From: Lytechinus pictus
Lineage: Eukaryota
DNA: 64,000 bases
Direction: 5' to 3'
Assembly (NCBI RefSeq): GCF_037042905.1
Contig: NC_087245.1
Span: 3,846,001 to 3,910,000 of the forward strand
Below, in pieces: positions 1 through 64,000 of this stretch (its first letter is position 1; each line of letters opens with the position of its first letter). The notes under the pieces were generated by a model. That model saw only the letters and a program-made list of their open reading frames with translations, was not told the origin of the DNA and did not search any database. A program made the position numbers and the translations under genes.

Positions 1-7
1 GGTAAGG
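1..7 (+). other. Candidate splice donor (G|GTAAGG), possibly the end of the upstream ectodomain exon
   Basis: The window starts with g-gtaagg and no receptor ectodomain exon was found between here and 16658. Only one exonic base is visible. Confidence 0.35.
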
Positions 8-284
8 AAAGTAATCAGATGTAAACATCCCAAACCAATATGGGCCACCTTTTAGCAAACCTACCCGAGACTACCTCCAGAGGTAGTCTTGGGCAGGCCC
101 CGGCCCACTGATTCGTAAAAGGAAACATGTACCTGGAACCCGTCTCGATCTGTTTGCCAGCTGTCGCAAATTACATGTACGACATTCATGTAGCGCACAA
201 ATTTCCAGATATACACTAGGAGAGGGGAAAAGTGTAGCAAGCGAGAAGGAGAAAAAGGGGAAAAAGATTATATTAAAGTTTATA

Positions 285-1457
285 AATATTTTGTGGAAAC
301 AGTAATATATGCACATTGTCATGAATATTCATTAGGTGGGCTAATAATGTTACATCCCCACTTTTTTTTTTTATGTTATACATGAAATCATAAATGTTTC
401 ATTTTTTCTTACATGTCCTACCGCGCTCATAAAAAAAATAAGGAGAACAAAAAATCGCGCTCCTAAAAAAAAAATTGCTAAAATTTCACATTTTACATCT
501 TTAAATCCATGAAATAGCCATCTATTTTCCATAATTCCTTGAAATTATTTTTATTTTGTTGAAAACTATCAGAAAAATGAATATTCACCTCTTTCCCGAC
601 TCTGATTTGAATTTACGGTAAACTTGGTAAATATTGTAGTCCCATATATGTAGATTTTCATGGCAACACCATGGAAGTCTACATGTGGGACTACAATATT
701 TACCGAGTGTAAGTTCAAATCAGAGTCGGGAAAGAGGTGAATATTCTTCATTTTTCTGATAGTTTTCAACTAAATAAAAATAATTTCAAGGAATTATGGA
801 AAATAGATGGCCATTTCATGGATTTAAAGATGTAAAATGTGAAATTTAGCATTTTTTAATTTAATTTAATTTTTTTTAGCAGGAGCGTCATATTTTGTAA
901 ACGTATTGAGTCTTGACCCAGGCCTAGTTTCACCACAGATTAATCAATAGCTACACAGCTATTGCATATATATGATGTTTAAAAAATCTACAATTTATCA
1001 TACATGTATTGTATTGAATTGATTTGAGAGCGATTCTGAGGAGCTCAATTGAGCTCCTCAAAAAAATAAGGAGAGCGATTTATGGAGCTCCACGAAAATA
1101 TAAACGTGAAGGACTGACATGTGTAAATGATGTGTCTCTGTGATGATGAAATAAGTTGCGGCAATAAATGCACTTTTATAATCAGTTGTCAATCCAATTG
1201 TTTTAGTTCTTGGTAGAATTTTTTTTTGAATAAACCTAATTTCATATAATACAAAAGAACAAGTGGGGATATGACATCAGCGCACCTAATGAATATTCAT
1301 GATGTGTCTAGAACTGTTTCACAGGAATAATGCAAATCTATAACATCCAATAACTTCGTTATTTGTTATCTGATTTTGATCAAATTTTCAGCATTTTGCT
1401 CTGTGAATTTTACTCTATTTATTTGAACAGAAATATTTTCAGCCTGGACCATCCCTG
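285..1457. mobile_element. Fragmented Kolobok-like MITE interrupted by other repeats
   Basis: catgaatattcattaggtg...catccccact at ~320-362 is inverted relative to agtggggatatgacatc...cctaatgaatattcatg at ~1262-1301. The right part resembles the end of the 5921-6525 element. Confidence 0.5.
458..887. repeat. Near-perfect ~430-bp palindrome (foldback/MITE)
   Basis: Arms of ~200 bp (gctaaaatttcacattttacatc...tagtccca and tgggacta...gatgtaaaatgtgaaatttagc) centred on catgg-caaca-ccatg at 659-673. A diverged half copy lies at ~15142-15244. Confidence 0.9.
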
Positions 1458-2009
1458 GATTGTAACTTCAAATAAACTTGGGATACAGGTCTGTATGCAC
1501 AATTAGAGGTACATGAAACATTGTACAGTACATGTGAGGTCAAGGTCATTTAAAGTCAGACATTTCAGTTTACCTGCAAGACTTCCAGTGTGAAATCAAA
1601 CTTGGTTAGGAGTGTAATTGGGGGAAACCTCATGCACAGTAGTGATACATGTAGGTGGGCAAGTGACAATCATGTACCTTGTAATTTTTTATTATTCCTC
1701 CATTTTAAGATGTATGTAAACACACTTGCATTATGGTGTAGCCAATATCCTGAGCATGGAATTTGTCAACAAATGTGTTGAAAGGACATCATAATACAGT
1801 ATTCTGTATTATACAACACAACATAGATTCTTGACAGCTGATTGGGTGAATGCATGTCACATGACATTCAGAGGAATCAGCTGTAGAATGCCAACACATG
1901 AAAGGCGTGCAATTGACTCCTCTTGCACGCTCGAGCAAGAAAGCTGGCACGCCATGGCAGTGCAACGTAGATTCCAAACGCAATGTGTGGGCCATGGCCT
2001 GCGCCTACA

Positions 2010-3667
2010 CATACATGTACCTGCCAACCATTCCGATTTTGGCGGAATTATACCGATTTTTGGACCTCCATTCCGAATTCCGAATTTTAAAACCAAAATT
2101 CTGATTTTTGGGTTACCCGGTAATCAATTTAGTGTTGAAATTATTGAAACGGCTGTATGATGCGACTAACGCATGCACGGCTGTAAGATGCGACTAACGC
2201 ATAAACGACTGGAGCGCACGGCTACGCAAATACACAGTAAACGGCGCACAAACACTGCTAAGTGCGCAGTTCCATTGCAAATGCATGTGAAAATAACGAA
2301 CGTACACGCTATTCTTCGATGTTATCGTTGACTTCCGGAAAAAAATGGCGGCTGATATCGGCTCGCGAAAGTGCCAGCTTTTAGTGAGGACATGTTTTCA
2401 CAATCCACGAACATCGGAAAAACCGTGAAAATTTCACTTTTTTTAGACCCCTTGTTTCCTAACTACGATGTTAAGAATCACCGATGGTGATATTTTTAAT
2501 GCGAAATATGGTGATTTAGGTAAGAAGAAATCACTTTATTTGAAGTATTGCCCCATGTCGCCAGATGATTTTGTAGTGTGGGAGTGAGTTAGAGAATGTG
2601 TAGTGTACATGTCTAGAGTGTGTTGGTGATTTCAGTGGTATATTGCTTGTCTGCTGGGCTGCGCTGAAGTAATGGCCGCACACCGACGCAGTTACTCTAA
2701 CTTTTAGATCTATCCCAACGCAATTTTAACATTGATCTGTACTTTATTTTCTCAAATAATTGTCAAATTTTTGAGGAAGAAAGGAGATTTTCAACTTTTG
2801 ATCTCAATTTAGCCTTCAAAGTCAAACACCAAATCTACTTGCTTCGCTTGCCTAAACTCCCGGCGCCCGCCGAGTTGCTGCGCCTCAGCCTTCCCGTCTC
2901 GCCGGCGCACCGCAAGTGCTGTGGTGGGTGCGGGTCGGGCGCATGCAGCCGTTAGTTTCAGGTCTTTTATCATGGTTGAAAATCTGCTTTCTTATACCAA
3001 CAAACACTTATCCATTGTAGTTTATGATAGAACCTTGTCCTCGGTCAGTAACCCCTGTGTGGTGAAATAAGATTGTCAATGTTTGGCTTATTTCCTCTTG
3101 ACTTGATGCATGATTGCATTGATGATGTAGGTTGGATAAATAGATGTTTGATTTTTTGGCACATCAATTTTTAATAAAGTAGGGCTAACTTAAATCTAAA
3201 TTTATCATAAAAAATATGCCCTGGCCCAAAATTCAATTGAATTCTTGAAATAATTTTTTTTCTGATTGAAAAGAGAATCTGCATCAATCTCTTTCCACCA
3301 ATAGAGGGCCTCACAAAAATATGCTTAAAATTAAAGTTTTTGAGAGATCTGGTGAACAAGAAAAATTATTCCTTACAGATTTAGATGAAAACAAATCACA
3401 CCTGAATGAAATTAGGTGGGTTTTTGTCACAAAAGTGATATTTTAAATACCTTTTCTAAATTTGTAATTGATAAATTAAGGTCGACTACATGTAGGTCAT
3501 CCTCTGGTGTGGTAATGAGGGTAAATTTGCTTTAAAAGGTGTAGGGAAATGCTACTTTTACATGGTGTAAATGCAAAGAGTCCTTACCGTTGGAGCGGGC
3601 CGGACACCCGCTCGGTGCCGTCGTAGCTTTGATACTGATTTTTTATTATCAAAGGTTGGCAGGTATG
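2010..3667. mobile_element. Non-autonomous DNA transposon with 6-bp TSD
   Basis: TIRs CATA[CATGTA]CCTGCCAACC and GGTTGGCAGGTATG, flanked by CCTACA at 2004-2009 and 3668-3673. CpG-rich interior with no transposase ORF. Superfamily uncertain (hAT-like CA...TG ends). Confidence 0.75.
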
Positions 3668-5339
3668 CCTACATAATAATTGCATGCGCGTACCCGCATC
3701 ACTGTGTTACATACACCACGCGCAGGTAAAATGATATTAAGCAAAATCAAAGGCTAAAATTAGACCCGAGTAGGTCTTACTATACCTGTAGTCCCGTTCC
3801 TCCATCATAGGCCTAAAGTTTGATCTTTTTGTGGTTATTTGGTCAAGTTAGAGTATGCCTACAAATCATGTGTGGTATAAAACAAATATTTGATGTTTTG
3901 TCATTCGTGCAACCGTTCAAATATTGAATTTGGTGCAAGTTGAAGCAGTCCATTCTACTCCGCTTTGTGTCTTTAAGTAGACTCTTTCAACTTGCACGCT
4001 CATGTAATATTCAGAAAGATCGCGCTCATAAAAATTGAATATTTGTATGAATACAGTATACACAGTGAATTACATGTACCTGTACATGTACATGTGTATA
4101 CACTTATTCAAATTGACCCCTCCCCCATACATTCAAATTAGGTCAATGATCTTTGTAATGAAGATGGCGGTTAGTATAGCATGTATTAAAAATGTCTAAC
4201 AGCGCCCTCTTGGATCCATGGATCGATCACCTTTATTTCTCTTCACCAGTACATGTACATGTACATTTAATAATTGTGGACTGCACATATGACCTTTAAA
4301 AAGTTTGTATATTATAAGTACATGTACATGGAGCTACTCTGAAAATTAAATTTGCATTGTATTGTAGTGAATCAGTGTTGACTCAGGGAAGTTTTCTATA
4401 ATCCCTCCATGGTTCACATTACTGCAAGCATAGCAGATGTATGCTCCCGGGTTCCTGGGGTGCAGATCAGTGCCTTCTGGCTTTGTGTGCTTCCCTCATA
4501 AAACCATAGCACCAATAGCAATGCACAATTCATTGTGAGCTGTACATTCATGCATCGCCAAATTACACACATCAATCGCAGCAAAAGGGTGCATTGCATT
4601 CAAAGGGTTTGAATGTGTAATTGTGCGGTTGCAACCACATCGCACATTAGTAATTCAGCTCCCCACTACATTTATTCCATTGTGAAGTACTACAATGTAG
4701 GAACATATTCTCTATGTTCTGTATTATGCACATGTACAGTACATGTAGAATCTACATGTACATTACATCATGCGGCAATATCATCTCAACTGGTTATTCG
4801 ACACAGCAGAGCTCACCTTATTTTTTCATTCCTCATCTTCATACAATGGTAATATGGTTCCATCATCCTTCCCCTGTACATTTACATGAATCTTCTATCA
4901 GATGATAAAATTTAGCGAACTTGTAATTCTAATATATTTCTTAAGGGACCCATGTGTTATGCTTATTTTGACCCTAAAATCAGTTAGGCCTAATCATCTT
5001 TTTGTTTTATAGAAAATTACTATTAGAAATTGTCCTATTGAGGTACATGTAGTTGCTTCAAAATGGGGATAAACCAAATATAAAGAATTATAAGAGCTGA
5101 AAAGTAATCACCAGACTGGTTTATGGTCTTCCTTGTGTAGAGGGTGGGGGGGGGGGGGGGGACCAAAATGCAAAATTCACATTTAAGCACCCCAGAACAA
5201 GTTACATGTAAGTCTTACTTCAGAAAGAGTCAGTAATCCATTCAGCTAATTAATAAAATATTTTATAATTTAAAGCTAGAAAAATGATTTTCCAAAGTTA
5301 CATGTGTATTTTGGGACACAAAATGTTTTGAAGTGGACA

Positions 5340-6872
5340 CTTTTTATAATGCCCGTCCTATGGGACGTATTATGGTATCACGATCGGTGTCCGTCTGTTA
5401 GTCCGTCCGTCCATTTTCTTTGTAAACGCGATAACTTTAGTTTGACTCAACCTAGGCTCATATAATTTGGTGTGTATGATACTAGCATGTATCACAGGAG
5501 CCTAACTATTTTGAGGTCAAAGGTCACAGCGACCTGTTTTCATCTTACCCTTCTGTGGTCCTTGTCAATGGATAACTTCAGTTTAACTTAATCTACATGT
5601 ACAGTACATGTAGGCTCATATAATTTGTTGTGTATGATGCATGTACATGTACATGTAGTACAATGTAGCATGGATCCCAGGAAGCCTATTGATTTTGAGG
5701 TACAAAGGTCAAGGTCACAGTGACATGTTTTCATCTTACTCTTCTGAAGTCCTTGTAAACGTGATGACTTAAGTTTAAATTAACCTAGGCTCAACTAGCA
5801 TGGATCCCAGGTATCCTGAAGATTTTCAGTTCAAAAGGTCAAAGGTCAAGGTCACAGTGACATGCTTTCATCTTACCCTTCTGAAGTCATTGTAAATGTG
5901 ATAACTTCAAATCAACTTAAAGGTCAAGTACACCTCAGAAAAACGTAGATTTAAATCAATGTAGAAAAATCAGACAAGAATAATGCTGAAATTTTCATTG
6001 AAATCGGATGTAAAATAAGCAAGTTATGACATTTTAAAGTTTCGCTTATTTTTCACAAAATAGTTATATTCACAATTTAGTCACATGCACTTAATAAAAG
6101 AATGGATTATGTCCCTCACTCACTATTTCTTTTGTTGTTTATTGTTTGAATTATACAATATTTAATTTTTTACAGATCTCACAATAAGGACCAACTTGAT
6201 TTAACCATTAATGTTAAACAATGGCATTTCCACATGTTCAGGGAGGAATAGAACTTTGTTTGACAAGACAATGATGATAAAATTAGAATATTTTGTATTT
6301 CATATAACAAAATACAAAATAAATAGTGAGTGAGTGATGTCATCAGTTGCCTCACTTGCATACCGATCAGGATGTGCATATAACTGTTTTGTGAAATTAA
6401 GTGAAACTTAAAATTGTGACGATTCTCTTATTATACATCTGATTTTGATGAAATTTTCAGTGTTATGCTTGTTGGATTTTTCTCTTTTTATTCAAATCAA
6501 CTTTTTGTTGGAGTGGACCTGTCCTTTAACTTAGGCTCATATAATTTGGTGTGTATGATACTAGCATGGATTCCAGGAAGCCTGTTGAGTTTGAGATCAA
6601 AAGGTCAAGGTCACAGTGACATATTTTCCTCTTACCCTTCTGAAGTCCTTGGAAACGTGATAACTTTAGTTTAACTTAACCTACATATGTATGCTCATAT
6701 AATTTGGTTTTTATGATACCAGCATGGATCCCAGGAATTCTATTGATTTTGAGGTCAGAAGGTCGAAGGTCAAGTCGCCATCTTCATTTTTCTTGTTTGA
6801 CCAATATCTCAATTTTCCGCGTTACAGGCGGGCTTATTGTGCGCTCGCCCCACCCAGCGACACTTAAATGTT
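5340..6872 (+). mobile_element. Helentron-type non-autonomous element (HINE/DINE-1-like), family A
   Basis: T-run, subterminal repeat ATAATGCCCGTCC with a nearby inverted copy, (CCGT)n-like microsatellite, ~140-150 bp tandem units, and 3' GGCGGGCTTATT followed by a GC-rich hairpin-like end. Confidence 0.7.
5921..6525. mobile_element. Kolobok-like MITE with TTAA TSD
   Basis: ttaa|AGGTCAAGTACACC...GTGGACCTGTCCT|ttaa with long imperfect TIRs. Removing it restores the host unit aacttaacttaggctcat. Confidence 0.85.
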
Positions 6873-7903
6873 CATGTATGTATCAAAAGCACAAGATATA
6901 AATTACATGCATGTAGATTTTTGCTATTTCTTTCGGAATATTTAAAACTACATGTAGGCTATTAAAAAAAAACCCACCTTAAATCTCTCACTTTGAAAGG
7001 GTAATATATGGATTCTACATGTATACTCAAAAGTCAGTGTTTCCTACAGTACGTAATTGATTTTGGGGACACAAAAGTTTTAACAATCAGATCCTGAATG
7101 ATTTCTTATTTTTATCTTCAAAATCAGTTTGTCACCAATCGCTTTATATGAGAATGTATAAACTATTTTACCCCAATTCAAGGCTGTAGTCTACTGTAGT
7201 ATAATGAATTAAAAATGTCACATATTTTTGCCAGAAAGTGATAATTTCAAAATATTTTCTCATCAAATTTCAAGTATTTCTTGGACTGTGAAAAATTTTA
7301 TTTTATTTCTTTCTTTGCAAGTTAACTTGGAAAACAATTTAACTTAAACCTAGAGTGGAAATCGGGATTGTACTCTCTTAAATATGGCTTGATGAAGTTA
7401 CTAAAGGTGGTAGTTTGCTAGTGAGTTTCTTATTTATGGAAACACCCATACTTAATAAGAAAAATGAAGACCCCCATCCCCCTGCAATATGCACACTGTA
7501 TAATGTACATGATGTATGCTGTAAGCTACACATCCACAATTAAAAACAAAAAAGTGCATAATTTACATGTGTATGTGGGGTCTGTGCACTCTTCTCCAGA
7601 CAGTAAAATGTGTGTAATGCTTACCGTAATACATTTGAAGTAGGGTCCATGGAGGCTGAGCACAGATGTAAACATATACCCTGTTCTCATTACAATCCTA
7701 AAAAATAGATTACTGGAAACCAATTCAGGAAACCAGTTTGGAAGATAGCTTTGCTAGCATTCACATTTGATCACTCAAAACTGTTTTTTTTATCATGTAA
7801 AGCAGTATTGTTGCTACGGGAACACTCTCAGTCAGGGTGACAGTTTCGCGTGAAATTTGAAAGCACTCTGGCGTAGACATTCTACACAGTGTAGAGTAGC
7901 TCT

Positions 7904-8443
7904 CCCAGAACAAGTTACATGTAAGTCTTATTTCAGAAAGAGTCAGTAATCCATTCAGCTAATTAATAAAATATTTTATAATTTAAAGCTAGAAAAATGA
8001 TTTTCCAAAGTTACATGTGTATTGTTGGGACACAAAATGTTTTGAAGTGGACACTTTTTATAATGCCCGTCCTATGGGACGTATTATGGTATCACGATCG
8101 GTGTCCGTCTGTTAGTCCGTCCGTCCATTTTCTTTGTAAACGCGATAACTTTAGTTTGACTCAACCTAGGCTCATATAATTTGGTGTGTATGATACTAGC
8201 ATGTATCACAGGAGCCTAACTATTTTGAGGTCAAAGGTCACAGCGACCTGTTTTCATCTTACCCTTCTGTGGTCCTTGTCAATGGATAACTTCAGTTTAA
8301 CTTAATCTACATGTACAGTACATGTAGGCTCATATAATTTGTTGTGTATGATGCATGTACATGTACATGTAGTACAATGTAGCATGGATCCCAGGAAGCC
8401 TATTGATTTTGAGGTACAAAGGTCAAGGTCACAGTGACATGTT
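7904..8443 (+). repeat. Near-identical copy of 5191-5729
   Basis: About 540 bp with only a couple of differences seen by eye. It includes non-repeat flank plus the 5' part of HINE family A. Confidence 0.9.
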
Positions 8444-9326
8444 GGGGGTATTTGTTGAATTGCCGTCATAAATTAAAAAGTTTATGGATCTAGTTCATGA
8501 AACTTGGACATAAGAGCAATTATTATCCCTGAACATTTTGTGTGAGTTTAAGGTCACATGAGCAAGGTCAAAGGTCATTGAGGGTCAACAAACTATTTTT
8601 GAAAGTTATCGACCTGCATGTAGTGACACTTGGACATACTGTAAGGGTCTTCAGGTATTTCAGAGCATCTGTCATTCTGTATTAAACTGAAAGTTTATGG
8701 AACTAGTTCATGAAACATAGACACAAGGGTAATCTTTTATCACTGTTTTGCACAAGTCTTATACCCCTTTCATAAACCCAATTATGCGGCTAATAGCAGC
8801 ATAATTTGGTCGTAAAATCGAGGACCAGAGTTATCCGCATTATTTTGATGCTGCAATTATCCGCATAATAGCGGCATCGGAACCAGATTTTGACTTTATG
8901 AACGCAATCCAAAGTAATGCGGATAATTGCCATGGTGCGGTCACAAGGTCACCCTTTTCCAACACAACCGCATCGGAGGGGGTGTTTGCCGTTGCCATGA
9001 CGATTATCCGCCTTTTTTCAGGAAGGGCGCTCGTAAAAATAGTGCGGATTATTTTCGGAGTTTGTGAACGCAATTTTTATTGAATTATCCGCATTACTCT
9101 TACTTCTTAGGCGGCTAATTGGAGGATGGGTTTATGAAAGGGGTATTAGGTCACATGCTTAAGGTCAAAGGTCATTTTGGGTCAATGAACATAGTATTTT
9201 ATTATCATATGAATGTTTTCTTTTGTGAATATTTATTCAATAGTTGTTTACTTGTTTTCAAAGTGAGCACTGCTGCTATATTGAATTATGTAATTCAGGC
9301 GAGTCTGCCACAGGCGACCCACTTGA
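8444..9326 (+). mobile_element. 5'-truncated HINE family C copy
   Basis: Same units and 3' end (caggcgagtctgcca...ccacttg) as 31395-32096. Confidence 0.7.
8762..9145. mobile_element. PIF/Harbinger-like MITE with TTA TSD
   Basis: tta|TACCCCTTTCATAAACCC...GGGTTTATGAAAGGGGTA|tta. The empty site matches the paralogous HINE sequence at ~31910. Confidence 0.85.
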
Positions 9327-11904
9327 TATTTTCTAGGGGCATATTTTTTTACATACAATATAGTGGCTATTTTGAAGGCCACTATTTTTTGAAGTGCTAT
9401 TTTGTGCTCTACTTACTATTGTATAAAAATTACATTTGACCTGCAAGACAATTTTTCACACTGAGATGTGCATAGACCTACAGTGTATACAACTGTAAGT
9501 GTACAGTATGTAGTTAATGAGAGGAAGGTGAAAAAGGAGAACAAGTTTCTTTTTGTCTCGCCCACCAGAAGTGAAGGCGAGACTTACATGTACTTGTACT
9601 TTTTATTTTAGGGAGCCACTTTGAAAAAAAAAATGAGAGCCATTTTTCATTTTACCAATTACATTGTTTATTTAATTGCTATTTATTTTTTCTTCATTGT
9701 TATTAATTTATTGTTGTTCATTTACATGTAGATCTAATGTTTATTGTTTGTATCTCATATTAGATTACCTGGACGTTCTAACTTATACAATTTTGTCCAT
9801 CAAATTTAATAGGCTGAAGTTTATGTAATTTGAACAGAATTTGTTTTCAGAGGAATCCTTTTCATAATTACTTTTTGATAAAAACTCACTTGAAAATTAT
9901 TTATGAAATATTGAATGCATCACAGCCTGATAGCTAACGTCAACATGTCAACTATTTCTCAAGCTATGCTATGCCTACGCCAGCGCAGCCACTGAACACA
10001 GCACAGCTCTCATTCAATCGTCACCGCAACACACAGCTCAAAGTCGATCATCACCGCAACACAGCGGGTATGAAACTACATTAGTGCCAATACATGTAAT
10101 ACACTCAGGCACTGACTGTTACCAAAAATCCCCACTGAAAATCCTAATTTCGGTCTTCTGCGCCATATTTCCAGAGCACCAAGTGGCTTTATAGTTCAGA
10201 TTAAAGAAGTGAAGTCGCCTAAAATAAAAAAAAACTGATTTTCTTCAGAGTTTACGATCTTATTTTCTTGCAAATTTAGGATGGTATCTTCAAAATTAAT
10301 CCAATAAAAAAGGATTTTTTTTACTATCTGATTTAGGGCGAGACCTGGTGCCGGTGCTTTGAAAAATATCTGGGATATCGAGAGTTTGAAACTTGATACG
10401 CATTTTTTCTGAAGCACCGTGCCCGTGATTCTAAAAAAATCCACTCATTTACACGTTGGAACGCGACGATGTATGAAAGTAAACACTGCGGCTGCGCTGG
10501 CCTGGCTGTCTGACTGCTAATATTCAGTCATCAACGGGAGACTTGATGGGCGCGGACGGGAGCGATTTTCATGTTGGGAGTCGCTCGGTACTTGGCAGTT
10601 TTAGGCAGTTGCGAGAGCGATTCCAAAGCACACGAGGGCGGAATCGCTCCCATCTATTTTCAACCCTGTTGTACATGTAGCCTACCATGTCCATGTAGGC
10701 TGTTGTCTATACATGTAGATTCAAATTTAAGCTAAACCCACTGCACAGCCAACTTGTATAAAGATGTAAATAGTGAAAAATCATACAATCCTGTGTACAT
10801 GTACATTGTATGTACATGTACTATTATTATGAAAATGTTGTAATTTTTTTTTAACTCATGCTAGTAAGAGAAGTTATATGCTGTCACAAGCAATGGGATG
10901 GCTAATGTATGGTTCCATGAGCCTAATTACAACAGGAAGGCTAAAGATATTCGTTCGACCTAACCCATTCGAATTTTTTTCAATTTAATATTGCTGTTTG
11001 ACAAAAGTGTATGAATATAATTGAAAATCTAACACTGATTCTAGAAATGGTAACTACTGAACTTCGTTTGCCCAAATTGGGAAGATATATCAATGACTTT
11101 GGAACTATTTTTTGACTGGCGGAAGAATTAGAGCTATTTTACTGTTTCAGTTGATAAATTTGATCCCATCATATTTATCTTCATAAATGGCGATTTATTT
11201 TTAAAATGAGCTGGCTACGATACCCTTCTATGTTCAGATATGGAATGTCAGATATACATGTATATCCTATCCGTACATGTAGTAAACATTCGACCCTCTA
11301 ATTTCACATTTATTTTTTATGAATTTTTCAAAAGTGCCATTTTAACGCACAAGTCTATGGGGAATGTTTTATGCGCGTGACACCATTTGGGTATCTCTAG
11401 AAACTGAACAACCCCCTCTTTGTCAGGTTCTTGCCCAACTAGATCTGTGTGGGATGTGCCCTTTTGCTTTTTGGTTGATGAACACTTAAGAGTGCAAGAG
11501 AGTGGAGGTAAAGACCAAACAGGATCAGTGTGCAAATTATCGCAGGAAATTGGTGTCTGACAAGAAGAGAACTCTCCAGACTCTGTCTCATGAGAAATTA
11601 AAGATACATGTATGCGTACATAATGAGCCTTACAGTATTCCATATTATCAGGGGCTAATCCAGTTTCGCCAATAGTGGGGGCCAGAAAATGTTTTCATCC
11701 TTATTTTTCCTGATTGGTCGCTTAAATCTGATGTGTATTGTTATTATTTTTTTAGGGGGCTAGTCCTACGTGTATAAAGACTAGTATTCTTGAAAATGAT
11801 ATAGGCATTGATGTTGAGGCCTTTAGTAATGTGAGCGTGAAGCATGAGCTATTTTTGTTTTCTTCCTCCTATCTTTCCTCTTCTGTTATCTCCTCTCCCT
11901 ACTT

Positions 11905-14755
11905 TTTTTTTAATGCCCCCGCAGACGAAATCCGGAGGGGGCATTAAGCGTTGCCCCTATCCGTCCGTCCTTCCAATCCGTCCTTCTGTCCGTCTGTCCC
12001 CCCACTTGGTTTCCGCGCAATAACTCGCAAAATAATGGATTTAAAATTTTTTGGTGTATAGGTAGATGACACCAAAATACAGGCTAGGTTCAAATTCGGA
12101 GTCCGCAGGTCAAAGGTCATTAAATATGCGAGTCGGTTTCCGCATGATACAATTAGCATGAATGACAAAAGCCACCACTTCCGCCAGTACACTGCAGTGC
12201 TCACACGTGTGTGGAACGTCCCGGCAGGCTAATTAGACAAATTAGCCTCTTTGTCTAGAACGGTAACTTACGCCAGATATTGCTGAGTTGGAAGCCGCTG
12301 TCTTGAGGAACAGTGTATGTTCCTCAATCTCCAACGCTTCTCTGACTCTCCGCTGATGCCAGTAGGGGACACAGGTGACTAGTCTACTTTCATCCCAAAG
12401 GATCCGGTGATCATGCTTATGAGCAAGATCGATGATTGCAGACTTGTCCCTCTCGTCTCTCCTACCATTGGCCTTGTGTTCCTTAATCCGAGTGTTAAAG
12501 GAACGACCCGTCTCGCCGATGTAAACTTTACCGCATTCACAAGGGAGTCAGGGAGGTCCTTGGAGTTGCGCTTGTCTTTATGGGTAGTGAGGGCAGATTG
12601 AAGCTTATTTGAGGAACTATGACGAACCTCAATGTCGGCTTCTCTCAAAATCCTCTGAATCTTGTAACAGGCTACTCCCAGATATGGAAGAACGACTCTC
12701 GCCTTGGGCTGTTCTGCATGAGGGTTCCACGAGGGGGGAAGCTCTGTGCAGATCTTATGTGAGGGGTAGTTGTTGCATTTCAAAACACGTTTGATATTCT
12801 CAAGCTCACCTCTCGGGTGGATCTGGTCACTAACCTCATGGGCTCGTTCAACTAACGTCTTGTTGATGGATCTCAGCACTGATGGGTGGTGGAATGAACA
12901 ATAGTTCAAGTACCGATCAGTGTGAGTAGGTTTGCGATAAACCTGATAGGATAGGGATCCCTGTGCCGTCCTCGTAATCTTTGTATCAAGAAAGGGGATA
13001 GACCCCTCATTCTCTATTTCCATGGTGAACTTGATATGCTCGTGTTGAGAGTTGAGGTGCTGTATTAAGAAATTGCTAGTTTCCTCAGCTCCATGTTGCC
13101 AAACCACAAAAGTGTTGTCCACATATCTAAGCCACACTTTGGGTTTATGGGTTGCTGACTGGAGAGCTGTCTCCTCGAAATGTTCCATGAACATGTTGGC
13201 TACCACTGGGGACAGGGGAGACCCCATGGCAGCCCCCTCCGTTTGCCTGTAGAATGTATCTCTCCATCTGAAAGAGGTGGAATTGAGGCACATCTCAAGC
13301 AGGTCATGGATCTCTAAGGGAGACAACTGTGTCCTGTCAGGGAGAGTTCTGTCAAATTTCAATCTGTCAAGGATGATGGCGCAAGCATCCTTAACTGGTA
13401 CACTCGTGAACAGTAACTCAACATCAAAGCTGATGAGGTTATTGCTAGAGACGGTCATTTGACAGATCTGCTCAACGAAATGTTTAGAGTTTCTCACGTG
13501 ATGTACGCCCTGACCAATAAGAGGCTGTAAGATGTTGGTCAACTGCTGAGCCAATACGTACGTGGGAGATCCTCTAGTAGACACAATAGGTCTGAGTGGA
13601 GTATCTGGTTAATGAAAGTTCGGTTACCAAAGATTATGGGACAGACCAGACGAGCTCCGGAGTTGTCGTTAAAGGGGTCTAGATAAGACATCCTTCCTCT
13701 GGAGAGAGAGGAGCTTATCGTTAACCCTACATGTATGCTCAATGGCTGGTGTGGGGTCTCTAGGAAGTTTCCTATAAGTCCCCAAATCCAGAAGTAGTAG
13801 CATTATGAAATATTCAACAGATTAAAAAAAATTTGGGTGTGTGGGTAGATGACACCAAAATACAGGCTAAGTTCGAACTCGGAGTCCGCAGGTCAAAGGT
13901 CACAGCTCATTAAATATGTGTGTTGGTTAACTTGGTTTCCGCGTGATAAGTAATGAAATATTCAACATATTTCAAAAAAATTGGGTGTGTAGGTAGATGA
14001 CACCAAAATACAGGCTAAGTTCGAACTCGGAGTCCGCAGGTCAAAGGTCACAGCTCATTAAATATGTGTGTTGGTTTCCGCGTGATAACTAATGAAATAT
14101 TCAACATATTTTAAAAAAATTGGGTGTGTAGGTAGATGATACCAAACTACATGCTAAGTTCGCATGACAACCCATTGGTGAATGTATTCCCAACCTATTT
14201 CTCAGATCACTCACTTGTTAATATCACCTTTGTTTCATGCTAATGCAAGATGAATGACTTCACATATTTAGCTGATACTTGGAAAAAGGAGTAAAATGAA
14301 ATATATGAGTGACATTAATCAATCCCAGTTCAAGACACTGCTTTGGACTTGGATATCTAAAATCTGAGCGTCATCGAGATATGCTCCCCCTACCAGAAGA
14401 TCCCAGTCCTGCTCGAATGTCCAGCTGCGGAACTCGAAGACATAAACAATCCGCGATACTACACATTGTGTCTGTGTTGAATTCAAAATGATTCTGTATT
14501 GAAAAAAATTGATGAGACAGCAAGACCACATTTCCATATGACACAATGAAGTGAGGAAATATCCACATCAAATGACCTGACTGTCATATTATGGAAAGGG
14601 TGAGTCCTTAGGTCAAAGGTCTAGATTTGTTCATTTTATACATGTATCTGCATATTGGTTTCTGCACGATATTAAGTTCAATCATATTGAATGAATTTCT
14701 TTAATCGCGTAAAGCGGGGGCATCTGTGTCCTTTGGACACGTCAAATTTCTGGTT
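11905..14755 (+). mobile_element. HINE/DINE-1-like element, family B (hosts the Penelope copy)
   Basis: 5' TAATGCCCCCGC...GGGGGCATTA, (CCGT)n-like tract, ~140-148 bp tandem units on both sides of the Penelope insertion, then 3' GCGGGGGCAT and hairpin GTGTCC-TTT-GGACAC (14726-14740). Confidence 0.8.
12150..13794 (-). mobile_element. Decayed Penelope-like retroelement (RT + GIY-YIG endonuclease)
   Basis: ORF 12379-13584 has SFDV..LFTSVP, GAAMGSPLSPVVANMFM, RYVDN (catalytic YVDD mutated), PFLD and YRKPTHTDRYLN. After a frameshift it reads PCECGKVYIGETGRSFNTRIKEHK...QDSGFQLSNIWRKLPF* (stop at 12255-12257). Upstream remnants PDTPLRPIV and LLDLGTYRKLPRDPT are present. Confidence 0.92.
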
Positions 14756-16657
14756 TCTTTCTCTTTCCCCTATATTTTTTTTTCTCCGCCTTTGCGGGAA
14801 GGACGGGGGGGAGGGGAGCATGGCTACTTCGGCCCCTTGGATCTGTCAATGATATAAAAAATTTAAAAAAATTGTATCATTTCTCAGCAAGCTGCAAAGT
14901 GGTGTCGTGTGCAGGTTTGGATCTTCTCAATATAAAATGTCCCATGATGATTAAACAGGAATTGTGCAGGAACTTTAAATTCACATATATGCAAATTAGG
15001 CTTTAGTTCATGTTTATTTTGAAAAATGTTACAACTGTACTTTAAACACTGATAATAAATAGGCATTGAGGGTTAACTGGTGGGGTAAAAAATAAAGACA
15101 AAAAATAAAAAAAATGAAAATAAAAATATTCACCCAAAGTTGCTGAAATTTCACATTTTGCATATTTCAAATCAATACATCTATGAAATGGCCATCTGTT
15201 TTCCATATTTCCTTGAAATTATTTTGATATTAGTTGGAAACTACAAAGATTATTATCTATATAGTGTGTTTTAGCACTTCATTTTGAAGCAATGACCCTT
15301 ATTTTTTCTATTATTTTCATTATTTTTTTGCTTGTCACATTTTTCATAAAAATAGCATCTCCTTTACCCCCCCCCCCTACATTGTAGATCCACAGCAGAC
15401 AGTTGGCACCCTGTAAAAGTCTGTCACAGTTTCCACATGTGGTAAACATATACAGTGACATTTATTATTCTGTGGGATTTGCAATTCCTTGAAAGAACTT
15501 AATTTATTTTTTTAAGTACAGATGTACATGTAATTTGTATTGTAAATTTATTTATGAAAGTTCAAAGTAAAGAAGGAATGTAGACAGGGATCACAGGACT
15601 GTAAATACATTAAAAGACTTGTCAAAAACAAAATAATAAAATTGATAATATAACAATAATATTAGTTGACCAAAAAAAGTTTAATGTCCACATCTTTTTC
15701 TGTTAAATTTTTTTTGTATTCCGCATCAAACAATGTGTGAATCACTTAAATTCACAGTATATTTTGTATTAAGACAATACTATGAAGCAATTGATCTGTA
15801 CAACTTTCAACAATACTTGACCTTTAATCTGTCACCGGAGGTCAGAAGATGTGGTGAATTCCTGCTCGTCCTCAGTTTTTGTGTCAACTATAGAAAAGTC
15901 TGGTCGGAAATCTAATAACAGGAAAAGCGGTGACTCAGATTTCCTGTAACTTTGAATGTTTGGGGGAATGATTTTGCCAGTGTTATTCCTATTGTGGTGT
16001 GATAGGGATTGTACATTGCATGTTTTTGATTTGCACTTGTATGCACTTCAGTAGAAACACTGTGTACTTCTTTGATATATTGAATACTGCACCCAAACAT
16101 TTTAACAGAGGAAGCTCTTCTTAAGTTTGGAAGAGGGTGTTATGTTTCCACAGCATTTCGAAGGATGTGGATTGTGGACTACTACAAGCAGCTTCATGTA
16201 GGCCTACATGTACATTTATGCTTGTAGAGTACATTGAGTTTGTCTGGTGCTTACCGTACGTGTTGTGTGGAGGTGACATTCTTCTATAGAGCAGGACATT
16301 GAATTCAGCTGTTGATATGATTGCAAAACTTTTCTTTGACATATTCCCGATAAAATGAATTGCATTGCATCATAGACAATCTGTGTTTTTTTTTCTCTGC
16401 AAATGTGCTTTAATATTATATTCTTCAATACCACTTTATACGAGGATCTACATTGAATTGGAGACTTGATTTGAAGAGAAAGTAGTAACTTTGAGCAAGA
16501 AATATGTTCACTACGCCAGCTATACGATCTCAATCAAAACGTAGAACCACCATGACGACGACCATGATGTCAGTTGAAGACCGTCTTAAGTACCACATAG
16601 AAAAGACTTACAATGAATCTCTTCTCTTTCCTCCTCCTACTTATCCACCTGATCTAG

Positions 16658-16819
16658 ACCAATGCCGCCAAGTTCCGCAGAGAGGACCATGTAACATGCA
16701 GGAGAAGCGTTTCTTCTATAATCTCACAAGTTCTAGCTGTCAGGAATTCATCTATGGAGGCTGTGATGGCAATGACAACCGTTTTATGGATTCAGAATCC
16801 TGCATGGATGCATGTAAAG
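16658..16819 (+). CDS. BPTI/Kunitz domain exon (phase 1-1), putative juxtamembrane exon of the ALK4/5/7 receptor
   Basis: Encodes (D)QCRQVPQRGPCNMQEKRFFYNLTSSSCQEFIYGGCDGNDNRFMDSESCMDACK, with six Cys at exact BPTI spacing plus FxYGGC and GNxNxF motifs. Preceded by a pyrimidine tract and ctAG (16621-16657), followed by G|GTAACT. Length 162 nt, in frame with the TM exon. A weaker in-phase acceptor exists at 16600/16601. Confidence 0.85.
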
Positions 16820-18775
16820 GTAACTTTTATTCTTATCAAGTTTAACTGTTTGATCTCCCTTGAGTTCCTTTTTAATGAAGGCATACAATGTACATGGGAA
16901 AGTTAAGTTGCATTCATTAAATTTCTTGTTAATTTTACGTGTCTACACTTGGCAAATTGTGACTACCACATACATGTATATATATTTTTTTATTATGATC
17001 CTACTCCTACCATATTTCTTGATTATGTCTGTTATTTTTCAGCGTTCATAACTAAAATTCAATTGATTGCATTTTTAGTTTGGTAGCAGAGGATCCATGA
17101 TTTGTGGTTTAGCCAGGTATTTAATTTGATAGCTCTAAGGAGTCAGAGTCAAATGCCAAAAGTCATAGGTCCCAGTCATAGGTGTATATTGAAGAAAGTT
17201 AAAATTCTTCACAAATTGCATCATGTCATTATCTTTTTTTTTCTTTGGATATAATAAAGAGCTATTAAATTGGCAATGAATATTTTAAAATCTGTTTTCA
17301 ATGGCCAACTTCTAAGCATATTTTTTTCAATTCATTGTTACATGAAGAGTAGAAAATAATTTTTAAAGGCCTAGTCTACTGAAAACATGAAAACAAAGTT
17401 GATGTGAATAATTCAGGTAAAATCAGATAATGCTATTATTGATGATAATTTTTTAATATAATTTTTACATGACTGAATGGTTCAATCAGATTTTCACCCA
17501 TAAGACCATAAGACTATTATAACGTACTTTACATGTCGTCCATGAGTTTAACAAAGTTTCTACAGTTCAGGTATACATGTATGTGTACATGTAATTCCAT
17601 CAATGACAAATGTACATGTAGGTTCAAGTTTTGCCTATGAGCTTCTCCATACAGGTATAAACACAGGAAAACAATGTAAGGCTTAACCACAAATCTATTG
17701 TCTGTTTCATGGGGATATATATGTTTCTACATGTACATGTGCAATGTAACTTGAAACTGTGACAATTGCAACATTTCCACTGTCTATGGAAATAAATACA
17801 GTAGTTTGTTCTTTCTTTCCTTAATACAGACGACAAAATGTAGGCCTACGTGTATTGCATGTGTACATGTAGGCCTTGTACTTTGCCTGTCTCTCTCACA
17901 TCCTTCCTATATATCCCATCTGATGCGCGATAGGGGGGGGGTGTACATGTAGTTTGTTAGGACAGTCGTTTGTTTAATAATAATAGTGTCTACATGTTTC
18001 TTTATTAAAAGGGGAAGTTCATGCTTGTGTGAAGCTGTAGAAGTTTAAAAATGTTGAGTATTAGGTAACATCAAAATGGATTATAGAGTAGGGGTCCTAC
18101 ATTGTACATGTAGTTCTGCCTGTGACTTGATTGAAATAAGATAAGCCCATATTAAAAATGGTGCATTTATACTAAATTTCAGATTTGCTTTGATACTGCT
18201 TTGGAATGGCCAGCCTGCATTGCATTTTAATACACATTGGGCAATAAAACACCACATCAATGCAGCATCAAAGTAATTACAAGTAGTGGTATTTGTAGAC
18301 TTATCCCATCATGAAGGATTGAGACAATACACCCACTTTGTCTTGATCTGTGTGACCTTTATTATGACAAGGTCATAGTGATGGAGGAGCTTACTTATCT
18401 TGTCTAGACATGGTTCCTTTGGGCTTCATTTAATCTACACTTTTCTATCCTACTTAGATACATACATGTACATGTGGCTTTCAAGACTTTTTTCAAACCA
18501 CCAATGTTCAAGAGTTTTGGTGTTTTTTTTCTTTAAAAATTACTATCTGTCTTAACACAAACATGCAATCCTGGAAACGGTGTGTTCTAAAATGGGTTTC
18601 TGAAGACCAGCATAATTTACATGTAAACCTTGATGGAACTCAATCATGATTTTGTTTCAGCTTCCACAATCCCAACTCTCACGCTTACAAAAATTACAGA
18701 ATTCTGCAGCCCGTATTCAGTTCCAGTTCTGTCCTCACTGCATTGGTTACCCATCGAGTACCGTATTGTATTTAA

Positions 18776-19373
18776 AGGTCAAGTCCACCCCAGAAAAAAG
18801 TTTATTTGAATAAATAGATAAAAATCAAATACGAATAACGCTGAAAAATTCATCAAAATCGGATGTAAAATAAGATGACATTTTAAAGTTTCGCTTATTT
18901 TTCACAAAACAGTTATATGCACAGTTCAGTGATATGCAAATGAGAGAGTCGATGATGTCACTCACTCACGATTTCTTTTGTTTTTTATTGTTTGAATTAT
19001 ACAATATTTCAACTTTTACGAATTTGACAAATGGGACCCTCTTGTTTGAAACACAAAATGTTAAAACAATGGAATCCCACATGTTTAGGGAGGAATGATT
19101 TTTTTTTCACATGGCAATGAGGAGAAAATTAAAGTATTTCATATTTCACATAATAAAATACAAAAGAAATAGAGAGTGAGTAATGTCATGGGTCCCCTCA
19201 TTTGCATATCAACCAGGATGTGCATATAACTGTTTTGTGAAATTAAGCAAAACTTAAAAATGTCATTACTTTCTTATTTTAGATCGGATTTTGATGACAC
19301 CTTTTTAGCGTTATGCTTAGTCTGATTTTTCTCTTTCTATTCAAAGCAGCTTTTGTTGGGGTGGACTTATCCT
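18776..19373. mobile_element. Kolobok-like MITE with TTAA TSD, same family as 5921-6525
   Basis: ttaa|AGGTCAAGTCCACCCC...GGGGTGGACTTATCCT|ttaa, inserted in the L2 reading frame at RIVFK. Confidence 0.85.
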
Positions 19374-19859
19374 TTAAGTTATTATTGTTAGTTTTTCACT
19401 GTATCCATGGATCTGCCCCAGAATGTTGATGCCATACAATCCTCCTTGACGTTTAAGATCTGATTCAAAATTGCTTGCAGTTCCTAAATCAAAGAAATAT
19501 TTCATATTTCACATTATAAAATACAAAAGAAATAGAGAGTGAGTGATGTAATGGGTCCTTTTCATTTGCATATCAACCAGGATGTGCATATAACTGTTTT
19601 GTGAAATTAAGCAAAACTTAAAAATGTCAATACTTTCTTATTTTAGATCGGATTTTGATGACATTTTCAGCGTTATGCTTGTCTGATTTTTCTCTTTCTA
19701 TTCAAAGCAGCTTTTGTTGGGGTGGACTTGTCCTTTAAGTTATTATTGTTAGTTTTTCACTGTATCCATGGATCTGCCCCAGAATGTTGATGCCATACAA
19801 TCCTCCTCGACGTTTAAGATCTGATTCAAAATTGCTTGCAGTTCCTAAATCCAAGAAAT
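19135..19859 (+). repeat. Tandem duplication, ~363 bp x2
   Basis: 19135-19497 is repeated at 19498-19859 and spans the MITE/L2 junction. Confidence 0.85.
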
Positions 19860-21745
19860 CATGGGGGGATCGGTCATTTGCACATGCTGGACCATCCTTG
19901 TGGAATCAGTTGCCATTTTCCATTCGTAGTATTTCAAATTTCAATTTCAAAATTGCTCTTAAAACCCATTTGTTTAAAATTGCCTTCCAGTAGTTTCCTT
20001 TCATTGTCATGACTGTGCTTCTTTTATCCTTGTCCCTTCCTGCTCCATGCATTTTTTCTCTTATTTCCTTTTTGCAGCGCCTTGAGCACATAATCAATGT
20101 GGATTTGGCGCTTTAGAAATACTCTATATTATTATTCTTCTTTGAGATACATTCAGGGCTCAAAACTAACCCCTTTTTCTACTGGTCCAATCTGTTCATG
20201 TCAGACCAGTAGATTCCTGGTTTTCCATTTTTTACTGTCCCAAACTTAAAATTTATTGGTCCCCCAAAATAAAGAAAAACATAAAAAAGTTTATTTTGCT
20301 GTCTTTTGTTGCTTTTTTGCCCCCTAAAAAACCCATACAAACAAACAGTACACACACACACCCAATGCATGAGAGCCATTTTCAAAGATGCAAGTGCCAT
20401 ATTTATAATTTGCAAAAGAAGAGAAAATATCAGTTTTATCAGTTTGATATATTTTTTACTGTTATGTCGGACCAGTAAATCTGGCTATTTCTGAAAAGTT
20501 ACTGGACTGACACCAATTTTTAATGGTCTGCGACTGGTGCCAGTGTAGTGCACTGCATAGGCCTATGGTTGGAGCATGCATTGCATTCAAAGTTTCCTTG
20601 GGCAACCTGTACAGTGTTTTGGCTTCTAAGGGAGAATCAGATATGATGAAAAAAAAAATTGCCTGAATGCTGATTTGCGATTCATGTTTGTGGTAACAGC
20701 TTCATGAAAAAAATGAAATAAAATGAATGTACATTGAGTTCATTGAATGTACTATCTGTGCTAATTTAAACAATTGCTAGTATTATAACTGCATCAACAT
20801 ATATTTACATGGTAAAAAGCCATGTCCAACGATTGCCTTTGTGTGTGAGCCTATTCTAATATGTACTTTTAATAGGTACACCACACTGAATGGATTCACT
20901 GACCCAGATTGGTAGTTGATGTGCTCAGCAAGCACAATATCTTGTTGCTATGGGGACATTCTCAGCATAAGGCGGTGGGGTCAAAGGTTTCATGCACAAT
21001 TTGAAGCCAAGGTAGACTTTTGTCTTGCCTTTGAATTCATACTGATTTCTTACCCAACAGATGGACCTTCCTGGATCAGTGACATTCACAATTTGTTCTG
21101 AACTGGTTAAATAGGCAAAATGATTGTAAAAACCATGTGGAAAGTGTGGTTTAGTGAACTGCTTTAGAATATCACATTCTGAAATGTCAATTCCAAGATT
21201 GATTGGGGTAGGGGGCTTGAAAGTCCTTATTGTGTAATTAGAAAGTATCCATCAACAGGACTGCATGAATGCAGGTTACATATCATTTCACTTCTAAGGA
21301 CAACATGTACTGAGTGGTATATGGAGGAAGTCCTTGATCACCTTCATATGTACGTATAACAAGAATAGTACATATGTATTATATCATTTTAAAAATAATT
21401 TCTTATACACATAAAGAATTTTTGAATCAATAGCTCGAATGTATTTTGTTCGTCTGGAGAAACATATTATTCACAGTTTTTTTTTCTGTCAGGCTTTAAG
21501 GTTACTCCTTATTTTTCACATGTACGTGGAGACAGTGTTTAAGTAATTGTTCCAGAAACTTGTCCCCAAACTCTTGAATTTGTGATTTCGTTTTATTTTT
21601 TTATTATTTTGTAATGACTCTAATTAGCTCTTTTTTAAGTACTAGTACTAAATTATTTTTCAGCGTGTCCATAATCCTTTTGAATAAGCTCTTGATCCAG
21701 TAACGTAAAGTCATCATTTTTTTGTTTTGCCTCTTTATTTTCCAG

Positions 21746-21985
21746 ATTACAGGGTAGGTGGACCTGAGTCAGGTATAAGCATTGCTGGTGTAGCAGCACT
21801 GGTGGCAGGACCTATATGTCTGATCTGCATATCAGTGACAATCTACCTACTCCTTAGACAGAGCCCAGGATGTAGAGATGATGGTCGTGGTCAGATGCTT
21901 GATAATGGATCAAAGGATAATCTGATCAAATCTCCACAGCTCAGTGATCTGGTAGTGGATCCAACCACATCTGGATCAGGATCAG
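21746..21985 (+). CDS. alk4/5/7: ALK4/5/7 type I receptor exon: transmembrane helix and start of GS box
   Basis: ttttccAG acceptor. Encodes (D)YRVGGPESGISIAGVAALVAGPICLICISVTIYLLLRQ...DPTTSGSGS(G), compare TGFBR1 LAAVIAGPVC and TTSGSGSG. Donor G|GTAAAA. Confidence 0.95.
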
Positions 21986-22053
21986 GTAAAATAATAAAAA
22001 ATATTCTGGAAAGAAAATAAACCATGGAAGATATAGGAATAACATACAGCAGA

Positions 22054-25000
22054 TTTTATTGTATCCCCGAACAGAGTTCAGAGGATACGATAGTCCAGGA
22101 TAGAAGAGGTATAACCTTATTTTTTCAGATATACAATATTTTTCCATGGTTTCTTGTCAATTTGAGGGTGCTGATTACGAATCTGAATGATGCCACTCGT
22201 GTAACCTTGAGCATTTTCCGCAAATTGGCAAAATCCAATATGGCTGCCAAAATATGCAAATTACCCATGAAAATCATAAAATTGCCAGCAGATTGGCTAT
22301 AAAATGTATGTAATTGTGTTGCACGAGTGAAATACTCTCTGCAATAATGTTAAAAAAATATATTTATTTTCTTGATATTCAAAATGGCCGCCATATACCC
22401 TATTATGTAAAATATGAATAGGGAAAACTAATTTTCACAAAAATGATCCCTAAACTGCAAGTAATTGTGATCTATGGGCGAAGTAATGTATGAAAATCAT
22501 CAATGCTAACAAGATATATCATTAATTATGTCATATATGGGAAAATTGTTGTATTTTATATTGAAAATAGCCGCCACTGGCTCAAATAGTATTATATACT
22601 ATAGCAAAGGGGGCCAAAAAAAATCACAAGAGTGAGCACTAAAATGCATATTATTAAGATAAACGAGTGGAATACTGACTAAAAATATAATTGTTCACAA
22701 AATATATTATTTGATATGCCATTTTCATGGGATAAATGTTGTATTTTGATATTCAAAATGGCCGACAAATGCCCTAAAAGTAATATACAATGAGGAAGAG
22801 GACCAAAGAAATCACAAGAGTGAGCACTGAAATGCATTTATTTGTGATAAATAAATGGGATACTGTCTAAAAAAACATCATTTTCAACGAAATATATCAT
22901 TCAGGTTTAAAGTTTGTGTTTAATACTGTATTTTGACTTTCAAAATGGCCGCCATAGACATTGATTTTATTATGTACAATGCGATCTGGGAAATCAATTT
23001 TCACAGGAGTGAGCACCATAAATGCACATAATTCTGATCTATGAGTAAAATATTGTCTGAAAGCATAATTTCTAACAAGATATATCAGTTCTCCTGCTAG
23101 GTAGGTGATAAATACTGTATTTTGAAAGTCGAAATGGCCGCTACAGGCCCTAACATTATTATGTACAATGTGAATGGGGACAAATGATCTTAACAGATTT
23201 TCGCTTTGCTTGACTAAATGGTGGTGTATGAGTAAAATATTGTCTGACAACATGATTACTAACGAAATGTATCATATTATATAAAATATAGGTGATTAAT
23301 GTTATATTCAAAATTCAAAATGGCCGCCATATGCCCTTTTGAGAAAATTATCTGTCCTCATTCAAATTGTACATAATACAGTTAGGGCCTATGGCGGTCA
23401 TTTTCAATTTCAGAATGCAGCATTTATCACCTTAATTACACCAGATAATTATGATATATCTCGTAAGAAACCATGGTTTTAGACAATATTTCACTCTTAC
23501 ATCACAGTTACATGCATATTTTATTATTCCCACTGAATATAAGTTTTCCTAAACGCATGTAACATAATTTACTTAGGGCTTGTAGCGGCTATTTTCAATG
23601 TCAAAATACAGTATTTATCACTTACATTGTAGAAGAAATGCTATATTTCATAAAATTCATGCTTTCAAATAATATTTTAATCATACAAAAGGATTATATG
23701 GATTTCATAGTCAAGCAAATCCAAATTCTTACAAAATTACATGTCCCCATTCACATTGTAGATAATATTGTTAGGGCCTATATAGGGGCCATTTTGAATT
23801 TAACAATACAGCATTTATCTCATGCATGACAAAAGAAATGATATGTTAAGCTAGAAAACATGTTTTCATACAATATTTAACTCGTATATCACAATTACAT
23901 GCATTTCACGTTCTTATTCTTGTGAAAATTAGTTTCTCCATTCGCATTGTACATAATGTCAGGGCGTTTGGTGGCTTTTGAATACTAAAATGCTTCATTT
24001 ATTACATACATGACATAACAAATGATACATTTCGTTAGCAATCATGTTTTCATCCATTCGTTCACAATTACTTGCATTTAGTGCTCACTTTTGTGAAAAT
24101 TATTTTTCCACATTCATATTGTACATAATGTTGAATACAGCGGTCTATGGCGGCCATTTTACATATCAAGAAAATCAATATTTTTCAAAAATCGTTTTTT
24201 CAGAGTATTTCAATCCTGCAACACGATAGCATACATTTTATAGCCAATCTGCAGGCAGTTTTATGATTTTCATGGGTAATTTGCATATTTTGGTCACCTT
24301 ATTGGATTTTGCCAATTTGTGGAAAATGCTCAAGGTTACACGAGTGGCATCATTCAGATTCGTAATCAGCACCCTCGAATTGACAAGAAACCATCAAAAA
24401 ATATTGTATATATGTAAAAACAAGGTTTAGTCAATTTTCTATGGGGCCTATCCTGGACTACTATGGATTCGGCCTCGTCGCGCCTCCGCGTCCGCCGCAG
24501 AGATTTCCTTGTGAGCGCTCTATCAGCTGCATTTCTTCTCCGATCATCTTCAAATTCGGCATGAAGGTTGAGTATGGTATAGCGAAGAAGCCTATCGATT
24601 TGGGTGTGGGCGGAGACATCGTTGCCATGGTAACAAGAGTTTTTGTGGAAATAGCAGAGATGTCCTTGTGAGCGCTCTACCAGCTGCATTTCTTCTCCGA
24701 TCATCTTCAAATGTGGCATGAAGGTTGAGTATGGTATAGCGATTTTGGTGTGGGCGGAGACATCGTTGCCATGGTAACAAGTTTTTGTGGAAATAGCAGA
24801 GATGTCCTTGTGAGCGCTCTACCAGCTGCATTTCTTCTCCGATCATCTTGAAATGTGGCATGAAGGTCCATTATGGTAAAGCAAAGAAGCCTATCGATTT
24901 TGGTGTGGGCGCAGACATCGTTGCCATGGTAACAAGAGTATTTGTGGACATAGCAGAGATGTCCTTGTGAGCGCTCTACCAGCTGCATTTCTTCTCCGAT

Positions 25001-25626
25001 CATCTTCAAATGTGGCATGAAGGTTGAGTATGGTATAGCGAAGAAGCCTATCGATTTTGGTGTGGGCGGAGACATCGTTGCCATAGTAACAAGAGTTTTT
25101 GTGGAAATAGCAGAGATGTCCTTGTGAGCGCTCTACTGGCTGCATTTCTTCTCCAATTATCTTCTGATTTGTCATGAAGGTCCATTATGGTAAAGCAAAG
25201 CCGCCTATTGATTTTGGAGTGGGTGGAGACATGGTTGCCATGGTAACCATATTTTTGTGGAAAATTTGGTAAAACCTGTAACTTCTGTTTTTTTTCCAGT
25301 TTGTCTTAACAGTTGGCACACAGAAGCAATATTAGAAGGTGAAGCGAAGATGCCTATCATTTTTGTCGGGGGGTCTTAGGGTTAGGTTTATAAAATATAT
25401 CCAGATTACTCTATAATTGTATTCCCCAACACGTGATATTGGACAATATTTTAGGTTCTGCAGAGTCATGCTGCTACGTCATATTTTTGTCATCAAATTT
25501 GGTACCCACATGCAAAATGTGGGCAGGGTCATTGTCGCCATGACAATTGTATTTATTTGTCAAATATCTTTGTAAGCTCTATATACCGCAATGACGACCG
25601 CGCGACCCGCCGAGCATCTCTAGTTT
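22054..25626 (+). mobile_element. HINE-like element, family D, split by the foldback, with a 157-bp tandem array
   Basis: 5' GTATCCCCGAAC-AGA-GTTCAGAGGATAC (22061-22088) continues at 24461 into a GC-rich short-repeat tract, then about five units of 157 bp (one shortened) over 24500-25260. Confidence 0.65.
22091..24460. mobile_element. ~2.4-kb foldback non-autonomous DNA transposon (Academ-like TAG...CTA ends)
   Basis: Termini TAGTCCAGGATAG and CTATCCTGGACTA, long inverted arms with ~188-bp subrepeats and a centre near 23350. The flanks cga/cta are a probable 3-bp TSD with one mismatch. Confidence 0.75.
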
Positions 25627-26725
25627 CATTTAATTTTTTTGTGGGGTCTGGGGCATGTATGGATAGAAAAAAATTGTTATTTTATTGTCTCAGTCAAGTA
25701 GGTTTATATTACAAAGGTCCATTTAATTCGGGGTCTTCCAAGAATATTAAAATCAAGAAATTGAAGTAACTAAATTCTATTGATGAAATGAATGTACATG
25801 TAGAAAGGGTTCAGATACATAAGTCAAGGAATGAGTCATACACAGACAAATCTGCTATTTCATGCATGCAATCTGCTATTTTTGTTCCAGAGTATTTCAG
25901 GATTTTGTGAGCTTTGAAAGGAAGATGTATAGTGAAACAATTAAAGTTGGCTCGAGCCTCGAGATATGTGTAAATCATTGAAAACTGCACATCAGTATCA
26001 GAATTGTCTTGTCAGTCCCCTCTGAAAGCAAAGTTCTGGATAACATGAGTTAGTTTAATCAGCCTGTCTGCTCTTTTTCAATACATTACTAAAGATGGAT
26101 GACAGGCAGCAGGTGGTTGATACCTAAGCCTTTCTTTATACCTAAGCCTTTCTTTATACCCTAAATCTTGTTTTCAACTCATTGTCAATATCTTTACTGA
26201 TAACTTTGTTTTGAGGAAAAGACTCAAAGAATTTAAAGAGAATTTTTATTGGGGTGACCATATAAACTTTTGATTATTGCATCCAAGATTAAATATAGTT
26301 GACACAGGCAATATGATGAAACTCATTTTGTAGTTGCAATCTGTATACCTATGGGTTGCATATCCTCTGGTAAAACTATACCATGGCTTTATGGACATAG
26401 TAGTGTTTCTGTTTAATTTCTTTGAGTACATGTAGGCCAAAAATATGGTAGTGTGCTTTCCATTTCTAGAGTTTATTTCTGTTACCTACATGTATGCCCT
26501 CTAACTATTTGAAGTAGGATACAGTTGTAGGTAACCTAAAGAACTCTGAAAGCAGACATGTCACTATGCCTGTCTATATTAGCTAAAGAAATACCATTTC
26601 TGATTCAGCACATCTAATTGAGAACAATCTGTAACAAAGATTGTTGACTCATTTAATTTCCACGTCAAGGTCAAAGAAGGTCACATCCTATTTTATATGT
26701 TCTTCTTTCTGGTTTTATGCAATAG

Positions 26726-26956
26726 GTTTACCACTTTTAGTCCAGCGTACCATCGCTCGTCAGATTGTCATTCAGGACTGCATTGGAAAAGGGCGGTATG
26801 GTGAAGTGTACAAGGGTAAATGGCGAGGCGAGTCTGTTGCTGTGAAGATATTTAGCTCTCGTGAGGAGCGTTCTTGGTTCCGTGAAGCTGAGATCTACCA
26901 GACTGTGATGCTTCGACATGAGAACATCCTTGGTTTTATTGCTGCAGATAATAAAG
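26726..26956 (+). CDS. alk4/5/7: ALK4/5/7 exon: end of GS box and kinase N-lobe
   Basis: Encodes (G)[76 protein letters not shown]. aatAG acceptor, G|GTAATC donor, 231 nt. Confidence 0.98.
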
Positions 26957-27189
26957 GTAATCAATGCTTTGGATATAGGATACGATAGGGATATATCTGT
27001 ATGCATTTCAGTACATAGTATTTGAATGTGCTTTTTGTGCTAATTGACACTGTGTAAGTTTACGGTATATTGTTACTAACCTCACGAGGAGTGTGAACCT
27101 TACAAAAAAAATGTTATTAAAATAATAAAAGGGAACAAGACTGAAATTCAATCTAGATTCAGACCTGGTATTTTTGTTTGTCCTTTAGT

Positions 27190-27505
27190 CAGGGTTCCCA
27201 CAGTCATGGAAAATCCTGGAAAAATTTGTGGTCTTGGAAAGTCAGGGAATAGTATTAAAGGGAATTTGGAAAATTTGTGAAAAGTCATGGAAAAGTCATG
27301 AAATTGCATTTACCTCTTAGCTATGGCAGCTTTCCAGTTTGTCATGTCTCGCAACTCTTATACTCTGTGATCATACTTTGCTACTATAATTGGTGTTCAT
27401 AATTTCCATTTTTGCCAGTTTTGTGACATCCAAAATTCTACATAACTCCTGGGACGTCATGGAAAAGTCATGGAATTCTGTTTTCAAATTTCTGTGGGAA
27501 CCCTG
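27190..27505. mobile_element. hAT-like MITE
   Basis: TIRs CAGGGTTCCCACAG and CTGTGGGAACCCTG with internal gtcatggaaaa repeats. No TSD is evident. Confidence 0.65.
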
Positions 27506-28380
27506 CTACAATAAATTTGTTTTGCCCTTTTCCTCCCTTTTACAACTCCTTTTTTTTTAGCTGGTGTCTAAGGCCCTACAGTCCCACCCTATGGAAAAAA
27601 AGTATGAGGTGTAGGGTAGTGATTGCTAGAGCAAGATTTGGGTTTATGATTTCCACACTCTAGGGGTTGGAGTTCAGACTTTGATTTGTCTAAAACTTAA
27701 AAAAACAGCCACAAACCCTTAATTATTTTTGTCACCTAAATTTTGTTTTGGCCGGTGTAATTAGGATGGAAATTGTATTGTTATGAGATTTTTATTACTA
27801 TTCATTATGTTTAACACCATTTAAAAAACAGCTAAAAGCCTAATGTTAATCTGACTAGGGTATTCCATTTTAAGAAAATGATTATGACAGGGAATGCAGA
27901 CTCATTAATATCCTGCAGTAATTGGCACATATTTATATACCCACCTGAACTACTAGGAATACAATCCTCCATCATGTGGTGAAAACTGTATGTATTCAAC
28001 AGGGTCAATGACGGTTTCCTTATAGCCCATGATACTCATTGTAAGTATCATTGTTTGGAACAGAAAATTTCATGAAATGCATTTTTTGTACATAGTTTTC
28101 CCCATTTTGCCTGTAAACAAATGAGATTATTGCCTTTTCACTTTAAACCTCATCTTCATGGCTGTGTCATTCTTGTCCCAATTCATTTGGATGCCATGCT
28201 ATAGGTCATCTATTTTCTTCTCCACAAGCCTACCATTGCTTTCTTTGCAGTAGGGTATTAAAAAGGAATAAATTTGTTACAAGTAATTGAGTCTATAAAG
28301 TACACAAAAATATAATGCACTTGATTTATACTCTTCTTGTATTTTACAATATGAATGTGGAATATTCTCTATTTTATTAG

Positions 28381-28548
28381 ACAATGGAACATGGACGCAG
28401 CTTATCCTTGTCAGTGACTACCATGAGAATGGATCCCTCTTTGACTACCTGAATGCCCATTCAATTGATGTACCTGGAATGTTGAGAATGGCACTCTCTA
28501 TTTCTACTGGACTAGCTCATCTACACATGGAGATCATGGGCATGCAAG
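28381..28548 (+). CDS. alk4/5/7: ALK4/5/7 kinase exon carrying the L45 loop (not in ORF track)
   Basis: Encodes (D)NGTWTQLILVSDYHENGSLFDYLNAHSIDVPGMLRMALSISTGLAHLHMEIMGMQ(G). The spliced ADNKDNGTW L45 loop is the Smad2/3-type signature. ttattAG acceptor, G|GTATGG donor, 168 nt. Confidence 0.97.
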
Positions 28549-29250
28549 GTATGGTGTCTTGGAATGAAAAAACAATTATATGATACATATCTTTCTTTAG
28601 AACCACTACATAGTTTAGGCCCTTCCAGCTTCTGCAGATTGTCTATGGGCACCTGATTGCTATATACTTGTCCCATTGCATGATGCTGCTGAAGAGAGAC
28701 CTACATGTATGCAAGATTTTTTGTACAAGGAATTTGTCCTTGAAATTTCTTGCAACAGTAGATCTCTCAGGATTTGCTCAGTTATCAGGATATCATTTTT
28801 TTTTTACTATATATGACGTAGGTAAAATGTAGGATGCAAAACCCAAGTATATCGAGGTGAAAGTGATGAAGAATGTCTTCATGTAATACCATCTTGATAT
28901 GTGAGATATATTGAATCAATTTTTGGATCTGTCCTGATGTTGTGAAAATATGAATGTTTCAATTTTGATTATTTCATATATCATTACATATTTTAGCTTT
29001 TGAAACCTTGTATGAAATATTAGTTTTAATGGACATGGGTAGTCCAACCTGTAGAGTACTGGCAATCATGCATCTGATTAAACATGTATGGGAAAAGGGC
29101 AATTAGTAATAAAAAAAAATGTTGATATACAAATGGCAAACATGTAACAAATTAAAATTCATTGAACAATGTAGTCATACCACAAGTCATCAGTTAATAC
29201 AGATGAATTCATCAGCCAGACTAAAATAATTTTCTTGTTTGTATCTCCAG

Positions 29251-29397
29251 GTAAACCAGCCATTGCCCACCGAGACATCAAGTCCAAGAACATCCTGGTT
29301 AAACGCAATGGTCAGTGTGCTATTGCTGATTTGGGACTTGCGGTCAGACATGACTCTGTCACAGATACAGTAGACATCTTCCCCAACAATCGCATAG
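29251..29397 (+). CDS. alk4/5/7: ALK4/5/7 kinase exon: catalytic loop and DLG motif
   Basis: Encodes (G)[48 protein letters not shown](G). ctccAG acceptor, G|GTAAAT donor, 147 nt. Confidence 0.97.
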
Positions 29398-29809
29398 GTA
29401 AATTGAAGCTCGTGAACATTTTTGAAAATAGATGATAGAAAGATGATAAAAGTGTTAGTTGATGAGCTAGCAAGGCTCTTGGCAAGTATTACTGGAATAC
29501 CTTTGGTCATAATTAGAGTTAAATTGCCACTTGGTCCTCACCCACTTTTTCTACTTTGCAATTGGTCTCATTCCATAAGGTCTAATCCTTCTTTGTCTAC
29601 AACTGGTTCATCTAACCGTTTGGTCTTATTACCGTTAAGCACATTTAACATTTCGTCCAATTTTGTTCACGCTTTATTCACTTTGTTAAATATCAATGTG
29701 GTCATTTAGTCTAGATATTATTAGATGAGCTGTGTATGAACCAAATTTTATTTTGACAATGCAAAATAATAAGCAGACAAAGTGGAAATTAATTCATCCA
29801 AGAATCATC

Positions 29810-30552
29810 TGAGAATGAGACCACCTGCCAGTAGACCAAGTGGGTTTAGCCATGATGATGTTAGATGATCAGAGAATTAGACCATTTGCTAGTAGACTAA
29901 GCGGGTTTAGCCATGATGATGTTAGATGATCAAAGAATTAGACCATTTGCTAGTAGACTAAGCAGGTTTAGCCATGATGATGTTAGATGATCAGAGAATT
30001 ATACCATTTGCTAGTAGACTAAGCGGGTTTAGCCATGATGGTGATAGACAGTTTTGGAATTAAGACCATCTGCTAATAGACCAAGTGGGTTTATCAATGA
30101 TGGTGTTAGACAGTATGAGAATTATACCATTTGCTAGTAGACCAAGTGAGTTTATCTATGATGGTGTTATGACAATTTGAGAAATAGACAATCTGCTAGT
30201 AGACCTAGTGGTTTTAGCCATGATGGTATTAGATGATTTGAGAATAATTTGTTAACAATTTTCGGAATTACTCCTATTTGTTCAAAATATATGCTCGATC
30301 TGTAATGAAAATCATAAGTCAGAATAGCCTGGTGGTTAAGTCGCTGTCCGGAATGCAGGAGATGGCAGATCTAATCGCACTGGTTCCAATTTTTTCTTAT
30401 TGACTTATGATTTTCATTACAGATCGAGCATAGCGATCTTAAACAAATAGGAGTAATGCCGAAAATTTGTTAACAAATGATAATTTTCTCCTATTAAAGC
30501 ATCTTTATTTAGTATGATTTGAGAATTAGACCATCTACTAGTAGACTAAGTG
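29810..30552 (+). repeat. 61-bp minisatellite (~7 units), interrupted at ~30246-30515
   Basis: Unit gagaattagaccatttgctagtagactaagcgggtttagccatgatgatgttagatgatca, with a period of 61-62 bp. Confidence 0.85.
30249..30477 (+). mobile_element. Inverted-repeat element enclosing a degenerate tRNA-like sequence
   Basis: Arms 30249-30321 and 30401-30477 are reverse complements. The loop holds TAGCCTGGTGG (A-box-like), a degenerate T-loop, TCCA and T6. Confidence 0.6.
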
Positions 30553-30737
30553 AATACAATCCAATTAGAGACATGACCATAAAGTATCCCACAGACATCT
30601 GCATTATACGAATGGTATAATGCAGATGTATAATGGTGGTATAATGGTGTTGTGCTTATCCATCACCAGCATGATTTACTTTATAATTTGAGAACCTTGC
30701 AGGAAGTCATTAAATGTGTTGTGTGTTGGTGAGAAAG

Positions 30738-30908
30738 TGATGAGTGCTACGATGATGATGACGACAATGATGACGATGATGGTGACGAGGATGATGATGA
30801 TAATGAAGAAGATGATGGTGATGATGATGATAATCATGATGATGTTGATGATGATCATGATAATGATGAAGATGATGTTGATGATGATGATGGTGGTGGT
30901 GATGGTGA
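30738..30908 (+). repeat. Imperfect (GAT)n microsatellite
   Basis: About 170 bp of gat/ggt/aat triplets, ending ~40 bp upstream of the acceptor at 30949. Confidence 0.95.
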
Positions 30909-30949
30909 TTTTGACATTGATATCTTTCTGTATCTTGATGTCATTTCAG

Positions 30950-31084
30950 GTACAAAGCGTTACATGGCTCCAGAGGTGTTAGATGATACCATTAACATGA
31001 ATCACTTTGATTCCTTCAAGCGGGCTGATGTATATTCCTTTGGATTAGTACTATGGGAGACAGGAAGAAGATGCTCAGTATTTG
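30950..31084 (+). CDS. alk4/5/7: ALK4/5/7 kinase exon: GTKRYMAPE region
   Basis: Encodes (G)[44 protein letters not shown](G). tttcAG acceptor, G|GTAAGT donor, 135 nt. Confidence 0.97.
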
Positions 31085-31394
31085 GTAAGTTTCCTACTTT
31101 ACATTTACTAGGAAAATTAATGTGTCCTGTATACTTGAAAATGAAAATAGTGACTGTTTTTAGGGATTCAGAAATTCTCTCTTTAGGGGGGGGGGGGGGG
31201 GCATTGCTCTTACCAAGTATCTTTTGATAAGGAGTATTAATATTTTGGAGAGAGAAAAAGAGCAGTATTCACTCTTGTGTTTCTTTGTAATCAGTCTACA
31301 GTGATATGTGAGTATGCATTCACATATGGATGGTTATTAGATTATTAGGGCAATCCCATAAAATGATCAACCTTTTTGTACGACCGACCCCCAT

Positions 31395-32096
31395 TTATGT
31401 CTCGCCTGCATAGCAGAGTGAGACTAAAGGCGCCACTTTTCCGACGATGGCGGCGGGCGGCGGCATCAACATCAAATCTTAACCTAAAGTTAAATTTTTG
31501 AAATGACATCATAACTTAGAAAGCATATGGACCTAGTTCATGAAACTTACAAATAAGGGTAATCAATTATCACTGAACATCCTGTGCGAGTTTCAGGTCA
31601 CATGACCAAGGTCAAAGGTTATTTAGGGTCAATGAAATTTGGCGATGTTGGGGTTATTTGTTGAATTACTAACGTTTCTTTGGAAGTTTATGGAGCTAGT
31701 TCATAAAACTAGACATTAGAGTAATCTAGTATCACTGAACATCCTGTGCGAGTTTCAGGTCACATGACCAAGGTCAAAGGTCATTTAGGGTCAATGAACT
31801 TTGGTCATGTTATGGGTATTTGTTGAATTGGCATCATAACTTAGAAAGTTTATGAATGTAGTTCATGAAACATTGACATAAGGGTAATTAAGTATAAATG
31901 ATTGTTTTGCACACATCTTAGATCACATGATCATGGTCAAAGGTCATTTTGTGTTTATGGACATTTATTATTTATTTATTATCATATAAATGTTTTCTTT
32001 TGTGAATAATTATTCAATAGCTGTATTCAAAGTCAGCACTACTGCTATATCGAATCGCATAATGCAGGCGAGACTGCCAGAGGCGTTCCACTTGTT
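31395..32096 (+). mobile_element. HINE/DINE-1-like element, family C
   Basis: 5' GTCTCGCCTGCAT...GAGAC, (GGC)n tract, ~162-bp tandem units, then 3' ATGCAGGCGAGAC and a short end motif. Confidence 0.75.
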
Positions 32097-32240
32097 CTCA
32101 GTTCTTACTTTACTTCATTAACTGGAAAAAAAAATTGGTGGGAGGAAAAGCAAGAAGTGAAGAAGGTGGGGTTAGAGTGGAGAATTTATTTAAAGATTAG
32201 CTACTGAAATGAAATGCCATATTTGTGTTCATGTATATAG

Positions 32241-32371
32241 GTATCCATGAAGAGTTTTGTCTACCGTACCACCCATGGGTACCAATGGATCCTCCTATTG
32301 AAGAAATGAGGAGGATAGTGTGTGTTGAGAAGAGGAGACCACCGATTCCTAACAGATGGAACAGTCATAAG
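32241..32371 (+). CDS. alk4/5/7: ALK4/5/7 kinase exon (not in ORF track)
   Basis: Encodes (G)[43 protein letters not shown]. tatAG acceptor, AAG|GTAAAC donor (phase 0), 131 nt. Confidence 0.96.
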
Positions 32372-33348
32372 GTAAACTACTAAACAGCTATTTAATTATC
32401 GATACTGTTGAAAAATTGCCATTCTTTAAATAATCACCAGAAAATGACTACTAGTCTATTTTTTTGGTTTTATAGGTGAGAATATTTCGTTATAGTGGCT
32501 ACATTAAAATAATTGTTCTCAGCATTTAAGAAAAGAATGCTGATGTTTTTTTTTTCACCCATGATATTTTATTCCATGATGCAACTAGTAAAATGACTAA
32601 TATGTTCATAGTTAATCCCAAACCTTACCCTAATCCTAATACTAATCACATCTTTCTGAACCAAATACTGCGTCACAGCCCTAACCCTTACCCGATGTCT
32701 TCAGATAATTTTTAGTCTAGATTAATAATTGCAGTAGCTGGTGTTGGGTCTCTGATAATTCCCTCATGTAGGTATGCTCTCCACAGCACTGGCTTCTTAT
32801 TTATATAACTCCCTTCCCAAATGTATTGGTTATTATAAAAATAGAAATATCTGATATATTGTTAGAATGCTATTAATCGAATAAAAACTTGTGCAGCCCT
32901 TTTGTATATCTTTTCTCTTAGATTCATTATTTATATTCACATTTGTTTAAATTCCTTACAGTCATGAGAACCTGGACTGTTGGCATCATTTGAACATTAT
33001 GATAGCTGCATTTTATATTCGATAAGATAGTTGGTATTGACATATCCATAACAGAAAGAAATGATTTTATTTCCTTTTAATTCAAGTCTTGCTCATATGA
33101 TCTCACTCTCTTCTTTCATATTAACCATTTCCTGTCTATCACTCATTACACAGTTAAGAATGCACTGAGTTCTGACATCTGTATGCCATTTTATAAGTAC
33201 TTTGTTGAATATAATTTCTTTTGCTTCATTTTCAAACATCTGTGTTGATTTCTATCTCACATGTTCTCAGGCTTTTTCACTTTCTTTAAAAATAATTTGA
33301 ACTGGGATCACTTTATTAATTTTCATTCTACCCTTGTTGCTTATGCAG

Positions 33349-33612
33349 ATCATGGAATCTTATGCTAAGGTGATTAAGGAGTGTTGGTATCAGAACGGAG
33401 CTGCCCGTCTCACTGCACTCCGTATCAAGAAGACCTTGGCTGGTTTGATGGGACCTTCAGAACCAGAGGTCTTACTCCCACCGGCAAACATGCAGAATAC
33501 ATGTGACCCCTCGCAGAGCGGGGACGACCTCAAGGGGAGACTACCCCCCTCTGCCATCATCCCTACCTCGCATCCTCCGGTTGGTCCTAACCCATACCCA
33601 ATCCTCAGCTAG
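33349..33612 (+). CDS. alk4/5/7: ALK4/5/7 last coding exon with extended Pro-rich C-terminus
   Basis: atgcAG acceptor. Encodes [33 protein letters not shown] followed by [12 protein letters not shown]...[13 protein letters not shown] and TAG. Confidence 0.95.
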
Positions 33613-36600
33613 TGGGGGGTTTTACCAACAGCTCTTTTGGTGAAGGATGTCTACAACTTTGTTCTTCTGTCTGTATTGTTGAAGGATGGAGAGATTCTCT
33701 AGAACACAGACAATGAAAGTTGGACTGTATGCTTTGTGATGTAAGATTTGTGAAAGTCACCATAAAGAGAACATGGGGAAGGACAATGTGATATCACTGT
33801 GTCATTAAAATGCATCTAACAGACAAGTACAGTGAATATTGTGCATTTTAGAGACCACTGTTTTGAGAGAACAGCTCCTGACTTCCCGTTACTAATCACA
33901 GAAACATTGTGTGATTAAGACAACATTACATGTTTCTTTAGTATCATACCATGTTAGGTATACAGGACTACTTGATTCAACGATCCCCTTTAAAACAGGC
34001 TCTCTTGATTATAAAATGGAATGATTATTTCTGAAGTTAGTTGGTGCTTTGGACAGCCTGACACTTCAGGTCACCTCTTACTTGGTAAACAGAAGTTTTT
34101 TGTCAGCAACAAGTGGATTAGTGAAGCTACAATGCTAATGCATCTTCTGTGGAGGGTGAATCACAGCTTCTTAGGACTGCATCTGGGAGGAGCATATCCG
34201 AGAATAACCAGCATTCAAGTCAGAAGAAATCGGTTGAATGAGAATGTTTCAAAATGACCAGAATTATTATCGAGTGTTGAGTTTGTTATCACCTTTCTAA
34301 CACAAACAGAGAGTTTGATCAGATTACCGGTAATAGATTTCTTCTCCTCCTACTTGAGACATCAATTGTGTTTTTGAAATCAACCAAATTAGCTGGGATG
34401 TAGAGAGCAGACTGTTGAATACAGAACCCAAGTTTAAATGAGGACCAGAGAAAGAACAAATTTGAGTCATGTGAAAGAAATCCATTAGAGGATAACGATA
34501 ACAGATAGTTTGAACTTGACATTTACAGTACACATGCACAATGGGATAAGTACAACAAATCCTTGACATTAAAAGTTATCAAAATAGCCTTTATTCTATT
34601 AAAGTAAGTGTTTAAGATAGATTATGATACAGGGTTAGATAAGTCTTTGAGATAGATGGTTCCTTGTTGTTAGGACAATGGTTTGTAAGATGAAGTCACC
34701 AAACTGGCTACCAGGAGATGAGGCAGCACCTTTGCCTCAATTGGTCAGAAGAAGAGCTCTTTATCATAAAACTCATCTATTCAGGAACCCAATTAGCATG
34801 ATACCTCAAATTGCAGACAAATAGGTCTTTAGGATGATATCTTCTGTTACCTTAGCTTTTCTTGTTTATGTAAGCAAATCAGGCAGTGCAAGGTAATTTC
34901 TCTATTATAGTGGATGGGTTAGTCCATTAGAATCAACCTTTGAATGGTACAATTAGTAAATGTAAACAATTTGAAAGCTCAAGTGTCATGTAAGAAATAG
35001 TTTAGCTTGAAGATCCTTCCAAACTTTTTCTTTGTAGTCAAAGTAGCGCCAACGGAATGGCAAGATTATCTCAGGTTTTCAAAATTTAGGAACGTAGCTC
35101 AATTATTACTCGGCGCTGTATTCATATCAACATTACTCGTCAAAGCATAGTGCAATTAGGAATATCAACCTAGAAATTCAACACCAATTTTGTTGAAATT
35201 GAGCATATTTGTCTAGAACTGCATCATGAAGTAAATCTGCTAGAAGAGATGGATTTCGGAAGCTAGTTTGTCATCTTATTTTTTGGTCCAGCTTGTATGT
35301 AAGCTGTGCCTTGAATTCAGAAATAATCAAAAACATTATCAGAAAAATTTGAATTTTTCTCTTGTTACAGATATAAATTGGATGGACAGAGAATGTGTTA
35401 TTCAACAGAATCTCAAATTGAAAACTGTCATCTGTAACTTTTTGCAGGGTGATTACAGTCACAGTTCATCATTCTCTTGTATATGAATCTTTTAAAGAGA
35501 GACTGAGAGAGTGTGTGTGAGAGAGAAAATTGATATATTTGTGAACAGCAACAGGTATATAATGAGTTATTGGATTGTCAAAGTGATCTCAGTCCAATAG
35601 CCTTGTTTTCAAGTTGGTGTTTTCAGATATATGAAATGATAGCATGTGTTGATAATAGAGACCTTGATATCTAAGCTGAGTTTGTACAGATCTAGGAGGA
35701 CAGTGAATGGATCAGCATGATCAGCTTGTATATTGGGAGATTTAAACAGTGTGTAGGAAATATAGAAACAAAACATAAATGTACTGTTTCATTCTATACA
35801 TAGAGTCTGTATATAACTGCGATGTGAATGACTTGTTCACCATGAAAATATTCATTTTGCCATTCTCAATGTAACATGCTGTACATACCGCTGCTTGTAA
35901 ATATAGTGTGTTGTAGCAAATCCATGCCCTATCCAGTCCATATAGTGTAATGTATCCCATGTATGAATCAATATTCAAAATGGCTATTTAGAATAACTGT
36001 ATGTATATAGCAATGTTGCACATTATGTTGTTCATGGCTGAAAAAAAAATGATTTGGGGGATATTGTGACTGAAGTACACAGAATGCAGGAATGATTGTT
36101 TAAACTCGTATATGAAATAAGAGCACCCATATTTGTTTTGTGTATACATTTGCAAATACATAATTTGATATAAGTGAATGTTTGTTGTTTATGACACCTT
36201 TTCATTTTCACTTAAATGCTGACATTCTTGTAAGGAAAGAAGATGATAAATTGCTAATCAGTAGGGGTTATGCACCAAACAGTATTGCATTGTTCACTCG
36301 AGTGATAAGAACTTTAAACAGGAACACATACAAGTCGGCTATGGGTAATTTTCATTAAAACACAGAGTCAAACAGGATGGTATGCTCTGATTGGAGAATA
36401 GGGACTTGTTGCATAAAGAATTCCAACTACATAACTTTGCAATAATGGTAACTACCGTGGATACCTTGATTATTAGCTGCTGAGCCCTGTTACTATGGTA
36501 GTTGCTGTAATAGCAAGATTACAACAGTTTAAGTCCTTTTATATCTGATGGGTATGCAAGAAGACAGCTGGGTGCAAGCAGTAAGCATCCTTTTTATGTG

Positions 36601-39600
36601 TAGCGCATCGCTTTTTAAAATTAAAATTACTGTAGGTTTTTTAAAGAAAAATGTTTTTTCCACAAACTTGTATCAGGTACAGGTTTTTCTTGGAGAAAAG
36701 TCGAACATTCTGTTTGGAACTGAATCTTGACTGAACTTATGCAAATGTTTCGGGTTCAACAATAGTTTTTTTTTTCGTAATGTTTAATGAAAAACTCACT
36801 TGTTATGAAACAACTGTCCAGTTCTCCTAGCAACTCTGTAAATCATGTTAAAGTAGAATTACTATATATTGATGTAGTTAATAGAATTGCTCATCAAATC
36901 ATGACTAAATTGTTTATTGCAATAGCGAGTATCCATTGTGATGATTTAATCATGTTTGAGATGAGTAAACTTGCTAGTACTGCAGTTTTGTGTGATTGAA
37001 AAAATTAAAGAGGAGAACAATTCATCTACCCTTGTTCCTGCTTATCTTCTATATCTGTCTTTCATCCTTATAATTTTTTTCCTGTTTCTTTGTCAATTTC
37101 TCAAACCCTCTTCTTTCTATCTATCTTATTTTCAGTGTAGTCATTCTAATCTTGCACCAAGAAACACTGATATAATGATAATAATCCGCTTTTAATATAT
37201 CGGAACGACGTCTCTAAGCGCCTTACAGATAATGAATTATTATGAAACACAAATTTTAAATGTCATTTCTTTGGGGAGTATTCATACAATTTTTCATCAA
37301 CAGTAATCTTCCCCCAATATCTATCTTTGTCTTTGCTAAGTGCATTGTGCATTTTGACTCCTAGAGGTCACAGTTTCAACTTTTTTTTGCTTCTACAAGG
37401 CAATATGAAATCAGTATAAACAAAGTTATAGTGCTTCTAGCAGATATCTTTTCAAAACTCATTTTTTTTAGGTGCATTTGTAATAGAATTCTCAGTAATC
37501 ACAAAGACAAAAATTGTATGAACACATTGTTGAGTGACAAGCCTTTCAAAACATTGTACCTGGTCTGTAACTTGGTTTGAATGGCATCTCTATTCTATTA
37601 CTCTCTCCCATCTCTTCTCTCCTCCCACCTCATATCTCTTTCTTTTTCTCCCTCTGTCTATCCTCTAGCTTTCTATCTTCTTTTTCTTTCAGTTTATTTC
37701 ACAATCTATCATATTTTACAGTTATGTAATAACTTGCCCTACAATGTTAAATCTCTGTATCTTGTTCACCTTGCAAACAAAAAATTGATGCTCTATTCAT
37801 ACAATGGTAGTAAATATGTTCTGATTTCTGTATCATGTTCAGTTTTTGTAATTTTGTGAATTCATCATGTGTTAGGTTTATAAGATATGTGTATGTGATT
37901 CTTGTATCTGCTCACAACAGCATTTTTTTACTGCTGTTCAAAGTTCACCTGCAGAAGGGCATAAAAGTACTCCAAACATCAATTTACAACTGTTTGTTTA
38001 TCACTGGATAGTGTATTTTCAAAGTCTAGGTGGTGTAATGAAGTATATGATATGTCTTGATTCATGACAAATTTCAATTTTCTTTATTTTTTTCAAATAC
38101 AGCCTTGTCCCAAATTGAGCACTGCCAAGTGGCTATTAATTTCAGTCATTAAACTACAGGTACATACGTTTTGGCCCAAACTGAAGACCATTTTATGGTT
38201 ACTAAAAAGTGCCAATAAAGCACTCTTTGCTCAATTGTGATGTTATATTTATCATTTATTTTTTTATATGCCCTTGTGTAGGAGAACATATTGATCCAGT
38301 ATTAATCACAATGCTCTTGTGAGTGAAGACTTCTAAAACTTCATGTGAATATTATATGTGAAGTATTTATCGACTATTGAAGGTAAATGCTATCTGATTT
38401 TATTTCTGTCCTCTTCCTTGTGATAATGATGCTGCATGTGAACCTCGTTCAATGAGAAGGTGAATTTAAAGACAGAAGTGAGACAAATTTATCTCTCTAT
38501 ATTTTACAAAATGTTATTTTTTTATACATTTTTCTGATGTGGACTGGGCGATTCTCCTTACAAACATCAACGGCTGCATTGATTAAGTGTATTAGGTTGG
38601 TTTTTCTCTTAGAGTTCAATCAACCATTATAAACGTGTGTGTCCAAATTTAGTTTTAATCAATGATGATATATAAGCACTGTGCTGCTACATTGAATGTC
38701 TACCACTAGAAAGAACCAATGGAAACCATAAGATACTTCATGACTATTCTAAATCTCTTGTAAAATTTAGACAATGAGAGAGCTACAGCCTTTATTTGAT
38801 AAAATTCTGTATATTTTGTGTTATGTTTTTGATGCTTATACTTTGAGAGATATTTTGTGATGAATGATCTCCTGTTGTTTAAATCATATTTGGATTATTG
38901 ATGATTTTGAATTGATTTGTAATGATTAATGATATGTGTGTATGTAGCCTATTCCATCTGTCTCTGGTTTTCATCTCACTGGCAAAAAAGGATGTAAATA
39001 TACCCCTAAAAGAAGAGAATCACTCACTTCATCACTTAACACAGTAGGGGACAACCAGTTGTTCTGGTTTGGATTGATAAGAATTATACCAAACATCATC
39101 ATTAAATAATATGAAAGATTTAGTGGACCTGCTGCCTCCGTACATGTAGGTGCGTATGTTGATTAGTCTATTGATATTTTTATTCAAATAAAAGCAGAAT
39201 TGAGTTTCTGTAAAAGGGGAATGCCATGTTAATTGATTATTCCCTAATATATTCTTGTGTTTTTAATAATGGTATTTTAATAGTGGTATTTACTATAAAT
39301 GATCCCCAGATCTCAATGTCAAAAGTCTGTGAAATGTGAAAACCCTGAAGACCAGAAAGTATTTTATGTTAACCAGAGAGCAGCTGTATTATTGTTAATG
39401 ATGAGAGGGCTAAATTGTAATGAAAATGAACTACGCAGCTGTTATACCAGAGCTATGCATTGGCAGTAGAGCTCTTAAGAAACAATAAATTGCTTGTTTT
39501 GCCTTTGTTTCGGTGAGAGAGATATTACAGAAAATTTTAGCGAAACAACAGATTTACTATTATAGATTTCTTCATGTGTAGTGTATTTTTTAATTTCAGG

Positions 39601-42150
39601 ATATTTAATAATGAAATGCTGTATAAAGGATAAGGGAGTATTTTTAATGTTGAGAATGACCTTATTTGGTTCCCTTTTCTCTATGTGAATTACCCAAGTG
39701 GCCAATTTTTTTTCTTTCTCTTTTTTAATTGAAGTGACAAAAATGTATATTATTGTTTTTTGTATTTTTGGGTCTGTTCCTAATGCTCTGGCATAGGTTT
39801 AATTTCATCCTGAAGTTAATTTGTAATTATGTGCATGTCTGCGTGTGTGTGAGGTTGAGAGTGTGTTAAGGGATGAAATACAAAGGCTGTTATTTGAATT
39901 GCTGTCTGTATTCAATGACAAGGAAGGTCATCTTTGTTTAGCTTCTTGATGCATGATCTTTATTATCTTATGATTTTTTCATGGTTTCAGAGATGCTCTC
40001 TTTATCATATACTGTTCCACATAACTGTTCTACAATGTATGTAATATGATATTGTTTTCATCTGAAAGAGGTTGATTTAAACAATAAAAATAAAGCAGAA
40101 TAATTATTACCTGGTTCTGTAAAAACAAAACAAAAACCCCCAAGATTTTACTACATGTATGTACAAGGAATTCAATGACAGCAACCCTCATTTTTGTGAT
40201 AATGATGATATTCAGATCAATGGAGCACTAGTTTCAAAGTGCTTTTATACAAAGTTACTTGCAATTTGTAAGTGTATTAGAGACTCAAGAATCTCCTGGG
40301 AGTCGTGGATATCACATTTTCACCAAGAGAGGCATCACACGCACCTATGGGAACAGTCGTGAATACATTTTATGATATTGAGAGGCTATAGCTTGTGACT
40401 TATACTTTGTATATATGTCTGATAGCTGCATATCAGATATTCTTTTCGCATTTACTGTCCATTGATTTCATTGTCGTATAGGTGTTTATGTATTTCACTT
40501 AATATGTAAGCACACATGCACATGATAACTGCTGTATTTTGATCCATGCATCACCCTCTCGTTAATCGTATGTTATTAGATAGAGAGGGAGTGAATAAGG
40601 AAGAATATCTGTGCCATATTATAGGTTGTGTACATGTACTAGAAATATATATATATAATGATACCAAATCAAATTGCATAGTTGTTAGTATGTTTATGTG
40701 GATCTCTGGTATTGAAAAGGGACTCCTGTATGGCCTTTTAACATGGGGCAGGAGTACAGGATTTAGAATTTGTGAGTTGCAAAGAATAACGTGTATTCAT
40801 GTATCAAATGTACAAAGAATGATTGACTTTCATTTTAGATAGCCTTTTCTGTTAAATGTGTATGACTCTAATATCTTAGCACTGTGGACACTTCTCAGAA
40901 TATAAACTGGCTTTAGAACGTTTGAGTGGTAGCATACATTATTGAAACAATGTCAATCAGTATACTGCATTTGTTGTTAACCTGTACATACATTCTGTGA
41001 ACTGGTACCTTTCATTACCTCTCTATATGTAAAAAAAATGACAAAGCTGTCAATTTTTTTTTAAATAAAGCATCAATGAAAATGAGAACAGGATCATGAG
41101 AGTTTGGACTTATTTTGCTCCTACAGAAGAGTGAAGATTTTATAAGACAAAATGTGATCACTAGAACACAATTGACAACTCCTGTCATGGTGTGCAAACT
41201 CACCCTCCATTGTATTTTGTGCCACATTCTTTTTTAAATAAAATTTTACTATCAGTAGCGAACTGTAGGAGAATATTAAAAGATTTTTGAATTCTTAATT
41301 ATAGATTCTGTTTTTAAATGTTTTTTTTTAGATTATCTGAAGTTTAGGTGATCAAACAGAAATATGTTTGCATGATTCATCATAAAGCTTTTCAGTTTTG
41401 AACGATTAATCACCATATAAGAATTTATAAGTTTTCAATTAGATATATATATATATTACTAGCTGAAAAGTATTCTTTTTGGCTGAAGTGAGTTTTCTTT
41501 GAATGAATAAATCCAATTAATAATCAATTAAATCCTTCAGAAATATGTTCAGACTCTCACTATCATGTTCCTCTCATTTTCTTTTTTTTTTCAAATTAAA
41601 ATATTTTTTTCAGGATGGACTTCATATTTAAGCAGATGATGTAAATCAAGCAAGGGAAAAAGTGTGAAAATATTTGATGCAGTGGGTTTTCATCATTAAA
41701 TAATGCAATCTAAATTCTAATGGGCATTTTAGTTCAGGAATGTTCAACATTTTCAGCTTGATTTTTAAGTATAGGTGTTCATGTTGTTTACTTTTATTTA
41801 GGTCCCAGAAGCCTTTTTTTTTTTTTATGTTATTCGTTGTTGGAGTATAGATATACATTCAGCTTTTTATTAAAATGTAGTTTCATTTTATCATGATTTT
41901 TACGAAAACTTATTAAAAAAAGCATTAGAGCGTAAATGTAAGCTCATGCTTTGGTTACCATTGTCACTGTTGTCATTAAATGTGTCATTGTTGTTTGTGT
42001 GTTTGGCACATTGTGTAAACACTATGTATTTTTGTATCCTGTTTATCGCTGTGTGTTGCAATGGTATCGTCCAATAAATGATTCACTCATGTTACAAATT
42101 ATTTCTGTTTTGTATTATTTTATTCAAATATCATATTGTGATTGAAAATT
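33613..42150 (+). other. Probable long 3' UTR of alk4/5/7
   Basis: Almost no recognisable transposons, unlike the flanking introns. AATAAA at 38214, 40083 and 42073, and repeats resume at ~42280. The true end is not determinable from sequence. Confidence 0.5.
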
Positions 42151-42277
42151 GCTTTACAGTGTCAAAGACTTACGAGATTGCATACAAACACACACACATC
42201 CACACCCCCCCCCCCCCCACACACATAACTCTTATTTTTTCATCATGTAATTTAGATCCGTCTCCATGACCATCTAC

Positions 42278-42663
42278 GGTAAATTGCCATTTCGTCTACA
42301 GCCAACTTGTCCACTCACCACATGGTCTACTTTCATTTAGTCTAATGCCATTTTGTCCATCAACTTTTCGTCTAACAACCATTTGGTCCAATAATCACTT
42401 TGTCTAATCACCATTTCTTGTCATAACCAGTTGGTCTAATATCCATTTCATTTTCATTCATTTTGCACAATTAACACTTAGTCCTATTAGACCAAATGGT
42501 ATATGGACTAAATGGCTATTGGACCAACTGGTTATTAGACGGAATGGCATTGGACTTAATGAAAGTAGACCATGTGGTGAGTGGACGAACTGATGGTAGA
42601 ACAATTGATAGTAGACAAGTTGGCAATTGGAAGAATTGGCATTAGACGAATTGGAAATAAACC
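42278..42663. mobile_element. Palindromic MITE with GGT...ACC ends and 6-bp TSD
   Basis: atctac|GGTAAATTGCCATTTCGTCTA...TAGACGAATTGGAAATAAACC|atctac, with short internal subrepeats in inverted orientation. A diverged relative starts near 29518. Confidence 0.75.
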
Positions 42664-43069
42664 ATCTACCGGGGTTGGGTCAGATACTGCCCCCTTTTTC
42701 TTGTAATTGGAAGAATGAAGAAATAGGAGAAGAATGGTGTGGACTGTGTTACTGTATAATACCTCTAAAAAAATAATAATAATAAAAAATTAAAAATCAT
42801 GTCACCATTTGTTAGTTAACCCCCCCCCCACCCCCTTTTGCTGTTCCTGATGACTACTTACTTTTGATCACTGTGAGCCCTAAAATCTGAAATTCAAACT
42901 TGCCCCTTGCATAGAATGTCAATGGCCATTCTAGCATCAATGGCAGTAGCCAATCAAACTCAATGATAAGAGTAAGCCTAAAATATAACAGGTTTCATAC
43001 CCCCCCCCCCCCCACAACAACAGCAAAAAAACCACAACAACTACAACAGCAAAAAAGCCAAAACCCGTA

Positions 43070-43677
43070 AACTAGTTTTGATATAGCGTCATCTGTGTTA
43101 TATACACGAACATTCGAAATGGATTTTGGTGCAAAGAAAAGGGGAGGCTACGCTCCTAGCCTATAGCCAGCTGTAGAGGTGAATGACACCCACCCCCTGA
43201 ACAATGGATGCGCCGTATTGACTTCGCTGGCCTAGAGGATAATTTGGGGCGGTTGTTGATTGTTTATCTCTCGTAAACCACCTTGTTTTATTCCACGTGC
43301 TTTTCCGTTGCTATTCCGGAGTAAATGATGGAGTCACTTGTTACCGATCTACGGAAATATTTCATATTTTAGCAGTGATTTTGGTTTGTAGGTCTCGTAT
43401 CTTCTTTTCTTGGACCTAGTCCTAAATCCCAATCGACTGGCATCTTCCCTTGAAATTTTCTGTGGGGTGTTGGTCCGAATGGTGGTATCCTAGCTTCGGC
43501 GCAGCCCGGCGCCCGCAGCTGCAGGGGCTGTTTAGGGTCTGCGATCAGTGCATTGTGCCCGGTTTTGTGCTTTACTGACTGGATGATTTCAATGTATTGT
43601 AGAGGCTAAAACGCTGCTGGATTGCATTCAACAAAGGACACTTGCAGATTGAGTCAGGAAATTTATTTTAAAGGAAA
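43070..43677 (+). promoter_or_regulatory. CpG-enriched putative promoter/5' UTR of the downstream gene
   Basis: Local rise in GC and CpG in non-repeat DNA (e.g. cttcggcgcagcccggcgcccgcagc at ~43495-43520), ending at an ATG-containing segment and a donor site. Confidence 0.5.
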
Positions 43678-43718
43678 ATGCCGCTTTCTTTTGAAAGACG
43701 TTGGAGCTTGGATAGAAG
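43678..43718 (+). CDS. Putative first coding exon of an unidentified downstream gene (MPLSFERRWSLDR...)
   Basis: aaaATGccg with A at -3, 13 open codons plus AG, then AG|GTAATT donor. No downstream exon could be confirmed. Confidence 0.4.
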
Positions 43719-44469
43719 GTAATTTCTTCAATTATATTTTTATGTGTGTTTGCAGAACTTGAACTTGAAGGCTAGAAAGTGTAGCCAGGAGGATAGAGTA
43801 TAAAAACTAGACTCTTTTTTTCTCTATCTCTTGCAAAAATCTACCCTGATTGGATTGTAATTTTTTTTAAATTGAAATTGATAGATTCATACCCCCGAGA
43901 AGCATTTATTAATCTTTTTAATGATAATAATCTTGATATAAATGAATTATCTTGATAATCTGTGCACTTATTATTACTGGTATTTTGTGAATGAACAGGT
44001 GGTGGCACTGTGGAACTGTTTTTAAAATGACCTTTGACTTGTCTGGTAATGTTTATTAATAAGATTATATTGAGAAATACATGTAAGACACAAATAATGC
44101 CATAAAATAATTTTGTTTCTCATTTGTTTCTCAATAAAGAGAATAAAATTCAAGCTTAGTATTAATTACATGTAGCTTCATGACCTCTGGCTAAATATGC
44201 AATTTATGAGACCCCCCTTACACACAAAATACCTCTGTTGAATTTTCACTTAATTTAAACTAAGTTATTAAGATTAATTTGTTGATTAAACTACTGCACG
44301 GTGATGCCTATATGATGAATGGTAGGCTACATTGAATACAAAATTGTTTATGAAAAAAAAAAAACTGAGCATGACATTAGGTGGCCTGTCTACATACCTG
44401 GGGTTGGTAGCATACATTTTCAACAGTAATAATACTTACTGCCCAAGTACAGTTCTGAAGATAAAGATA

Positions 44470-44933
44470 GAGGCCGTTCTTATTACGCTTTCTAAAACTA
44501 GTTTACTGGAAACCGATTCAGGAAACCACTTTGGAAGATCGCTTTGCTAGCGTTCCCACTTGATCACACGAAAGTGGTTTTCAAAATCACTTCACGTAAA
44601 GCGCTCTTGTTGCTATGGAAACGCTCTCAGTGGGGTGACACGTTTCGCGCGAAATTCGAAACCGCAGCATAGGCATTCTACACCTGTCGTGTGGAGTGGC
44701 GCACTAAAAATGTGCGAAGATCGCTTCCCGAAGAACGGTTGTGTCCTCACTTACGCTAAAACCAGTTTAACGAGGCAAAGCGATCTTGAAAACTACATCG
44801 CGAGGTGGTTTTCCAAACTGGTTTGGAAGATCGCTTCCAAGACCGCTTTGACCGTTCTCACTACGCGTTAAACTAGTTTCCACTAAACTAGTTTCCAGTA
44901 AACTAGTTTTAGGAACGTAGTGAGAACAGCCTC
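44470..44933. mobile_element. PIF/Harbinger-like MITE with 3-bp TSD
   Basis: ata|GAGGCCGTTCT...AGAACAGCCTC|ata. A diverged left half lies at ~7678-7903. Confidence 0.8.
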
Positions 44934-44989
44934 ATAGAGAGTGAGAGTTGGGAAGAAAATGACAAATTTTGACGCATAATGAAGAAAAC

Positions 44990-45381
44990 CTGGTTTATTA
45001 TTCATTTTTTAAACGAGAGTTTAAATGCATTTGAATTTTAAGCTGTAGTTTTCTTCATGTTTTAATAGTGTATTAATGGAAACCATCAATTTAGGAGCAA
45101 CTGCTTTGGTTTCCAACTGTAATGTTACAATATTTTCTTTATTTGATCCAACGAGCTTTCATAGTTCATGTAATGTATGAACGGCTGGTTTATTATTCAT
45201 TTTTTAAACGAGAGTTTAAATGCATTTGAATTTTAAGCTGTAGTTTTCTTCATGTTTTAATAGTGTATTAATGGAAACCATCAATTTAGGAGCAACTGCT
45301 TTGGTTTCCAACTGTTATGTTACAATATTTTTTTTATTTGATCCAACGAGCTTTCATAGTTCATGTAATGTATGAACGGCT
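44990..45381 (+). repeat. Tandem duplication, ~195 bp x2
   Basis: ctggtttattattcattttttaaacgagag...aatgtatgaa(a)cgg is repeated almost identically. Confidence 0.9.
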
Positions 45382-47641
45382 CTCTCTTTATGTGTAGGCT
45401 ACCTCCTACGTTATTATTCAATAAATGTAAGATTGGATCTCAAGTTTCCCCATTGCTTGTACAAGGTTGAGCCAATCCTTGCATGAAGTCGGAAGGAAAG
45501 CCAAAGAGGATGATAGAAGGGGAAAAATGGAGCACAAAATGTACTTGGTAATGAAGAGCATTGGTCTATAAGATGAGTCATCTCTGTAATAAGGAGGAGG
45601 AAAAGCTGTCATGGCATGTTCGATTTAAAGCCAGTGGCATGGACTTGGACACGTGTATGTTTTAGACATATGTTTAAAAGGAGTATAATTTACAGTTTGC
45701 CTGTTGAAGTTTTTCATTATTTTTGTACCTACTCAATATGTATTTTGTTGTTAAGTTACCCCAATAAAATATGATTTAGACTAATGATCAGTATTACAAA
45801 TATGTGAAAATATTGAATTGAGATCCATTGATCATGCCAATACAAAAGCCTTTGGACTATGAAGTATGATTAAATCTAATCTTTTACATGTTTTAATTTA
45901 TTCAGTTGCATATACTTGCTGATGCTGTATTACTTTTATCATGTGAAAGGGAAAAGGCGAAGAAATAATTTAATATCATTACATAATTTAATGAAAATTT
46001 ACTCAGAAGAACATCAGCTGTACAAGAAGAGCTTCTTGTACACGCAATGTTCCATGTGAATGCAATTGTAAAATTGACTCTGCTTCAAAGCAGATCAATT
46101 GAAATTGAATTCCTTGGAGTCAGATTGATTTTGTACAATCTTGTACAAGGATAATATCAGCAGGATAGAGGAGATATTGCTTGAATATGAAACTTGCCTT
46201 AGGGTAAATCAAATAAAATTTTGGGGAAATGAAAATTTGTGTAAGAAAGATGGCCTGGGATCTTAAAGGTTCCCTCATAATTAGCTCAAATATTCCTATG
46301 AAATAAAGCAATATTTAGCCTGTATAAATTCCTCTTATTCTTATGATAAGGTTAAGAAGTTAGGAATTGTCAGCTTCAATTATTATATTCTTTGCTTAGA
46401 TTTAACAGTGGATAGTGTTTTCTCTCTTCTATCTTGTACAATACAGTACTTACAGTTTTTTTGTTGGAAGTCATATCCATTGAAGTGGATTAATGTACAA
46501 ATGTATCTATGTATTTATCTGGTGCAGGAATATATTCTTTCTAACTGAAACAGAGTAAAACAATTACTGAACTTGTCTCTTGATTAATTTAGTCTGTTTT
46601 GAAGCAATTGTTCATAGAATACCCCTAAGTTGGAATCAGTTCGAACCCAACTGCAAAAATTTAATTGTGTGATTATGGAAATCATATCTATGATGCAGAT
46701 CCATTCTACATATAACTTTCCAAAATGAAGAAAAGATCAGCTTGCATAATGATCATTTGCTCTACACAATTTGGTTTGTAAATCATGAAGTAGAAGTTTG
46801 AAAGCCAAGGCTAGTACCGTATTTGTTGTCAGCCTTGTGTGGAAGTTCATTGGCCTAGTCTTGTTAAGATCCTACAAATCTTCACGGACTTACTCCCTCA
46901 TCTGGAAGTTGTTGTGAGTAAATTAGGAAGTAATGGGGCAGGGAAACTGTCACAGATGTTGCTGAAACAAATTTGACCAAATCTTGTAGAGCCCTGGGGT
47001 GGAGAAGGGATGATTAGAAGTTTGGGAGTGAAGGTACATGACACGGCATTTTGTTGAGTGTCTTGTACCTTCCAAGACATTAACAGGAAACTTTGAATTG
47101 TCCTGACAAGTTTGATAAAGATATGCAGAGTAAATGCTTGGATGATCGTGCAACTTAAATTCTCACTATTTTCCCACCATTTTCCAGTAAATCTTAAAGA
47201 GCAAATCCACCCAAACAAAAACTTTATTTGAATGAAAAAAAGAAATATCAAACAAACACAATACTGATAATATTATCAAACTCTGACTTAAAACTTATAA
47301 TTAAAGGAAGGTAATTTGTGGCAGTTTTAAAGATTTGCTTTATGTCACAAAACAGTTATGCACATCCTGGACAGACAGTATACAGTATGCAAATGAAGTA
47401 ACCAATGATAGTCACTAAATTTTTTGTACTTTATAATTTGAAAAGTGAAATGTCAAATTTTCCTCATGATAATGTGATACAAGGAGGAATAGACATTGTT
47501 ACAACCTACTGTTATATGTTTTTAATGCTGATATTTATCTGTAGTGTGCTGTATCCTGTCCTATTTAGGCCTATTAAGAGATGTGAAGTAACGATTGAAT
47601 TGAATGAAAATGATTACTTATTTCCAAATCTGGTAATATTG

Positions 47642-47803
47642 CAGGGGCCACGGAAATGGGGGGGGGGGGGGGGCTGCACTTTTTCCAAAACCATGTACAA
47701 AAACATAAAAATGACCATCTGATCATGATTTATTGCATGGTTAGCCCCCCACTTTTGGTTCAGCCTCCCCCCCCCCATTTTCAAATCTGTTTCATGGCCC
47801 CTG
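47642..47803. mobile_element. Small hAT-like MITE with 5-bp TSD
   Basis: tattg|CAGGGGCCACGGAA...TTCATGGCCCCTG|tattg with internal poly-G and poly-C. It lies inside a decayed Kolobok-like element (~47300-48058). Confidence 0.7.
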
Positions 47804-50800
47804 TATTGATAAATGTTACAGTGTATTCTATTTTCATTTAAATAAAAAAAGAATGTGGAGTACATGTATGTGACATCAACTTTATCATTTGCATATACAT
47901 GTATGATGTGCAACTGTTTTTTTTAAACAAGCAAAACTTCAAAATGTCACAACTCATTCTACTGTATCTGAGTTTGATGAAATTTTCAGACTTAAGCTTG
48001 TTTAATTTTTTCTCTATTTATTTAAATCCACTATTTGTTAGGAAGAACTTGACCTTTAGGGATAAAATAATGTTTTGTCAAACGAGATAAGATGAAACAA
48101 AACATTGATACTAAAAACCAACAATATACACAGCGTAAAGTGGCTTGGGTCAATGGAAAATTATCGGCAAGCAAATTACATTTAAGGTAAATGGTTTAAA
48201 CAAACAAATTAAATCAAAGTTTCATTTACACACGAAAAATATTTATGGGTCCATGGTATAAGTCAGTGTATAAGTGAGTGTGGCTTGAGTAATTCAGAGA
48301 TGATGACTTCTGAATGTCAATGCTATGATTTCAGAAACCTCCCTTTGCATCCAATAGTTTGAACACCTGTATTGAATCAGATTTTCTATTTCCTAATTAT
48401 TTCAGGCAAACCAATAATGAATGCCCTTTTTATGAAATTTTGGTTGAAATTATGTTTCAGTTCTTGAAAAGGAATTTCTAACATTGCATTCTTGGAAACA
48501 TTTTCATGGATAGAAAGGTTTTGTCCAATTACTGGCAAAACAGGTACAATTTTGGTTGGCCTGTATAGGCTGTTGGGATAGGGCCTAAATGTTTCCATTT
48601 TCTTTTCTGAATTTTTAATGTACAGCCTACATTTACAGTACACTATTTGTGTCCATCACTGTAGACTAATCCTTAAGTAGGCCTAAATTAGTCTGCAGGC
48701 ACAGACCCTGATTGGAACTTTGATCAACAAGTGTGCCTCCACGCAAAAACTAGCACATACCTTCAGTACACTTGAGTAGGCTGCAATTCAGACCCTTTAC
48801 TCGAGTGAAGGGTTTGCTCAGCAGACTAGGCTTAAATGATGCTTGCTTTGCCTTGTAAAGTTCAAAATACTAGCATGGAAAGTTCCCAATTCCACTCTTA
48901 ATGAAGAATGATTGCCCCAGTGGATTAAATTGACTGGTCAACTTGAAGTAACTCCAGGGAGTGTACTTTGAATTGGGCTTTATTAGGCTGTTTTTAATTT
49001 CCTGTTTGTAGTTTTTCTTATCTTTACTACAAGTTTGTTTTAGATGTAATTGCTGGTCATAAATTGTTAATACATGTACCTCTAATAAATGTATGTTTTT
49101 CTTTACTCTACCTTGTTTGTATACTCTGGGATTCTACATTATATCAAAGGCCATGCAGATCTACCACCAAAGTACATGTAAGTTGATTTGAGTGAAAATG
49201 AGGAAAATTGTTAACTTTTCTAACACTGTACAAATCTGAAAGTTTTTGCACTTTAAGTTTTGCATGTACACTTTATCTAATGTATGCATATTTTTTTTCT
49301 TCTCAAAAACAGTGCACAAAACAGGTATTATACAAAGAAGGGAGCCGATGATGTCATACTATAGATGAAATATCAAGTATCTTGAATTTTCCTTCATGTT
49401 AATTTTTTTTCCTCTGAAATTTATGCATGATTGCAACTACAGTATAATTATGATTTAATTGAAAACTTCTTTATTATGAAATTAATGGATCTTTCAATCA
49501 CCCTTGATGTGCCTACATTCATCTGTTTTGTGAAACAAATCAAAACTTTAGACTAGTAACATCTGATTTTGATGAAAATTTCGGCATTATGTTTGTTTGA
49601 CTTAATACTGGAGGCCTACATTACATGTACACCATTTCAAATTATATCATTATAGGCCTCCATGTATATTTAATAGGCCTATATACATTTGTAAATCACA
49701 TCAGTCGACATAGGCCTATATACTATTGATTCTTCCACACTATAAAGCGTTTTGTTTATTTCTTTGTGACTCTGCTTCAATTCAGCCACTTTCTACAAGG
49801 AAAGTCACCCACTCCCTTTATAAAACAGTCATTTTCTTTCTTATCCTCAAAGCTTTCAGGACCTTGGACTCCTGCATAACTTGACTTGGAGGAATTAATC
49901 TGAAATGGCAGGTCATTTAAGGTCACCACAGCACAGTAGATGGGTGTTATCCATTCATCTTAAAAACACATGTGAACTTAGCCTTAAGGTTGTAAGCTCC
50001 TGTGGAGTGAAAAGGGAAGGGATGTAAGCATGTTCTCACTCCTGTATTAGTATTACTATTTTTTTTAAATCTCGGGGGCTACTTACTATTCACACCCTAT
50101 CGGCTAAATCTTCAATATTGGGGAAGCTTTAGTATTGCAGCAAATGGGCATTTGTTTCATGTCGCTTTTGATTTTCACCATTTCAAATGGCCCAAGCCCT
50201 GTGTGATTTGTTTTCCCTGAGTCTTAACACGAGTTAAATGTTTCATTATCTATCTACCTGTACATGTACTGTATGTACATTAGGCATAATTTTTCTTTGA
50301 CACAGATTTTCTGGAGATTTTTAATTTCTTACCTTGGTCATGAAAGAAGGGATAGAAGTTGCAATTGTGGCTCTTCAGAGGCTAGGCACATCAGAATGCA
50401 TTTGTAGATTAATACATTTTAGTAGCAAATGATTATTCTATTAGCTTTTTTTAATATGTACTTGTATCCTCACCTTATAGGGGAAGTTCGTTGAAAAGTT
50501 TGTTGTAAAATTACCAGAAAAAAAAACCAAACAAAAAATACTTGTGAAGGTTTTCAAGAGGAAAATCCTTTAAAGATCAAGAAAGTTATTAGATTTTTTT
50601 AATGATATATTTGTGATGTCATACATTATTTAATTAATATAAAATGCATAAATATCAATTTGTAATGGTTCATAATGACTACAATTCTTTTCTTTTCTTT
50701 CAGGAACGGGTGTGAAATAATTTTTATGTTGATATAATGAAGGTGCAATAAAAACATTTTCAATTTTTTGAGAACATTCCTTTTATTTTTTTTCTAAACA

Positions 50801-50907
50801 ATATATGGGGAAGCAACATGTACTTGCATATGACATCACAAATAAAAAAATAAAATTCTATTTCTAATAACTTGATAGTATTTTATGGATTTTCCTCAAA
50901 CCTTTAA

Positions 50908-51970
50908 AGGAGAATGAAACTCTTGGAGCAAGTTAGCTTTTGTGAAAGCAGAAAAATCAAATCTAATAAGATCAACAAAAGTTTGAGTAAAATAGGACTA
51001 CATGTAGCAATAGAAGAGTTATGAGCATTTGAATGTCGAGATCACTAATGCTATGGAGATCCTCCCATTGGCAATGCGACCAAGATCTATGATGTCACTA
51101 GGTGGTTTCAGACCGCCTCGAAGTTCGCCAGTTCCAGGTATTCTCTGATCGGGAAATTTACCCCGATCAGAAAATACCAGGTATTTTGGCGGTGTGAAAG
51201 CAAACTACGCGTAATATCCCCGAAAGAAAATACCCGATAAATAGTAGGTACTTGGCGAAATTACGAGAACTTTCGCGGGGATTTTTCCAAGGTCGTGGGT
51301 ATTTTGGCGGTCTGAAAGCAAGTTACGGGAACTTTTAGCCCAGCGTGTCGTTGGGTGCGGCGCCGTGCATGGGTTGCTGCTGGGCTAGTGATTTTGAATT
51401 TCGCGCCTTGCTGCTTATCAGACCATACTGCGCATGCTCGTAACTTCAGGAACTTATCCCGAAGGGTATGTTTCAGGGCGGTGTGAATGCAGGAATAATA
51501 AAAATAAAAAAAAAAGTTCTTGTAATTTAACGGGGATTCTTGTGATCGAGGCGGTTTGAAACCACCTACTGATGAACAACTCTCCCCTTTTGGACGCTGA
51601 AAATATACCCCAAAACATCTCTTTTTGCTCATTCTAATCATATGACAAACGATTCATCAATGATATAATGTTGTGAAACCTCTGTACTTGTCCTCTCATA
51701 AAGAGAACACCTCACCTTGTGATAGACTCCATAAAAGTGAGAATATAAGTGAAATATGTACTAAAGTAATGAGGGAGTTGTACGTGTGTGACATCACTGA
51801 TCTTGGTCGCATTGCCAATGGGAGGATCTACATGGCATTAGTGATCTCAATATTCAAATGCTCATAACTTTCTTATTATTCATTCAATCTTCCTCAAACT
51901 TTCAACAATATGTTTCTTTGATTTTTCTCTTTGATATGGATTCAGCTGGTTTCAAGGGTTTCATTCTCCT
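50908..51970. mobile_element. Kolobok-like MITE, second family, TTAA TSD
   Basis: ttaa|AGGAGAATGAAAC...GTTTCATTCTCCT|ttaa with ~190-bp TIRs. Confidence 0.85.
51100..51567. mobile_element. Harbinger-like MITE nested in the Kolobok-like element
   Basis: act|AGGTGGTTTCAGACCGCCTCG...CGAGGCGGTTTGAAACCACCT|act. Confidence 0.8.
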
Positions 51971-52282
51971 TTAACAGAATTTCTTATCTTTTTGTCTGGG
52001 TGAACCCCTGTAAGGTCCTGAAGTTAGACATTTCAAGATTTCTTTGACTATTAAAAAATTCCTGCCTTGGACTGTGATGTTTTTTTTCTGAGATACAAGT
52101 TGCATGAAAAACTTGGATCTGATGTCTACAACCATATAACCAATACAGTGCAGTATTATTTAAAAAAAAATAACTTGGCTAAAAGCATTTCAATTTGGTT
52201 CTGCATAACATTTCCCATAAATCTATTCCAAATTCAGCCAAAATGATTTCTACATGTACTTTTATGATAAGGCCTACAATTT

Positions 52283-52549
52283 TAATAAGATTTGTATAGA
52301 GCAAATATCCACCTTGCTTGGTGCTCAAGGCGTTCCTATATTACCCGGCTAAGCTAGTCTACCGATTCCGGTGCGCACAGCTTTTTGAGGAATTACTTTT
52401 CTGCTGGTACCTATTTACCTCACCTGGGTTGAGTGCAGCACAATGTGGGTAAATTTCTTGCTGAAGGAAAACACGCCATGGCTTTGAATCGAGTACACAT
52501 CCTTCAGATTGAAAGACGAGAGTCTTAACCACTAGACCACGATGCCCCC
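52283..52549 (-). mobile_element. tRNA-derived SINE with L2-like tail
   Basis: The minus strand begins GGGGGCATCGTGGTCTAGTGGTTAAGAC (A box), has a central AACCCAGGTGAGGTAAATAGGTACCAG core, and ends in CGCCTTGAGCAC...GTGGAT...CTATACAAAT. Confidence 0.85.
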
Positions 52550-55500
52550 CACTTTATGTCAGAATAGAGAACAACAGACAACATAACCTTATGTTCTCTA
52601 GACGCTGTGTTTGAGAAGTAGGAACATGCTCTTTATAACCACTTGTGTTTGAACCCAATGGAATTTTTCTTTTTGACCCCAATTTAGGAACCTCCAATTT
52701 GAGATGATTTTGAGTCCTGTAGGTGGTAAATATGGAAGCATAATATGGCTGCCTCATGTTCCCCTTGCTGCTCTCACGAGAGTCATCCATTGGAATATGC
52801 AATATGAATTCAATATCTTTCCTTTTGCATGCCTAGCATGTATCAATTTGCTTTGAGAAATAGGAGTTGGAATTAAGATGAATTTTTGTGATAACTTTCA
52901 TGGCTTCAGGGGATAGCTTTTTTCCTTAGTTTTTATACATGCACAGATTGAGTGTGCATTGCATTCAGGAATTTGCCTATTGAGCAACAGATTCAGAATT
53001 TGAGAAGCAGTTGACTTTTGAGATTGAATAGGAGATGCTGATTTCTAATACATTTATTTGAAAAAAATCCTGAATTATATCAGGGAGTGTACACTTGTAC
53101 AAATGGGATTAACAAAAAAAGAAATGGTAGGCCTACACAGCCATTGTTTACTCTGCATATATTTATTTTATATTTTAAATAGATTCGATATCCTATAGGA
53201 CTATAATTAATCAAAGATATGTTTCTGATCTAGTTTAAATATCTGGTATTTCTCTGACCTTCATGAATCATCCTGGTGAGAAAGTAGCAACACTTGTTGA
53301 TCCTGTGAAATAGAACAAACCACTCATTATTTTTATGTGTTTGTGATTTGATTACTAGTATCTGTTTATTGACCCATAAAGTTGATTTAATGCCTCTCAT
53401 AAAAATCTGTATGGAAGAATACAAAGATTTGATTAAATTTTGACCTCTTTTATTTAGTTGATTGTACGTGTAGGCCTACTTCTTTTGAGGGAGTTCTCTA
53501 AAGGAAAGGTACAAATATGATGAATGAGTTGCTTTTTTTTCCTTTAAAATGGACTGGTAAAAGTGTTATTAATTTACCAATATTTAGCAAATTTCTGGCA
53601 TTCAGTATTTACTACATGTATTTCACATCTTATAAAAAGGGATAACTATTTTTTCTTTTCTTTTAACTGAAATGTAATACCAGGAATGATTAATAACAAC
53701 AGAACAAAATATACATAATGAATTAATAGATGAAATCAATATGTTTTTACAATGACTGTATCATATTCAAATGTAGATCCCTTTTGGTTTAAAAAATACA
53801 AGTATACAGGTCAGTATGCGATTGCCTTGTATACAGAGGAACAGACTGTGCATGTACTACTGTGCTTTTTTCTCTCCATTTAAAAAATGATAATTTTTCA
53901 TCAATTATCATTAGCATGGTATGCCTACATTATGGATACCGGTATTCCTCATCAGCCGAACATTCATGCCAAATTTCACTTTTTCTAACACGTGTACGCT
54001 CAAATGATGGCACAATTAAAATGAGGCTGGTATACCCAGGGTGTTAGTCACTGCTTTCATTGATGACAAATGTTTGGTCTGGTAAGGTGGGGTGCATATA
54101 GTCTTCTCATCTTCCAGAATCTGAAGTGCTTGAACTTCAGTGGTCACAGAATTTCATTGCATTTTTGTTTAATATGGGAACCTGTTCTATGGAAAAAATG
54201 GATTCATCATGGACCGATCGACCTGTCTAGACCTAACTGTAAATGTAGATGTAGGCCTATTTCATCAATTGGCATCTACTGAATGTCCAAATTTTTAAAG
54301 CCCTCCTAATAAAAAATGAATTCAATGTAAATGAAGCAATTTTCCATTTCCATGTACATGTATTCCCTTGGGAATGGGGCCCAGAGTACAGCAGTTATGT
54401 ACTAATACAGATCATCCATTAAATTTTCAATCATTTAAGTGCATCATTACGTAATCAGAACAATGCAATGTAATCAAATGCTATACTTATTGTTAGGCCT
54501 ACTAATTCTTTTAGAGCCCACTGTACAGATGTTTTGTTAGAACATATGTGAGCATTCGATTAGAGTTCACATTTATGGTAAATTAATATGTTTGATAGGC
54601 TGAAAGGAAGATTTGTATGTTGGTGGTTTAATAATGGTTGCTCATTATTCTGTAGAAAGGGGTTTGGAGAGTAGACTAGTGCTGACTCTGCGCTTGTCAA
54701 TTTGCTGTATTTTCACTGCCCAGAGCAGAAGAGAGTTGAAATCACACACACCATCCCTCCAGGCATTGTAGGGGTTAATAAAATTGAGATGCAATAAGTG
54801 GGTTTTATAGGGATTAACATGTTCAGTGCCGTCATTGAAGCTGCCTACTAAATGAGTATCGTATGATTAGATTAATATGAATTTGCATCCCAGGCTTTAA
54901 GTTGGTGAAAGGTATGAAATAAGTGAAGTAGGATCCCTTGCTTGTGATATTTCCCTTCAGGCTTTCTGGAATCCACGAGATACAGAGGAGAAAGCAGATC
55001 TGTGTTAGCAGATGGCAATGTTATATACCCTGGTAGAGTGCAAGATAGATCATGATTAACGTACAATCTACGTTATTCACATTGAGTCATTATAAATCCT
55101 CATAGTTAGCAGACAGATTTGAAAATCCATGGCGTTCTATAATGATAATGAGCTTTAAGTGTATTGCACCCCCCCCCCCATTTCTAAATTTCACAACTAT
55201 AAATTTCTGTATATTTGAAATACCATATTTTTTAAAAAATTTTGATCCTGCTGTAGGCCCTACATTATTTTTATGATTTCTTTTACTTATTCTATGTATA
55301 CAGTAGGCCTCTTTGTATCGTACTTTTGGTTTTATTTGAATTTGCAGCCATGGCATTACATGAAAGCGGAAATTTCATCAATTTTAACTATCTAATAATG
55401 ACAAATTATAGCAAGGAAATTCAGAACTACATGTACACGCAGTATGAATAGGTATCCTCAAACAAATAATAAGTTATACAACAAATTATTAAATATTTTG

Positions 55501-56774
55501 TATATTTGTTTTTACTCTAAGTGAATATCATTGTTTTCTTCAAATTCTTTTCCCTTCTGCTCCAAGCACTTTGTTTTTATATGGAGCATTCACCCATGTT
55601 AAACATTATGATATATTTTGTAATGATTATGGTTCATACAGTAATCCTACACTGTAAATTATTTGTTTTGCCACAAGGTGCATTGTGCCAGAATCAATTC
55701 AGTATAGTTTATATTTGAGATGTAATTGGATCTTGTGTCCATTCAAACTACTTCATCTCAGAGATAATTTATCATCTCGTCCCTTCTTAGGAGACATCTT
55801 AAATTGATGGATGACTTCGAGTTGAATGTCTTGACAATTATCTTTGTCATTCACCATAGAGATTGCCAATTTACCATATTTTTGGAGCCTGGCGATTTAT
55901 GTAGGCCCTATATTTCATTTTTCAGAGTGCATTATAGAGTAAAGTGGATTTGGAAACATTAACATTTATGTTGTTAACAGCATTAAACTCCATTCAAACT
56001 TTAATTGAAGGATTATTATTTTGACTCCATTATGAGAAAAAAAAATAATGCAACTTTTTCTACTAGCCTGAATTGCCTGTAAATTATTGTGTGGATACAT
56101 ATTAAATCATTAGTGAGTTCTTGTTGGTTAAAAATAATCTAAAATAAATTTTGTTCAAATTGTCATACAATGTTTACACCTCTATTTATATCCATACATG
56201 TACAAAACATGGAGATACATAGGTCTCTAGACTGCAACCTATGCGCAGTACTGTATACTTGTAATCTGTGGAAAACTAATTGTAGACCTCCATTTCCACT
56301 CATGGACGTATGTACATGTACGAGTACCAGTAGACTACGTTAAAAGTTAATACCCTCTTTAGCATTACAAAACTTTGGCACCTGTTTGCACCAAACCATA
56401 CCTCGTCTACATATTGATTGCGTTTACATCTCCCATCCATCTTTGTATATATTTTGGGACCTCTTTTCACCCCCTCATGACTATTGTCACTCTTCTATTC
56501 TCTACTTTTCAGAGCGGAAATCCTCATTGTTTGATTAGCCTGCCCCCTTGGGTGACCTTCAATATAAGAATAGATACATTCTGCACTAAGCTTATTTTAT
56601 TGTTGACGGGATCTGTCTGTTATCTTAGATTTTGTAAAGCAATAATAAATGATGTGAGCATTCTAGAAATTAGCTGAATCTAATCTGCATGAGAATTCTG
56701 TTGAACATTTCACACTCTTCAAGATTGTAAAAAAAAAGAATATGTCTAAAACATTTTACATGTTTGTAAACAGT

Positions 56775-57030
56775 TCTTGTATAGCTCATGTCTATGCACT
56801 TCCAAAGGACTTTGATTTTATTACCCTGGCTTGAGTCTGGCAGGCTTTACAATGCACAAGCATGTCAATGAATTTATTCCTGCCATGTACTGGTACCCAT
56901 TTACTTCACCTGGGTTGAGTGCAGCACAATGTGGATCATTATCTTGCTGAAGGAAATTATTCCATGGCTGGTATTTAAACCCACGACTCTGTTTCAAAGC
57001 CAAGAGTCTTATCCACTGAGCCACAGTGCT
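56775..57030 (-). mobile_element. Older copy of the same or a related tRNA-SINE
   Basis: Shares cacctgggttgagtgcagcacaatgtgg and tcttgctgaaggaaa with the 52.4 kb copy. The head TGGCTCAGTGG is on the minus strand. Confidence 0.75.
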
Positions 57031-59789
57031 CATATAGTATTGATGTTTGGGCTACATATTGTAGTACATGTACACGCAACTTCTCTTCTATCCTATCTTT
57101 TGGTTAGTTGCCCAATTCAACATCCCAAATCATTTGAGTTTGGAAAATAATTTCCAAGAATGTGCATTAGAGTACAACATTCTGATTTCGATAGCAAATT
57201 GTCTACATTAATGATTTTATGTGAGAGTCATGTCAAGATATTGATCAGTGGCTTTCATAATGTAGGTCCTTTTTTTAGACTAGACCAAGTTATAAAGGAT
57301 TGATCATAGGTGATTCAAGCCTCCAGGTTAGTCTGTGTCAGAGACTCCTTCTGTACACCTCCGGGTATTTGTAGAGTATCTGTCAGTCACTCATTCACTG
57401 TCAACTCAACTCCTCAGGTAATAATGGCCTGTTCAGATATTCTGAAACTTGAGAATTAGAAACGATTTTATGGCTATGCGGCTTGGGTATGTTCAGATAC
57501 GCCAAAATGGATTCTGTTCAATCCTTGTTTTCAGGTTATATGAATTTTGGTATATCATTCACAATATTGAACTTGCATGTGACCAAAATTCAGATCAATT
57601 AAAGCCTAATCAGGTATTCAAGAAACCAAGGATATGCAGAGGAAGAGGATTTTCTATTTTCTACAAAATGACCCTGAGATTCTTCCCCATGCTGATGTTA
57701 ATGCATTTTAAGCTGTTATGATTATGATTTATAATTAATTAGACAGCATGTAACTTGAAGAAGAGGGTTGAATCAGTAGAGTACATAGGAAACATAAGGT
57801 GCCTTGGACAAGCGAGAAAAGCAATAAAAAATTGAAAAAACTCACAATGTACAAAAAGTTCATTTTAACCCACCTTTGAACTTTATTACGTCGCTGTGCT
57901 TCATACAGTCTTTGAATTTTGTTTCTATTTGTTTTTCACATCATGTTTATAGAGTTGTATTGTTTAATCAAGCGTACAAATGTGACTGCATGACAACACC
58001 AACAAGTTGTAGGAATGCGTGTCAAACGTTGGCAAACTATTGACAATCCTGTTTAATCCCACACATGCATGACCCTGCAGCAATAAAGGTGAATCGTTAG
58101 GGTGGTGTACTCAGAAAGTGCAGGCAAACCACACACAAAAAAAATCAAAGTGATTTGAAATTTTTGATGTTTCAGTCTACTATTGTTGAAATGTGTGGAA
58201 GCAGGGAGCTGCATGTATTCCCTGGTTGAATACACATTAGGCCCTTATATTTCTGATATTTGCAGTTTATTTTCTCACAAGCAGGTGTGTTATTTTATCT
58301 GTTTATTGCAAATTTGCAATCATTTAGAAATAGCAAATGTACATTTTTCTTTCAATGTATTTTGTTCTTGAACAAACATGTAGCGTAGTTCTTGCCTCGA
58401 GCTTCTTATAGTTCTGTCACTTATAAAATTCAGACAACCAAAGATAATTGGAAATTCCATGTAAATTCTAAGCTTGAATATTTATGCTAACAACTCATGC
58501 TACATACCATTTCATAACTTCAACGCGGTTGAACATGAGACTTATGAATAATTAACCACAAAGTTTTGAGGGGCCCAAATATGGTATATGGGGCAAATTT
58601 TGCAAAAGATTTTAATATAATATATAGAAACTGATATCATATTTCATCCTTTTTCCTTTCTTTATTTTAGTTTTATCCCCCCCCCCACCCATTTGATCGT
58701 GAAGGTTAAGTGTCCACCCCAATCTATGCGCAAGTGATGGCAAACTATCCATTTTAAATGTTAACATCAGATTGTACAATACATCCACATGAAGGTTCCT
58801 AAAATGGCCTATTGATTTTATACCACATCCTACTGCAAGGAAACCCCATAAAGTTTATCAGAATAGGTTCCCTAGACCATTTTGTCTACAGATACATTTC
58901 ATCACTCAAGCTATTTATCAATTATCTCTTTACCTTGGTCTTTCACAGATCACAATACCCTGTAGGCTTGAGCAAACATTTCAGGTTATTGAACCCCTTG
59001 AATCCCTCAGAACTGCAGTATGATGAGAGACATACATTCATTATTTTGGTTTCTATTTTTTTTATTTTGATTATTATTTTATTTTATTTATTATTTTTAT
59101 TATTCATTTTTTCTTTGAGGGGGGGGGGGGGGCTGCTTATATAGTGACACAACATTTTTCCTGAAAAAAATCTGGTCTTATCTCAGAGGGCATATCCTAG
59201 GGTTAGAGTAAAATGTGTAATAGAGTTTTTGGTTCAGAATAATGTAAAGATAAGGATAGGGGTTTAATTAGCTTTAATATGGAGGTTGGATTTTATGTTT
59301 GGCTATTAAAATGTGCAGAGAAAGTCTCTTCTGTAGGCCTATAATGCTAGGATGCTATGATATCATGTTGCTATTCAGCTAAAGCGGCATGACATGTAAT
59401 CATTCACTGGGGACCTAGTTGACAAAGAGCAGGAACTCTAGAGACATCTTAGCTTTATTGCATACGTGAGCTGATGTAGCAGTGGAATAATAAGTTCTCT
59501 TCATGAAGAAAGTTAAGAGTCTTAAAACTTTTTTTCATGAACTGAACTTTACCCTGCTTCAAGAGTGAACAAAATGATGGAGTACTGTCTACTTCTATGT
59601 AGGTTCTTTCACACCTATTCAAATAAGAAAAAATCTTGGTATTTTGCCAGTGTAAAAAAAGCAATAGCAAAACACTTTCTGTGTTAAGTTGGAATAGTTT
59701 TTCAAAATTCAAGGTTGTATTGATTTTTGCAGTATGAATGCAAATTACAAGGACTCTTGATGTACAATGTAACAAGTAGACCTGTCTAA

Positions 59790-60609
59790 GGCAGTGTTTA
59801 TGCTTCCACTTTTCAGGCCAGAATCAGCGTTTCCATACGTGATTAGTCCAAAACACGGTTGCGTCCATGCTTACTTTCATTTAAATGACGTTTCAAAACA
59901 CCGATCGTTAACTCACAAAAATGTGCGTTTGTAAACGTCGTTTGACCAGAATCAGGCTTTCTGGGGAAGTATAACAGAACCACGATCGTAAACGTGTTTA
60001 AATGACGTCATTTGGTACATGCTTCCAGTGAGACGAAAATCCGCGGGGAAATACAGTCGCATTGCTCCATGGTCGCATGTTACCTCCACGGTCGCATGTT
60101 ACCTACACGGAATTACCTCTCATCTCCCTTGATACATTTGCATGTGTGATAATTGATTTAAGTACTATCACTAGTATTACTCTTCCAATTTGTCATCACG
60201 ATGAATATTGAGGGATTTACAAAAAAAAAAGGAACATGAGTTAAAATGAGGAGACATCGCCAGATGCCCCAGTAGCACAAACAAATAGATGTGTTATTAT
60301 TAGTATGTATCCTCACCATGGTGGAAATTATATGGCTATGTCAAGTAGCTCCATGCAATTACTAAAATATCGGAAATTGTTCGATGTTGAAATAACAGTC
60401 GACGTACCTTCCCCATAACAACCCTTGGGAAAAAAAACTTTCGAAAAAGGGCGCGCCCAATTTGACCTCGCTTTCCTGCTCAACGAAAATTACGATGCGA
60501 AGCCAGCTGGAGTTTGTGATTTTGCCTCTGTAAAGTTAAGCATAAACAGCACTCCCAGGACGTTTAAAAATGCTGAATCTGTCCTCGCAATTGAAGCATA
60601 AACACACCC
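59790..60609. mobile_element. PIF/Harbinger-like MITE with TAA TSD
   Basis: taa|GGCAGTGTTTATGCTTC...GAAGCATAAACACACCC|taa. Confidence 0.8.
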
Positions 60610-60709
60610 TAAGAATGCGGGAGCACTGGTGTCTGTTCAGGCATATCTGAATCCGTGTAATGGATTATTGGATATTTTGAGGTCAAATTACAAGTTCTTG
60701 TACTTTTTA

Positions 60710-61108
60710 GGGCCGTCTGCACCATCCCGAGTTTTCAAATTAGCACGCTATTTCTGATCCGACAAATTAGCCCGATCTGAACAATCTCGAGATTATTTGC
60801 AGTGGAGACGCAATTATCGCGCTGGTTCCTAGGATTAATCTTGAGATTGCAATCCCAAGTCAAATTGGGATTATTTGCAAAATAGCGCGCTATTTTACGA
60901 ATTATTGCGCTAATTCGTAGGTGCAGACGCACTCGGGATTATTTATTCACGGCGTCATACCATAATGCATCGATGCCTCGCTAGAGCAGGAATCGCTCTT
61001 CTTGCGATGGTGGAGACGGGGTTTCTTGAATCTCGAGATTAATCGCAAAGAGGGCTGATCGGGCTAAAATCTCGAGATTGGGCAAACTCGGGATGGTGCA
61101 GCACCGCC
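60710..61108. mobile_element. PIF/Harbinger-like MITE, short internally deleted copy
   Basis: tta|GGGCCGTCTGCACCATCCCGAGTTT...AAACTCGGGATGGTGCAGCACCGCC|tta. Confidence 0.85.
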
Positions 61109-61737
61109 TTATGTGTATTTTTGTTATCAGGCAGATGTTAATACACCTTATGTCCTCACTCTCCTCCCACACTGGACTCCTTGACCTTGATTCAGAAGTT
61201 TGGATGAAGGGAAGGTGAGAAGGGAAGAGGTGAAGATGGAGGGGTGGTAGAAGGATGACAAAGGGAGTACACAAATCTACAAATTACCTCTTCGGCTCTC
61301 CCACCATATTAGGGGATTGTAAGAGGAAGAAAGACAAGAGAGATTGATGGAAAGAATTGAAAATGAGGGGATGGTAGGAAAATTATGATGGGTCTAGTGA
61401 TGGAAAGTATGACAGCTCTGAGATTCTTCCTACATGTACATGTCAACTCTTTGACATAGAAAACCAAGAAGTGGGCTGAGTATGAGGAAGGATACAGATG
61501 GAATAGACTGATGATTGAGAAGGGGTCTTGATTAAACACTCACTATTACTTTATTCTATTGCCTTCATGCTCATGTGTAGGCCTACATGTAACACATATT
61601 CTTAAATGAAAATATAGACCTAATCCTTTTATTTTGGAAAAAATGCAAAGTCCGAAAATTGGTACAAAGGGCCTTAATCACAAGGATGCAATATATGGCT
61701 CAATACTAGAATATTACATTCGAAAGTATGAAGTGCA

Positions 61738-62010
61738 GATCAGTGGAAAAATTGTAATCTTGAACTAAATTACAGAAAGGAGATTGTTCCGATTGATAGA
61801 TATTAAGGGAACTTCTTCTGTTTGCCAATAGAAATAAGATCACTGGAAAATTGTAATCTTGAACTAAAATACAAAAAGGAGATTGTTCCTATTGATAGAT
61901 ATTATTATTAAGGGATCTTCTGCTGTTTGCCAATAGAAAGAAGATCACTGGAAAAATTGTAATCTTGAACTACATGTAAAATAGCAAAAGGAGATAATTC
62001 CTATTGATAA
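61738..62010 (+). repeat. ~100-105 bp tandem repeat, about 2.7 units
   Basis: gatca(g/c)tggaaaa(a)ttgtaatcttgaacta...aaaggaga recurs at ~61738, 61838 and 61943. Confidence 0.85.
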
Positions 62011-62457
62011 ACTATGATCTTCTGGTGTTTGTCAATGCTTCATCAATAGTATCAAGTATATGTATTCCCTATCCTGGTTTATCTCCAGTGTCTGGCCAAT
62101 ACTTGACCTTGGAATGCATCCTATAGATAGAGTTCATATCTTAACATGCAGAAGGACATTAATCTTGCATCATGTTCATATTCCAAGGTCCTTTTGCTTT
62201 TAACATGCACATTTCATCTGAGATATCAAGTTCTAGAGCAAAAGGGTGCAAGGAGTCTGTGGGAGGAGGCCGCTAATTTAAGTATTGCCCCTCGGAAGGG
62301 TAATATAATTTCCAAGTGAAGAGGATGTTTGCAATGGGAGGTAGTCCATATGCCAAGAAGGGGTGCGCTATTACCCCCCAGGGATGGTGGTATAGAGGTG
62401 TCTTCAGGGTCATAGACCTGCAAGATAGAGATGATCTGGAAGGATGAACCCTCTTTA

Positions 62458-63335
62458 GGCGGTGCTGCACCATCCCGAGTTTGCTCAATCTCGAGATTTT
62501 AGCCCGATCGGCCCTCTTCGCGATTAATCTCGAGATTCAAGAAACCCCGTCTCCACCATCGCAAGAAGAGCGATTCCTGCTCGAGCAAGGCAACAGGCCC
62601 GATATTCCGAGCATGCACACTTTCGGATCTTGGAGTTTCAGTGGCCCGCGCTTTTGATTAAACTTCCCGCGATATGCAATCAATGTACTCCTTTCACTAG
62701 CACTTTCGCCGAATTCGACCGGTGTAATGCAACAATCCTATCAGCTCAGCCGCTCTCAGCGAGTGAAGAAGTGATGTATATATGATGGCGGAGAAGCCGC
62801 GGAGGAGGCAACGACAGAGAGAGAGAGAGAGAGAGAAGGAGGAAAGAAATGCTATTTGCTCACATTTTGCGAAGGAATAAGACGACACTGCTGTCAGTGT
62901 TGTTATTGACTATGACCATCTAATAATGAGCGCCTCCCCCATCGGTTTGGTCTCTCCCAAAATCCATTCACTGGTGGGACACCATCGTTGCTGATTGGGG
63001 AATTGATGAACGCTATGTGTCTATGTGTTTATGTTCTGACCAAGGCGGAAGTGGAACGCGAATTGCATTATGGACTGACGTCATGAATAAATTACCCCGA
63101 GTCCAATCTCGAGTGCGTCTGCACCTACGAATTAGCGGGATAATTCGTAAAATAGCGCGCTATTTTGCAAATAAACCCGAGTTGACTTGGGATTGCAATC
63201 TCGAGATTAATCCTGCGAACTAGCGCGATAATTGCGTCTCCATTGCCAACAATCTCGAGGTTTTTCAGATCGGGATAATTTGCCGGATCAGAAATAGCGT
63301 GCTAATTTGAAAACTCGGGATGGTGCAGACGGCCC
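62458..63335. mobile_element. Longer copy of the same MITE family in the opposite orientation
   Basis: GGCGGTGCTGCACCATCCCGAG...CTCGGGATGGTGCAGACGGCCC. Both ends are the reverse complement of 60710-61108, with ~480 bp of extra interior including (GA)n. Confidence 0.85.
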
Positions 63336-64000
63336 TTTTGACTCTAAACAATTTTAAGTCAGACTCTACTATTAAAATTGAATGTCAAAGAAGACTTTTT
63401 TGTGATCTAGCAAATAGGGTGTGTTCTAAATATTTTGGTTTTGATTAGACTTGGAGTGAGACTACAGGGTCACCCTGAAAAAGTGTAGATTTCACTCTCT
63501 TACACCAGAAAAAAAATGCCAGTATATATATATATATACTGGTAATCAAATTATATGAATGAGTACATTTATAAATTTCAACAATTTACTTTCAAATATA
63601 AAATGAGTACTCACTAATAAAGGAATAAAGGAAAATACAATTTTTGAATGCAGATGTTCAAATATTTTCTTGATAATTTGTATTTCCCTTCCTGTTGACT
63701 TTGGTGTAAGAGTGTTTCAAATGAATCAGAGAGATTAGAATGAACCTGATGAGTGGGTTAAAGTTTAATATTCATGGAGGTGATATCTAAAGTAAGTGAA
63801 TTATAATTATGGAATATTATCATTAAATTTTAAGGCATACCAGCCCATTCCCATAATACTCTGCTTTAGATCTGCTTGATAAAAGACATTTTTCAATATT
63901 TTGCTAGATTGTCATATTAATAGTAAACATGAATTCCTTTGGAAGAAGTATATTGAATCCTCAAACCTGACTGTTTTTCATAATGAAGTGTGTTTCAGTG

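Follow-up and report, generated by a model that had tools for sequence, protein, structure and literature searches.

A recurrent eight-letter word in sea urchin DNA as a probable excision footprint of Tc1/mariner-type transposons

Introduction

Insertion of a Tc1/mariner transposon duplicates the TA at its target. On excision, the non-transferred strand is cut two bases inside the element, leaving TA-CA on each broken end (PMC4490562, PMC6943129). The closest described system is Tc1 in Caenorhabditis elegans, where one repair product at unc-22(st192), termed class L, reads TA-CA-TG-TA and represents a net gain of six letters (PMC4490562 Supplementary Data 3). According to the available sections of the same paper, class L made up 24/103 in-frame germline revertants in the wild type, 10/36 in lig-4 and 3/39 in polq-1; it was one of 26 products in an assay that detects in-frame events only, and fewer than ten natural excisions were found across 45 isolates (PMC4490562). 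As given in excerpts of the respective papers, the canonical footprints of Sleeping Beauty are TACAGTA and TACTGTA (PMC6943129, PMC8151067), and natural DNA-transposon excisions in rice had varied outcomes, with 8/94 clean (PMC4423477).

Excisions are normally near invisible, and surviving copies are the sole record from which past cut-and-paste activity is assessed. Here, we analyze a 64-kb stretch of sea urchin DNA (the window, meaning the whole stretch) in which one word, TACATGTA, recurs and was probably left by the excision of cut-and-paste transposons of Tc1/mariner type that target TA and have 5'-CA ends. While such a scar is already known, the density and uniformity of its record here are unusual. 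A genome-wide excess of TACATGTA is described in none of the papers that our literature search turned up, and the accessible parts of PMC520745, PMC2872659 and PMC11361634 contain nothing on the word as a natural footprint.

Results and Discussion

Abundance of the word

The palindrome TACATGTA occurs 75 times in the window (span 172..61978) and is its top-ranked 8-mer by count. An initial annotation, made by eye, had reported more than 60 copies against about 2-3 expected, and the counts bear this out: 100 dinucleotide shuffles give an expectation of 1.86 (9 at most; 0/100 reach 75), base composition gives 2.2 and an order-2 Markov model 3.8, a range of 1.9-3.8. The excess over shuffles and Markov model is 20- to 40-fold, the comparison of 8-mers with a Markov background having been run within the window. 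Seventy copies are independent. The other five are duplicate copies in a 540-bp duplication of 99.6% identity (5191-5729 / 7904-8443), whose second copy carries five scars; scars within 7904-8443 were excluded from independent counts.

The annotation had also named CpG decay alone as an explanation that would refute its reading; the word would then be the product of TACGTGTA, TACACGTA or TACGCGTA. The window is CpG-depleted (observed/expected 0.48), which favours this origin, but about half of the CpGs survive and only three TACGTGTA/TACACGTA and one TACGCGTA stand against 75 TACATGTA. Decay moreover cannot add six letters, and we regard this origin as extremely improbable.

Insertion at TA

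Eleven sites offer a usable comparison, and seven of these show a net insertion at a TA, with TA on both sides. The insertions lie in one unit of a tandem array, in the arm of a terminal repeat, in a dispersed repeat, where they are stacked, and in a Penelope remnant as extra codons; they include the three examples originally quoted (61971, 2012, 13728), all of which check out. The cleanest case lies at 61971..61978, where the third tandem unit has six letters more than the two other units. At 2012..2019, a 1.65-kb element with CCTACA on both flanks carries the scar in its left terminal arm. The left arm reads CATA-CATGTA-CCTGCCAACC and the right arm (~3653-3666), read inward, CATA-CCTGCCAACC, without the six letters, although the arms have only 14 letters in common.

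The dispersed repeat contains a TA that is a reused target. One unit carries three stacked scars, CATGTA+CAGTA+CATGTA (+17), on this single TA (5594..5612), where the paralogous units at 5417 and 5750 have a plain TA, and in another unit this TA independently received TACATATGTA (+8; 6682..6691). There is also a +25 cluster at 5638..5667, which may be parsed as three CATGTA and one CAATGTA on two adjacent TAs if two substitutions are allowed.

The scar at 13728..13735 adds two in-frame codons to the coding remnant of a dead Penelope-type retrotransposon (reverse transcriptase frame 12379-13608 on the minus strand; GIY-YIG frame 12242-12547), as had been claimed. Of 71 homologous proteins, 70-71 lack the two extra residues, at which the gap frequency is 0.99 and 1.0. 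This protein set is an independent outgroup for the polarity of the insertion; the nearest named Penelope protein is from Lytechinus variegatus.

The remaining four comparable sites comprise two that are suggestive, one ambiguous and one without the six letters. A decayed repeat copy (47861..47903) provides both a suggestive net +6 at 47861 and a counter-example at 47896, which is not +6 relative to its paralogs. Likewise suggestive is the site at 50999..51006 in an inverted-repeat arm, where a degenerate alignment of the two arms gives this one a net +6.

Flanking sequence and slippage

The inserted CATG is constant across differing flanks, and once the insert is taken out, 13728, 61971 and the 5594 target, three of the four targets checked, have no CATG within 20 letters. 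These observations bear on replication slippage or template switching in alternating TA/CA/TG tracts, which could produce the palindrome without a transposon. Purine-pyrimidine alternation continues for at least four letters at 27/67 sites, compared with 616/4819 background TAs (odds ratio 4.6, p 2e-8), and a second CATG lies at most 20 letters away at 28/67 sites as against 22% of background TAs. In addition, a triple-word pattern matched 3 loci in viruses and 119 in metagenomes, all of them dissimilar to the window; these are mostly TA/CA/TG microsatellites, the metagenome contigs carry the word mostly within them, and the indel spectrum of the metagenome loci is slippage noise. However, 40/67 sites have no alternating tract, the polarised insertions at 13728, 61971 and 5594 lack a nearby template, and the insert does not copy adjacent sequence at the polarised single sites. 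Slippage of TACATG cannot yield TAGGCCTA or mixed stacks, and alternating flanks are also predicted by decayed older scars and by the target preference of Tc1 and Sleeping Beauty. As a general account slippage is improbable, although it may have made TACATGTACATGTA doublets and part of the 27/67 sites in tracts.

The known preference of both Tc1 and Sleeping Beauty is for A at -3 and T at +3. These bases are enriched around the sites here (0.51 vs 0.32, p 9e-6), but the +1 position is C/G rather than T and decayed neighbouring scars could mimic the +3/-3 signal. The top half-site is TA-CAT (17 vs 3.8 expected).

Related words and stacking

TACATGTA dominates the excess of TA-x-TA words in the window, and sister words (TAGGCCTA, TACAGTA, TACAATGTA) are enriched and stacked on TAs in common with it. 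A second scar class (3808..61585) consists of 15 TAGGCCTA (0.47 expected) and five TAGGGCCTA/TAGGCCCTA (0.2 expected; two of the five in one repeat), none of them polarised by a paralog. Minor classes (1524..59771) are, after masking, TACAGTA/TACTGTA, the Sleeping Beauty-type words named in the initial annotation, with 24 against 11-12 expected, and TACAATGTA/TACATTGTA, with 7 against 1.6-1.8. Among other related words, TAGGACCTA is absent and TACAGTGTA occurs three times (0.8 expected); the usual partial footprints TACATA/TATGTA are not enriched in the window (71 vs 64-69), a point against the footprint reading. Two assignments to particular ends were set aside: CAT ends with a 3-base stagger would give TACAATGTA (7 vs 1.6) and GGC ends TAGGGCCTA (5 vs 0.2), and in both cases the counts fit and the numbers are too small.

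Compound runs number 9/118 where 1.6 are expected (0/20000 simulations reach 9). Some are of mixed type, such as TAGGCCTACATGTA at 16199..16212 and again at 61578-61591, and slippage therefore cannot produce them.

A probable transposase product

As the initial annotation recognized, TACATGTA matches the known Tc1 footprint TA-CA-TG-TA, i.e. class L (PMC4490562 Supplementary Data 3). The inserted letters equal Tc1 break ends, the comparison being with C. elegans Tc1 rather than with an element of the host genome. On the footprint reading, germline repair would join the two ends with both overhangs kept, giving TA-CA-TG-TA and a net +6, a product documented in C. elegans. Favoured TAs would be hit repeatedly, which may be the cause of the stacking observed. 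The sister words would come from families whose ends differ or whose stagger is 3 bases, GG ends giving TAGGCCTA and CAG with three bases TACAGTA. Six-letter scars would be near neutral and persist in non-coding DNA after loss of the elements, so that scars would come to far outnumber elements.

In keeping with the earlier statement that no Tc1/mariner element is evident, there is no transposase in the 148/495 window frames scanned, and the 64-kb window contains no element with CA ends and a TA duplication that is complete. Both findings count against the footprint reading. A lone TA-CAGGG start on the plus strand (63463..63490), which we take to resemble a Tc1/mariner-type end, has no partner end in the window; it was compared with a TA-CAGGGTGG MITE present in unrelated metagenome loci. 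Two MITEs (8762-9145, 51099-51568) were considered as TA-flanked elements and rejected, as paralog lengths fit TTA and ACT (3-bp) duplications better. Elsewhere in the genus, an intact, TA-flanked, Sleeping Beauty-like Tc1 element is described in Lytechinus variegatus (PMC9777934).

A transposase might also have made the scars by another route, namely abortive integration, re-excision straight after insertion, or the activity of a different superfamily that targets TA and has CA ends. Among animal CMC/EnSpm transposons, families that duplicate TA are an example of the last, and superfamilies that excise through flank hairpins leave flank-dependent scars. The same product would be expected, and both the lack of such elements in the window and the repeated hits at one TA would be explained. 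Against this, Tc1 is documented to leave exactly this word, and the insert does not vary and has no copy in the flanks at 13728, 61971 and the 5594 target, unlike hAT or other flank-hairpin footprints with P nucleotides, for which Tol2 serves as the comparison (in the available text of PMC8151067). We consider such a route unlikely.

The proposed scars share with C. elegans Tc1, as far as the available sections describe it, 2-nt 3' overhangs, the class L product and the invisibility of precise restoration. They differ in that the word occurs here at ~1/kb and dominates the TA-x-TA excess, while class L is one of 26 products there. Sleeping Beauty follows the same scheme of TA, terminal bases and TA, and its word is enriched about two-fold and stacks with TACATGTA; unlike TACATGTA, however, its footprint reflects a 3-nt stagger and +5, and is a minor class here. 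As in the accessible part of the rice study (PMC4423477), excision scars are read as a natural source of small indels, but one repeated word replaces varied outcomes. Excision repair in C. elegans germ cells and rice is far more varied than the scars of the window, which counts against the footprint reading.

Distribution and possible function

The description of the non-coding DNA as saturated was too strong, since scar density is patchy to an extent of eight-fold. There are 44 TACATGTA sites in 1-18700, four in 18701-33612, none in 33613-39000, five in 39001-47800 and 17 in 47801-62000 (4-kb bins, chi2 39.8, p 5e-4). At window scale, density does not track CpG depletion (0.58 in the densest part, 0.24 in the empty one). 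Spans of young elements contain 7 sites vs 13.5 expected (p 0.049) and paralog-covered bases 6 vs 6.7, both weak signals. The reported absence of scars from coding exons is true of the coding frames (2163 bp), but 0 against 2.0 expected is not significant (P 0.14). The putative 3' UTR had been described as poor in scars. The empty zone (28710..39140; 0 vs 10.5 expected, the zone having been picked after the data were inspected) belongs to a gene for a TGF-beta type I receptor kinase and takes in its last exons and introns as well as the putative 3' UTR.

This pattern bears on whether selection maintains the word, either for protein binding or as a highly iterated palindrome that serves a host system. 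Effector promoters of Phytophthora are reported to contain this word, there named AM-20, more often than any other motif, and it is bound by PsMyb37; it is interpreted there as a binding site, and the available sections do not mention an insertion origin (PMC11134190). In the window, by contrast, the word arises by insertion rather than substitution, sits in dead repeats and a dead retrotransposon, stacks with other words, is found in none of the coding frames and is absent from the 10-kb zone likeliest to be under constraint. A HIP1-like or otherwise selected site would arise through substitutions and persist where the DNA is functional, and we judge this explanation very improbable.

Contribution to mutation and significance

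The initial annotation overstated the scars as a small-indel mutator. Among 141 gaps between in-window repeat copies, these words are involved in one of the nine six-letter gaps and in ~5 events in all. From the excess of one-mismatch words, we roughly infer that the scars have a mean age of ~0.04-0.05 substitutions per site and that one arises for about every 40-50 substitutions, which would make scars a real but minor mutational input.

A broader reading is possible but doubtful: germline repair of Tc1/mariner breaks in sea urchins and several other lineages may be so uniform, and turnover so high, that identical scars in the genome number on the order of a million. Scars might then breed scars, because each improves its TA as a target, as the top half-site would indicate; they might seed purine-pyrimidine microsatellites and be co-opted as binding sites, perhaps including the Phytophthora TACATGTA. 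The TA-x-TA spectrum would then record, with dates, which transposon families have died out and how germline ends were joined. A countable, datable scar would make excision rate, target preference and germline repair measurable from any haplotype pair. In addition, regulatory studies of sea urchins will pick up TACATGTA and TAGGCCTA as spuriously enriched motifs.

Related samples

A 23-letter repeat of the window had no match in the metagenomes searched. Contigs from 4/12 listed runs were compared with 8450-19130, a comparison swamped by high-copy repeats: none of the 12 indels listed out of 233 falls at a scar, and all 12 lie in high-copy repeats. Neither a +6 polymorphism nor an occupied allele at a scar was seen in these comparisons. 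Apart from those at site 11605, pieces from organism A have 17-45 letters missing and neither show nor exclude missing scars. Both organism A pieces end at 18618, which was considered as an occupied allele and rejected, as a LINE-like fragment seems to start there. Contig pieces from organism B, which may include the source sample, retain 12 distinct scar sites in stretches with fewer than six letters missing. Site 11605 is retained in both organism A runs, with 0 window letters missing, and some scars therefore predate the split.

Abundance and distribution of the palindrome

The excess of TACATGTA, a palindrome read as six letters (CATGTA) added at a TA, is real, as is its nature as an insertion. 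It is the most frequent 8-mer in the window, with 75 copies compared with 1.86 expected by shuffling (maximum of 9 among 100 shuffles) and 3.8 by an order-2 Markov model. Five copies fall in a 540-bp duplicate, leaving 70 independent sites. These counts bear out the initial annotation, which had set more than 60 copies against 2–3 expected. The duplication itself (5191–5729 and 7904–8443, 2.7 kb apart) is very recent, with 99.6% identity.

Among all words in which a short insert stands between two TAs, TAGGCCTA ranks second (15 vs 0.47 expected). In the masked window, TACAGTA/TACTGTA occur 24 times (11–12 expected), TACAATGTA/TACATTGTA seven times (1.6–1.8 expected) and TAGGGCCTA/TAGGCCCTA five times (0.2 expected); enrichment was found there neither for TACATA/TATGTA (71 vs 64–69 expected) nor for TACGTA and TAGGCTA. 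TACCGGTA is present twice, at 34325 and 53937 (0.1–0.2 expected), and is perhaps a third class of scar, or proposed excision footprint, derived from CC ends.

The non-coding DNA had been described as saturated with scars, which is overstated, as they are patchy: the density of TACATGTA is 2.4/kb in 1–18700, 0.3/kb in 18701–33612 and 1.2/kb in 47801–62000, and no copy lies in 28710–39140. Similarly, the reported absence of scars from coding exons is correct in that none occurs in coding frames, but only 2.0 would be expected there (P = 0.14).

Evidence for insertion at TA

A usable comparison was available for 11 of the 70 sites, seven of which behave as insertions at a TA, as had been proposed. 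At 61971, exactly six letters are added in one of three tandem units; at 2012, six letters are present in one terminal arm and absent from the other. CATGTA, CAGTA and CATGTA follow one another on a single TA at 5594–5612 (+17); the TA is unmodified in two other units, and an independent +8 occupies the same target in yet another repeat unit. The +25 block at 5644–5667 can be parsed, if two substitutions are allowed, into four scars, three of six letters and one of seven. The word at 13728 adds two codons to a Penelope remnant; of the 71 proteins, out of 150 returned, that extended far enough upstream, 99% and 100% have gaps opposite the two added residues. Degenerate alignments give a net gain of six letters at 47861 and 50999; the comparison at 14639 is ambiguous, and 47896 has no such gain relative to its paralogs.

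The inserted letters do not vary and in most cases were not taken from the flank: at 13728, 61971 and 5594 no CATG stands 20 letters or less from the emptied target; at 2012 one does. Slippage, template switching and flank-hairpin scars are thereby disfavored at the sites that lack one. However, purine-pyrimidine alternation continues for at least four letters at 27 of 67 sites (background 616 of 4819), so tract slippage may contribute to part of the set. Decay of CpG fails as an origin because the precursor words are nearly absent (3 and 1 copies, vs 75).

Source of the scars

Excision of Tc1/mariner elements is the best explanation of TACATGTA, and a probable one. The insertion pattern is shown; duplication of TA on insertion and a cut two bases inside the element on excision are established knowledge; the maker of the scars and the repair route are inferred. 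In Caenorhabditis elegans, the class L footprint of Tc1 is TA-CA-TG-TA, recovered in 24 of 103 wild-type, 10 of 36 lig-4 and 3 of 39 polq-1 germline revertants by an assay that detects in-frame events only (PMC4490562). That study also describes non-complementary 2-nt 3′ overhangs after Tc1 excision and fewer than 10 natural excisions among 45 worm isolates. Other studies give the Sleeping Beauty footprint as TACAGTA or TACTGTA (PMC6943129, PMC8151067), list an intact Sleeping Beauty-like Tc1 element with TA duplication in Lytechinus variegatus (PMC9777934), report varied natural excisions in rice, 8 of 94 being clean (PMC4423477), and identify TACATGTA as a promoter motif that is bound in Phytophthora (PMC11134190). 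The footprint is already known; the novelty lies in how dense, uniform and stacked it is in a natural genome. A search of full-text literature, mostly outside subscription journals, found no paper on a genome-wide TACATGTA excess as a footprint among the matches listed. A 2010 study reportedly described excision of Tc1/mariner elements in embryos of sea urchins and may bear on the local footprint.

Scars are stacked more often than chance predicts. Nine of 118 runs of TA plus scar units are compound, compared with 1.6 expected for random TAs (none of 20000 simulations reached nine), and several are of mixed type, such as TAGGCCTACATGTA (two copies). Emptied targets favor C/G at +1, purine at +2, T at +3 and A at +6; Tc1 and Sleeping Beauty prefer A at -3 and T at +3. 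The top half-site, TA followed by CAT (17 vs 3.8), is the one that a scar itself provides, although older scars in decay would give a similar picture.

In agreement with the initial annotation, no Tc1/mariner element is evident: the 148 most protein-like of the window's 495 frames contain no transposase, nor does the window include any complete element with CA ends and a TA duplication. Two MITEs considered as TA-flanked instead fit 3-bp duplications, namely TTA at 8762–9145 (TACCCC...GGGGTA ends, in a dispersed repeat) and probably ACT at 51099–51568 (AGGTGG...CCACCT ends). The latter is nested in another inverted-repeat element (50905–51973). A TA-CAGGG start at 63463 is single, with no partner end in the window.

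The suggested weight of this activity as a small-indel mutator is overstated. Among gaps between in-window repeat copies, one of nine six-letter gaps is of TACATGTA type and about five events in 141 gaps involve scars, which are therefore a minor share of indels. A comparison for polymorphism covered four of 12 listed runs over 8450–19130; the 12 indel rows listed, of 233, are all in high-copy repeats, and none is at a scar. By span arithmetic, site 11605 is common to the window and organism A, the source of some read-derived pieces. One-mismatch versions of the word number 78 (52–57 expected), an excess that gives a rough mean scar age of 0.04–0.05 substitutions per site.

Other sequences and features

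Triple-word pattern scans retrieved 119 metagenome and three viral loci, mostly microsatellites. Nine loci on eukaryote-like metagenome contigs (L004, L028, L030, L048, L052, L059, L069, L071, L104) have a common 135-bp TA-flanked MITE, TA-CAGGG...CCCTG-TA, with CAGGGTGGCG ends; they demonstrate no more than the joint occurrence of such elements and words in a different organism. The metagenome locus L073 (1–10005) holds 38 TACATGTA, 16 TACCGGTA and three TAGGCCTA in 10 kb, and is another genome with several classes of such words. The contig L005 (1–3616) is perfectly palindromic over its full length, probably through an artefact of assembly.

The window, animal DNA at about 36% G+C, contains numerous MITEs and tandem arrays. 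A profile search identified exons for the transmembrane, GS and kinase regions of a TGF-beta type I receptor (21709–33612, + strand), upstream of which is a Kunitz/BPTI frame (16495–16845, + strand; Pfam E 5e-18). A 53-unit GAT microsatellite (30733–30940, + strand) joins the kinase exon in the same frame, reading as a long run of acidic residues, and is probably intronic. The Penelope-type retrotransposon is broken; its protein has its nearest named relative in the sea urchin L. variegatus (55% identity), which marks the window as sea-urchin-like. The 3′ part of a LINE, recognized by eye at 18628–19993 (+ strand) and presumably of L2/CR1 type, had no match in a Pfam search and is interrupted both by MITEs with TTAA flanks (18772) and by a tandem duplication of 361 bp. 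The LINE fragment begins next to the scar at 18618, where both organism A pieces stop. The CpG-rich stretch at about 2150–3000 lies inside an element (2008–3666) that has CATAC...GTATG at its ends and is flanked by a 6-bp repeat, CCTACA. A large inverted-repeat element at 60709–63336 has 232-nt arms at 93% identity, with a related nested pair (60974–62592) and a tandem array inside.

Follow-up and report, generated by a model that had tools for sequence, protein, structure and literature searches.

APP and APLP2 are type I membrane proteins whose ectodomain carries one Kunitz domain (KPI), the product of one symmetrical, skippable exon; the KPI of APP, which has Arg at P1, inhibits potently. 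HAI-1 and HAI-2 (SPINT1/SPINT2), which resemble the protein described here in carrying Kunitz domains on a single-pass membrane protein near the cell surface, are described as dedicated inhibitors of membrane serine proteases (PMC12940448). WFIKKN1/2 (GASP-1/2) are reported to be extracellular proteins that control myostatin and GDF11 and acquired their Kunitz domains via exon shuffling (PMC3427181). Among receptors, vertebrate TGFBR1/ALK5, ACVR1B/ALK4 and ACVR1C/ALK7 and the TGFBR1-like receptors of hemichordates and amphioxus share with echinoderm Alk4/5/7 the signal peptide, the three-finger domain with CCxxxxCN, the transmembrane (TM) segment and the GS region, as well as the L45 sequence ADNKDNGTWTQL and a kinase that is 66-76% identical over the aligned part. 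The stretch from CCxxxxCN to the membrane is a short unstructured linker in these receptors, whereas the echinoderm proteins insert a folded, disulfide-rich domain of 51 residues there. Alk4/5/7 is expected to transmit Nodal and related TGF-beta signals (Nodal, Univin, Activin or TGF-beta), and the extra Kunitz domain lies just outside the membrane. Sea urchin Alk4/5/7 is treated as a signalling type I receptor in two papers (PMC2772021, PMC13200730).

We analyzed a 64,000-nucleotide stretch of the Lytechinus pictus genome (NC_087245.1:3846001-3910000; “the window”, whose positions are used throughout). Its initial annotation had proposed that an intact 162-nt Kunitz exon, in phase 1 at both ends and containing an NLT glycosylation sequon, was built by exon shuffling into the ectodomain of a type I receptor, about 10 residues from the membrane, where it could engage proteases among other partners; the architecture was thought to be undescribed.

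Results

The Kunitz exon and its host gene

The gene in the window is L. pictus Alk4/5/7 (TGFBR1-like), and the Kunitz exon is its regular third coding exon (Table 1). Direct reading of the DNA gives a pyrimidine-rich tract at 16620-16655, an AG at 16656-16657, the open exon and then GTAACT, upstream of the TM exon on the same strand. The exon opens with two bases that complete a codon and closes with one base of the next, which places both ends in phase 1. It matches PF00014 with an E-value of 6.5e-19 (68.3 bits, where the curated cut-off is 21 bits; profile positions 2-53 of 53), and comparison with solved structures aligns query residues 2-52 without gaps to BPTI 5-55. The cysteines follow the pattern C-8-C-15-C-7-C-12-C-3-C, which is unique within the window when both strands are scanned, and the exon is single-copy in the genome, the next Kunitz exon being at most 43% identical. 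The NLT sequon is present, and about 11 residues (KDYRVGGPESG) separate the last cysteine from the hydrophobic segment. The initial observation of the exon is confirmed, with the correction that the upstream three-finger exon is not in the window.

The receptor begins outside the window, with a putative signal-peptide exon 29 kb upstream of the Kunitz exon (G000:C1:3833665-3833725; MALKHFIFIILVVISLHFVS-G/GTCAGT) and a three-finger exon 22 kb upstream (G000:C1:3840098-3840412, or window -5902..-5588; ending CCA CCA G/GTAAAT), whose boundaries are in phase 1. These exons supply a Cys-rich three-finger ectodomain ending in CCxxxxCN and preceded by a putative signal peptide. Upstream of the window the gene is complete, and in total its exons come to 1851 nt (617 codons). 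A “CCYIELCN” string at 9271-9294 was considered as a receptor exon and rejected, since the N-termini of the orthologues match nothing in positions 1-16600.

On the downstream side, the TM exon is preceded by a pyrimidine tract and AG, starts in phase 1 and ends ...TSGSGSG/GT. The GS motif stands directly before the kinase (TSGSGSG at 21964-21985, joined to 26726 onward) and is matched by Pfam TGF_beta_GS. The catalytic motifs of the Ser/Thr kinase are intact, including GTKRYMAPE, and the Pkinase profile matches the L. variegatus protein P0133 with an E-value of 4.4e-35. Spliced contigs contain the joints 21985/26726 and 26956/28381, and a long 3' UTR runs beyond 34500, with 5325 more letters past that point in the contig of run X15. 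The L45 loop of the L. pictus RefSeq protein (P0006) is ADNKDNGTWTQL, of the Smad2/3-activating type, while the genome's other two type I-like loci carry SDMTSRHSCTQL and ADIRGSGAYTQL (Alk1/2-type and Alk3/6-type). This loop tells Smad2/3-activating ALK4/5/7 from other type I receptors, and by its sequence the gene is the sole Smad2/3-type (TGFBR1/ACVR1B/ACVR1C-like) type I receptor found in the genome.

Table 1. Features of the Alk4/5/7 locus within the window
Feature	Position	Strand	Evidence
Intron between three-finger and Kunitz exons, 3' part (whole intron 22.2 kb, phase 1)	1..16657	+	
Reverse-transcriptase ORF of a retroelement fragment, 409 aa, in the 22.2-kb intron	12379..13608	-	Pfam RVT_1, E 5.2e-8
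Intron stretch read as coding start by RefSeq XP_054750219.2 (P0006)	16504..16657	+	
Pyrimidine tract and AG acceptor of the Kunitz exon	16620..16657	+	read in sequence; contig pieces start at 16656
Kunitz/BPTI exon, 162 nt	16658..16819	+	PF00014, Cys spacing, BPTI match
Intron between Kunitz and TM exons, GT..AG, 4926 nt	16820..21745	+	joint 16819/21746, 4/4 runs
Outer stalk (DYRVGGPESG), TM, inner juxtamembrane, GS start (TSGSGSG)	21746..21985	+	
GS end and kinase N-lobe (GKGRYGEV; L45 start ADNKD)	26726..26956	+	Pfam TGF_beta_GS, Pkinase; joints
Kinase exon	28381..28548	+	tblastn; joints
Kinase exon with HRDIKSKN and DLGLA	29251..29397	+	motifs, Pfam, joints
Kinase exon with GTKRYMAPE	30950..31084	+	motif, joints
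Kinase exon	32241..32371	+	protein match, joints
Last coding exon, through stop codon	33349..33612	+	protein match, joints

Transcript evidence

Transcripts were sought in 4 runs, which come from 4 studies and cover two organisms; the “RNA?” label of these runs is a guess, and their RNA nature is concluded from the intron-less contigs. One spliced contig per run (4/4) joins 16819 to 21746, and the same contigs connect the Kunitz exon to the TM exon and 6 further exons, all across GT..AG introns. The protein reads ...CMDACK-D-YRVGGPESGISIAGVAALVAGPIC after the joint, as had been predicted from the DNA, and the same sequence is found in proteins P0006 and P0133. The Kunitz exon is spliced into the receptor transcript.

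For the junction between the upstream ectodomain exon and 16658, the expectation was borne out in part: contigs extend 45-430 letters 5' of 16658 with non-intron sequence in 3 of the 4 runs, but the L. pictus joint was not seen letter by letter. Read mapping allowed introns of up to 20 kb, and this intron measures 22.2 kb. In all 4 runs the contig pieces start at 16656, a two-letter overlap that equals the AG ending the upstream exon. What links exon 2 to the Kunitz exon in L. pictus is the length of these contigs, the overlapping AG, and the full-length transcripts and models of the orthologues. An intronless copy of the gene was found nowhere in the genome; all matches of at least 73% identity lie at the window locus, exon by exon. 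Window and organism-B contigs disagree at 2 of the exon's 162 letters, and at the protein level L. variegatus departs from the window at 2 binding-loop residues; two differences each are too few for the dN/dS comparison that had been suggested.

Distribution and origin in echinoderms

We compared 12 echinoderm orthologues (11 full-length and one N-truncated model) from echinoids, asteroids, an ophiuroid and crinoids, with no named holothurian among them. The combination of signal peptide, three-finger domain, Kunitz domain, TM, GS region and kinase was found in 12/12, which confirms the proposed union of receptor and Kunitz domains, even though Pfam Activin_recp matched at an E-value of 0.01 or better in only 4/12. 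PF00014 matches all 12 aligned orthologues, and the six cysteines are kept in every one, with an extra residue in the second Cys interval in 3. Records with the domain include S. purpuratus XP_798456.4 (RefSeq) and L. variegatus X1, the L. variegatus record being XP_041481444.1 (GenBank AIQ77880.1). Among the best 120 relatives, PF00014 was found in 11 (8 named echinoderms and 3 transcript contigs) and was absent from the other 109; the domain was likewise absent from three hemichordate receptors and every other non-echinoderm match listed.

In the tree, the Kunitz-bearing orthologues form one clade (support 100/98) that adjoins the three Kunitz-less hemichordate receptors (support 83/76), the echinoderm genes grouping with hemichordate TGFBR1-like genes. 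This topology implies a single gain of the Kunitz module. Mean identity over 66 pairs was 0.46 for the Kunitz part, 0.42 for the three-finger domain, 0.29 for the linker and 0.20 for the outer stalk; by this measure conservation of the Kunitz part matches that of the ligand-binding domain, and the Kunitz part is under constraint. An N-x-S/T equivalent of the NLT sequon is found in 10 of the 12 orthologues, the exceptions being the 2 crinoids.

The exon-shuffling origin put forward in the initial annotation holds. The Kunitz exon is a class 1-1 module, that is, a symmetrical phase-1 exon in a phase-1 host intron (the ectodomain/TM intron is in phase 1 here), flanked by the phase-1 donor of the three-finger exon and the phase-1 start of the TM exon. 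Aligned with the receptors of hemichordates, amphioxus and primates, the echinoderm sequences carry it as a clean insertion, 53-54 residues long. L. variegatus has both an isoform X1 model with the domain (P0133, 616 aa) and an isoform X2 model without it (P0007, 562 aa), in which the flanking exons meet in frame as ETPP/DYRV. Judging from this one automatic gene model, the exon can probably also be skipped, leaving a short single-domain ectodomain.

The architecture is no local novelty, being phylum-wide and ancient. The belief that it was undescribed stood insofar as a Kunitz domain in echinoderm Alk4/5/7 is discussed in no paper that could be searched, two key papers lying outside the reach of the search, but the domain is already present in public protein records. 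In functional work with a P. lividus Alk4/5/7 cDNA, a GS-region Gln is placed at position 265 (PMC2772021). The same Gln falls at 269-271 in Kunitz-bearing echinoids and at 194-203 in Kunitz-less hemichordates; because 265 is near the former and not the latter, the P. lividus functional clone most likely includes the module.

The P1 residue and comparison with known Kunitz proteins

Canonical Kunitz inhibitors have Lys or Arg at P1 for trypsin-like proteases and a large hydrophobic residue for chymotrypsin-like ones. The P1-equivalent residue, placed in register by the ungapped match to BPTI 5-55, whose P1 is K15, is Asn in the window. The 12 orthologues read N, N, S, G, P, D, T, D, N, T, E and E, and 0/12 have Lys, Arg or a large hydrophobic residue there. 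The invariant columns (C127, G134, C136, Y145, C152, G159, C160, N165, F167, C173 and C177) map to the generic core of the fold, and no receptor-specific conserved loop was found among them.

Kunitz domains of all three known systems were among the structural matches: APP KPI chains (1aap, 1ca0), WFIKKN1 (2ddi, E 1.6e-11) and, among the best, HAI-1 (5h7v) and HAI-2 (4u32). The receptor exon resembles that of APP in being single, symmetrical and probably skippable (compare L. variegatus X1 and X2), but APP has Arg rather than Asn at P1, no kinase, and its KPI far from the membrane. HAI-1 and HAI-2 have no signalling domain, and the receptor module has no suitable P1. WFIKKN1/2 are secreted antagonists, not receptors, and the Kunitz domain of the receptor is no closer to theirs than to others.

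Discussion

Taken as a whole, we consider it reasonably probable that the exon is the third of Alk4/5/7, gained once in echinoderms, and that it encodes a non-inhibitory stalk or interaction module. After echinoderms and hemichordates had diverged, a symmetrical phase 1-1 exon would have entered the phase-1 intron that separates the ectodomain exon from the TM exon, in a single event on the echinoderm stem, and purifying selection would have preserved it since. From its N-terminus, the mature ectodomain would consist of the three-finger ligand-binding domain, a linker of ~21 residues, the Kunitz fold with its conserved N-glycan site and an 11-residue stalk, followed by the TM helix, the GS region and the kinase. 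Rather than a canonical serine-protease inhibitor, the module would be a folded, glycosylated, membrane-proximal stalk or interaction module that would fix the placement of the ligand-binding domain, both its height and its geometry, and may present a surface to lineage-specific partners.

Several other readings of the locus have to be weighed. The exon is separated from its upstream neighbour by about 22 kb and from its downstream neighbour by about 5 kb, in an intron with retroelement debris, as might be a separate nested gene or a decaying, exon-like intronic relic. This reading, to which we give next to no credence, is refuted by the splicing into the receptor in 4/4 runs, in contigs that also carry kinase exons, and by the intact PF00014 match in 12/12 orthologues; the exon is also the sole Kunitz pattern in the window. 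It is also very improbable that the RefSeq model is correct and that transcription starts near 16504, giving a Kunitz-only N-terminus with neither signal peptide nor three-finger domain. The 22.2-kb intron holds the start of both model versions (P0006, P0128) and of an older record (P0005), P0006 mapping at 100% identity from 16504; the reading frame is open from 16495, and a low-depth colinear contig (15979-16685, depth 7) occurs in run X15 only. Against this, the RefSeq N-terminus has no hydrophobic signal sequence and the disulfide-rich domain would therefore not be exported, while the high-depth contigs leave the genome match at the acceptor and continue into other sequence in 3/4 runs. 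Intact putative signal-peptide and three-finger exons with matching phases lie upstream on the same strand, and the full ectodomain is found in all orthologues. The L. pictus RefSeq model wrongly starts inside the intron. We regard it as unlikely, though less so, that the third exon is a regulated cassette comparable to the KPI of APP, yielding a long, Kunitz-bearing and a short, vertebrate-like receptor with differing ligand or co-receptor properties. The exon is symmetrical and its skipping therefore keeps the frame, both forms are among the L. variegatus models, and a spliced X15 contig stops exactly at the 5' boundary of the exon, as at a branch of the assembly graph. However, X2 is an automatic model, the X15 branch is equally explained by the low-depth unspliced contig, the main contig contains the exon in 4/4 runs, and no contig with the skipped joint is among the joints listed (a further 351 joints and 2326 loose ends lie beyond these).

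As for function, a tethered, working protease inhibitor could shield the stalk or ligand from pericellular proteolysis, or regulate a protease involved in ligand processing or shedding. The fold and six cysteines are intact throughout, the domain sits in the receptor stalk, and its nearest solved relatives are true inhibitors (SmCI 4bd9, E 5.4e-33; boophilin, TFPI, HAI-1 and bikunin). Some Kunitz inhibitors are non-canonical, and proteases vary in the P1 that they prefer. HAI-1 and HAI-2 are also a precedent for membrane-anchored Kunitz inhibitors (PMC12940448). Yet P1 is never Lys, Arg or large hydrophobic and varies even among echinoids (N, N, S, G), nothing in the canonical binding loop is invariant besides fold-core Gly and Cys, and 10 of 12 orthologues carry the glycan site on the adjacent hairpin. 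A working inhibitor is, in our estimate, decidedly improbable, and the protease engagement suggested by the initial annotation is disfavoured. Because no orthologue has a basic or large hydrophobic P1, a stalk or interaction module without inhibitory activity seems more likely than a protease inhibitor, a preference that rests on negative evidence, namely the unsuitable P1 residues and the lack of a conserved loop. A more far-reaching and rather doubtful possibility is that the module determines Nodal/Univin/Activin/TGF-beta signalling, as a second site for a prodomain, co-receptor or antagonist, its inclusion or skipping tuning the choice of ligand or the range of signalling; EGF-CFC, Lefty, Panda or a type II receptor would be candidate partners. 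If true, echinoderm Alk4/5/7 would stand apart in mechanism as a separate class of receptor, and would be the first known case of a receptor Ser/Thr kinase that signals via a Kunitz fold.

Repeats in the introns

GC content rises to 0.458 in 12001-14000, around the reverse-transcriptase ORF. The intron between the Kunitz and TM exons contains a dispersed repeat of ~243 bp, which forms a 2 x 361-bp tandem at 19135-19859 and has 5186 first-look candidates genome-wide. A (GAT)53 microsatellite at 30751-30909 lies in the intron directly 5' of the exon encoding GTKRYMAPE.

The Kunitz exon is spliced into Alk4/5/7 transcripts

The Kunitz exon has the structure set out for it in the initial annotation: an open stretch of 162 nt comes directly after a pyrimidine-rich tract with AG (16656-16657) and is followed by GTAACT, and both exon ends are in phase 1, with the first two bases finishing a codon and the last base opening the next. 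Its product, (D)QCRQVPQRGPCNMQEKRFFYNLTSSSCQEFIYGGCDGNDNRFMDSESCMDACK, covers the whole of the Pfam profile PF00014 (E 6.5e-19), and a pattern search of the six frames of the window found its C-8-C-15-C-7-C-12-C-3-C cysteine spacing in this exon only. A set of 24 other long open reading frames in the window had no Pfam match, and an Rfam scan of the window gave zero matches.

The exon was found in 18 listed sequencing runs (5 studies), none of them recorded as RNA, so that their kind is guessed to be RNA. Four runs from four studies, two of organism A and two of organism B (the two run sources), were compared with window positions 15000-34500. In line with the splice proposed in the initial annotation, one contig in each of the four joins the Kunitz exon to the transmembrane (TM) exon at 16819/21746 with GT..AG borders, and further joints lie downstream on the same contig (see table). 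No intronless copy of the gene was found in the genome, all strong matches being exons of the Alk4/5/7 locus. Since the contigs lack the introns and the genome offers no intronless source, they derive from processed RNA. On the other side of the exon, the Kunitz piece starts at 16656 in all four runs, the two extra letters agreeing with the terminal AG of the three-finger exon (exon 2), and from there the contigs run on upstream for another 45, 0, 422 and 430 letters that do not match the intron. Because the contigs leave the genome match at this point, with the AG overlap and non-intronic letters beyond it, we conclude that the acceptor at 16658 is used; the exon 2-Kunitz joint itself is not displayed in the L. 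pictus contigs, the intervening intron being 22.2 kb and the mapping span 20 kb. Contigs of organism B differ from the window at 2 of the 162 letters of the exon.

Features of the Alk4/5/7 locus and its surroundings (window positions, unless given on G000:C1, which is NC_087245.1 and contains the window as 3846001-3910000; a slash marks an exon border)
Feature	Position	Strand	Remarks
Signal-peptide exon	G000:C1:3833665-3833725	+	upstream of window; MALKHFIFIILVVISLHFVS-G/GTCAGT, phase 1
Three-finger exon	G000:C1:3840098-3840412	+	upstream of window; ends CCA CCA G/GTAAAT, phase 1
Kunitz exon	16658-16819	+	
TM exon	21746-21985	+	
Downstream joint	21985/26726	+	GT..AG
Downstream joint	26956/28381	+	GT..AG
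Downstream joint	28548/29251	+	GT..AG
Downstream joint	29397/30950	+	GT..AG
Downstream joint	31084/32241	+	GT..AG
Downstream joint	32371/33349	+	GT..AG
CCYIELCN motif	9271-9294		rejected as receptor exon
Reverse transcriptase-like frame	12379-13608	-	409 aa; RVT_1, E 5.2e-8
Tandem repeat	19135-19859		two 361-bp units
Microsatellite	30751-30909		(GAT)53
Deep intronic stretch	31275-32576		includes 162-bp tandem units at 31494-31895
Alk1/2-type kinase region (L001)	G000:C1:10072743-10073375		query residues 222-432; one unbroken 224-aa frame

The RefSeq model lacks the 5' end of the gene

The Kunitz exon is 100% identical to the corresponding part of P0006 (XP_054750219.2, "TGF-beta receptor type-1-like [Lytechinus pictus]"), which itself aligns to the window at 100% identity. 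This model begins at an ATG at 16504, inside the intron, and reads across the Kunitz acceptor, and its product therefore has neither the signal peptide nor the three-finger domain; its earlier version and the older record P0005 likewise start in the intron. The L. pictus RefSeq model is thus wrong at its 5' end and needs correction. A low-depth contig, seen in run X15 only, runs colinearly over 15979-16685; whether unspliced RNA or DNA, either of which it could be, it may be the source of the RefSeq start. A search of the genome that contains the window, with the L. variegatus orthologue as query, found the signal-peptide and three-finger exons absent from the model; relative to the Kunitz exon they lie 29 kb and 22 kb upstream, respectively. 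Together with the transcript joints, the exon lengths total 1851 nt, or 617 codons, and the full L. pictus gene should encode 617 aa. The CCYIELCN motif had been a candidate for the upstream ectodomain exon; we rejected it because orthologue N-termini match nothing in window positions 1-16600, the real exon lying outside the window.

The TM exon codes DYRVGGPESG, a hydrophobic segment, a juxtamembrane stretch and TSGSGSG, and kinase motifs are present further downstream. The L45 region of the receptor is ADNKDNGTWTQL, which we take to be of the Smad2/3-activating type, the top non-echinoderm matches among the best 120 relatives are TGFBR1, ACVR1B and ACVR1C, and the other type I-like loci of the genome carry Alk1/2-type and Alk3/6-type loops. 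We therefore assign the receptor to Alk4/5/7. At one of the other loci, L001, the kinase region forms a single uninterrupted frame, whereas in Alk4/5/7 the kinase is finely divided among exons. At the 3' end, a 7707-nt spliced contig of X15 runs 5325 letters past 34500 (window 33613 to about 39800), which means either that the 3' UTR is about 6 kb long or that there is read-through.

The Kunitz domain was probably gained once, in the echinoderm stem

Among the best 120 relatives of P0006, 11 combine PF00014 with the GS region and kinase: eight named receptors, from L. pictus, Diadema antillarum, Amphiura filiformis, Patiria miniata, Asterias amurensis, Acanthaster planci, Anneissia japonica and Antedon mediterranea, and three transcript contigs. 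PF00014 is missing from the other 109, which come from hemichordates, amphioxus, vertebrates, insects and a brachiopod. Cluster members add two further Kunitz-bearing receptors, S. purpuratus XP_798456.4 (614 aa) and L. variegatus isoform X1 (P0133, 616 aa; identical to GenBank AIQ77880.1), while a protein search with the ectodomain region alone returned just three proteins, all already found. For alignment we used 12 sequences, leaving out P0006 as truncated and nearly identical to P0133. Eleven of these run from signal peptide through three-finger domain, linker, Kunitz domain, short stalk and TM segment to GS region and kinase; the twelfth, the Antedon model P0021, starts within the three-finger domain and has no signal peptide. 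Set beside hemichordate (three), amphioxus (one) and primate (one) receptors, the Kunitz domain shows as 53-54 residues inserted cleanly after the CCxxxxCN knuckle and before the membrane.

The 12 Kunitz receptors fall into one clade (100/98) adjoining the hemichordates (83/76) in a 25-row maximum-likelihood tree, and a single gain therefore suffices. As the 12 span echinoids, asteroids, ophiuroids and crinoids, this gain is placed in the echinoderm stem. The aligned set included no named holothurian, and P0013, an unplaced long branch, may or may not be one. In the L. pictus genome the exon is single-copy, and the next most similar Kunitz exon is only 43% identical, so that the genome contains no recent donor.

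Constraint and P1 residues suggest a non-inhibitory role

Over the 66 pairs of the 12 sequences, mean identity was 0.42 in the three-finger domain, 0.29 in the linker, 0.46 in the Kunitz domain, 0.20 in the outer stalk, 0.44 in the TM segment and 0.80 in the GS region and kinase. Constraint on the Kunitz domain is thus no weaker than on the ligand-binding domain, and it clearly exceeds that on the flanking regions. The six Kunitz cysteines are retained in 12/12, and at the FYN turn 10/12 have an N-x-S/T sequon, which both crinoids lack. With the register fixed by an ungapped match of query 2-52 to BPTI 5-55, the residue at BPTI Lys15 (P1) reads N, N, S, G, P, D, T, D, N, T, E, E across the 12; basic and large hydrophobic residues are missing from this list, and P1 differs even among echinoids. 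The invariant columns of the domain coincide exactly with the generic fold core. Given this unsuitable, variable P1 and invariance confined to the fold core, we favour a non-inhibitory role, in which the module would be a folded, glycosylated stalk positioning the ligand-binding domain, and might bear lineage-specific contacts. A complex prediction of the three-finger domain (P0133 24-110) with the Kunitz domain (122-181), run without controls and with the alignment unused, scored 0.00, a value that counts neither for nor against contact between the two. The binding-loop codons at 16693-16707 read NMQEK in the window and P0006, NMHEK in P0128 and P0005 (an earlier version and an older record of L. 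pictus), and NMHET in L. variegatus; the position two residues past P1, which differs among the L. pictus records, appears to be polymorphic or fast-changing.

Two further ideas bear on what the domain does. The L. variegatus isoform X2 model (P0007) skips it in frame (junction ETPP/DYRV), and the exon may therefore be a cassette like the KPI of APP. The idea that the Kunitz domain replaces a missing EGF-CFC co-receptor is weakened by PMC9907556, in which EGF-CFC orthologues are reported in echinoderms.

Relation to known receptors

The kinase, GS region, TM segment and three-finger domain are ordinary for the ALK4/5/7 class, but the extra Kunitz domain does not fit it, and we know of no TGF-beta type I or type II receptor, nor of any other receptor Ser/Thr kinase, described with one. 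The nearest analogies, all among the solved-structure matches, are Kunitz-bearing membrane proteins (the APP/APLP2 KPI cassette and HAI-1/2) and the Kunitz-bearing TGF-beta-family antagonists WFIKKN1/2. Nodal, Univin and TGF-beta sensu stricto, which are the most thoroughly studied signals in axis patterning of the sea urchin embryo, act through Alk4/5/7, and this receptor is routinely manipulated by morpholinos, inhibitors and activated mutants. The Kunitz-bearing Alk4/5/7 is real, ancient and in a prominent gene. If the extra domain dates to the origin of the phylum, structural models of vertebrate ALK4/5 complexes do not fully transfer; the domain would also provide a handle on how stalk geometry, glycosylation or extra contacts affect ligand selectivity, and exon shuffling would have a textbook example, both clean and datable, in a central receptor of development.

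The sequences, and hence automatic domain calls, are already public. The searchable literature contained no relevant paper linking Kunitz with Alk4/5/7, sea urchin, Nodal or type I receptor, and three core sea urchin papers, PMC2772021, PMC11239237 and PMC4564238, never use the word "Kunitz". An earlier mention could stand in Lapraz et al. 2006, Piacentino et al. 2015 or any supplement; that one exists somewhere in the literature we consider the less likely case, though by no means a negligible one. The methods of PMC2772021 describe a P. lividus Alk4/5/7-Q265D mutant. As the equivalent Gln is numbered 269-271 in the echinoid sequences compared, versus 194-203 in hemichordates, the P. lividus clone of the literature most likely contains the Kunitz module.

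Repeats in the window

The reverse transcriptase-like frame, which lies where the large intron is locally richer in GC, is a retroelement fragment on the strand opposite to the receptor gene. In the tandem repeat at 19135, the first ~243 bp of each unit are a dispersed repeat with 5186 first-look genomic candidates (88-94% identity) and no Rfam match, probably a SINE- or MITE-like element; in each of the four runs, contig depth over 18255-20207 ranges from thousands into the tens of thousands. The second intronic stretch of extreme contig depth (up to about 1.8e5, 4/4 runs), at 31275, is another abundant repeat. The microsatellite, which ends 40 nt upstream of the kinase exon at 30950, would give poly-Asp if read in the frame of that exon, yet is intronic according to the spliced contigs.
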